A stretch of 63,890 nt of DNA, the filler included, from Perkinsus chesapeaki ATCC PRA-425 (taxonomy: Eukaryota > Protista > Perkinsozoa), in the NCBI GenBank assembly GCA_013115145.1. It is 10 parts of 10 records of this genome, joined end to end, with 100 filler letters (N's around TTAATTAATTAA, not from the genome) between each part and the next. Parts side by side here need not be neighbours in the genome. Positions count along the whole stretch, not along the records: positions 3,399 to 28,626 come from JAAPAO010000529.1; positions 28,727 to 35,059 come from JAAPAO010001095.1; positions 35,160 to 36,768 come from JAAPAO010001870.1; positions 36,869 to 54,046 come from JAAPAO010000686.1; positions 54,147 to 57,891 come from JAAPAO010001362.1; 5 more parts are not named here. One strand, given 5' to 3'. Numbering within the stretch: the stretch's first letter is position 1; the number at the start of each line of letters is the position of its first letter. The position numbers and the translations under genes were made by a program. Shown here one piece after another: positions 1 through 63,890 of this stretch. The notes below the pieces were generated by a model. The model saw only the letters and a program-made list of their open reading frames with translations, was not told where the DNA came from and ran no database searches.

Positions 1-19
1 CGCGAGCGAATAACCATCG

Positions 20-1207
20 TTGATCAGGTTCCCACACACCATCCTGTGCCTGACTAATGGTGAGGCAGATCTACACAACGGGAAACATCTCGAGGATCTG
101 GATGGCGATGAAGTTGTCATTACGGCTATCGACACTGAAACACATTTGATGCCAGATAATTTCGACTACGAGCAAGTATCTAAGCTGGGATACAAACCAT
201 CACTGATGCTCAAGCGTGGTTGCCGTGTGATGGCTACTATTAATCATCCACAGCTACACTACGTGAATGGTCTGCAGGGGACAGTGTCGGGCATTTCACT
301 CGTCGAGGGCCAGACGCCAAAAGTATATGTAACTTTCGATGGGGAGGATCGAACTAAAGAAGTGAAAAGAGAGAAATACCTGCTTACCCAGAGCAATGGA
401 GAGGTTGTTTTTGCCCGAGAGCAAATCCCCCTAATGCTGGCGGCCGCTATCACAGTGCATAAGTCCGTAGGTCTTACACTCAGTGGTGTCTGGGCCCAGC
501 TGCCATTTAAAGGCTGTCCAAAAAGCAGGAATGACGATATCGCTGCCTATTGGAAGCAACAGTGGCTACGTGGCTGTATGTACACACTTCTTTCTCGAGT
601 CGGTTCGCAGGAGCACATCAAAGTCCACCCTCTTCGGCGGGGCGACGTTATGCCTATCTTCTGGATGGACTCCCAGGCCACCGCTTTCGACACGCATTGC
701 CAGTCCAGAAACATACTGAGAACATTCATCGCAAGCAGTCCTTCCGTCCATGTTGCCGACCCTGGGCTTACTTCTGAGATCTTGCGTCGTATTAGTGATA
801 TGCCAGCACAACTGAAAGCTGCAGCAACTGAGCTCACCACTGGATTGTCTAAAGAGTTCCAAGCAAACGCTAACTTGTCGCTTCTCTTTAGTCACTACAG
901 TACTTTGCACGCCCAGAGGATCCAGATGGGCCAGCGATCAGTTCACGTGGTGGCCCACACAATGAGCCGCCCGGATGTGCGTGCCTCGGTGGAACAGTTG
1001 CCAACGGATTTGCAGTGGAGCTTCTATGAACAGCTGGACCAGCGCCTCAACGTGGAACGGGGTGTCGTAGACGACTCCGACATTATGACCCTAGCACAGA
1101 ATATGAGAGCTCCCCAAGATTTCTCCTCCACTCAACAATATAATCCACCGGAAACAGATGAGCCAGCCTTCGAGTTTGGTGACGCTGCTGATGACGGCAT
1201 GTCTCAT
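20..1207 (+). CDS. PIF1-family (SF1B) DNA helicase, C-terminal part, partial at both ends; could be Helitron-associated
   Basis: Intronless ORF with GCRVMATIN...YVNGLQGTV, REQIPLMLAAAITVHKSVGLTL (motif V-like) and YTLLSRV (motif VI-like), matching recalled PIF1 motifs; runs into the linker. Confidence 0.75.
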
Positions 1208-1307
1208 NNNNNNNNNNNNNNNNNNNNNNNNNNNNNNNNNNNNNNNNNNNNTTAATTAATTAANNNNNNNNNNNNNNNNNNNNNNNNNNNNNNNNNNNNN
1301 NNNNNNN
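1208..1307. other. Artificial contig linker (44 N + TTAATTAATTAA + 44 N)
   Basis: The same 100-nt all-frame-stop linker also occurs at 3299-3398, 28627-28726, 35060-35159, 36769-36868, 54047-54146, 57892-57991, 61592-61691 and 62742-62841. Confidence 0.97.
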
Positions 1308-1517
1308 GAGTGGTCTGAGGAGTGACAAAAATACAACTCACGTCTCTTCTTGCCAATTTCATATCAGCCGTAGCTAAGCTGTGGGAGCTTCGCGGAATAT
1401 GAAACCGCTGGTGGGTCTTCCGGAATGATTCAACCAATTCCAGGTAACGAATGCCTCATGCGTCTTAGGACTACTCCGATTCTCATTGGCGATCATGCAG
1501 GCTTATAGCTTATTATC

Positions 1518-1931
1518 ATGCCAAACCTGCTCCAACTACTCTCCTTGGTGATCAGTGTTCTCGTTCTCCCTGCTTGTGGTGAGAAACACATATTCCAAGG
1601 CCTGCTAACTACTAAGATGTCTGCTCTTACTGTACGTATCACGTTCGATCCGAACTTTACTGAAACTACGGTTGTATATCTCGCAGACTACTCGGGCAAG
1701 TATAGCTCTATTGTTCTAGCTCAGAAAAGGGTCGCTATTCCCAAGGGCCGCTACACCTTGATATGGGATTCTGATGACTGGGAAAGAATGAAGGTCTTTT
1801 TGCGGAATACAGGTTACCCAGACAGACCAAACATGGGAACAGTAGACTTCGCAGACGATTGGCAGGAAGCTAAGCTGTACATGTTCCAGTCGGCGGCGAT
1901 TGCACCCCTCGTGCTCAAACCGGTGTCGTAA
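1518..1931 (+). CDS. Intronless secreted hypothetical protein, 137 aa
   Basis: ATG-to-stop ORF with a hydrophobic N-terminal signal-like peptide (MPNLLQLLSLVISVLVLPACG); no family recognised. Confidence 0.6.
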   Translation: MPNLLQLLSLVISVLVLPACGEKHIFQGLLTTKMSALTVRITFDPNFTETTVVYLADYSGKYSSIVLAQKRVAIPKGRYTLIWDSDDWERMKVFLRNTGYPDRPNMGTVDFADDWQEAKLYMFQSAAIAPLVLKPVS

Positions 1932-3933
1932 AAAGTCCACAAGCACGACTGCGTTGGCTTACCGTAGACCCGGCCAATCTGTTCTAATGGTCTTATGTCT
2001 TCAAGATATGTCCTACCAGGAATGTCTATTCTATTTTCACTGGTACCTCTTTGCAGACGTGCCGAAGTTCACTGTTGAGTATTTTGGGTCCTCACCTATA
2101 GCTTTTATGGAGCAGCTCCACTGGAGCATTCCATCTATCTGTGGTTACTCCATTATCACTCTAGTCCAATAGTCTTCGGCATTTGGTGGAGGTTCTGGTA
2201 CACCTCTAGGCTCCCACTCACCGCAGGGTTATCCCCGTGGCGGTCTTAGCTCTCTATCTTTGAGTATTAGCACATATTTGTATTTCTCTTACTACTGCCA
2301 TACTAAACTTAATGCCTACAGTACGTCCCCCAATAGAGAGCCAGTACCCTAGGCTCTGGGGCCCAGGGTCCCAAGTTGGGGCTCTTAACCCTGGATCTCT
2401 CCGAAGCACCTAGTGCTGTCGTTTGGTACTGGCGTATGGTTATCCTTTTTTCGGGTTGGTTAACCTCGTTTTCATGTCTACTCCCTATCATGAGCTCTAT
2501 AAATCTCAGACAATATCCTTAACTAGAATAGGTACCCTGTCTCCAAAGTACAGTTTTGGGTTTCTGTTAATACCAATTGCGGAGTCAATTCGTTCCTGAT
2601 GTGCTATTCGTCGCTGGGAGTGTCTCGCGTCTCGATAGTCAAAAAGGAGTAGGTGAAGATGACGGTGTAGATGGCGCATCCCACAGACCATCGGAACAAC
2701 TCGATGCTCACCATCGGAAGTTGCACAATGCAGCTTGCATTGCGGTGCGACTGTGATAGATGGAGTTGAGTTTACAATGCTATGTGATGCCTGCGGGAGT
2801 TTTCTAAACCAGACTTTTGAAAAGCACAACCGTTCAGATCTGGGACTCTGTGTCGCTGGACTAATCGCCAGGATCATCACATTTGCCTTGTAAGGAGTAA
2901 AGGCCACCTGGCACGATAGACCGCGTCAGCAACGGGCCTAGTCGGAGGTTTGGGCAATCAATAGTTCCCCGATCATACAGTCGGCTCAGTCTATTACTCT
3001 CCAGGTAGCTACTTTGATACTTCTTTAAGCAGCCTTCTTATCATAATTGCACTCGGTCTGTTGGAGTATTGAGTAGTTGGTTGGGTTCTTGACCGATGCT
3101 TCATCTTGGATTAAGATGAATTAAGCTCGAACTAAGATTCTTAATGCTTCTTACACCGCAAGGCCGGCCCCTATTTCTCAGACACGAGGAGTCGAGGGAA
3201 CTAGTAGTTACGTTTGAAGTATATGATGTCCACAGTTTGTCCAGTCACCCGAGAGTGTAGTTGTAAAGAGTACAGCTGAGCCGCCCAGTCTTTTGCGANN
3301 NNNNNNNNNNNNNNNNNNNNNNNNNNNNNNNNNNNNNNNNNNTTAATTAATTAANNNNNNNNNNNNNNNNNNNNNNNNNNNNNNNNNNNNNNNNNNNNGT
3401 TGGAGGATGTGACGTTTTTACCCATTTAATTTGTGGACGTTTTTGTCGGGGCACGCTATTTAGATATAGATACTCGCGGATTTGACAACTTTGTCAAGCT
3501 GCCATTAATTAGTTTCACTGAAAACTTTCGACATTTTATTCTCATGTGAAGTGGTTGTCAAAATTGAGAACGGCTACTGCTCGGCATAGAAGTGTTCTGA
3601 GACTGTTACTAATTCACAAAGTTATTAGTATCTCATTAAAGGGTGAAGTGTCGATAATAGAAACTCCCGCTGGCTTTATTTAGATTCTTCTATCACTGTG
3701 GGGTAGGAATTTATAACAATCATGTGTCATAATAATATATTTCAATACGCATCGTGCCACGATCAGATATTATGGTCCTGCTATATATTAATAGGAAATA
3801 AATTAATAATATATAATATTGAAAATATAGATTTGATAGTTTATAAAATATTAAACCAAGAGGAATCAGTGAACATCGGTCATCTCATAGTTACTATCAA
3901 TCAACTTTTCAGGCTTGCTTTTTTTCCACCAAT

Positions 3934-4872
3934 ATGGCCAAAGGAAATGTCTCCCAAAAGAAGAGGACTCTGGTTCGCTGTGCCACCTTCTTTGCTCTTC
4001 CTCCTTTAATTTACCTGTTCGGTTGGGGCTGGATAACATTAAGTAATAACCTTATATCAATTTATAATTAATGTTGATGAGAGTAAATATATATGACAAC
4101 TCTTAATTTATAAACCCCCTTACAAAATAATACTAAATATCAAGTCCTAACTCTTTCTCGTTACTATTTTATGCTCAAAAGTCTAGAGGTCATATTATTT
4201 TGTAAGGGGGTTTATATTATTTAATAATACTATTACTTATCATTACAGCTTTGGAATTCAATTGGTTTTATCTTATTCCTGTATAATATATTTTCTTTCT
4301 CGGACAGCACTCCCGTCACCGCGCGGAGCAGAGCTGCCTCGGTCGTGAAGGGCTGAGCAACCTTGTGAAGTGTGTAGGCGAAATTATGACCCATGGGAAT
4401 TCAGATGCAAATTCATATTAATACAATATTATGAATATATACTTTATTTTATATAGTATTTGAATCAATAATCACATTTGTCTTTTCAGTCGTTTCGTTG
4501 GCCATATCAGTATTAGCATCGGCCGCACTTACCTTTGGCAAAACAACGGCTATCTCTCGGTACCCCTTTTTATGGCGGTTGATAGTAAGCTCAAATCTCT
4601 GCGAAAATTATATTACTTTTTTCATTAGGCGTTCTACTTGGTGCAACTTTTAATTTGCGGTATCGTTCACAGTGCTGTGAGCCCCGCTATGGACAATAAA
4701 GTTAAATCTTACTTTGTTGTTGCTCCCGGTGTTAATAAGGATACTAATTTACGTGGCGATGACAAGGCTCAAGGCGAGCTGCTGGGACAAGCAGGAAAAC
4801 GTAGTAATGGGCTTATAGTGGGCTTCCACTGGCTTGGACAGAAACCGCTGAACTCGCATTTGTTATCTTATC
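3934..4872 (+). CDS. Putative exons encoding hydrophobic segments; possibly the 5' end of the downstream GalNAc-transferase or a separate membrane protein
   Basis: ATG at 3934 gives MAKGNVSQKKRTLVRCATFFALPPLIYLFGWGWITL followed by a GT; further GC-richer exon-like blocks near 4490-4560 and 4630-4870. I could not join them unambiguously in frame. Confidence 0.3.
4109..4216. mobile_element. MITE-like element, 108 bp
   Basis: Perfect 24-bp terminal inverted repeat TATAAACCCCCTTACAAAATAATA / TATTATTTTGTAAGGGGGTTTATA with TA at both ends. Confidence 0.75.
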
Positions 4873-5245
4873 GGTAAGGATATAGTGTTTATTGAGAAAG
4901 GGTAACTATTGCGGGCACTTGGTCAGGATTTTACAGTTTATTTTGAGGAGGAAATACATTATGAATTTTTTGTGATTCTGAAAGTAAAGCTTTCATATGT
5001 TTATGTATTATAGATTATCACTGGTGATTTATCAGCCCTGTTTATTATATTTTATAGTATATATAGCCCTGCATTATTAATTATATATTATAGTATATCT
5101 TATAGCATGGCATTTATATAAATATATTGTATTATAAATATATATAAATGATATATAAATAAGTTACTGTAGACCAAACATTATCACGTCGCAATTAATG
5201 ATTATAAAATGTTGCTGTTATTCACAATGCAATAGCTCATATCAG

Positions 5246-8200
5246 GTCCGGAAGATTTCGCCCAATCTGGCGGTGCTTTGCCGGGAGGATTTATGTCACA
5301 ACCTAAAATCAGTGTGGTAATATAGACGGGATCTGGTTTGTGAGGAGCATGTAATTATTTCTAAATTTTATTATTAATTCAAAATTCTCCTTATTTCATA
5401 GTCAGGAGATCTGCCTGTGTATGGCCAAAAGCACTAGTAAAATGTGACTGTGATAGATATAAAGTTTTGGTGCTAAATAATGGTGTTAATATTGCTACAT
5501 AAAGCATTGCATTCATCAACTACGGAGCTTATTTAGGCTTACTTGAATGAGCTCATCGGGGATGAAGCTGTTCTTAAATCGGAGATAGTAGACGCTTTGA
5601 TACTTTCCTCAGCAATAAGAAGTGAACTATGAATTAGCAGCTTTCTGTTAAATCCCCAACCTGCTCGTTTTTGATGGTTCGCAAGAAGTAGTAGCTTCGA
5701 CAAGGTTACTCCGAGCAGCTCGCTTGGAGGAAGATCAGTTTTCCCATAGGAGAAATGATGTGTATTATCGCGGTCGATTTGTTGTATTTAATCGTTGTTT
5801 TGTGAGTCATTTGATTATTTAGGTGCTGCCTTGTGCTAATGAAGGTGAATTTATGGTTAAAACGGCGAAGTCGATTAATGAGTTTACGCCGGCTTATGCT
5901 CTTCATGAAGTTGTAAGAGGCGGAGGAGGAGGGGTGTGGTTTACCAGTGAAATTCCATCGGATGGAATTGATAAATTCCAAGTGGAATTCGGATAACATT
6001 GTACCGTACGCCTTATCTTAGTACGGGCCATCAGAGTACCTGGTCCTTGTTAGATTACCTTTTTTCGTTGATGAAATATATCTTTGTAGGTTGTGCGTCA
6101 TTCGAGCATCTGAATATTAACTCTCGCTGCATTTATCTTTCCAACTGTGATCTATCAGATTCCTATATTTATTTATTTCACCATCTGAGTAAACCATGTT
6201 CCTTATATACAGTACTGGACGTCCACTTTATAGGGTAACTGAGTCATGCGCAGCGATGCATGGTCTTCCATAGGCTACTACTTGCCTGCCTGATGGAGAG
6301 ATGGGTGTTCAAATTTGATAAGCAGCAGCAGACTACGGTTTTACGCACATCTCCTTCGAAGCCGATTCTGAGCCGATGTTGAAAATTAAATAGGTTACAT
6401 GAAGCAGTTACATTAGTATTTAAATTAAACATAAAATAGATATGCTTATATATTTAAAATATATAATTATTTTAATTATTTTGTAATGTGCTGATGTCCA
6501 TTCCTTTAGGATTTTCACATCCTAGATTGTTGTATTTTTTTCAATGTTGCTTGGCTACAATTCGTTATTAGTCGATAAGTTAACACTTTAGCTATAAAGT
6601 ATCACTTGGTTCGAATAAGAGTCTTGTGAAAGGGGAAAAATCCAACTTAACCGAAAATTGAAATTCTTCATCACCGTATATATATCGACTATTTTATTTT
6701 CTAATCTCTCGACCATGTCTTCCTTCTCAACGTAACTTTTTCATCTAACAATATTTGTATATTGTCGCATGTACCGTTTATTAGGTGGTTGTTGATGATG
6801 GCAGCACTCCGCCTTTGAGAACATTGTTAACGGACGAGCAGCAGAAAGAGTAATAGGAAGAATTGGAGATGATGTTTTGATTCATCGATATGTCATCAGT
6901 TTGAAGATAACTTGGGTTCGGCATGATCATTTCACTGGTTTGATCAATGCTAAGAGCAAAGGTAATATATGTCACCTGGGGGAGGGAAAATATCCACCTC
7001 ATTGGTATCAACAATTACAACTATAAAAGGTGTTCTAGAATTTCGTGAGAATTTGGAAGCCGGCTTCCCGTCGACGCATACGAAGTTTTACAGGAAGGAA
7101 CTGATGGAGGGAACATTCAGACACCAGTGTCGAGGGGCTCGCCTACTTTCGAACGATTTCGTGGCGCGTGAAAAAATTTACAGCCATTTGAATCACGCAC
7201 AGAGTGGTCGCATAATGTTAAGTTGGTCATTTGTATAGAATTCTAATTTCAGCAGTTCTGTCAAATTATTATTCACAGTGTCATGAATATAACTTTTGTT
7301 ACTTGTATAGTTTTAAAAGCAATGGCTTGTGCGAAATAGTGATCAGAACGCACTTTAATATGTCAGGTGCCGCGGCTGCGACCGGTGATATCATTATTTT
7401 CCTGGACTGCCATGTCAAACCGGCCGAAGGTTGGGACAAGCCGATTGTTGACTTTATCCGGAGCAATTATAAACGTAATAATGATGATGTTGGTTATAGT
7501 TCTGAGTGGTATATAGTCTGACGGAAATGCCAACATCGACCGGGAAACACTGTGGGACTTTTGATCGGAAATAGGTTCCTAGAGCAAAAGCGCATTCCTA
7601 TTGTGAACATCTGAGAGTCCTTTATAAGTCGCTGGTGGTTGGCGTTTCTGGTCGAAGTGGCTGATGAGAATGAGGGAATTTAGTTTCATAAATTTGATAT
7701 TAATAATGTCTGCTCGTAATTTATGGCGCATCCGATTTAGATCGTCTAAAATTGAAAACTTTATAATTTTCTCAAGAACGTGAGAGTAGTTCTGAGTGCA
7801 GTTTTTTGTGATAATCCTTTTCTCCGACTAAAGCCTTTCCGCGGCAGGTGGTATTTGACAGGTTGAATGAGAAGCATTGTAGAGTTGATGTTATTGAGTT
7901 GGTTTGAAGGCTGCATTCAAACCACCTCAATGACATCAATTCTAACAGCTCTACAGCATTTCCGAGTCGAGTGAATTATATAGCAAGATTTTTGATAATA
8001 TTCCCATATTTTCAAAACCCTATACCCATTTTATTAATGTTTTACCCAAAATTTTGATATTTTACCATGTCCATTTAGTAGCATAAAAGCTATTGACTAG
8101 CAATAACTCAAACTCTAGCTTTAAATTGAAGCGGTATCTTTTAGGTGTTGTTGTGCCGTCGATAACCGACTTGGATCCGGATACCTGGGAGGAGCATCGC

Positions 8201-11200
8201 GGCGGAGGAGGCATGTCGAAGTGCTATCTCACCTGGGATGCTGATTTCAAATGGTTCACCTCCGATGATATGTAAGGGGGTTGTCAAAGTTAGCGATATT
8301 ACAGTTTCGAAGATTGATATAGCGGGGGGGCATTCGAGCCAAGCGAGTTTGGAAAGGGAAGATTAAAATTTCTGTACAGACATTTAAATAATCCCTTCCC
8401 GAGCGAGATTGTGGCAAAGCTAATCTTGAAGATTGGGGAAAGAGTAATGGCGTTTTGCAAATTTTGGAATGGTTGCCTGGGGATTGATCGGTGAGACCGA
8501 AAGTCAGAGTGTCCTGGAAACTCAACTCAGCATGGAGAATAGGTTCAAACGAGAAATCTGGGAATTTCAAAGCCCAACTCGCTCGTAATTAGGATTATCA
8601 CTTCTGCGGTTGCATTACGCTGGAAATTTAAGGATGGTTTAAATTGATGATAGTTACGTACCTATTATGTCGGGCGGTTTACTGGCAATGTCGAAGAAAT
8701 GGTGGGATGAGACTGGCGGGTACGATGAGAACATGCTTGGATGGGGCGGAGAAAATATCGATCAAAGTTTGAGGATTTGGTTATGTGGAGGAGAGATAGT
8801 AAGTTATAGGATGGATGGTAGAGGTCATGATTAAAATGAGCCGGGCTATGTTGCAGGAGAATCTAAGTTGGATTATTCATCTTTAATCTATGTAGGCTGT
8901 ACGTCTGATAGCATTGCAATTCATAAATGATTTTTTCACCTGTCTCGGACTTTAGATAACATTCTTGTTAGTGTAGAGGTTCTTAATTAAGTGGCAGTGT
9001 TATTTACGGTGGTATGAGTTTGATGTTTAAAGTATTACCATGCTTGAAAATTTTGTGCGCGCTAAACTCAATAGATCGCTGTAATGATAGTCTTGCAGCG
9101 GTGTGACTCGGCAATTGTCTGATTTCTGAGTAGTAGTAAATGGCGCGTGAAAGTTGTATCGTGTGCAGATCTGCGGAGTTGGGAAAGGAGACTGGAATAA
9201 ATTTGGCTCGTTTTAAAATGGATGTTGTTTTGAGGAGAAGCATCGGCGTTCATTTTACAGGGTGTTGCAAAAATAATCCGGATGAGGAATTTGTTGTTAA
9301 AATAATAATTATCGAATGACTTACGATAATGATTTATACGGCAATAGAGGCATTGTTGCCTTAATTGTATTTTTACCATCATAAACGCATTGCCAGGGAT
9401 GTTAGGCCCTTTGTTGCAGGGCCTTCTGAGAAACTTCATTGTAGCTCGTTCGCAGATGAAATAGTTATCGTGGTTCAGCGGAATAGGAAAATAATCGGAT
9501 TCGGTGATATTGTTGTTTGTACTATTCTGTGTAGGTGAATGCCAAGGACTCTTACGTCGCTCATATGTGGAGATTGGCGAGTCGACCGAAGACTCGAGCA
9601 AAGTATACAGTGCCGGGTGGGGCTGTTACTACTAATAGGTAGCAGCAGCTTTGGTGAGATTATCTTCACTGCGCCACGAAATTAAGGTATCGAGCGGCGA
9701 TGGCGTGGTATGATGAGTGGTTGGAGAAGCTCGAGACGTATCCTGAATTCTCGCAGTTCGCACCGGGAGGGCTGAGATACAAGGATAGGCCGGATATTAG
9801 TAAGGGGGGGTTACGCACTGTGAAGAATATCTTTTCATGATACAGGGNNNNNNNNNNNNNNNNNNNNNNNNNNNNNNNNNNNNNNNNNNNNNNNNNNNNN
9901 NNNNNNNNNNNNNNNNNNNNNNNNNNNNNNNNNNNNNNNNNNNAGGGGTTACGCACTGTGAAGAATATCTTTTCATGATACAGGGGTTACGCACTGTGAA
10001 GAATATCTTTTCATGATACAGGGGTTACGCACTGTGAAGAATATCTTTTCATGACAGAGGGGATACGCACTGTGAAGAATATCTTTTCATGATACAGGGG
10101 TTACGCACTGTGAAGAATATCTTTTCACGAGTCTTCTCCCCCCTGTGCCATCTACTTCTTCAGGCAATATCTTAGAGGTGAAGGAAAGACTGAAATGCAA
10201 ACCGTTTGGTTGGTTCTTAAGGAGGTAATTTCGTGGCGCGCGGGAAATCGGCCAGTAAAATTGTTAGGTTTAAGAAGGTCTATTTTGACGGAGGATTGGT
10301 CCCTGATAAAGTATTCCACTTAAAGGACCAAAGCACTAATATGTGTATTGAGAGAAAAGGAGGTGAGAGGATCCAAGGCTGGTATTAAGTCTCAAGTATG
10401 GAGAGGAAAGGAGGTGTAGAACAATATACAATATAACTATTAACGAACTTGAACACTAGTATATTATTAACGATACGTAGATACGTATGATACGGTGGTG
10501 TGAAGCTTCTTATCCTTATTTATAGAATATTAGCAAATTTGAAGTTGCCTTTGAAGTTATAAATAGTATTTATGGTTTAAGCTTCATATAAGCTATTTAT
10601 TAAATAGCTTATTTTCTGTCTAAAAATCGGTTTTGTAAGCTGGAATTCAGCACCGTTTTCTTAGTTAATTCATGGAGAGTTCTTAAGTAGTATCGATTAT
10701 AGTTTATTTTCCAAATTATTGTGAATTCCATACGGAATTTCTAAGACGTTTTATTCCTGTGAGATTCTTGATTGTTCAGGCTCCAAGGTGGTGCTGCGGC
10801 CGTGCTCCGAGCAGTCGCCGGGTCAGCTGTGGCATGGGGCAAACCGTGATACTGTCACTAACAAATGTTGCTCGTCATTCCGGTAAGGACGAGGGTTCGA
10901 TCCCGGCACATGTCATTTTTAGAAACTGGAATACTGATCAGTGTCTTCAAGTCGATTCTATTGGAGGGCAATTGGATACGGGAGTTTGCAGTACTTGGGG
11001 AGAATTCACCAGCCAATGGATCAAGTTGGATGAAGCTTCACATCAACTGTAAGAAGACCCGGGTTCGAATCCCAGGTAGGGTATTTTTCTGTCATTTTTA
11101 GGCAACTTGCTCCGGGCGCCTGGGCGAAGGGGCGTGCTGGCTGTATAGGTGGTAAACGACCAAAGGGCACAGAAGTGTCTCTGGAGGATTGCGAAGACCC

Positions 11201-14200
11201 GAATTTCAGGCAAATTTTCAAGGTAAAATTTCGAAATTTTTTTGTGGGAAATTATGTATTTTAGGTTGATGAGAAAACCGGTGGTATTGTCGATGTGCAG
11301 AACGGCGAGTGCCTTACGGCAGCCAGCGGGAAGTTCGAGCTGTCACCGTGTGATGTTGATATTGATACGGGAAAGGTGACCCGAGGAAGGAGGAATTTTT
11401 ATTAGATTGTTTTTATTTGGAAAAATTTTGCGCAGAATTGTCCCTATAAATTTTATAGGTTTCTCGATTAGCATTTTTATTTTTGGGGAGGTCGGTAATA
11501 TTTAAGACCACGGAAATATATAGGAGCATCAAATGATGATGAAAGTTGGGCTTTATTGTTCCGGTTTTCCATCTTCCTTTGTAGGTTAGCGGAGAGCAGA
11601 AGTTCACCTTGGTGGATTTCGACGGCAAGACCCGGATAGAAGCCCGAGATATCGGCAGCAACCCTTTATGTGCCGATAGTGCATCTGGCACACAATTGCT
11701 TTTGTACAGTTGTTATGATTCCAGTGTAAGGAGGAAGGGATGTTCATAAGCTTTATTAGGAAATGTGATTTTTTGGTGTCACGATAGTTATAGTTGATGA
11801 AAATGAACACGCGTCGTCGGGTAGAACTGTTATATTTAAATATATTGGTGATCATCTCTTCGTTCGTATTGACAAGTAATTGTATATTTTAGTATCGATT
11901 ATGAATTCATATATCTTTAAAATTAATCATTATTCGATAAATAACATTTTTCGGTAGTCGCTTCAGATCGTTAGTCTTATTTTTTCAGTACCACAATGTG
12001 AACCAAGCCTGGCAGTTCTCCGACAGAGTCAACGGTGGTGCAATACGGTAAGTTTCTGGTTTGTTTATTTTCCGTCACGGTTGTGGTTCAGGTTTTCTGG
12101 GGGATCGAATGCAGGAAAGTGTTTCTCGGTGAAGAATGAAGCAAAGACGTCCCAATCGGTGAGTGGCGGAAAAATGACTTTTGGTTTTCGTTAAAAAGCG
12201 TTATGGATTTGATATGGTTCATGTCACCTATTATGTATATTGATTTTGATGTGATGCTTCCTGCAGAAATGGCTAGCATGAAGGATCCTTTTGATTCTTC
12301 TGTTAATTAGGAGAATAATTATATAATTATTTCGGTGCTCGCTGAATTATTTCGGTTGATTGCCCTCAGCTTTGTTCTGGATGCACGCATGCGTTGACTT
12401 CCTACCGCGCGCGCCATTTGACATGGTCCAATGAATTGAACTATTATTATTACTACTCGATACTGTGATCGATGAGATTTGTGTGGAGAGATGCTTCACC
12501 ATCTCCGGTCGAATTAAAGCTTTTTCCGATCAATTCAAGCACTGGAATTTACCTTATTTAAGAATTGGAATAATGTGCATTTTCCCGTTGTCGTTAAATT
12601 GACCAGCAAATGGTGTATAACGCATCTGAGGATACTTCCGAGGTGCTCATTTCTGTGGATGGGTGGTTTTTCTTTAATTGCCAGCTCGATAGCTTTTCAT
12701 TCGAATGTGGCACTATTAATCGTACGGGTCGGGCGCCGTTGTCACAATCTCGATTTCAGTTTTTTTTTGCAATTTTGTCGCATCGTTTCGACGGCAAATC
12801 TTTGTTGTAGGTTGTATTGGAAGGTTGCATATCGGATAATGGTATAACGAAATATGGTCAAAGATTCAAGAAGGATCTTCTTGGTAGGTTAAAGCTTGAC
12901 TTTTGTACAGTTCAAGGGTTTTCGTATTGTCGCAAGAAGAGAGTTACGGTATTTAAATCCAAGTTGTGCATTTAATCTTCACTGGAAACTTTTGTAAGCA
13001 ACATCTCTTTGGTGAAAAAATATTTTTTTTGTGTAAAATTTGACGTGAAGTGTATTTCCAATGGAACTGCAATGTGAAAATTCGTACGCACTGTTTGCGT
13101 GATTGAGCAACCTTGCGGCGTGCACACCACATGAAGGCTCCTTCGCCCTGTGCTACTTTACATTGTAAACAACATGCTGCCCGTTAAATTCCTTTTGGAA
13201 CAGCTCAGACCCTCTCATTATGAGTATTAATAATATTTGATTAAATACTTATTATTATTATTATTGTGAAAAAATAATGTATTTACTCTTCTACTAGATT
13301 GGCATTGCTCTTCAGTGCGACAGTTACCTGACTGGGAGAGTGTTAGTGTTCTTCATACTTGATATTGTCCGCAGTATCGAATCCCGAATTTTTCTGGCAT
13401 TGTGGATGATATGATATTTATTAATATTAAGATAGATTTCGAACTTGTTAATGTTGCCTTACTTCTTGTTCAGGTAACGGTAAGTTCTTCACACTTCGTG
13501 ATGGTAACTGGTGTCTCGGTGCTGAGGAGAAGACGGGACTTTCGGTAAGGCATGGCTTGTTAGCGCTTTTGCTGTATGCCGGAGATATGTATATTTTTTA
13601 TAGCGATTATTAATATCTTGAAGTATGCTCATGTATGAAGCATTTGCAAATGCTTCAATAGAAAAGTGCCCATTCACGACGCGTTCCAATTAGTTGCGCA
13701 GATCACTTACAACCGAGTGCTTGCCGGTATAGGTATCACAGTGTGATGATGAAGCGTCCTCACAGCAGTGGGAATATACCTCCTATAAGGGGTTAGTTAA
13801 CCAAGAGTCAGGATTGTGTTTGGATGCAGGCGGAGGAAAGAGTGTCCAATTGTAAGTTGTGGGAAAGATGGTATGAAATTATAGCAAATGACTGTTTTGT
13901 AATTTCAAACTTTTCATGTTGTACTTACGGGTGTTCCGTCTTTTTACAAACGATTTGGATCCGGGTTTTATAATCGGGCTTCGGGTTTTCGGGTTACTAT
14001 TAAAAGCATATCAAGTCGCACTTCGTTCGGCGGTGTTGTATATTTTGTACATTTGTCAGATATACCTGTTACAGTGATGGGAGTAATCAGAATCAAGTTT
14101 GGGAGATGAACGAGGCCGGCTTTATTCGAGGCGGTCCCGACAGGACGTGCCTCGATTTTGCTCCGGTAGGCTGGTAATTTCGTGGCGCGCGAAATAATTC

Positions 14201-14911
14201 TTGTCAGGTGTCGGATGCGCCATTAAGTGCTATACAGTGTTCTCAGGCCAAGAACTTTAAGTGGAGTGTTTACAAGCCTTTTGTAAGTAAATTGGATGGC
14301 CGATAATTGCAAGTCGGGTTTTGGGTTTTGAGAATCGGGTTTCGGGTTTTGAGAATCAGAGCAATTAGTTATTATAGTACTTGTATTATAATGAATAGGT
14401 ATAGGAATCAGATGTATTAGTGATTATTAGCAGTAGCGATCTGGGTGGTATTATTTGATGAGATCTAGCACTGAAGAGTGTATCGTTCTCGACTTTTTAA
14501 TTCAAAAAGTCTAAAACAATACACACAACAAAAAATTAATCATTAAATTAAGATTTTGACCGTGTTATTTATTTTTTCTATTAAAAGTTATAATCATAAA
14601 ATTGACTTGGTAGTAATCGGTTATAATAATTTGTAGTTTTAAACTGCAATGATAGTTTTATTTAATAATACAGTAGCCGTGGGTCTACGTATGGCTTTCG
14701 TGTCGAGTGTAAAATTTTTATTTCGAAAATTGGCTTAATTCGATTCTACATCACGACGGTTGCTTGCCGTTCATCAGTCAGACAATCTACACTAGGGATT
14801 CTAGTGCACTTTAACAAAGCCGTCTTTTTTTAGGAGCCATTGGAGACTACCCTTTACCATCAAGCCGAGAAGAACTACCCTGCGGTTCTTGCCAGCGCGG
14901 ACGTTAACTAA
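5246..14911 (+). CDS. GALNT: Polypeptide N-acetylgalactosaminyltransferase (GT27) with an extended ricin-B lectin region; more than 20 exons, 5' end not resolved
   Basis: In-frame exons: 5246-5316 (..KISV), 5823-5912 (VLPCANEGEFMVKT..), 6785-6849 (VVVDDGS), 6900-6961 (GLINAKSKG), 7367-7474 (IIFLDCH, DxH motif), 8145-8271, 8654-8798 (GGYDENMLGWGGEN..WLCGG), 9535-9638 (VAHMWR), 9687-9799, ~10168-10224 (LKCKPFGWFL), then lectin exons, and a last exon 14834-14911 ending TAA. One junction near 12045-12090 did not join cleanly by eye. Confidence 0.9.
7878..7947. repeat. Intronic 31-bp inverted repeat with a 7-nt loop
   Basis: TGTAGAGTTGATGTTATTGAGTTGGTTTGAA ggctgca TTCAAACCACCTCAATGACATCAATTCTAACA. 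Confidence 0.85.
9804..10127. repeat. 38-bp minisatellite inside a GalNAc-T intron, spanning an N gap
   Basis: Unit GGGGTTACGCACTGTGAAGAATATCTTTTCATGATACA, near-identical copies on both sides of the gap 9848-9943. Confidence 0.95.
10883..10922 (+). other. 40-nt intron consisting mostly of a tRNA 3'-end fragment
   Basis: GTAAG gac GAGGG TTCGATC CCGGC ACATGTC A TTTTT AG; flanking exons join in frame (CCSSFR/NWNTDQC). Confidence 0.7.
11049..11101 (+). other. 53-nt intron with a tRNA 3'-end fragment
   Basis: GTAAG aagac CCGGG TTCGAAT CCCAG GTAGGGT A TTTTT..AG; exons join in frame (HQL/QLAPG). Confidence 0.75.
12562..12733 (+). repeat. 172-bp dispersed repeat, copy 1 (intronic)
   Basis: Near-identical to 15713-15884, with a few substitutions. 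Confidence 0.9.
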
Positions 14912-15042
14912 GCCGCTGGGAGAGTTGATACTGTACATTGATTTCTGAATCGAATCAAATTACCGAAGGCCTTCTACATTTTGGCTTCCCTCTAGATAAT
15001 TGAACTTCTCTAGCCGTTCCTTTATTATTCCTGTTTGTTGGG

Positions 15043-15089
15043 TTGGCAATGGTCGTGGGTTCGAATCCTGGTAAGGGTGTTTTATGTAG
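15043..15089 (+). other. tRNA 3'-end fragment immediately upstream of a splice acceptor (donor not pinned)
   Basis: ggtc GTGGG TTCGAAT CCTGG TAAGGGT G TTTT atgtAG. Confidence 0.6.
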
Positions 15090-18000
15090 CCTGGGCGATT
15101 GGGTGAATATGACTGGCAGCCCTCCGCCGGTGACTTCATCCGGCGAGCAAATGCAGCTTTACCGCCAGAAACGGGCACTTCAAGGTTTGCTACGGAAATG
15201 GCTGGACAGATTAGTTTCGAAAAGTGTTGTACAATCGAATAGTAGAGGTGAGCAGCCATCGGAGCACCCGGGTTCGAGTCCCAGTGGAGCGTTTTTTAAT
15301 CAGGCACAGGTTTGAGTTCTCGCGAGCTGGAGCTGCTCTGGACGAATCTTTTCGGCGTTTCTGGTTCCGATTCTGTAAACGAACTTCAATTTTTACACGC
15401 CATTGAAACTAGTGAAGGTTTTCCGGACGAGTGGACTTACAGAGAGAAGGTGAGTGGGAGCATCGGGAAGGGTATTGTAGAAGCGTGGATCACTGAAGGA
15501 GTGCGGTGGAGATATGGCTGGGAAGTGCATTATTTTTGGCTGCTTTCTGGATCGTTCCGGTGTAGGGTTGCTGTGCTGATCAATTAGCTTGTCATTTTTG
15601 CGCATTTGTCTACGACTGGTTTGGGTGTCATGACGAATCATACCGGCTATTGTGCGTTGGTAGAAACATTATGGATAGTGTTGGGTTTAGCTCTGGTTAG
15701 AATCTGGTTTTCGAATTGGAATAATGTGCATTTTCCCATTGTCGTTAAATTGACCAGCAAATGGTGTATAGCGCATCTGAGGATACTTCCGAGGTGCTCA
15801 TTTCTGTGGATGGGTGACTTTTCTTTAATTGCCAGCTCGATAACTTTTCATTCGAATGTGGCACTACTAATCGTACGGGTCGGGGTATTCTTGGATTAAT
15901 AGATCATTGATTTATAGTATCATTTGACTCATAATAATTAACAAAAATCATTATACGACTGCTGTTGGTAGCTCCGCCGGGTCTGTGTTGATTACAATAA
16001 CGTGGTATTGATCTATACCTGTTGATAGTGAAACTGAAACATGTGTGGAGTTGGAGGAATTATGTCAGTTGGATGGGATGGAGTATCTAAGGACACATGG
16101 CTTCGTTTAGGAACACTAATTAGTTCTGGCTGGATGATAGTGTATTAGACTGTCAACAGGGATTCTTGTACTAGTATGAGTATGGTCCAATACCAGTGGT
16201 ATTGGTTTATAGATACTGTTCATAAACCCCTCTGCAAAATAATGGAACATACCGTATTTTCTCGATATACCGATAGAGCGAGCGAGAAACACGTCACTGG
16301 TATGACTACTCTATTTCGTATATTATAGTCACTGAACTTACAAAAAATCATGATTCAACACGCAATGTTGAAGAATAATCGAGAAAATACGGTATGTTCC
16401 ATTATTTTGCAGGGGCGCTTAGTAACCAGTTTATAGCGTGCATTTATCCCTCAGGTTGATTTGTATCGACTGCTGTGGTTTTCATGCTGCGACTCCCTGG
16501 AAGGCATGAGTGTCTCGTCGTTGGAAGCTGCCTCTCCCAGCGAGCTGTCGTCTAAGCTTAGACTTGATCGAGATGATTGGCTGAATTGTAAAGTGCTCAA
16601 GATGCTGCCAGGTAAGCAGCTGCTGAGGTTTAGTTCCTTTAGTCAGTTTCGTTGCAATGTTTCCCGCGGGACGTTGGCTTGTATTTCCCGGGACCGTTTC
16701 TGTTAGTTCCGAGCTGCGTATTGTAGACGCAGCAATCGTGTAGGTATGTGATACCTTTGGAGACTATTTCTCGCCATGACATAGCTCACAGAAAGTTATC
16801 GATGATTAACCGTATTGATTCTATTTACGATTATATTAGAAAAACTTTTGTCGCAAAAGGGGGCACAACACAAACTCATCACATCGGTGATGAGTCCCCT
16901 TTTGGTATAGTAGGACTAACTCATCACATCGGTGATGAGTCCCTTTTGGTATAGTAGGACTAACTCATCACATCGGTGGCACACTCAGCACAAGAGCGTT
17001 GCATTATCTCCTTGATGTGATAGCTGATGAAACTTTCAGAAAATCTTGGATTTGTAGAAGATAGTCTGATAGAAATTGTAATTTGTAGAAATCCTTTTCC
17101 AGATTTTTTGGGAATTATTCTACATCAGTTTAGTGGCCAAGTTCGCGAGTTTCTCCGCTCCTTTCTAATCTAGTTGGCGATTGTAGGCATCAGAGCATCA
17201 TCCAAGCACGCAGGCGGCCGCATTGCACACACACGATTGCTAAGACCTACGGCCTGCGGTATTGTGTCGTATGCCTGCAGAAGGCTGCAGTGTCTATCTC
17301 AGCACTGCTGGTATTGCTATCCCGCAATCCTTTCTATTATTTCGTGCTCGTTCTCCAGTTCATCTTTACTCTTTCCCTTTTGCGTTGCTACATTGTGACT
17401 TTGTTTAATAACTGTCGGCGCCGGGGCTCGAACCCGATACTGTTAGGTTACAAGTCTCATTTTTTTCAGCTAACAATCCGAAGTACTCCTTGTCGCCGAC
17501 GGTTTCTTGTGATAGTATTGATACTATTGCCGCGGATGTGGCGCGAGCTGTAGCGTACCGACGGGAAGATCTGTAAGAAGGGTATGAATCAAATTGTGAA
17601 AAAATAAAGAATTCATAAATACTTTTATTAGGATTCATAATTTATGAATATGTATAGATTATATTAATTATTAGTTATATTCTCTATATATTAATATATT
17701 TAATAATATCCCATATTATCTATATTATATTGGTATAGAGATCTATAGTATATTTATAACTAGTTATATGGCGGTCCTTAGGATCTTAGCTTTTCTGTGA
17801 AGCACGTTTGTTGTTTACGGCTGAAACTTTTCGGAGTTCCTCGTTTTCTTTGCAATCGCAAGTCGCGGTCAATGATGAATTTGTTTATCTGATTTTTGTT
17901 GGGTCTTGCCTGGAAGTAAGGAGTATCGGAGGTTCTACAAGGCTTCCTGCTAGAATGATGATGATAAAGTAGAAGTGGCAGAAGCCCACTGGACTGCGAC

Positions 18001-21000
18001 GGAATACGCAACAGCAGGTGGCCGAGTCTTTTACTCGGCAGCGCGTATGATAGGAAAGATATACTATATAATATAACGTGATCTCTACTATATGCCTTGT
18101 GTGACCAAGCTCTGCGGCTAGGTATCGTGGGAGTCATGCAAGCAACGGCATGCAGGATGACCCGTGCACTTGAAGCTTCAGGCCCGTAGTTCCGCAAACC
18201 GTACCGTATCGAAAACCGTAATTCTGCTAATCTATAACTATATATCATACAAGGTGACGGAACTGCCGTCTAATATTTATTTCAAACCGCATGAGAGAAT
18301 TCGTGGCGCAGTTTTTGAGCGCTCAGCGAGCTCTTTCCAATGCTGATTCATATTCGTAAAACAGGCTGAGTTATAACTAAACGAAAAAGAGCGTTTAATG
18401 AAAAACAGTGGTTGCAATTTTGAAAGTGTATAACTTTGAAAACATTCTAATAGGCTGGATGGTAAAGAAGTAGCATTGGTTTCATTTAGAGTGATGCTGG
18501 ATTTCACCGGCAGCGAGCTGTCGTCGGCGGAGGAAGTGCAGCTACTGCCGGCTCGGGCGTATAGATTGGCTTTCATACGGCAAGCAGTTGGAAGGCTTAT
18601 TGAGGCGTATTGCCAAGATACTCGAATACCTATGATGTGTAAGAATGGGGGGCTGTATACTTCGCGGTTTCATGGGGACTCGTTGGGGTTAATTTATCTG
18701 GCACTGGAAGTAGTGTAAGAATGGGGAAGTCTGTAGACTTGGCGGTTTCATGGGGACTCGTTAGGGTGAATTTATCTGGCACTGGAAGTAGCTGGGGGTC
18801 CTTTTCCGGTGGATCGGGGGTGTGTAGAAGGATGCAGGTCGTTGGGGTTGTGTCAACAATTTTCTAGTGTCAGCTTGATAGCTCGACTATCTAACATTTG
18901 GTTAGAAGCCCTCCATGGTAGTTGCCTCGTATCGCTCAGCCTCAAGGGTAGTCCGATGGCGGAATCCCGAGTCTCAAACACGAAGGATAATCTCGAGCTT
19001 GGACGTGGCCCCACTGCCCATGCTTTGTCCTTTTGCCGTGATGGTAGTATCACTAGTATTAACAGAATGCGAATTCTGTTAATAGAATTAGAATTCGGAT
19101 GTCATTAGAATTCAGCACCAGTTTGAATTACACAACGGTTTCAGCGATGCTCTTACTCTTTGGGAAGGTTGATCTGGTTAAGAGACTTTTACCAAAGGAA
19201 GCATTCACAGTTTATAAAATCTTACTTTCTAATAAGAGTGTCATATTGATAGAGAAAAACAGACTGTTTTGAACAGTATGACTACCATAGGGGCCGTTCA
19301 ATTAGCCGATTTTGAAATCCAGAATCGATTCCAGAACTGCTTTTTACACGCAAAAGACGATGCAGCTGGAATCGATCCTGAATCTCAGAATTGGTTTAAT
19401 GAACAGGGGGACAGACAAAGGTGAGGTACCCGTGGATAGTACGTGTCTTGATTGGTTGTTGGTCATGTTATTTCTATTATTTTCTCAGCTGTTGTTCCTC
19501 CAGCTGCACCTTCAACACATGTTGGAAGCCGTAAAATCCAAACTAGTGTCGGCAGCAGCAGCAGCACGGTGGTGAGTCTGGGCTCGATGAGATCTGTCAG
19601 TAGGGTGAAGATCAATATTCTTCCCGATGTGATTCTTCCTTTCGTTTGTAGTAAGTAGAGTCTTGGCGAGAACACCAAGGCCAAAAAATGTGCATGCATA
19701 TTTCTATTTTGTGAAAAGGAGTGTCGCTGGCGAGAGCCGTACTACTGTATCTATCAGCCAAGCCGAAGCAAAATTCAGCTTTCAGTTGTTATTAGAAACT
19801 GATTAAGCTTCATCCACTTTGTTTCGTCGAATGTATTCACTTTCTAGTATGATATTACCCCTACTGTGAGTCACAGTCCACCAAGGTCCACTGTATACAG
19901 TCCAAGGCGTCCACAGTGACACCTTGCCCATGCGTATTATAATTATCAGTTGCCAACTACAATAATACTCAATGAGCTTTTAATGAGACAAACTAAATAC
20001 AAGAAAAACTGTAAAAATAGTGAACCAAGGCCGTTTTCGGAGTGCGCAAAAAACATCGCTCCGCTGGAGCCGCGCGAGACTGTTGTTTATTTTCAGTCAT
20101 CGGTGTATGAGGGCCCTTGGAGGACCGACGCATTGTGTGAAGCATGCTTGATGTGGGATAGGAGGTATCTTAGGGTCGACTAACGGATTCCGGGGCAGGG
20201 GTTCGAACCAGATACCGTTAAATTGACAGTCGCGTATCTTCTAAACAATCAATCCGAAGTGTGTTGTCCCCGACGGTGTCATGTAAAAAATATTACCGCG
20301 CAAATTTCTCTCACCATTTTGTATTTTATCATTCGAGCTGTGAATGTGCTAGAAAGAGGCTTATACCCTCACTTTCTAGCGGCGCCATTGAATGGTTGTC
20401 TACTTGTGCGTATCTTCATGAAATGCTGAACGTGCGGATGATAGAAAAGTGGCTGGGTTGGATGGAGTGTTTTTCTTACAAACTTTCCAACTCAAAAAAA
20501 CGAGGAAGATATTCTCGATTTAATGGGGGGCGTATAGTTCACTCCGTCCTTTTTGGGCACTTAAACGAAATTTGAGATTAGCCCAGGATGAATTAAATAT
20601 GATACATTACGCTTAGTTTGACACAGGTGTCTAAATGCTGTCCAGTTAGGAATCAAGTGAGATTAGTTCTCGCGGCATCTTTCACCCCCGTCATTGCTCA
20701 CCTTCAAAAAACGTGTCAATCTGGCTCGTTAATTACTCCGTTTCAGACGAGTCCAATATGGTGTTCTAGCCAATGGTGATTTCCACACTAACGCTCGGCG
20801 CCTCTTACCTCAATGGATGATGAGAAACCTGGAGGATCGTCGTCGGACTGGTAGAAGGTGATCGGTATTAGGTCGCCAGTTGTTTGTTCAGGTAGGGATG
20901 GTCTTTCGAGGAGGCAGGAGAGTGTTATCGGGTAGGTGAGGGGAGAATTGGAGCGTGTGTTCGTACGTCCGAAGGTGATGAACCCGTCCACGAAATTGTA

Positions 21001-22714
21001 TCGCATACAGGAAAAAGAGTTTGGCATTTTCGCTCGCCCAGTTTTCGCTCGCCCAGTCACATTTAGTGAATCTACCAAAGATGGCGCTTCCGTAAAATTA
21101 TATCGCACATCGCATACCGCCAAACATTTCGCTCTAGCGACCAGCGGTGGCCGGTAGTCTCCGCAACATTACAGTTGATTATTCCTGATAGTGTATCATA
21201 GGTTACCATTATGCAGTCTATTAGGTCACTGTCTTTCGAGTTCTTTGCTCTGTCAATGGTTATTATAACAGTTGTTTTTGATGGTAGGAAGAATCAAGGC
21301 TTCCCTCTAGCTTAGCGTCCTTTTTGCTTACCACAAATTGTGATGACTAAAATGCCTTATCTGGTCAGTATGGTATATCGAAGATGATCAGGTCACATAC
21401 GGTTGGAGAAGTCATAGGAAATCATGATGAGAGGGAATGGCGGAAATCTGCCGGTATTTACCATCTCTTTGGCGTTATCTATTTTTACCATTGGCATAAT
21501 GGCTGGCACAGGAAGCAATTCTTCTCATCGGGCAATTGTCATTTGCTTGGCAAGGTCTTCGTTCTGCGGTCAAAATATGACCAGTGGAAGAGCTCAGCTC
21601 GGGTCCCACTTTCAATTCATTTGTTATTAGTGTTGTTGGAGGATCCGAGATTCCCGGTGTACTTGTTAATTGCCCAATCTAGAGATAAACTAAATTTTGG
21701 GAGAACTTCGAAAAGGTCATGTGCCACCGATGTATAGCTTATAGCTGACTGAGTGCAAGTAGCCCTGGTGTAAGCTTTCATGATGCGAGTAACATTCAGT
21801 TTAATAATATCTTAGTAAATAATAGTGAATTTTAGTAAATATATATTTAGTATTTATAATGAGTAAATAATATATAAATAAACTAATGTAATAACAATAA
21901 ATAGAATTAGTAGACGCCCGTTGCAGTGTAATAACCTACTCAACGCTGTAGTCGGTGGCCGGCTAAAGTTGTCATTGGTGGTCTTGCAGCTTTATGTATT
22001 TCAGAAAGACCCTCCGACGTCCCCTCCGTAGTAGATTATGCCTCCTCAACGGTAAGGGAAGAAACGAGCTCGTCTAGTTGCTCGTCGTATCTTGTGGGGG
22101 AGAACGTTGAAGTATTGAAGGCCCTGCCGATCAGCAATAGGAAATCTAGACGGCCGACTGAACCCAGCACGCCTCGGAACAAAAAGTTAGTTAGTGAAGC
22201 TGAGCGAATGACACCTCCAAGTGAAGAGCGCGTCGGTATGAAGGTCGAGGATTCGTCGCCTGAGAGCGAGAGCGCATCGGCGGCAACCCCGGTGGAGTCC
22301 TATGCTCCTCCTGCCGCCGTTGGCAAATACCGGTATAGCAGTATTGAGAAGAGTCGGCCGTCTAGTATGTGTGGCTTCGAATTGCCTCCAGCGGTGACAG
22401 GGAGCGCATCGATGGTTAGTAGTGTGAATTCGTGGAGTGAAGGTCGGCGAGGATCACAAGTTAGGCCTTCTCGGTGGGACGAGGCTTTATCAGCGCAATT
22501 CGGCAACGTGCGGCAAAGCAGGAGAGAATCTGACAATTTCAGCGAGAAGATACGCGTGTCGCTCACTAGAAAGATATCGGAGAGTGTCGCTGGAGAATCA
22601 TCCAGAGCAGGAAACAGCGATTCTGTGATTGAGCCATATTTGGGCGAGCGGAGCGAAGCGGAAATTCAAGCGCTTCCTGATGGTGCGTTATTTTCGTTTG
22701 GCATGAAGGAATGA
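15090..22714 (+). CDS. Putative multi-exon hypothetical gene (may be more than one gene)
   Basis: Exon-like blocks with splice sites at 15090-15247, 15304-~15448, ~16457-16611, ~18490-18640, ~19497-19573, and a long Ser/Glu/Arg-rich terminal exon ~22005-22714. Only the first junction was verified in frame; no family recognised. Confidence 0.4.
15248..15303 (+). other. 56-nt intron with a tRNA 3'-half-like fragment
   Basis: GTGAG cagccat cggag cac CCGGG TTCGAGT CCCAG TGGAGCG TTTTTT aatcAG; exons join in frame (SR-G-TGLSS). Confidence 0.75.
15713..15884 (+). repeat. 172-bp dispersed repeat, copy 2
   Basis: Near-identical to 12562-12733. Confidence 0.9.
16223..16421. mobile_element. MITE/foldback element, 199 bp, possibly nested
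   Basis: Perfect 35-bp inverted repeat 16232-16266 / 16378-16412; the outer end TAAACCCCTCTGCAAAATAAT resembles the 4109 element; inner TA-CCGTATTTTCTCG...CGAGAAAATACGG-TA. Confidence 0.8.
16873..16978. repeat. Tandem repeat of 44-45 bp (about 2.4 copies), each unit containing a 9-bp hairpin
   Basis: Unit AACTCATCAC ATCG GTGATGAGT CCC(C)TTTTGGTATAGTAGGACT. Confidence 0.9.
17413..17500 (-). pseudogene. tRNA-shaped element (88 nt); possible Phe(GAA) relic with a 16-nt intron; D-arm/A-box degenerate
   Basis: Acceptor GTCGGCG/CGCCGAC+A, anticodon stem GTTAG/CTAAC, T-arm TCGGG TTCGAGC CCCGG; no D-stem pairing and no downstream T4 terminator. Confidence 0.55.
18657..18793 (+). repeat. Local direct duplication of about 55 bp
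   Basis: ACTT(C/G)GCGGTTTCATGGGGACTCGTT(G/A)GGGT(T/G)AATTTATCTGGCACTGGAAGTAG occurs twice, about 79 bp apart. Confidence 0.85.
19057..19084. repeat. Perfect 12-bp hairpin with a GCGA loop
   Basis: TATTAACAGAAT GCGA ATTCTGTTAATA. Confidence 0.85.
19308..19392. repeat. Imperfect inverted repeat of about 32 bp with a 21-bp spacer
   Basis: GATTTTGAAATCCAGAATCGATTCCAGAACTGC ... GCAGCTGGAATCGATCCTGAATCTCAGAATT. Confidence 0.75.
20188..20274 (-). pseudogene. Second, more degenerate copy of the tRNA-shaped element
   Basis: Aligns to 17413-17500 (ACCGTCGG.GACAA..ACTTCGGATTG..TAAC.GTATC.GGTTCGA.CCCC); similarity extends about 35 nt upstream. Confidence 0.5.
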
Positions 22715-23042
22715 AGATTTGTTATTCCAAACATGTTGAGGATAAGTTGGTTGCTGTTGTGTTGAGTGATTCAATTTTCGTGTGAGGAATCACACCGCAG
22801 ATTTTTGTGTCACAACTTGTCCCGCGGATATCCACCCAAGTTTCGTGCGCTCTCTATTACTAATATATCTATTTCCTACTTTCTTACTACTTACGTACTC
22901 TTACTATTGATAGGAGCCTTTTCGGCGCCTTGCTTGAGATATGTCCTCTGTGCTGTACTTGGCGCTAGCTCGCCGGTGAGTGGTGCATGGGTCACTCAGC
23001 TGTTGTGTGCTAGTTATTAATAGGTGGTAGAATTATGAAGAT

Positions 23043-23874
23043 ATGGCAGTGGAAGCTGACGGCGTGAAAAAGAACACTGGAACGATGTGGGCAGGTGAAT
23101 TCGGTGATACTTATGCGGAATATTCTGCGGTGTTCGCCAAAGGTATCTTGTTTAAAGCTGCTTGCTTGTCTTTATTTTTGTATCAGATGCCGATGCCGAA
23201 CATATTGACATGTTGGGGGTTCCAACAAGAGATGTTATTATGCCAGCTATCGAGGAGGCATTGAAGGACTTGAAAGGAAAGGCTCTTAGTGAGGCGAAGG
23301 TAAGGGACAGTCTTGTGTCGCGTTTCCTAACGTTGTCCAGATGCTTGAAATCGGCTGTGGAACTGGAAGCATGTTAGATGTGCTGCGAGTTGAAGGAGCG
23401 AATCCTGACTTCTTGTACGGTGTTGATCTCAACAAGAGGTGCGTTGAAATCGCCAATGCTAACCATAAATTCCATGTAAGCTTGTTTGTGCAATCTGTCC
23501 CCGATTGTGTTATCTTTCAGGTACAACAAGTGGCCGACTACAACTACACGCTTCCTGGCAATCCCGATTTGGATATTGTCTTCTGTGAACAATGTTTGAA
23601 TTTAGTGCCGCCTGCTGAGGTTGAAGGTTTCTTTGCGAAGATTCGTCAGTTGCATCCGCGCTACTTCATCTTCCATGAAGGCATTAACCCGAATGGTTAT
23701 CAGCTTGCGGACTGGGGCGAGTGGTCAGCTCACACTAACGATTTCTTGAAGCTCTGCACCGAGAAGTTCGGCGCTCCGATCTATGTAGAGAACTTCAAGG
23801 CGAAAGATCCTGAGATGTTCGCACCGGTGACGCATGACACTACAGCGGTGTTTCGACTTGGTAAAGCCGAATGA
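23043..23874 (+). CDS. Class I SAM-dependent methyltransferase, paralog 1 (4 exons)
   Basis: Exons 23043-23142, 23187-23299, 23341-23475 and 23521-23874 join in frame; motifs WAGEFGDTYA, LEIGCGTG and GVDLN. Confidence 0.85.
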
Positions 23875-24512
23875 AGCATTTCTGGCGTGACAGGCACAAT
23901 TAACTCGATGTTCGAGTGTTATATAAATGTTTCTTAAACTACATCTCCTAGTCTTGCGTTACTCATAAAAAATGGCATGATGCCACATTCGGCCGGTTCT
24001 CAGACGGTTGGATGGCGTGAATGGCAGCGTGAGTTTTCGTTGTTTGCTGCTGTTCGTGCGAAAGGGGAAGCAAGAAAGATATCTTTTACCATCGCACTTT
24101 ACCCTCGCAATGTAAATTAGCTATGCGCGCGTGTAAAATATAGCTGCTCGTACTGTTGTTCGTTTTGCGCCGCGAAGTCAAGTAGCTCAGCAGAGCTTTT
24201 GGCTTCCCTTCTCGCCTTGTAGCCGTCTTCATGAACCGAGCAACAGACGTGAGATGTTGACTTAGCTCCTTCCCAGGGACGGCGGAAGTGCTAGTATGCT
24301 TGTGAATCTAATAGAGATAACTATTTATATTCAGTTCTATCATATTGGTATTGTGCTCTCAATATCGCGCTCGTTGGAAAGTGGCGCTAGCTCGAAGCTA
24401 GTAGCTCCAACTGAGCTAGCGTGTAGGACATCAGCTGTTCGTTAGAAAGATTGGTGACTAGGTAAATTAAGCTTGTTGTTCTCGTGTGCAGTGTTTTCAA
24501 GTTTCTTTCAAT

Positions 24513-25549
24513 ATGACGTCAGAGGCAGTCCATGAGCAGCAGCCTGAGGTAGACAAGGCGACTGAGGCTGCGACTTGGACAAATAAGTTCGGTGACGATT
24601 ATGCGGCAAACTCTGCGGTGTTCGCCAAAGGTATCTTGTTTAAAGCTGCTTGCTTGTCTTTATTTTTGTATCAGATGCCGATGTCGAACATATTGATATG
24701 TTGGGGGTTCCAACAAGAGATGTTATTATGCCAGCTATCGAGGAGGCATTGAAGGATTTGGGAGGAAAGGCTCTTAGTGAGGCGAAGGTAAGCGGCTGGC
24801 TTGTGTGAGCATTTTTGTGTCAATGTGTCTCCAGATACTCGAGATCGGTTGTGGAACTGGAAGCATCTTGGATGTGCTGCGAGTCGAAGGGGCGAACCCA
24901 GATAACTTGTATGGCGTAGATCTCAATGGGAAGAGTGTTGCTATTGCCAACGCTAATCATCCATTCCATGTAAGGAGATTTTGCGGTGTGTATGTTAGTA
25001 ACATTTGGTGATGAGATCCTGAGGAAACAACGTCAGACAGTTTCAGTGGAATGTGAATTTCGGCATCTCCCAATTTGAGAATTCTGAAACGTTTATTGGT
25101 GAGGGACGTTCCCTGGCAGAAGGAATACAATTCCCGCGCTGGCTCCAGCGATCGCTTTCGAAAGACGTTGTCCCCATGGTGTCGTCTTTCAGGTTCAGCA
25201 AGTGATGGATTACAGCTACAGTCTCCCCGGCAATCCTGACATCGACATCGTTTTCTGCAAGCAGTGCTTGAATCATGTGCCACCTTCCGAGTATGACAGT
25301 TTCTTCGCAAAGATACGTGATCTCCAGCCGAAGTACTTCATGTTCAACGAGGGCATAAACTCGAATGGTTACCAAGCAAACCACTGGGCTGGGTGGACCT
25401 TCCACACAAATGACTTCTTGAAGCTCTGCACTGAGAAGTTTGGCTCTCCGATATACGTTAAGAATTTCATCGCCAAAGAGCCAGAGATGTTTGCGCCTCT
25501 AACTCATGATACAACAGCTGTGTTTCGACTTTTCAAGAAACTTATATAA
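24513..25549 (+). CDS. Class I SAM-dependent methyltransferase, paralog 2 (4 exons)
   Basis: Exons 24513-24630, 24675-24787, 24835-24969 and 25193-25549; same intron positions as paralog 1; WTNKFGDDYA and LEIGCGTG. Confidence 0.85.
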
Positions 25550-27755
25550 CTGTTTACTTGTGCGATTTTCCTGTCCTAACTACATTTCCGTTTAACTGAG
25601 AAAGTGTTTTCCTTTTATAATTGTGGATCTTGCGTTTAGATGATTCTTCTCTTCGGTGGTCCAATAACGAAAAGTCGTCGTAGCTGTTCACTGAGTTCAT
25701 TTACGTTTTTATTTTTCAATTTACTGAGTTCATATCGGACTCTGACTCGCACTGAAACATCAGATGTTCCCAGGAAGAGCGTGTTCGATATTTCTTTCTT
25801 GGCATCCGAATTTCTGGCAGAATTTTCCTACATAATGGGAGCACTATTCGATTTTTGAGAAACTTGTTTCTGTGAGGCTTTAATCCAGTCGCACGGAAAT
25901 CTGTTACTATCTATCCGCTAGATGCTTTCCTGCTCTATATGCTCTGAATTTGAGTGCAGTTAATTTTCGATTCGTTCTACCCATGAACAGCATCTACTTT
26001 TCGCTTAACACGTTCGACCTGCTCGGCTGGCCGCCCTACTCTGTACGAGTGGTTCGTTCCCTATCATTTCTGCTACTGCTAAGTATTTGGTAGCTTTTCC
26101 TATCGGCTACCATAACATATAGCTTCGTAGCTATGCAACCATTACATGATAATAAAAGATTAGTTTGATACCAGTGGCTCGCTGTGCTGACTTCCACAGA
26201 CTGAGCCTCGAGGGTAATCCGCTTAACAATAAGAATCTTCTGTATAAATCGCGAGTTGCGCTAGTGCCTGCCGGTTGTGCGTTTCTATAATTTATCTTTT
26301 GACTTTAGCTTCCATCTAGTCTTCTCGTCACACGATATGGATATTACCGCTTTCGGATCAAACGACTCCCAGAGACGGCGATTAATCTGCTAACTCTTTG
26401 TTCAACACTACCAAGAAAAGCAAGAAGGGTGCCAACAAGGGCCCGGTCTCGCACAGCATACTCCCGCACAGTGAACATGCACGCATGTACAGCAGGGTGC
26501 GTGGTCTACCCTGGCGTCGTAACGATTCATTGCGAATAACTTCTGTGATTCGAGACATACCAATCGGAAACGCTCGTTCAGAGATAATGAATTTCTTGAG
26601 AGACCTTCTGCTTATTTTACGCATGCATAGAAGGAGGGCTCTGCCCTCGGCACGCACAATCACTGTGCCACAATCCTCCATTTTACAGGCGGCGAAGGAC
26701 AGTGGATAACCGATACGTAACTGCTGAACTATCCGCTAGGGAGATGCCTACATTCACCATTGATTTATATATCCCCGATCGCACCGGGCTTTGCTGTCGT
26801 AAAAGTGAAGAACTCGGTGATCCGTTAAGTTGGTTTGCCAAGAACAACTTCTCTCGGTCACCGTCGAACTCTCCTGAGCGTACTTAGTTCCGAACTTGCA
26901 AGCAGCTCTGAGGTGGATATTTTTTAGTCTGGGAAGTCGGTCTGATGCATAGAAGAGGAGCTCGCTATCTGGCATTCTGTCAGTAACTGGCGGCGCCCGA
27001 GCCTCGCCACTCAGCCAGCGGTCACGGCATTGTGCATGCGTGCACTGAAGGTGCACGCATGCGTTAAGATGACGGAGTGAAGTATTAAGATGTTTAGCAT
27101 TACAGAACAAGTGTCGTACGATTCGCTCCTCATAACTGTTGTCCTCTCCCTTCATTTAGCACCTGTTGAGGAAGCTCGCTTGGTGGTGGTTAATGCGAAA
27201 TTTTCATTGCGAATCTCCATTCGCTGAACCTGGCCGCTTACGTGGGACTTCAGGTGTATTCGTTACGTGACGGTTGCTCGAGCGCTTCCAGGAAGTATTT
27301 CGATAGCCGATGCCTCCTATCCATTTTCTATATCTGTCCATCTCCTGCTGGTTCATATGTATGTTTAATGGTTGCAGCAAGCAGTCTCCCAATAATGAGG
27401 GGAATGCGGTAACAAATATAACAGCCACCGGGTGAGGCCGCTAGATAATACTGTAGAGTGAATAGGTCTCGCTGGCTACGTTCAACGCAGTACGGTACAC
27501 ACTGCTCTACATTGGATCTCCGTTCGCCACCTTAATCTGCTTATTATAGTTCATAGTGCAATTTAAGTATGTATTACTGCTACATACTGCATGACTACTT
27601 CAGTAGCAGCCGTATGAATATCGGCGTCTCACGTGCGGCCGCTAAACACGTTTGACTCAAACGATTTGTATAGTTCTGTGAAGGTTACAAACTTCAAAGC
27701 AATCAAAGGAAAGTGGGAAGGGGAAATAAAGTGGCGCAACTCGTTATGGCAGTAG

Positions 27756-28569
27756 AATCCTCGCTTCAGGGTGACTACCACTCCAAGCGGTAAAAAATGG
27801 GCATCTGTGGATGTCGAGGTCACCAATGGCGCTGCACAAAATGCAAAAATCAAGCTAAAGACAGGTAGGCATTGGTTTGCTGAATACTTTTGCATAAACT
27901 TCGCCTGAAGCGAATCTCTTTATCAGATTCAATGAGCATCTGGCCAATCATAGGCTATGGAGGATCCGTGCCCGAGATGACTGGTGCCGATTTCAAGAAG
28001 CTCGACGATGCAAAAAGAAAGGAGTTCATCGATGCGTAGATACAGTCCAGGAAAGTCATCCGTTGGAATTATTATCAATCAGATATTTCACATCGAGTGG
28101 GCTAGATTACAATATGTTACGAGTTGCGGTACATGCGACTGTTGATGGTTACGTATTTGATAATGTATCAGACGACTTCGATCTCAAACACTTTGACTAT
28201 AACTTGACAGGAGACAGAGAAAATGGTAAAATTGATTTTATACAGAGTGTATTGCAGACTAAAAAGGAAACCAAAGTCTTTGGTATGTGGGAACTGCTTA
28301 CATGATGTTTGCTTTTGCAGTGAATAGTATTATCAGGGAGTGCGTGGTCCCCTCCATCTTGGATGAAGCTCGGTAATCACAGTATGAATGGTAGTCCGAA
28401 TCCATGTCTCAAGAAAGATGGAAGATATCACAAAGCTTGGGCTGATTATTTGGTAAAATGGGTAAGTCAATCGGTATGCTAGGAGTTGCCTCAAATTTCG
28501 CTATCAGATTGATGCCTATGAGAAGCTTGGAGTTCCAATATGGGCTATAACACAGCAGAACGAGCCACA
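27756..28569 (+). CDS. GH30 glucosylceramidase-like glycoside hydrolase, partial (3' end cut by the contig end)
   Basis: Exons encode IIGYGGS, YFTSSGLDYNMLRV, SAWSPPSWMK, YHKAWADYLVKW and IWAITQQNEP (acid/base NEP motif). Confidence 0.88.
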
Positions 28570-28799
28570 GTAAGGTGAATCCATCCAAAACTTTACCAGA
28601 AACTTTGCATTACATCTTTGTAGGAANNNNNNNNNNNNNNNNNNNNNNNNNNNNNNNNNNNNNNNNNNNNTTAATTAATTAANNNNNNNNNNNNNNNNNN
28701 NNNNNNNNNNNNNNNNNNNNNNNNNNGTGGTGCTGGTTATAGGGAAACAGTTGTTTCCCGACGGTTTACTACAGTGTTCCTTGACTTCTGCGGTCCTAA

Positions 28800-29019
28800 T
28801 GTTGTCGGGCGTACCCCAAAATCACGCCCAAACTTTGTGTGATGGCGCCCGCTCCACCCCGTGTGGCATGGAGCCGCTCCATACGGTTTGTGTGCGACGC
28901 TAGCTGATGCATCTGTTCGGTCTGTTGCTGTGCTCGTTTTTTATTCATTTATTCTCTCCACACATTATGTCAACTGTTGAGTCAGAAAGTAGGGGTGCCC
29001 TAGAGTCCGACTCGGAACA
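28800..29019 (+). repeat. 5' LTR (220 bp)
   Basis: TGTTGTCGGG...CTCGGAACA; preceded by CTAA. Confidence 0.95.
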
Positions 29020-32000
29020 TGGTGCATCATCCGAGAACTCTGTGGACACAGAGACCCCTCTTTCTGCAACCTTCTCCTCTGACCTCTTGAAGAGCGCCCT
29101 AAAGAGGGCCGCTCGCAAGACTTATTCTGTATCCTGGGACGAGACTCTGTCATCGGCCCCGAAGCACTCGTGCCTTCAACTTGCCGAGGCGCTCTTGGGC
29201 TGTAGGAGTAAATCCCCTTGCTGGACGTACCTCAACTTTGTTAACACTGAAGGGCGCCCTTTAGGCACGGGAGTATTGGCTGTCTGTAAAGCCTGGGGTA
29301 TTAAAGCCCATCCTGATGCTCCTAAAGAGATGGGTTTCCATATCGACCGGATGGAAAAACCCAAATCCTGGTCCTGGTCTGTTTTCAAGCGTAAGGTCGA
29401 GATCTGTGTCCAGGCTTCGGAAGGCTCAACTTCTCCTTTGCGCATTCTTCTTTACTCGTGTACTCTGCCAAGATTCGTGGTAGCCCAACTGAAGGAGATG
29501 CTGGTGAAAGAAGTTAGAACCGACGATGACCCTGCCAAGGTAAACACTGATTCGCCTCTGCTCAATTGGCAGAAAGTTGAAGACCCAGATGACACTGAGT
29601 ACGTTGGTGACGATTATCTACAGCGTGTCCAGGAACTTTACACCGGTTGGATATCTTGTTGTGACCGAATTGCCCAGAAAGTAGAGAATCTGATGCTCGA
29701 AGATGACTCTCGAAAGGAAGATTCTAACCCGGTTCTATTGATGCGTCGGTGGTGTAATCTGGCTTCTCGAGGCGGGAAGATGGAACTTGGTAAGATCATC
29801 GACGAGGAGACCTTTCTACATGGCAGACTATCTACAGTCTGTACCGGTCATGTAACTATCTCGTGGAAGGCCCGAATCGAGCTGTACAAGCTTGCCCTTC
29901 AAAGTTTCCCGCGTTTTCGCGAGAAAGACACCGGTTTCTCTGTTTTCGTCGGAAGCCTTGCTGATGAATCAGCCAACATCAATGACACTCAAGATCTTGC
30001 ACGAGCTGTTCAGCGTCTTGCTGATTCGAGCGGCTGCTCGACGGTGGATGAGTATCTGGGTTTGGACCAAGACGGCTCATCAACCGGAAAAAGATCTCAC
30101 TCTACTTCTTCTGATATCCCCCATAGAACTCATCATAATGAGTCTAAACGTCCCCGGACTGGAGAAGGGAAAAACCGAGCTCCATCCAGGGAATTAGCCA
30201 GCGTCAAGCTAGGCCTCCCTGCTGATCTGATCAAAACTCGGTTTGATGCCGGGCTTTGTCTTCGTTGTGGACACACCGGTCATAAGGTTCGTGACTGTCC
30301 CAATGCTGTGTCTGGCTCGCCTGGGGCCTCCGTTAGTTCTGCTTCCGAGTACCCTAAACGGGACGTTGCGTTACTGAGTTTGGACTCTCGTACGGGAAAG
30401 GTTTCGCCCCAAACGTTGTTAACCGTGCCTGTGAGGTTGATCAATCCCCACTCGGTTAAGGGGGACAGCGTTCCTGCCCTAGCTGGGCTCGATACTATGT
30501 CCTCGGTGAACCTGGTAGAGAGCAGCCTTGTGCGTAAGCTACAATGTGATCTCAGTGATTGTCCTTCTCATATAAGGACGGTAAACGGCTCAGTGACTGC
30601 TGAAGCCAGCACGTTCATTACCGTCTGTCTGTCAGGGTATATAGCAGAACTCCCTTTCGTTGTGGTTAGTGGTCTACCCAGGGTAGATCTCCTCGTGGGC
30701 CATTCCTGGTTGCCCCAGTTGGGTGTCACCTTCTCGATACCAAAGCCTCATTCGGAGGAAGGGGAGCTTAGGGTCCGCGATCTGTATTCACCTGTTACTG
30801 ATCAGATTCGCGCAGCGGAAGAGTCCTTGGTCGGGAGACTGGGCGATATACACGCTCTTCCAGGTGCTCCTCACTATTTCGGGCGACTGAGGAGAGCACG
30901 CACGATTGCCAATGGGGAGGAGCGCGCTGATCGTCTTGATGATCCGCGACAGTCGATGGTATATGAGGTCTGGTGTGACACCTCTTCTGTCGCTAACCAT
31001 CGACAAAAGCCGAAGAGTGGTCATAATGTCCCTTTTCCACCTGCCGACTTCAGCAAACCTTTGATTGGTAAACTTTCGGTCGGGCAACAGGCTCAATTTC
31101 GTGCCGAACTTCAGACCTTCATTGATAAAGGATGGTGGGCCGAGGTTCCTCCCTCTGTTGCTCCCGAACTTTTGCGAGAGCGATATGATCAGACTCAATC
31201 TCCCTTTCGGTATCCAGCTGTGTCCTTTCCTATCATTCAAAAGGCTCATAAAAGCACTCGGTGCCGTTTAGTAACTGACTGTCGCCAATGTAACCAGTTC
31301 CTGGCCCCCGCCTCGTATGAAGGATTCAGCGTTACTGACTGCATTTCGCTGATACGGGCCAATTGGCGAGATTGCTATGCTCTCGGCTTCCTGGACTTGT
31401 CGAAAGCCTTCTACAAAGTCCACCTCGGTGATGACGGGAGGTTGTTGATATTGGCTGACGGCCGCACTTTTGAGTGCAGCCGGCTAGCCTTTGGCCTCGT
31501 TCATGGCCCCGCCAGTCTATCGGGACAGGTCTTGGTGCTATTGAATGCCAGTTTCTCCGGGCTGATGGGACGCCCTATTAATTGTACGAGCACCAGAGCC
31601 TTCGTAGGATTACTCCCTGGTTTGTTTGTCATTCCGTACTATGATGACATCATCATATTCGGTCTTCCACATATGTGTCAGCGAATGGCACATATACTGA
31701 CATCCATCGCGCCATTGATCGGTGCCTGTTTTCCGGAAGATAAGACCGATTGGGTCGATTCGAATAAGGGAGTTTTCCGACACCTGGGTTGCCTCTGGTC
31801 GAGAGGAACCCTGGGAGAACTTTACATACAGTGTCCTCCGGCGGAGGAGGATAGCCTAACCCTCGACTCTCCCTTCTCGCGCCGTCGTATTTTCCAGATC
31901 GCTGGGGCTAGATATGACGGCATCCGCCTACACCCAGTTGCACGACTTGTAGCCGACAAGCTAAGGCGCTGGGCGGGGACAAGTCCTTATGGGAATTCAA

Positions 32001-34714
32001 GAAAAGGCTGGGACCATAAGTGGACTCTCCCAGACCGCAGTCTTGACTCTCTTCGATCTCTGATCGCACAGGGTGAATCGGATAATTTCGGTCACTGCCA
32101 GCACACCGGCGTCCCTCCTCACCACCGCCACATCTTCGGTTTCTGTGATGCTAGCGATGAAGGATGGGGTTTTCTGGCTTATACTGGGGTTCTTGTTCCG
32201 CGTACTTTCCCTCCCGACTTGTCCGAATCCAACCCGGCATTCCATCTGTTAGAGGCATGCGCTGGGGAGTGGAGCCCTTCTAACGGTTCGTCCAAGTGGC
32301 ATATCAATAGGAAAGAAGCGCATGCCCTTTTCCGATGCCTTGAATGCATCTACGAATGGCTCAACCGTTTCCTAGATGCGACCTCCCGGTTTGACTCGAT
32401 TACGGTTTTTTGTGACAATACGTCGGCTCTTTCTTGGGCTCTCAAGACTGGACCGGCTGCACGGACCTATGATCGAGTAGCGCTAGAGAGGCTCACCGGA
32501 AGCCTTGCTGAGCTTCGCGAGGCAATATCCCAAAAATTCGGGGTTGTAGTGGAGTTACGACACATTTCCGGTCTTCATAACTATCTCGCTGACCAGTTGT
32601 CGCGCCATCCCTCGCTGGGTATACCACTACCATCTCTGGGTTCTGACGATGGCTGCGAGGCCCAGTCGGCAAACGAGGCCCTTGGTTCACATACTTCGGC
32701 AGAGGAACGGCCTGCTGCCTTCACCTTCTTGGTCGTCACTGATACTGAGGAGGCCGCTACTGTTTTTGATCGCGGTTCCTCACACAAGTACGCTTTGGTC
32801 GAACCTCTAGATCTTTGTCTGTCATCTGAGGAGGTCCACAATGGGGTTACTCTCTTGATTTCATCACCATCTAGTGAAAATGGCGGTGAAGTTTCTCATA
32901 TTGAGGACTCCTTGAATCAACTTCGACCACATGACCCCGCTGAACTTCGGGGTATTGGTGATATGTCGGAAGAGGACATCCTTTCTCACGTTTCTGACGT
33001 TCTCAGAGACTCGATACGGGCCTCAGAGGCGAAAATAGCAAATGTGCCAGTTACTGAGATTCTTGCTAGTTTACGGGCACCTCACACTCAAGTCGCCCAT
33101 AGTGGTTTCCCGGAGCCATCGGAGGCCTCCGAAAACCTGGTGCAAGGGTCTGGACATGGACCCTATCTGCGCTGGGACTCGGAGAATGGTGTTTTACTTG
33201 TGTCTGACCCCATGGAAAAAGCACCGCGCTGGCGGATTTTTCTCCCTGACCGCAGAAGCCGAATGTGGGCTCTTTACCAGTCACATGAGCATCCCCTGCA
33301 GAGCGCTCATCAAGGCATTGACAAAGCTTTGCACTCTCTACGTCACCCGTCTGAGCGACCAGCTTATTGGTGGCCTTCCATGGTCAGGGACGTCACACAG
33401 TTTATCCGAAGTTGTAAGACGTGTCAGATGAGCCGTCATTACGACCTCCAGAACTCGCAGCCTCTCATCCGCCGACGCTGGCGAGGCCGTTTTGAGTGCG
33501 TCCAGCTCGATTTCATGCAACTGACTGATAAGCAGACCGCTCATCCTTCCCCATTGGGAAACTCCTTTTTCGGCGTAATAGTCGATGAAGGGACGACTGT
33601 CTTGCGAGTCACTCCGACCAGGTCGACGTCCGTGCAAGATGCTATTGGTACAATCTTGGATTGGGTGGCTACCTATGGCCCTCCTAGGGTTGTCCAATGC
33701 GATCGAGCCGCCAGCCACGCGTCGACTGAGTTTGAGCTCTTTCTTCGCTCTTGGGGCGTCTCATTGAAACTTGGGTTGCCTCGTCGCCCACAGTGCCAGG
33801 GCCTGGTAGAAAGGTTGATAGGAGAGATGAAAAAAGTCTGCCGACTATCACCGCAGCTCCCCCCATGGGCAGCCATCCATACGGCAGTTGCTGTTCATAA
33901 CAACTCCCTCATTTCTACTACCACTGTCTGTACTCCGAATGAGCTGGCTCTCGGCCTATCTTGCCCTTTGTCCCTCCCTCCACTTCCTGGAGGGCCATCA
34001 GGGCAAAAGGGGGGCGAGATAGCCCCTCACATTCACGACTACATCAACCTCGTGTACTCGGTCTTTACGCTTTCCCGCTCCGAGAGAGCTCTGAATGCGG
34101 AAATGGTTTCTGCGGCACGGCATCAACCGAAGTTCGCTTTCCGTTGCGGAGATACGGTGAGACTAAGCCGCTGGATCAACGGACGACGAGAGACGACTGG
34201 TCCTTATACTATCCTGAAGCAAGATGAGGGCAATTCACTACTGTATCACTTGGTTGGAAGGGACAGCCCTGCCCCTGTCAGTCAGTTGCTACCGTATATA
34301 GCCGATATCCACCGAGATGCCTTCGACTATGCCGTAAGACCTTCCCAAGATCGCCTAGCCGTTATCATCAAGGATAAACTGCCTGGAGGTGTCGATCCTG
34401 CCGACCTACAAGATGGTGTTCATTGGTTGTTATTTTCGGTAGATGACACTGAGAATGACGAGCTCGTCAAACGGATCTATGTGGCCAAGTTTCTTCATCA
34501 TAGCAATCGCCGAGGAGCCTTAGTGGTCCAAGGCCTTGATCGACAGGCCGACGGTTCATGGAAACTCCCTCCTCGTGATGAGCGGACCAGTACTCAGTCC
34601 ACTATCGCTGAGGAGTCCATTTTAGGAGGACGTGGCTTTCTCCCGTCGCGTGGAGGTTGGCGCATACCTCGTCCTGTGAAAGTTTGGTTCAATTCCTGTG
34701 GTGTTAATCTGTGA
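28907..34714 (+). CDS. Gag-Pol polyprotein (CCHC knuckle, protease, RT, RNase H, integrase, C-terminal extension); start at ATG 28907 or 28967
   Basis: CLRCGHTGHKVRDC; LDTMSSVNLV; LDLSKAFY..FGL..YYDD; FCDAS..E..DN..NYLADQLSR; H..H..C..C, VQLDF..QCD..GLVE; GPY motif. Confidence 0.93.
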   Translation: MHLFGLLLCSFFIHLFSPHIMSTVESESRGALESDSEHGASSENSVDTETPLSATFSSDLLKSALKRAARKTYSVSWDETLSSAPKHSCLQLAEALLGCRSKSPCWTYLNFVNTEGRPLGTGVLAVCKAWGIKAHPDAPKEMGFHIDRMEKPKSWSWSVFKRKVEICVQASEGSTSPLRILLYSCTLPRFVVAQLKEMLVKEVRTDDDPAKVNTDSPLLNWQKVEDPDDTEYVGDDYLQRVQELYTGWISCCDRIAQKVENLMLEDDSRKEDSNPVLLMRRWCNLASRGGKMELGKIIDEETFLHGRLSTVCTGHVTISWKARIELYKLALQSFPRFREKDTGFSVFVGSLADESANINDTQDLARAVQRLADSSGCSTVDEYLGLDQDGSSTGKRSHSTSSDIPHRTHHNESKRPRTGEGKNRAPSRELASVKLGLPADLIKTRFDAGLCLRCGHTGHKVRDCPNAVSGSPGASVSSASEYPKRDVALLSLDSRTGKVSPQTLLTVPVRLINPHSVKGDSVPALAGLDTMSSVNLVESSLVRKLQCDLSDCPSHIRTVNGSVTAEASTFITVCLSGYIAELPFVVVSGLPRVDLLVGHSWLPQLGVTFSIPKPHSEEGELRVRDLYSPVTDQIRAAEESLVGRLGDIHALPGAPHYFGRLRRARTIANGEERADRLDDPRQSMVYEVWCDTSSVANHRQKPKSGHNVPFPPADFSKPLIGKLSVGQQAQFRAELQTFIDKGWWAEVPPSVAPELLRERYDQTQSPFRYPAVSFPIIQKAHKSTRCRLVTDCRQCNQFLAPASYEGFSVTDCISLIRANWRDCYALGFLDLSKAFYKVHLGDDGRLLILADGRTFECSRLAFGLVHGPASLSGQVLVLLNASFSGLMGRPINCTSTRAFVGLLPGLFVIPYYDDIIIFGLPHMCQRMAHILTSIAPLIGACFPEDKTDWVDSNKGVFRHLGCLWSRGTLGELYIQCPPAEEDSLTLDSPFSRRRIFQIAGARYDGIRLHPVARLVADKLRRWAGTSPYGNSRKGWDHKWTLPDRSLDSLRSLIAQGESDNFGHCQHTGVPPHHRHIFGFCDASDEGWGFLAYTGVLVPRTFPPDLSESNPAFHLLEACAGEWSPSNGSSKWHINRKEAHALFRCLECIYEWLNRFLDATSRFDSITVFCDNTSALSWALKTGPAARTYDRVALERLTGSLAELREAISQKFGVVVELRHISGLHNYLADQLSRHPSLGIPLPSLGSDDGCEAQSANEALGSHTSAEERPAAFTFLVVTDTEEAATVFDRGSSHKYALVEPLDLCLSSEEVHNGVTLLISSPSSENGGEVSHIEDSLNQLRPHDPAELRGIGDMSEEDILSHVSDVLRDSIRASEAKIANVPVTEILASLRAPHTQVAHSGFPEPSEASENLVQGSGHGPYLRWDSENGVLLVSDPMEKAPRWRIFLPDRRSRMWALYQSHEHPLQSAHQGIDKALHSLRHPSERPAYWWPSMVRDVTQFIRSCKTCQMSRHYDLQNSQPLIRRRWRGRFECVQLDFMQLTDKQTAHPSPLGNSFFGVIVDEGTTVLRVTPTRSTSVQDAIGTILDWVATYGPPRVVQCDRAASHASTEFELFLRSWGVSLKLGLPRRPQCQGLVERLIGEMKKVCRLSPQLPPWAAIHTAVAVHNNSLISTTTVCTPNELALGLSCPLSLPPLPGGPSGQKGGEIAPHIHDYINLVYSVFTLSRSERALNAEMVSAARHQPKFAFRCGDTVRLSRWINGRRETTGPYTILKQDEGNSLLYHLVGRDSPAPVSQLLPYIADIHRDAFDYAVRPSQDRLAVIIKDKLPGGVDPADLQDGVHWLLFSVDDTENDELVKRIYVAKFLHHSNRRGALVVQGLDRQADGSWKLPPRDERTSTQSTIAEESILGGRGFLPSRGGWRIPRPVKVWFNSCGVNL
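29020..29037 (+). promoter_or_regulatory. Primer-binding site, probably tRNA-Gly type
   Basis: TGGTGCATCATCCGAGAA abuts the 5' LTR and is complementary to a tRNA ending ..TGATGCA-CCA (Gly-like, from recalled sequences). Confidence 0.7.
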
Positions 34715-34756
34715 GGCTAGTCAACTACTGTATTCGTTAGTTTAGGCGTGATTCGC

Positions 34757-34764
34757 TGGGGGGG
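34757..34764 (+). promoter_or_regulatory. Polypurine tract
   Basis: G-run just upstream of the 3' LTR, separated from it by CG. Confidence 0.65.
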
Positions 34765-34766
34765 CG

Positions 34767-34986
34767 TGTTGTCGGGCGTACCCCAAAATCACGCCCAAAC
34801 TTTGTGTGATGGCGCCCGCTCCACCCCGTGTGGCATGGAGCCGCTCCATACGGTTTGTGTGCGACGCTAGCTGATGCATCTGTTCGGTCTGTTGCTGTGC
34901 TCGTTTTTTATTCATTTATTCTCTCCACACATTATGTCAACTGTTGAGTCAGAAAGTAGGGGTGCCCTAGAGTCCGACTCGGAACA
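34767..34986 (+). repeat. 3' LTR (220 bp)
   Basis: Appears identical to the 5' LTR; followed by CTAA. Confidence 0.95.
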
Positions 34987-35302
34987 CTAACACAAATTGG
35001 TACTATTATGATCCAGCCACTAAATCGACAATTAATAACTGCTCAATATTGGTTATGGTNNNNNNNNNNNNNNNNNNNNNNNNNNNNNNNNNNNNNNNNN
35101 NNNTTAATTAATTAANNNNNNNNNNNNNNNNNNNNNNNNNNNNNNNNNNNNNNNNNNNNACTTGCGTACGAACGATGTACGGCAAGGAAAAATGCGTTTT
35201 AACGCGGGTAAAAACTCAACGTTGACGGACAAAATGTCTCCTCGCCCGACCCAACTTGCTGGCCATCCAACCCAAACAGCTTCAACTCTCCCGTTACAGC
35301 CC

Positions 35303-48200: not shown

Positions 48201-51200
48201 CAGGGTTTATCACTTCACAGTGACTCCTGTATAATCCATTTCCCTATCTATTACCAATGTAAGCCCTCCTCTAGCTGATCGATCCTCCCCTCCCTGTATC
48301 GCTGAGCCAATAGCTATTACCGATGTTGGATCTGGAAGACCTACAGGAGAATACATTTCTCAGAGTCCCAATCGGCAAGCTGTCGAGTAGCCGTTTATAT
48401 ACGAAGGGATCTAGGTACGCTTAACGGTATGGTGGCAATATAGTATTTCATACATTACATACATTGAAGTCCAATATTTATAATCAATGACATTCCGTAT
48501 ACATAGTTATATGTTTATCAAATACCTTACTGGTGGATACATCACCATTATATAAATGATCATATTATATAATACAGTACGCGTCATCTAGAAATGCGCA
48601 AACTTGGCGGGCAGTTTTCTCAACACCCATAACGAGTTCCCTTCTGATTCCTTCACCGTTGAAATCCCCATACTCGATTACCCAAGAATCCAACTTGCGC
48701 AGTTATATATGTATTATTATTAAACACTGTACAACATACATTATTACACATTATTATTAAATACATGTCTGACGCACAGTCTAAGCTGGCACGAAGGTTA
48801 ATAGAAATAAGTTCCATCAACTTTCAGAACGATATTGCGGAAAAAGCAAACAGTATGACCTTGATGTCCATTTATTATATACCCACAGGAGGATCATATA
48901 CATTACTATTATGTATAAGTATTATAGAAACCACTTTCATTATTAGATGGTTTCTCATCACACGCACTGTTGTTATTAACAATATGACAACTAAGATATT
49001 CAACAATTTGTAAAATATCTTACTATTGAATACATTACCACTAATAACGGCCGATTCGGCAGAGCATAATGCTTATTTATTAGTGAATGAACTAGTAGCA
49101 GTATTATATATTATTATATATTAATTACAATACTATTATATACGTTGGTAGTATTATCCCCTCTCCCTCCTCCATAGTACCTTCCATATCAGACATGAAT
49201 GTAGCATCCAAGATGACCTCATCCGGTTTCATCCTGTACTGAGCCAACACCGTCCCTGAATCATTCAAAACAAATGCCAATCAAAGACAATGGCATCATC
49301 ACGGTGACAAAAAGCCTACAACTTTACACAATACTGAAATAACCTACCCCCGGGGTCCTCTACTACCCCACAGTGCACGCTAATTTATTTAAATTATTTT
49401 ACAATAACCAGTACCAATATATACCTATGCAGATATATATTATACTAACATCGTTATACTTGCCCTATCGCGAGAAAAAACTGCTTCGCTCCGCCTGCCC
49501 GCCCAGTTACTACTCATATCAGCTCTCGATACAACTCGTAATTGATAACGATCTCGCATCCTCACCACCGGACACTCATCCTTAGCCATAGCCGTAGGGG
49601 CAATCATATCCTCTATGGAGAAGTCACCCGTCGACAAACCTAACCATGCATTCTCACAGTCACGCGCCGCTTAATTCTAGGTACCGCTCTGCGCCGCAAA
49701 TTCCTGTGATAGTTCCAAAATGTGCTCCGGCAGCCCGCTCGCCTCCTGGTGGTCCCACTCCTGCCGCGTCGCAACAACCGCCACGGCCGACGCGCCGCCA
49801 GCACACAAATGTGGTGTCTCCTGCACATGAGTGATAAACTTATTATGTAACAATATGACAAGGTACTTGCTGGCCGGAGGCGGGAATTAGGGCACATGGA
49901 ATCGGTCTGGCAATGTCGAAATGGATTATGCCAGACTCTAGAGTCGAGCGGTCTTCAACTGCTGAGGCCTTCTTGGATCTGAAAAAGAGGAGTAGGCTGG
50001 AAGGAGCTTGGATTCGGTAAAAAGAAGGGTTGCTGCTGCTATTGCTGCTGTGTGAAAATGACGATCCGAACAATTGCCTATAAGTGATCGATGCAGCTAG
50101 ACTCTAGGTCCAAGAGTCTAGACTCTAGGTCCTTCCTTCTGGCTTCATAAGTGTCCCTATGTGAATCCCTAGTCCACTAGTGTCCCTATGTGAATCCCTA
50201 GTCCACTAGTGTCCCTATGTGAATCCCTAGTCCACTAGTGTCCCTATGTGAATCCCTAGTCCACTAGTGTCCCTATGTGAATCCCTAGTCCACTAGTGTC
50301 CCTATGTGAATCCCTAGTCNNNNNNNNNNNNNNNNNNNNNNNNNNNNNNNNNNNNNNNNNNNNNNNNNNNNNNNNNNNNNNNNNNNNNNNNNNNNNNNNN
50401 NNNNNNNNNNNNNNTATGTGAATCCCTAGTCCACTAGTGTCCCTATGTGAATCCCTAGTCCACTAGTGTCCCTATGTGAATCCCTAGTTCACTAGTGTCC
50501 CTATGTGAATCCCTAGTCCACTAGTGTCCCTATGTGAATCCCTAGTCCATTAGTATCCCTTCCTGAGTGAATGATGGGCACTTATATCGATAGTAAACTT
50601 GATATTACAGCACCCATAACAGACTATTCCACCTCGCGACATCAACCCCTCACCATCTTGTTCAATTAATAAATATAAAACCAGTAAAGCAGCAAGCTGG
50701 AGGTATGTGCACACCCTTACTCAACCGTAAGCCAGCGCTGCTTCCACCGCCGACATGCTCTTCAATAGTCGCACAGACTTCTAACCAATCCGGCTGCCAA
50801 GCCACAGGCCTTACCTCTCCTCATCTTCATGATCATCACCATCTACACCTCCCATTAATACGTCATGGTCATCTACCGCCATTGCTGGTCCGTCGACCTG
50901 ACATAAATACACTCACAGAGAATCGTACCAAAGACCTTCCGATACACAGCCCGGATTCTTACCACTACGCCATTTACTCCCTTATCCTTCTCGAACGAGG
51001 AGGCTTCTTCATCCTCGCCTGCTGGAGCTTGGAAGCTCGAGAACTGGTAGAGCACCAAATCAACGTCAACTGAAACACCCGAATAAACCACCTCATCGGA
51101 ATGTCACTTCTCACCCTTCTCAACATCATCCCCGCTGCTCGCCAGCTGAACTGTTATCAGCCCATCCGGATTGTACTTCGTGTTCAACGCCGCTGCCGAT

Positions 51201-53520
51201 ACCGTCCCTGTTGGCCCAACAGGATGAACGAATCTGACGTCATGCGAACGACCCTGGTTCAAATCCCAGTGAGGGCCTCTTTTCTTTACATCTCTTCGCT
51301 GCGGCTCTTCACAACAACTAACGGTGGTGCTCGAGCACTCGGTATCAACAGCAGACCCTCCTCCTCGTACGATCCCAGTTTCTCAAACCGTGTTACCATC
51401 GCCGAAGATGTCTAACAGTATCCATAGGGCCCTGGTTCAATTCCCAGGCCCTCCATTTTTACCCAAATAGGTGTGTCTTCCGTCGATGAGTTCATCTCCG
51501 CCACCAACCCGCAGTTCTTATGCTCCACCATTTGGAACGAGTACGAGAAGCTCTCCTGCAGCGGCCGCCCTGGGCACGGGAATGACCGATATCTACAACC
51601 AAAAATGGCCCATTTTAAATGGGGAACAAAAAACGCTTCGCTCCGCCTACATCAGTGGCGGCCTGTTCCGTATCATGACAACCAGCACTGGCAGGTCTCC
51701 AAGCCAGTGCAACTGCACCGCTGCAACCACCGACGAGGCGTCTATCGGCGGGGGAGCTGCCGGCGGGGCAATCGGCCTGACAAAAAAACTTCGCTCCGCT
51801 AGGATTCTTCACCGATATTCACCTCGAGGTTGGATCAGTTATCGAAAGGAACAAGTTGGTCGTCTTCGGTCTCGGATGCATCAGCGGTGGCGCCACAGCG
51901 ATGCACGCAACATCGAAAACAAGCACTGGAGGCATCGATGAGACATCATAGCTGAGACCATGAAAAGTATCCAAAATCTTCACAGTGCGAAAAAACTCCC
52001 TTACATTTTAACAGCGCTGGTCTCCTGCTCCACCAAGGTAAGATACGTCGACATTTTCCCCCCGCTAACATGTGCTGATGCCCACAGTGGCGGAGTCGAC
52101 GAGTCAGAGCCTTCCGGAACTCCAATATTGTCCGTCGGGATATCCTTGAACGAACCATCAATGTGGCGGAACAAGCCCAATGTGCCTGTCCGAGTAGGAT
52201 AACAAACATCTTCGACCACCAAAGATGAAACCTTGCTCGAGAGTTTGATGAAGCGAAAACGAGCAATGTGAAACGCTCTCAAAAGGGAGACATCTGCCTC
52301 CCTCTGCTATCCTGCATGGTGACTAGCGGGACTCTCCTATAGTCGCGAACCATTTCTCTGTCAACCAATAACTCCGATTTGATATCCACACCATCAGAAG
52401 CACCGAAATCATCTCCGCCACACACTGTTAAAGATCGGGTTTTCCCTAATTCGTCCAGCTTCGTTTGCGACCATTATAAACAAGTGACAAGTCCAGGGAT
52501 CGAACCTGCGTGTGTCTTACCATCGTCCATGACTGCAGCGACGAACTCCTCATTGATGCTCGCTTGCTTGCACGGCATACCAAAGTGAAGGACCATCTCC
52601 GCAGTCGACGAGCCCACAGGTAACCGTCGTACCCCCAGCGGTGTAACCTACATAATTTCGTGGCGCAGTGACGATGAACCGCCTGCTCACCATATAGTAA
52701 CACCCTCCCATTTTCCCAACATCCAATGCGGATTCCGGCGTCCGGAAAACCTCGCTAATAGACGAAGTCAAATCCAACAGTACTGAGCCTTCCTGTGTAC
52801 CCAGACTCAATACCTGAGGAGCAACAGCTAGAGGTGTCAGAATAATATCCATGCGACCACGAAGATGAGTTACATCATCTACACAGGGATATAGGTCAAC
52901 CCAGCAGCCCTTGAGCCTCTCCACCTAAGACCTTAACACTCGGGGCGATAAGTAAGTAGCTTTCAGATTCTAGAGGGCAAACAAAATACGTCTTCGGGTA
53001 GTAACTAGCTCAGCTAATGTAATTCAGTTGGTAAGTTGTTCTCGGTGATTCTAGAAAAGGAGGAAATGACAGGAGTAATTTCATATACGGTAGATTGCTC
53101 CCCTCCATCATTAACCCTACCCTACGTAATTTCATATACGGTAGATTGCTCCCCTCCATCATTAACCCTTCCCTACGTAATTTCATATACGGTAGATTGC
53201 CCCCCTCCATCATTAACCCTTCCCTACGTAATTTCATATACGGTAGATTGCCCCCCTCCATCATTAACCCTTCCCTAGGTAATTTCTCATTAATAATCAC
53301 TACCAACTGCTACATAACCAAGCTTCATCAGAACAACACCTCACTGAGTTGAGAGACACTCAAAAAGTGACTCGCCCAGTCGAGTTCGAACTTCTTCTTG
53401 CCATTCATTCACGTTCTATTCCCGCGCCTTAACTTACCCCGTATTGATATTCACCATCATCAATCGCCCATAGTGAACTACTTCGTAAGGTATCCAAATC
53501 GATCGAGCTGGATACAGAAC
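45300..53520 (-). CDS. CPSF1: CPSF160/CPSF1-like (DDB1/CPSF-A beta-propeller family), many exons; N-terminal exons absent from this contig, 3' end approximate
   Basis: Exons encode YMVTPLGVRRL..ASINEEFVAAVMDDG, LIPSARAPPLVVVKSRSEEIFVHPVG, KRGPVTSVRPWRQHLIISIGFRIFMYKW and ITSLCTVKNYILAGDAIRGLQF, collinear with recalled CPSF160 sequences. Confidence 0.75.
45601..45835. repeat. 38-bp minisatellite, about 6 copies
   Basis: Unit AGGTTAAC(A/G)AT(T/G)GTAAAGTAGCATAAACTATAAAATAC. Confidence 0.93.
46424..46757. repeat. Compound repeat built on ATCAACACT, spanning an N gap
   Basis: Alternating ATCAACACTATCAACACTATTATGG and ATCAACACTAACAAGG units. Confidence 0.93.
50150..50560. repeat. 29-bp minisatellite spanning an N gap
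   Basis: Unit AGTGTCCCTATGTGAATCCCTAGTCCACT. Confidence 0.95.
51234..51289 (+). other. tRNA 3'-end fragment filling a 56-nt intron of the minus-strand CPSF160-like gene (antisense)
   Basis: CCTGG TTCAAAT CCCAG TGAGGGC C TCTTTTCTTT-AC; exons join in frame (SEE-I-FVHP). Confidence 0.7.
51412..51462 (+). other. tRNA 3'-end fragment filling a 51-nt intron of the CPSF160-like gene (antisense)
   Basis: CCTGG TTCAATT CCCAG GCCCTCC A TTTTT-AC; exons join in frame (TPIW/TSSAM). Confidence 0.72.
52446..52520 (-). other. 75-nt intron of the CPSF160-like gene with a sense tRNA 3'-end fragment
   Basis: GTAAG acacac GCAGG TTCGATC CCTGG ACTTGTC A CTTGTTT..AG; exons join in frame (MDD-G-KTRSL). Confidence 0.62.
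53075..53286. repeat. 51-bp minisatellite, about 4 copies
   Basis: Unit GTAATTTCATATACGGTAGATTGC(T/C)CCCCTCCATCATTAACCCT(A/T)CCCTAC. Confidence 0.93.
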
Positions 53521-53563
53521 CTGATAATATTATGATTTTAAAAGATCTAATGTAAATCGGACC

Positions 53564-54046
53564 ATGCGCTTTCTCAACAAGGTTTCACTGCCAACCCCCG
53601 AGGCGGTTGCTGCAGTGGCGCGAGAGTACTCCAGGACAACAAGGACAGTCGACATTAAGTGGTGGAAATCGGACCATGCTTCTGCCTACAGGCAGGTACC
53701 TTGCAACTGTGATTCTCATAAGGTGGGTCCAATCCTCAGCCGAGAGCTCGTCAAGTAGTTGTTTCTACAGGTAACGGTCGTTCTGCTTAGAGATCCTTCC
53801 AACGGAAAGGCCGCGGCTTTCTACCACGTTGCTCAGCCGTTTGGGGCCTCCAGCTCCGTAATTAATTATTGCCGCGTTTCGCAAGCCCTGGCCCATCTGG
53901 GGAGGGTAGTCCTGGCGGTGCCCCTAGTCAATTTTCTGGATGATTATTTCGCGCCAGAGCGCGCTTCTTCCGTGGAATCTGGCTATGAGGCTTGGCGGTG
54001 GCTCCATGAGATTCTTGGTTGGACGTTGAAAGAATCGAAGTGCGTA
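53564..54046 (+). mobile_element. DIRS/Ngaro-like reverse transcriptase fragment, with an apparent 48-nt spliceosomal intron (53723-53770)
   Basis: KSDHASAYRQVP..QPFGASSSVINYCRV..VNFLDDYF..LGWTLKESK; the only stop codon lies inside the GT..AG segment. Confidence 0.72.
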
Positions 54047-54355
54047 NNNNNNNNNNNNNNNNNNNNNNNNNNNNNNNNNNNNNNNNNNNNTTAATTAATT
54101 AANNNNNNNNNNNNNNNNNNNNNNNNNNNNNNNNNNNNNNNNNNNNTATATAATGTTGTTCGATTGTCCTTTATTTTTACACTAGTAAAATGTTATTATA
54201 TAATCTTGTTCGATTGTCCTTTATTTTTACACTAGTTACATGGCAAGAGTACATCAAATGAAAATTCTTTATGTACTCGCCTCTCTATGAACAGCCATTC
54301 TCCTAGTCGTTCCATAAATTGACTCGTCTATGTGGCTTGATTAATCCTTTCCCAG

Positions 54356-55456
54356 ACCCCTCCTCGTGAGGCTGGCTATGCCCTGGCATGTACCCCATCT
54401 TATCGGGTTGGCCTAACAGAGCCTCCCGAATGTAGCGGACAAACCAACGAGGCTGACACCATGATAAGCCTTTACTTCAGCAACGTGTATATCGAACAGG
54501 AAGTGTAAGAGCCTGCCGCCCGGGTTCGATCCTCGGCAGGGTCATTTTCAGTGGATTTACTCTGGCCATTCAAGTGGTGAATCCTGGAGCCGCGCCGCAG
54601 CCTGATCCGGAGACAGGTCTCAGCGGCAATGCGTTTGGTATTGTCGTTAGGGACAAAGAAGGGAATACTATTGATGCTAATATGATGGTCGAAGGAATGG
54701 TAAGCGCAGCTTCACGATTCTATTGGCAACTTCATCTGCCTTATGCGAGCAAGGCAGTAAGATGAGCAGCAGCCGAGTGGGCTGTGAGCTGAGCCCACAA
54801 TGTTATTGTTGTTGCCGGCAGGGAATAGTATTCTTGAGCTCCGGAGCTAGTCCCGTCTCGCATGGCTTTAAGAGCTTCAACGTGGACTACTTCATCACGG
54901 TTTTCCACTAGAGACCGTGGCAGCACTATCAACTTGGGCAATTGTACAAATGTGTTTGCGTTATTGTATAAAGTTATTCGTGCACTTGCTAATATTACTC
55001 TTTAATCCTAAACTAATTGTTTCTCCCGATTATCTGTCCAAAGTATCGGTCATTTAGGACCTCCTCAATATCCCACTGGTTGGCTTCGCTCTGGCATGGG
55101 ATTCTGTTGAGGCTCAAAGCGTATCTAAGCTGCAAGTTGTTCTCAAGATTACCCGGAATATGAATCCGGGAGAGGTTCTTGAGCTACAGGTGAGTATGCG
55201 ACCATTCCCGCCTCACACTACCGTGTCAGATTGAAGCTCCTCAAGACGTGGCGTTCGCCGCACCTTCCAGCGTCGTGCTGCCTGAGAATCTTCCGGCCTC
55301 GGATGTTGCTCCGGTGGGGTTATTTTTGCTGTTGGTAAGCTGATCGTTATTCAGGTATCGGTTGCTGGAAATCGCCTCATTATTCGTCTCAATAGGGAAT
55401 CTGAGACGCAGACATTAGTGGGAACCACACAAGTCAACGGCCTCCGGGAAGGAACC
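54356..55456 (+). CDS. Multi-exon hypothetical protein fragment (beta-rich, extracellular-like)
   Basis: Exons 54356-54504, 54552-~54698, ~55058-55188, ~55230-55313 and ~55355-55456 with canonical splice sites; the first junction was checked in frame. Confidence 0.55.
54505..54551 (+). other. 47-nt intron with a tRNA 3'-end fragment
   Basis: GTAAG agcctgccgc CCGGG TTCGATC CTCGG CAGGGTC A TTTT CAG; exons join in frame (EQEV/GFTLAI). Confidence 0.75.
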
Positions 55457-57064
55457 GTGAGTTGCCAGTTTCCTAGTAGTTGCGCACCCACCAATTGTGC
55501 AGTATTGAACTGAACGTGTGTGCGATCTCATAGATCAATGTCGGGAAGGATTCAACAGTTTACGTGACCACTTCTGGTTCGTGTAACTTGTATCTGAGTT
55601 CCCTCTCTCGCAACATCTATTTATTCCATACAGTGGGCTGAAGTATGTTAAAAATGCTAGTGAGAGCCTGTATCTAGGTTTGCCTGGTTCCGAAACTTTC
55701 GAAGCTGAACGCCCTGTCAGGTATTGATAAGCTTCGCTGTGAAGAATCCGTCCCAACTGCCAAATTCGAATTACTGGATCCTTAAGATGTTCGGCGAGGA
55801 TCGCGGGCTCGTGTTCCAGCACGTTTTCGAAGGGTACGTAGCGAGATGGTATTATCTCTAGGTTCCCTTCTGTCTCAGGTATCAGTACGGCCAGCAGTCC
55901 TCAGTGCCGTATACCGCCACGGGGCCGTCTGGACCGAGCGCTGACTCCACGTCGCCAATTAGTTATTATATTAAAGTTCTCAGTACTGTCGAAATATTAT
56001 TGTGCATGATACTCACAACTCACTAAGTGGAGTTATTCACCATAGTGTAACATACAAGCTGATGTCAGAAAGTAGCCTTGTACGGGAATGTTGAGTTAAC
56101 ATAGTGAACAACCATATCGTTTCCGACTCGCACATATTCGACTGGCGCGCAGCAAGTATCCGCGAAATCTTGAGCTCGTCCAACGACGCGCTCTATCATA
56201 TCTGCTTCCCTCGTCCAGTCGTATTACCAACCAGACGGGATGCTCCTTAGATTTGGGACGAAATTACCTACTCGTGGTTTTTTCCTCCCGTTATTAATCT
56301 AAGCTCGTTCTACCGGGATGGCCTTCCGAGCCACTAATTGCACGAGATCAACCACTACGCCGCGGACGCAGTGAATCGAATCACGTCTCTATCATTGATA
56401 GACTATCACGAGGGCTCAAACACGAAGAGAGCTGGGGTTGCTCGTGGGATCACGCTGCACATTGTCCGCTAATGGTATCGAGTTAATACCAGTAACTTAA
56501 CACCATTAAATTGATAGTATACCGCCTTGGCAAACGAGATTCGTAACCAACTCAACAGGAAGTATCTCAAAAAACGGAACAGCATCCAGCTATCCTCATA
56601 CGGATACGTGGTCGGACCGTGGTCCTCAAGCCACTTTCGAGCTGAAAAACCGATTGCATGTAAAACATATCTCGATCGATACATACGAATATAGGCACAT
56701 AATCGAGCCGGACGTATAAAACGCGAGTGCTCATTTATGGCCATACAAGCCGCCAAAAAGCTAACCTCACAGCCACGCAGGGCCGCAGACTAGCATATAT
56801 TAAAGTGCCCAAAGTTAGATAAAACGGAAATAAACCACCTCTACCAGAGTCAGAAGGCTAGAAACAGAATTTCCCGGTGAGAGAGGTAAAACGTAAACAA
56901 ACCAATGCTTTTGAAGGAAAACGGATGGAACAGAATACGCAGATTGTCGCATGTTACAAATGCGGCAAGCTGTGTACATGGAAACCATTTAGAAGACAAA
57001 CCCGGCCTAAACCTTTGGATCACAGCGACTCTATGGCAGTCCATGCTGGACCATCGTGAGATAC

Positions 57065-57850
57065 TTAGAATAGCACTGGACCGACAGACCATATCACGTA
57101 GCGATGCCCCCAGCGAGGCCTCCAGAATATGAGATTGACCCAAGCTGACAAGGTGACTCCAGAAGAGAACTGCCACTTATTAGGAAGATGATCAGCAGTA
57201 GCGGCAACTATGTCTAAATAGATGCTCGCACCTGCTATCAGAATCGAGTGGCTTACTCCGATCTGACCGTATACCGTGATAGTGTTGTTTGGAGCAGCAG
57301 TCACACCAAGTTCTCCACTGATAGTGAAATCTATGATACTGCCAATAACCGGTAGATCAACGTCAAATGATACAGACGCCCCTACACTGGCCGAAAAGGA
57401 TAACGAATGATTTGAGTAATGTACGCCACCCTTCGCCGCGAGGCATACCGTTATAGACAAGGAGATACCTTCACCTTCTTGCCAGATAATAGCGCAACCA
57501 GAGGCCTTCAATGTTAAATCCAGAACGAGATTGTGGTTATCGGGGGTTAGTGAAATGGAGAAGGCCAAGGCGAGCTGTGCCACTCGGCCTGGTTTAACGA
57601 CGTCCGGGAGACGTATACCAACGCTGAGACTAAAGCTCGCTTCGAACCCACTGCCAGCGGCATTGACGAAAATACAGAACTCGTCCTTATTGGTGCTGTT
57701 GTCGCATGACGAAGGATACTGGAATTGGAAGAGAGTCATAAGCCTTCGAACCTCGGGAGATTTCCGGTTGAAGTACGTGGCTGCAGCTGAGCCTTCCTCA
57801 ATAGTGAAATAAGGTATCATATTTGAAGAGCGAAGATGACGGTGAGGCAT
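57065..57850 (-). CDS. Beta-strand-rich hypothetical protein, probably 5'-partial
   Basis: 261-codon intronless ORF with alternating hydrophobic/small residues and a Trp-rich C-terminus. Confidence 0.65.
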   Translation of the reverse strand: MPHRHLRSSNMIPYFTIEEGSAAATYFNRKSPEVRRLMTLFQFQYPSSCDNSTNKDEFCIFVNAAGSGFEASFSLSVGIRLPDVVKPGRVAQLALAFSISLTPDNHNLVLDLTLKASGCAIIWQEGEGISLSITVCLAAKGGVHYSNHSLSFSASVGASVSFDVDLPVIGSIIDFTISGELGVTAAPNNTITVYGQIGVSHSILIAGASIYLDIVAATADHLPNKWQFSSGVTLSAWVNLIFWRPRWGHRYVIWSVGPVLF

Positions 57851-57991
57851 CCAGTCCTTTACTTCAGTAGGTAGACATGCGTCAGATGGTANNNNNNNNN
57901 NNNNNNNNNNNNNNNNNNNNNNNNNNNNNNNNNNNTTAATTAATTAANNNNNNNNNNNNNNNNNNNNNNNNNNNNNNNNNNNNNNNNNNNN

Positions 57992-58760
57992 CTATCGTGT
58001 GGCTGCTATCCAATATGGTGTTGGTTCAGAACTTGAGCCCGATGAATGGGAAGGCTGCAACTCTCGTGAGCTTCGTATCATCCACGACTACGAGGACGTT
58101 ACATGCCATGCCGATATTTTCCAAATGCTAGAGTCTGATGATCCCAGTGGCGAATACTGTCGGTCCTGTCCGGGCTACAGCGACGGCCTTGTCACAATTT
58201 GCCGTGATTTCAATGATGACGCTTGCGGTCTCTACGACGACTATTTCCCAACTAAATGGGACAAGCAAGATGGAGGCGACGTGAAGATACCAAATCGTGT
58301 CGATGCTGCTCTGAAATCTAATTTTGGTTCTTTCTCATGGGACCTTCTTAACTTGAAGAATATTCCTGGTAACTACGAATTTAACCATTACATACTTGTT
58401 GTCGGCAACGCTTCAATGACTAACAGTTCTGTTATGGCTGCTGTCAACCTAAGAGGTTCGGATTTCGAACAGGCCAAGCCCGTAGTGGGCCAAGAAGAGA
58501 TATTTGGTAGCGCCGTAAGTGTAGTTGTAGATAAATTAGTTCCTGTCAACTGGCCTCTGGCATCTGAAGTGGTGAAGTCTTATCATTTTGACACATATGC
58601 TGTCTCCGTGATTATAACCATTATATCTCTTTTTTGTGTGTTCTTAATTGTGTACTGTTTTTTCAGAGGAAGTAGATTTCAAGTTTCAAATGGTGACGAA
58701 GACAATACTGAGTCTCCAAATAGTTTTCTAAATCTGATAAATGTCACTAAACGCGAATAA
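57992..58760 (+). CDS. LicD-family paralog A, 5'-partial, with a C-terminal TM helix
   Basis: Aligns with the C-terminal half of 59364-60653 (GSELE.D.WEGC..E.R, CH.DIFQML, KVPN..LNNLK.VPGNY); TM segment near the C-terminus. Confidence 0.78.
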
Positions 58761-59363
58761 TTAATATTTCTCCATTCGCTATGTTGCGTTTTGGTGTAAG
58801 TACACTAATAGAGCGTGTGCTCTACTCGAGATGAAATATCTTATAGTGTTGCAGTAAGCATCACTGTATTGAACCAATATTCAAGATAACGTAGTCGACG
58901 AGAAAGGCTGACAAATATTCCACTTCGCTTCAATCACAAAGCATCGTCTAAGAGATTCTATTCCACATTACAGAATAAGATCGCCTAGTTTACATACATA
59001 TCATATACTTAATCTGTACATTTTACCGCCAAAAGCATATTTGGTGCCAACAGAACTTTTTACGCACTTCCAGCTTTATACAGGATACGATCAGATAAGA
59101 GTAAATATATTGTGCAAATCTCACTAATAAACATGGAATTTTATCGTTGGTCTTGCTTGACTAGACTTGGCAATCTAGAGTTGCTCAGTCAAACTTTATA
59201 ATTTAACTCGGTCGATACAAGTGCTGATTTCGATCACACTTCATGTCAAACTTATAACACAACAGAAGCGATGTGACCGAAGAAACGAGGAATTAACTCG
59301 AAATATCGGGATATAAATACAGTTTAACCGACAAAAAGTGTATAAAGAGAGATATAAATATAT

Positions 59364-60653
59364 TCACTCTATCGGTATTGCAGTACCGCTACCGTCACCA
59401 TAAGCCGCAGCAGCACTTGAGCTTGTTGGGAGGGGGGTGAGCTCGATAGTGCGATGCTGTCGACGTTTACAAAGCCAAATGACAAGACAAATGATAAGTG
59501 ATGCGCAAATAAGTGCCAACACGATAAGTATCAACAACTCGTATTCTTCACTCATTCCACCAAACCAGCCATTCTTGGCCATCTCCTGTAGCGTCGTAAG
59601 AACATCCTTACTGGTAGTACTTGGCTCCTCGCCACCTCTAAGTGACGGAGGAATGGTAGTAGCCTCCTCAGTAGGAGCGATATCGGTAATTTCGTTACCA
59701 TAGGCATCGACTGGACGACCAACCACGAGAACTTGTTTACCATATTTGTAATTGCCCGGCACCAACTTGAGATTATTCAGTTCGATGCCTGACCCAGGAT
59801 ATTGAGATTCAAGTGCAGCAACTGGCTTATTGGGAACTTTGCAATCGCCCCAATCAAGCCTGTCCCAAGAAGCTGGCTCGTAATCATTTTTCAAACCGCA
59901 AACTCCGCCCTCCGCGGTTCGACACACAGTTGTTTTACCGTCCTTGTAGCCCGGACAAGAACTACAGGGCGTATCTGGATCGGTAGACTGAAGCATCTGA
60001 AATATATCTACATGACAAGCTGTACCGTTCCAAGTGTGAACAACTCGGAACTCGGGATTCTCACAACCCTCCCAGTCGTCATCGTCCAGCTCCGAGCCGA
60101 CAAGATACTTGATTCCTCTCACGCGGAAGTATCCCCGATCCTCCGGCATCAATTCTTGCAAGACTTGGGCTATGTTCTTCTGGTCAGACTTGGCGTACTT
60201 CTTAAATGACTCTCGGCAATCTGCCTTCATAATCGACGTATCAGCGTCGACGTCCCACGGAATGTACCCTTTATGATGACGATACCATCCAAGGAGGGAG
60301 CCATCACTGAGCGCTGGGCTCAGACCGATGGTGTCCATGGCGTGGGTAGTTATGTTAACAACGTCTGTGAGGCACTGGAAGAAATCCGAGTTAGAATCCT
60401 GGGCGAGCAGCTCATCTCGACTAGTGCATTTTGAACCATCAATAGTCACTTCATGTCGAGGCCACTGGGACAGATCAGTTGTGTCCTTGATGTCAGCCGG
60501 GCAGAGGAACAGATGTTCCAGTGGTGCCGAGATGGGATTCTGTTCGGCATAGACTCGGATGAAGGGATGCGCTGAACTACTCACTGCAGCAGGCGTTGCC
60601 GATTGGGCCAGTACCTTGCCTACTGCTATTAAGCCTATAAATGATAGAAACAT
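59364..60653 (-). CDS. LicD/fukutin-family nucleotidyltransferase-fold protein, 429 aa, signal peptide plus C-terminal TM
   Basis: SDGSLLGWYRHHKGYIPWDVDAD matches the LicD motif; likely start MFLSFIGLIAVGKVLAQS at 60653; TM YELLILIVLALICASLIICLVIWLC; intronless. Confidence 0.85.
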   Translation of the reverse strand: MFLSFIGLIAVGKVLAQSATPAAVSSSAHPFIRVYAEQNPISAPLEHLFLCPADIKDTTDLSQWPRHEVTIDGSKCTSRDELLAQDSNSDFFQCLTDVVNITTHAMDTIGLSPALSDGSLLGWYRHHKGYIPWDVDADTSIMKADCRESFKKYAKSDQKNIAQVLQELMPEDRGYFRVRGIKYLVGSELDDDDWEGCENPEFRVVHTWNGTACHVDIFQMLQSTDPDTPCSSCPGYKDGKTTVCRTAEGGVCGLKNDYEPASWDRLDWGDCKVPNKPVAALESQYPGSGIELNNLKLVPGNYKYGKQVLVVGRPVDAYGNEITDIAPTEEATTIPPSLRGGEEPSTTSKDVLTTLQEMAKNGWFGGMSEEYELLILIVLALICASLIICLVIWLCKRRQHRTIELTPLPTSSSAAAAYGDGSGTAIPIE

Positions 60654-60879
60654 AAACCAAGTGAACTGAAACGGACAGAAGCACCGTGGAGAGCTAAGGT
60701 AGGGTGAAGAAGGAGGAGGAGGAGATGTTAACTCGACATTAGTAATATGGTGATGAAACTTAGAGTGGGATGCGTTACAAACTACTGCTAAAATAATAAC
60801 AAGTTTATTCCGAGAAAGTGACACAATAGTTGTCCCTGTGGAACCTAGGCTCCAAGGAAATGTGTGCACGTCGGAAATG

Positions 60880-61591
60880 TTAATAGATATTTGCAGCGGT
60901 GTTAATCGGTGTCGAGGGAACGGAACGGTTCCTTTTTTTGAACATGAAAAAGTAAAATAATAACAAGCCAGACGTTGACAGGAATGTTACGAGCCCAATG
61001 TTAATTGAAGATATTTGCAAAGCTGGCACTGATACTAGTTTCGGGAGAGGTGCTGAAGCCCCAGTCGTAGAGGTGCTGACCGAAAGCAGGTCCACTGACC
61101 GGCCAGGTGACAGGAAAACTGAGGTGTCAGTTTTCGAGCCTTCGGTCATCTGGTCGCTGTTATTGAGGATCGCCTGACCGACTACCAGCATGTGGTCCTT
61201 GAACAAGTAATTCCGCGGAATAGACTTCAAGTTGAGGAGATCCAAGCTGACCGATCCGAAATGAGACTTTAGAATCGCCTCGGGGTTTCTTGGAATTTTG
61301 ACATCAACACCACTGAGCGTGTCTCTTCGCATCGGTAAAATATCGGCGACCAGCCCACATTGATCGCTGTTGATCGACCGGCAAATCGAGGCCGAGGTTG
61401 AATTTATCGGCACTGGGCATTTCTGACAGGGTGCTGAGGGATCGGTCGATTGAAGCATCTGGAAGACATCTGCATGACAAGTTACATCATCGTATTTGTG
61501 AATGAACCGGATCTCGGTCGTGTTGCAGCCTTCCCATTCATCTGGTTTAAGCTCTGAACCAACATTATACTTAACAGCAGCCACACGATAA
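60880..61591 (-). CDS. LicD-family paralog C, 5'-partial, with a C-terminal TM helix
   Basis: Same conserved blocks as paralogs A and B; cut by the contig end. Confidence 0.78.
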
Positions 61592-61691
61592 NNNNNNNNN
61601 NNNNNNNNNNNNNNNNNNNNNNNNNNNNNNNNNNNTTAATTAATTAANNNNNNNNNNNNNNNNNNNNNNNNNNNNNNNNNNNNNNNNNNNN

Positions 61692-62741
61692 CAACCCGGC
61701 AATGGCACGGTTTACCCACTTCGAGACGTCGACAGTCACCTCAACGCCAACGTATATCCTCTAGCTCAGCAGCAACCCCACAATGCTGCAACTAACCCGC
61801 CAGAAGGCATCAACGGTAACCTCAACGCCAACGTATATTCTCTAGACCGGCAACAACCCGGCAATGGCACGGTTTACCCACTTCGAGACGTCGACAATTA
61901 CCGCAACGCCACTGTATATTCTCTAGGTCAGCGACCCCGCAATGCTGTGACCAACCCTCCAAAAGACATCAACGGTAACCTCAACGCCAATTCACATTCT
62001 CTAGGTCGGCGTCAACCCGGCAATGGCACGGTTTACCCACTTCGAGACGTCGACAGTCACCTCAACGCCAACGTATATCCTCTAGGTCAGCAGCAACCCC
62101 GCAATGCTGCGACTAACCCGCCAGAAGGCATCAACGGTAACCTCAACGCCAACGTATATTCTCTAGGCCGGCAACAACCCGGCAACTGCACGGCTTGCCC
62201 TGCGACTAAGGGGCTCTCCAGTACTGCCAATCTTGGCGCCAATTCCCAAGCTACTATTCAACCTTGGTCGGAGCCCCTCGCCGCAGCCAATGGGTTCTCC
62301 TCCAACGCTAACGGTGACTTCGACCGTAAAGGTCGTGCGCAACCTTGGCCGCAACCCCTCAATGCGGCCAACGGTTCCCCCTTCATTGCTAATGGTGGCT
62401 TCAATCCTCAATCTACTCCGCAATCTTGGCAGGAGTCCCTCAGCCCGGCCAATGGACTCTCCAGCAACGTCGACGCTAACTTCAAGCCTGTAGGTCATGC
62501 TCAACCCTGGCAACAGCCTCTCAACGCAGCCAATGGCCTCTCCAGCAACGCCGACGGTGACGTCAAGCCTGAAGGTCATGCACAACCTTGGCAGCAGCCC
62601 CCTGATGCGGTCAACGGTCTTTCCATCGTTGCCAATGGTGGCGTCAATCCTCAATCTAATATGCAACTTTGGCAGCAGCCTCTCAACGCAGCCAATGGCC
62701 TCTCCAGCAACGCCGACGGTGCCTTCAAGCCTAGTCGTCAT
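61692..62741 (+). CDS. Asn/Gln/Pro/Gly-rich tandem-repeat protein fragment, open across the whole contig
   Basis: 350 codons without a stop; two families of 27-aa repeats. Confidence 0.75.
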
Positions 62742-62841
62742 NNNNNNNNNNNNNNNNNNNNNNNNNNNNNNNNNNNNNNNNNNNNTTAATTAATTAANNN
62801 NNNNNNNNNNNNNNNNNNNNNNNNNNNNNNNNNNNNNNNNN

Positions 62842-63890
62842 GTGAAGGTACCGGAGATAGTGATAGAGCGTCGCGGGATGAATCCCACTGTACTCCAAAC
62901 AGAGCTCCGGGTTTGTCGTCACCCGAATCTATGCCGTTAACGAGGTTCTGAATCCTCTTGCATTTCTGCTCAGAGAATCCATTGCTCGTTATCGTTTTGT
63001 TAACTCCCTCGGCCAGGCAGTTTCTGTCGACCACAGTCGTGGCTCCTTGCGCTATGTCGTCCATGAAGGAGCGGACACAATATGGACCGAGTCGCAGCCG
63101 CGGAGCTATGTCCTCATCGAACTCCTTCAACGTGACCTGCATGGACGTCTGGAGCATAGACGGGGAAGACGGGAGACCCATTCCGGCCCGTAGCAACATA
63201 TACCATTGCCCCTCCCAATAGTAACCCTGCGCGCCACAGTCGTCACTGATTATGGACAGTGAGTAAAAGGCCTTCTCCAAATCAGCCAGCGTGAAGAAGG
63301 CATAGCGTCGCAGCACCAACAAGGGAGTCACCACAGTCCGGTCGTAGATGACTCCAGCTGAGACAAACCCGCGCAACGTAGAGCCATCGAGAACCACACG
63401 CAATGGAGTAGTCGTAGAAGAAGCCCTTCTGACCACCAAGAGTCCGTATGCGTGGCTGATCTCCTCTTCAGCTGCCGGTCTGGCATAACCTCTCTCCACC
63501 AGCATGTGTACCTGGTCGCAGCATTGTCGATAAGCCTGCGGGTCCTTCTTGAGCTTTTCCAGGAGCTTGGTGGACATCTGCTTGGCACGCCTCAGCGACC
63601 TCCGACGGTTTGGCCTCGCTTCGCTAACCCATGGAATCCGATGCACGTGCCGTCGTATCGGTTCGGGGTGGGAGTTGGGCAAGGACTGAGCCTCAAGAAT
63701 GATGTCCACCAACGTGTCATCTGCCAACATGTGCAGAGGCTTATCCGCTCCACACAACACTGTGTCTTGTCCAAAGAGGTCCTCGGCCACCTGTGAGCGG
63801 CGTGAGATGGTAGTTACCGCTCTTGCGATCGCATCCAAGTCGGTTGTCTCGTCCGGCTCTGGCGGCTGCCTATAGACCTGCTGACTACCT
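62842..63890 (-). mobile_element. BEL/Pao-like LTR retrotransposon reverse transcriptase fragment
   Basis: STTTPLRVVLDGS, ADLEKAFYSL, MGLPSSPSML, SFMDD and LFGVQWDSSRDAL. Confidence 0.8.

Follow-up and report, generated by a model that had tools for sequence, protein, structure and literature searches.

Genes and motif copies in the window

The window, the whole 63,890-nucleotide stretch of DNA from the shellfish parasite Perkinsus chesapeaki that was analysed, contains two annotated genes that host copies of a short element. An exact match to one annotated protein confirms it as Perkinsus DNA. The gene at 3934..14911 on the plus strand has 26 annotated introns (P0165), and we take it to be a polypeptide GalNAc-transferase with lectin domains from its Pfam accessions. 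The annotated part of CPSF1 lies on the minus strand at 44826..52852 and has 22 introns (P0001). Ten copies of the element, which resembles the 3' tail of a tRNA gene, were found; nine have a perfect B-box core (GGTTCRANYCC) and one has a single mismatch. Nine copies are located in introns, five in sense and four in antisense orientation. Five of these introns are supported by annotated and orthologous proteins and four by the reading frame.

Two GalNAc-transferase introns on the plus strand contain sense tails. The intron at 10883..10922 (40 nt, GT-AG) has G53 of the tRNA numbering at 10895, and its TTTTT followed by AG is the acceptor, 27 nt from G53. It is annotated in P0165 and its acceptor position is common to another Perkinsus (P0166). 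The intron at 11049..11101 (53 nt) has G53 at 11063 and TTTTT at position 74; it is also annotated in P0165, and P0166 ends at the same donor position. CPSF1 has copies in three introns annotated in P0001, a minus-strand gene. Antisense tails are found at 51234..51289 (56 nt; G53 at 51257 on the plus strand), where the T-tract lies within the donor GTAAAGAAAAG, and at 51412..51462 (51 nt; G53 at 51435 on the plus strand), where TTTTT plus AC forms the donor GTAAAAA, 27 nt from G53, at a position common to P0030. The antisense orientation of these two tails was absent from the first description. The third CPSF1 intron, 52186..52520 (335 nt), has a sense tail beside the donor with G53 at 52505, and its junction is the same in the P. 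olseni and P. marinus proteins.

Four candidate introns on the plus strand lie outside the annotated genes. The one at 15248..15303 (56 nt, sense, G53 at 15272), in an unannotated gene, and the one at 54505..54551 (47 nt, sense, G53 at 54524) have GT-AG ends, and removal of either opens one frame. The latter carries the copy with the core mismatch (T62) and a TTTTCAG acceptor 27 nt from G53. Two others, new to the first list and proposed from the reading frame, have antisense tails that lack a T-run: 17395..17469 (75 nt; G53 at 17433), with all five T-stem pairs formed, and 20165..20229 (65 nt; G53 at 20208). A homolog search with the exon at 15091-15246, which precedes the intron at 15248, found nothing, and metagenome contigs searched with P0006 contained no Perkinsus DNA. 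The tenth copy is an intergenic tail on the plus strand at 15050..15089 with G53 at 15059 and TTTT at position 74. Removal of 15042-15089 opens no frame, which speaks against a cis-intron at 15043-15089. Because this segment sits between the GalNAc-transferase stop (coding end 14908) and an ATG at 15109, it is more likely a spacer, or an outron that ends at a trans-splice acceptor.

The initial annotation had described eight introns. Four agree exactly with the gene annotation (10883, 11049, 51234 and 51412), those at 15248 and 54505 are candidates by frame, and 15043-15089 is probably no cis-intron. The proposed 75-nt intron at 52446-52520 had its end wrong: annotated CPSF1 gives 52186-52520, as in P. 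olseni and P. marinus, and 52446 as an acceptor is ruled out by the P0001 junction common to the proteins of both species. RNA contigs from two small runs with the same species label confirm only two GT-AG introns, both motif-free, near 27.9-28.1 kb, and reach no motif copy in 9950-28620.

Geometry and enrichment of the tRNA-like tails

All eight T-loop motifs that had been listed at first were found in place. In five of them TTTT begins at tRNA position 74 exactly, with A as discriminator in four and G in one. The T-runs of the other three start from 73 (15272), start from 76 (51257) or are broken (52505), and a pyrimidine (C or T) occupies position 72 in seven of eight. C is present at position 48, a feature that played no part in selection, in 8/8 first-listed copies, compared with 74/113 real tRNA ends in the comparison set. 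The register, a T-loop followed by 5+7+1 bases and a T-run with tRNA-like flanks, is that of a tRNA gene 3' fragment.

Motif counts refer to this window, and ten copies from one window are a small sample. The core occurs 10 times against a mean of 0.39 in 300 local dinucleotide shuffles, none of which reaches 10, and 0.33 perfect cores are expected from a separate set of 200 shuffles. One of these perfect cores, at 34686, lies where a retrotransposon ORF ends; it lacks tRNA flanks and is not counted among the ten copies. The T-loop motif plus TTTT at positions 74-77 occurs 6 times against 0.07 (0/300 shuffles equal). T-runs close to acceptors and A-runs following donors are common in these introns and inflate this count against whole-window shuffles. 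The looser pattern GTTCRANYC is found 15 times against 7.7, and 5/300 shuffles match or exceed it. The two annotated genes cover 19,002 bp, of which introns of 70 nt or less make up 1,052 bp; four of the five cores in these genes lie in such introns (P 4.5e-5) and none in the 5,469 bp of exons.

Outside the core, 118/190 columns are tRNA-like compared with 95.5 +/- 4.1 in shuffles (0/500 as high), and at 92/125 public loci with the same geometry an ARAGORN tRNA gene ends. Both results uphold ancestry from tRNA genes, that is, from DNA bearing the terminator. The closest public tRNA ends agree at best in 11-14/19 non-core columns, which is not diagnostic of isotype. The elements start near tRNA positions 30-41 and the 3' third alone is present, with the 5' halves missing as first noted; ARAGORN found 0 tRNA genes in the window and Rfam no tRNA match. 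Loose A-box-like words lie upstream in 2/10 copies (15272, 51257). A whole decayed tRNA at 51205-51277 was considered and rejected, as it forms no cloverleaf (z -0.17).

G53 is exactly 27 nt from the terminator-side end in three introns (10883 and 54505 in sense, 51412 in antisense) and 31-38 nt from it in three more, with the opposite end 12-36 nt away. The T-run is flush with the acceptor or donor in three introns and near it in three more, and the terminator of the two antisense CPSF1 copies is the GTAAAA donor.

Age of the introns in Perkinsus

Intron positions in the window are shared with other species. Genomic read-through ORFs show that 9/9 readable CPSF1 positions are common to another Perkinsus, as are two GalNAc-transferase positions (P0166). 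The same is true of all four testable B-box introns (10883, 11049, 51412 and 52186) and of motif-free introns, so any gain predates the species split. A recent gain in P. chesapeaki, which had been put forward for checking in sister species, is contradicted by these shared positions. Target-site duplications were not found: boundary repeats measure 0-2 nt in 5/5 annotated B-box introns and 0-5 nt in the other 43.

In a P. marinus-like ORF (P0002) the orthologous intron is 54 nt long and the element of 52186-52520 can be read in it: 14/18 determinable bases over positions 46-74 are the same as in the window copy. Agreement in non-core bases is 9/13 (P 0.002) and for the core alone P is 0.051. 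Pair 49-65 is broken in both copies, by different bases. The 11-bp core is absent from the visible part of the other two of three readable orthologous introns (P0030, P0166). Since a motif-free control intron also keeps similarity between species (11 bases same, 7 different; 1/150 shuffles as similar), the shared element is a sign of age more than of selection.

Intact core and eroded stem

The B-box core has no tail of decayed copies in the window. Cores with one mismatch number 13 against 10.9, and 6/13 of these are mirror readings of true copies; cores with two mismatches number 137 against 127.5 (200 shuffles). The T-stems are partly decayed, as had been noted: outer pairs are intact in 18/30 cases in the copies compared with 333/339 in real tRNA ends. 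Neutral decay fits this combination of an intact core and a worn stem poorly. Under a neutral substitution model, in which 9/11 copies were counted as perfect, indels and CpG effects were left aside and the tRNAs were mostly non-Perkinsus and chosen by the B-box pattern, the joint probability is at most 4.4e-5 at every decay rate tried (0.05-0.35). A single indel could break two stem pairs.

Origin and possible function of the tails

The explanation favored here is that the copies are eroded tRNA-gene 3' ends, lying in either direction in short Perkinsus introns, probably since before the species split, and probably kept as B-box docking sites predicted for TFIIIC. We give it an even chance. 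The initial annotation had offered retained B-box-only TFIIIC sites as an alternative, and the intact core beside an eroded stem fits that alternative better. The copies may have been drawn as DNA, since they carry the terminator and not CCA, from the very large pool of tRNA genes in Perkinsus. Many tRNA genes are reported for Perkinsus (PMC3706591), and about 3,000-3,700 detected tRNAs are given in Table S2 of PMC9550989. The T-run would then have been fixed as a splice signal: in sense copies as a TTTT(C/T)AG acceptor, in antisense copies as a GTAAAA donor. Loss of the 5' half, and with it the A-box, would mean that no tRNA is made. Within a dense gene an intron may be the sole place that can take a protein-binding site at no expense of coding sequence, and sites so placed would have a part in chromatin layout like that of the "extra TFIIIC" (ETC) sites. 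The presence of both orientations points to a function in DNA and not in pre-mRNA. Of the proposal that tRNA pieces became introns, the tRNA-gene origin is supported; the building of introns is not, as positions are shared and target-site duplications are lacking. The odds are about even between an insertion that created the intron and one that shrank within an intron already present.

Could the tails have made introns that have no present function? Tails that hit exons of an early Perkinsus, were spliced from the start via the T-run, which gives an acceptor one way round and a donor the other, and are now drifting would account for the 27-nt and 31-38-nt spacings and for a tail that occupies most of a 40-56-nt intron. 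This is compatible with the favored explanation as to origin. Short shared pieces occur in 16/48 introns of the two annotated genes, one class each, as old introner families might leave; besides the B-box, three unrelated motifs (M2-M4) are found in other introns, again one class per intron. An A-box origin for M2 and M3 was no better than shuffles. Against function-free gain, boundary repeats are short and no duplications are seen, the copies are far from near-identical, every readable position is common to other species, motif-free ones included, one copy is probably outside any cis-intron, and drift leaves the intact core unexplained. We regard it as possible but not probable. A bolder reading, which we consider rather doubtful and slightly less probable still, is that ancestral tRNA-gene tails entered exons both ways, became introns with the Pol III terminator as acceptor or donor, and were then kept as TFIIIC docks. 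They would belong to a set of at least four motif classes, found in a third of introns with a single class in each, that would form an intron-borne code of protein-binding sites within genes.

A single tRNA-derived repeat or hairpin, SINE-like or minihelix-like with the acceptor 5' strand joined to the T-arm, could have spread in non-coding DNA with stem mismatches inherited from its master. Four copies have the 3' stem strand CCCAG in common with an identical broken pair 50-64. Pairing of 42-48 with 66-72 in register reaches 26/70, where 16.4-17.5 would be expected; this comparison is post hoc (P 0.001-0.01), and a measure that tolerates shifts gives no signal (P 0.5). Two of seven element stretches form longer hairpins (z -2.6 and -3.1). 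Still, the 3' strands (positions 63-73) are identical at only 1-8/11 bases between pairs of copies, which bears out the earlier statement that acceptor strands differ, and the copies show neither an A-box half nor a body, a tail or a duplication. The master would also require heavy decay that spared the core, which again implies selection. We regard this reading as unlikely.

It is quite improbable that the copies are small-RNA sources or RNA structures in pre-mRNA: two stretches fold better than shuffles and A-box-like words precede two copies, but the other five of seven fold no better, sense and antisense copies are both present, the stems are broken, and there is neither a cloverleaf nor an Rfam tRNA match. 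Least probable is chance, or a binding motif that lacks tRNA ancestry and sits beside ordinary splice-site T- and A-runs, which are indeed common here. The core count, the register that is exact in both orientations, C48 in every first-listed copy and the tRNA-like non-core columns speak against both, and chance is already largely refuted.

Relation to known systems

According to PMC12409998, ETC sites are B-box loci with TFIIIC bound and without TFIIIB or Pol III. Like those of yeast and mammals in that text, the Perkinsus copies have a conserved B-box and lack both a working tRNA gene and a partner A-box, and the proposed role is at the DNA level, apart from Pol III transcription. Unlike the ETC sites as described there, these putative sites are found in 40-75-nt spliceosomal introns with acceptor strand, discriminator and terminator visible. 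Roughly one intron in ten may carry such a site (5/48 in two genes), compared with eight ETC sites in yeast.

Introners, which occur in related alveolates (PMC11282704, PMC9860276 and PMC7789003), are short inserted pieces that fill an intron and provide a splice signal (PMC11282704, PMC7789003), as the tails may also do. The Perkinsus copies differ from introners as described there: within the window they form no near-identical family and have no target-site duplication, their positions are shared between species rather than absent from relatives within Perkinsus, and they derive from tRNA genes. The main text of PMC9860276 contains none of the words tRNA, SINE or Perkinsus. Dada transposons of P. 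marinus cut tRNA genes and insert in the A-box (PMC3706591); they are mobile DNA at the tRNA genes of this genus and show that its tRNA gene pool is large, and differ in that A-box insertion from pieces that start at about 30-41. In the literature searched no description of tRNA-tail B-boxes in Perkinsus introns was found, and none of 20 papers checked for the word TFIIIC contains it.

Transfer RNA-derived SINEs and tRNA pseudogene fragments are dispersed, decayed tRNA pieces in non-coding DNA. The Perkinsus copies resemble them as scattered, decayed pieces with a B-box outside coding DNA. They differ from tRNA-derived SINEs, which have a head with A- and B-box, a body, a tail and target duplications; the copies here consist of only the 3' third, carry a terminator of the gene type, have divergent acceptor strands and lack an A-box, a shared body and a tail. 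For Alexandrium, 15% tRNA-derived sequence by RepeatMasker is given in PMC3229502.

Implications

If the B-boxes are bound, TFIIIC would be located inside ordinary genes of a lineage that adjoins the dinoflagellates, in which little is understood of chromatin and gene control, and carrying DNA sites would be a concrete function for tiny introns. Public Perkinsus genomes allow tests of both binding and intron origin. If the tails also made introns, tRNA genes would be a new kind of origin for spliceosomal introns, one that requires no family of transposases.

Introns Carrying the Motif and Their Host Genes

Introns of the two annotated host genes were defined with gene-model proteins that match exons of the window letter for letter. 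P0001, the CPSF1 protein named for Perkinsus chesapeaki, gives 22 introns and P0165, the GalNAc-transferase, gives 26. The CPSF1 junctions also agree with proteins from P. olseni and P. marinus. A pair of short GT-AG introns away from these genes (62 and 47 nt, in a glycosyl hydrolase 30 gene at 27801-28103) was confirmed by RNA contigs, and both are motif-free. All counts refer to the window of 63,890 bases.

The initial annotation described eight short introns built from tRNA-gene 3' ends, and all eight motifs were located. Four of these introns stand with unchanged coordinates. Two of the four, at 51234 and 51412, belong to a minus-strand gene, which makes the tail antisense there, with the GTAAAA donor formed by its T-run. 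The intron placed at 52520 really extends to 52186, and those at 15248 and 54505 are candidate introns whose removal opens one reading frame. The copy at 15042-15089 was rejected as a cis-intron. Removing it opens no frame, a stop codon precedes it and an ATG follows it, and Perkinsus trans-splices (PMC3101222), so its AG probably serves as a trans-splice acceptor. Further antisense copies were found in candidate introns 17395-17469 and 20165-20229. An unannotated multi-exon gene candidate at 15109-20300 (+) is host to three copies; a homolog search with its first exon found none.

tRNA Geometry of the Copies

B-box and A-box labels and tRNA numbering are used here. The T-run had been said to begin exactly 13 nt after the T-loop in five of the eight introns. 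TTTT starts at position 74 in five of the eight copies, at 73 in one and at 76 in another, and is broken in the last. The core GGTTCRANYCC is enriched, occurring ten times in the window versus 0.39 in 300 local shuffles. The motif followed by TTTT at 74-77 occurs six times versus 0.07, an excess partly inflated because splice sites are T- and A-rich. C48, an unselected feature, is present in all eight copies, and non-core columns are tRNA-end-like at 118 of 190 positions versus 95.5 in shuffles, none of 500 reaching 118. Public loci with the same layout have a tRNA gene end called by ARAGORN in 92 of 125 cases. A perfect core at 34686, where a retrotransposon ORF ends, was set aside for want of tRNA flanks; the ten copies analyzed below exclude it and include the single-mismatch copy 54524.

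Preservation of the Core and Age of the Copies

Near-miss cores are about as frequent as expected in the window: 13 with one mismatch versus 10.9 (six of the 13 being mirror readings of true copies) and 137 with two versus 127.5. Of the 30 outer T-stem pairs in the copies, 18 remain intact, compared with 333 of 339 in a reference set of 113 genuine tRNA ends. Under neutral substitution at decay rates of 0.05 to 0.35, the joint probability of the core and stem facts is at most 4.4e-5, in a model that has no indels or CpG effects and whose reference tRNAs are mostly non-Perkinsus, chosen by B-box pattern (94/116 rows), the sample being ten copies. When seven element stretches were folded, five did not outperform shuffles, and ARAGORN and Rfam called no tRNA. 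The kept core, lost stems, poor folding and presence of both orientations point to selection on the DNA sequence rather than on an RNA fold.

In-register pairing between positions 42-48 and 66-72 occurs in 26 of 70 cases versus 16.4-17.5 expected (P 0.001-0.01, post hoc), and a shift-tolerant measure gives no signal. Copies 51435, 52505 and 54524 show pairing between the acceptor strand and the bases immediately 5' to the T-stem (weak, post hoc). A 12-bp minihelix or extended hairpin is a weak lead.

Intron positions were compared through ORFs that run across introns in contigs from other Perkinsus genomes, their protein sequences being read by eye. Every readable site is shared, nine in CPSF1 and two in GalNAc-transferase, including four B-box introns. 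In P0002, a P. marinus-like ORF read through CPSF1 introns, the intron orthologous to 52186-52520 is identical to the window copy at 14 of the 18 bases that can be determined over positions 46-74, the top of eight intron pairs (0/150 shuffles). Two other orthologous B-box introns have no 11-bp core in the visible part, and one motif-free intron is likewise similar across species (1/150 shuffles). Together these results indicate that at least one copy is older than the species split, and the cross-species likeness speaks for age more than for selection.

Origin of the Introns

It is plausible that tRNA tails made the introns, with gain in the Perkinsus ancestor. The tRNA piece occupies most of the intron, and the distance from G53 to the terminator-side end is 27 nt in three introns, covering both orientations, and 31-38 nt in three more. 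However, no target-site duplications were found, the copies include no near-identical family, other Perkinsus have the same intron positions and one copy lies outside any cis-intron. The copies lack three features of introners that were tested here.

Other Motifs and Features of the Window

Three further intron motifs, first spotted by eye, have counts above all 300 shuffles. M2 (ATTTCGTGGCG) occurs in both orientations at 7158, 9680, 10230, 14179, 18300, 47236 and 52657, six of the seven in annotated introns, and is often followed by CAGTGA or CGCG. It is compatible with the P0002 orthologous intron (9/1000 shuffles) and presumably resembles an E2F-type site. M3 (GCGGAGCGA, then a T-run) occurs at 51799, 51646, 49494, 20064 (minus) and 22648 (plus), near the donor in three CPSF1 introns. 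M4 (TTYGGGTTT) forms telomere-like repeats at 13980, 14320-14341, 45362 and 47094-47118, in four introns. M2 and M3 are not tRNA-like; an A-box origin for them was rejected, as they fit it no better than shuffles. One of the four motif classes is present in 18 of 48 annotated introns (B-box 5, M2 6, M3 3 [2 short and 1 long], M4 4) and two classes in none; among introns up to 70 nt, 12 of 22 bear a motif. No class occurs in the 5,469 bp of CPSF1 and GalNAc-transferase exon.

The last CPSF1 exon seen is 53435-53530, the 5' part of the gene being outside the window; just beyond, at 53566-54046, is what we take to be a reverse-transcriptase-like fragment. By eye, a near-identical segment of ~170 bp occurs at about 12565-12735, within a GalNAc-transferase intron, and 15715-15885, and is possibly a young mobile element. 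A retrotransposon ORF of 1,936 aa with protease and integrase matches (28904-34714) has a repeat on either side, near 28.8 and 34.8 kb, which by eye looks LTR-like. At 22941-25549, two methyltransferase paralogs stand in tandem and share their intron layout; RNA contigs of a further paralog align there at <95% identity. A LicD-family ORF without introns lies at 59364-61635, next to a partial paralog recognized by eye.

Known Relatives and Best Reading

The literature searched, in which subscription papers are thinly covered, yielded no account of tRNA tails within introns of Perkinsus. PMC11282704, PMC7789003 and PMC3229502 were also compared; the main text of PMC9860276, whose supplements may list Perkinsus, has none of the words tRNA, SINE and Perkinsus. 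The very large tRNA gene pool is a proposed source of the tails: two papers give >500 copies in five tRNA types for P. marinus (PMC3706591) and 2,956-3,684 tRNAs detected per library (PMC9550989).

Of known systems, ETC (extra-TFIIIC) sites (PMC12409998) are closest to the way the copies would work, and the copies may be members of that class. The B-box may belong to a set of several such sites carried by introns; alternatively, each class may be what is left of an old insertion family. Old tRNA-gene tails with a preserved B-box in tiny introns are a real and genus-wide-looking feature. The best reading, which we consider an evenly balanced prediction, is that they would be ETC-like sites of tRNA origin.
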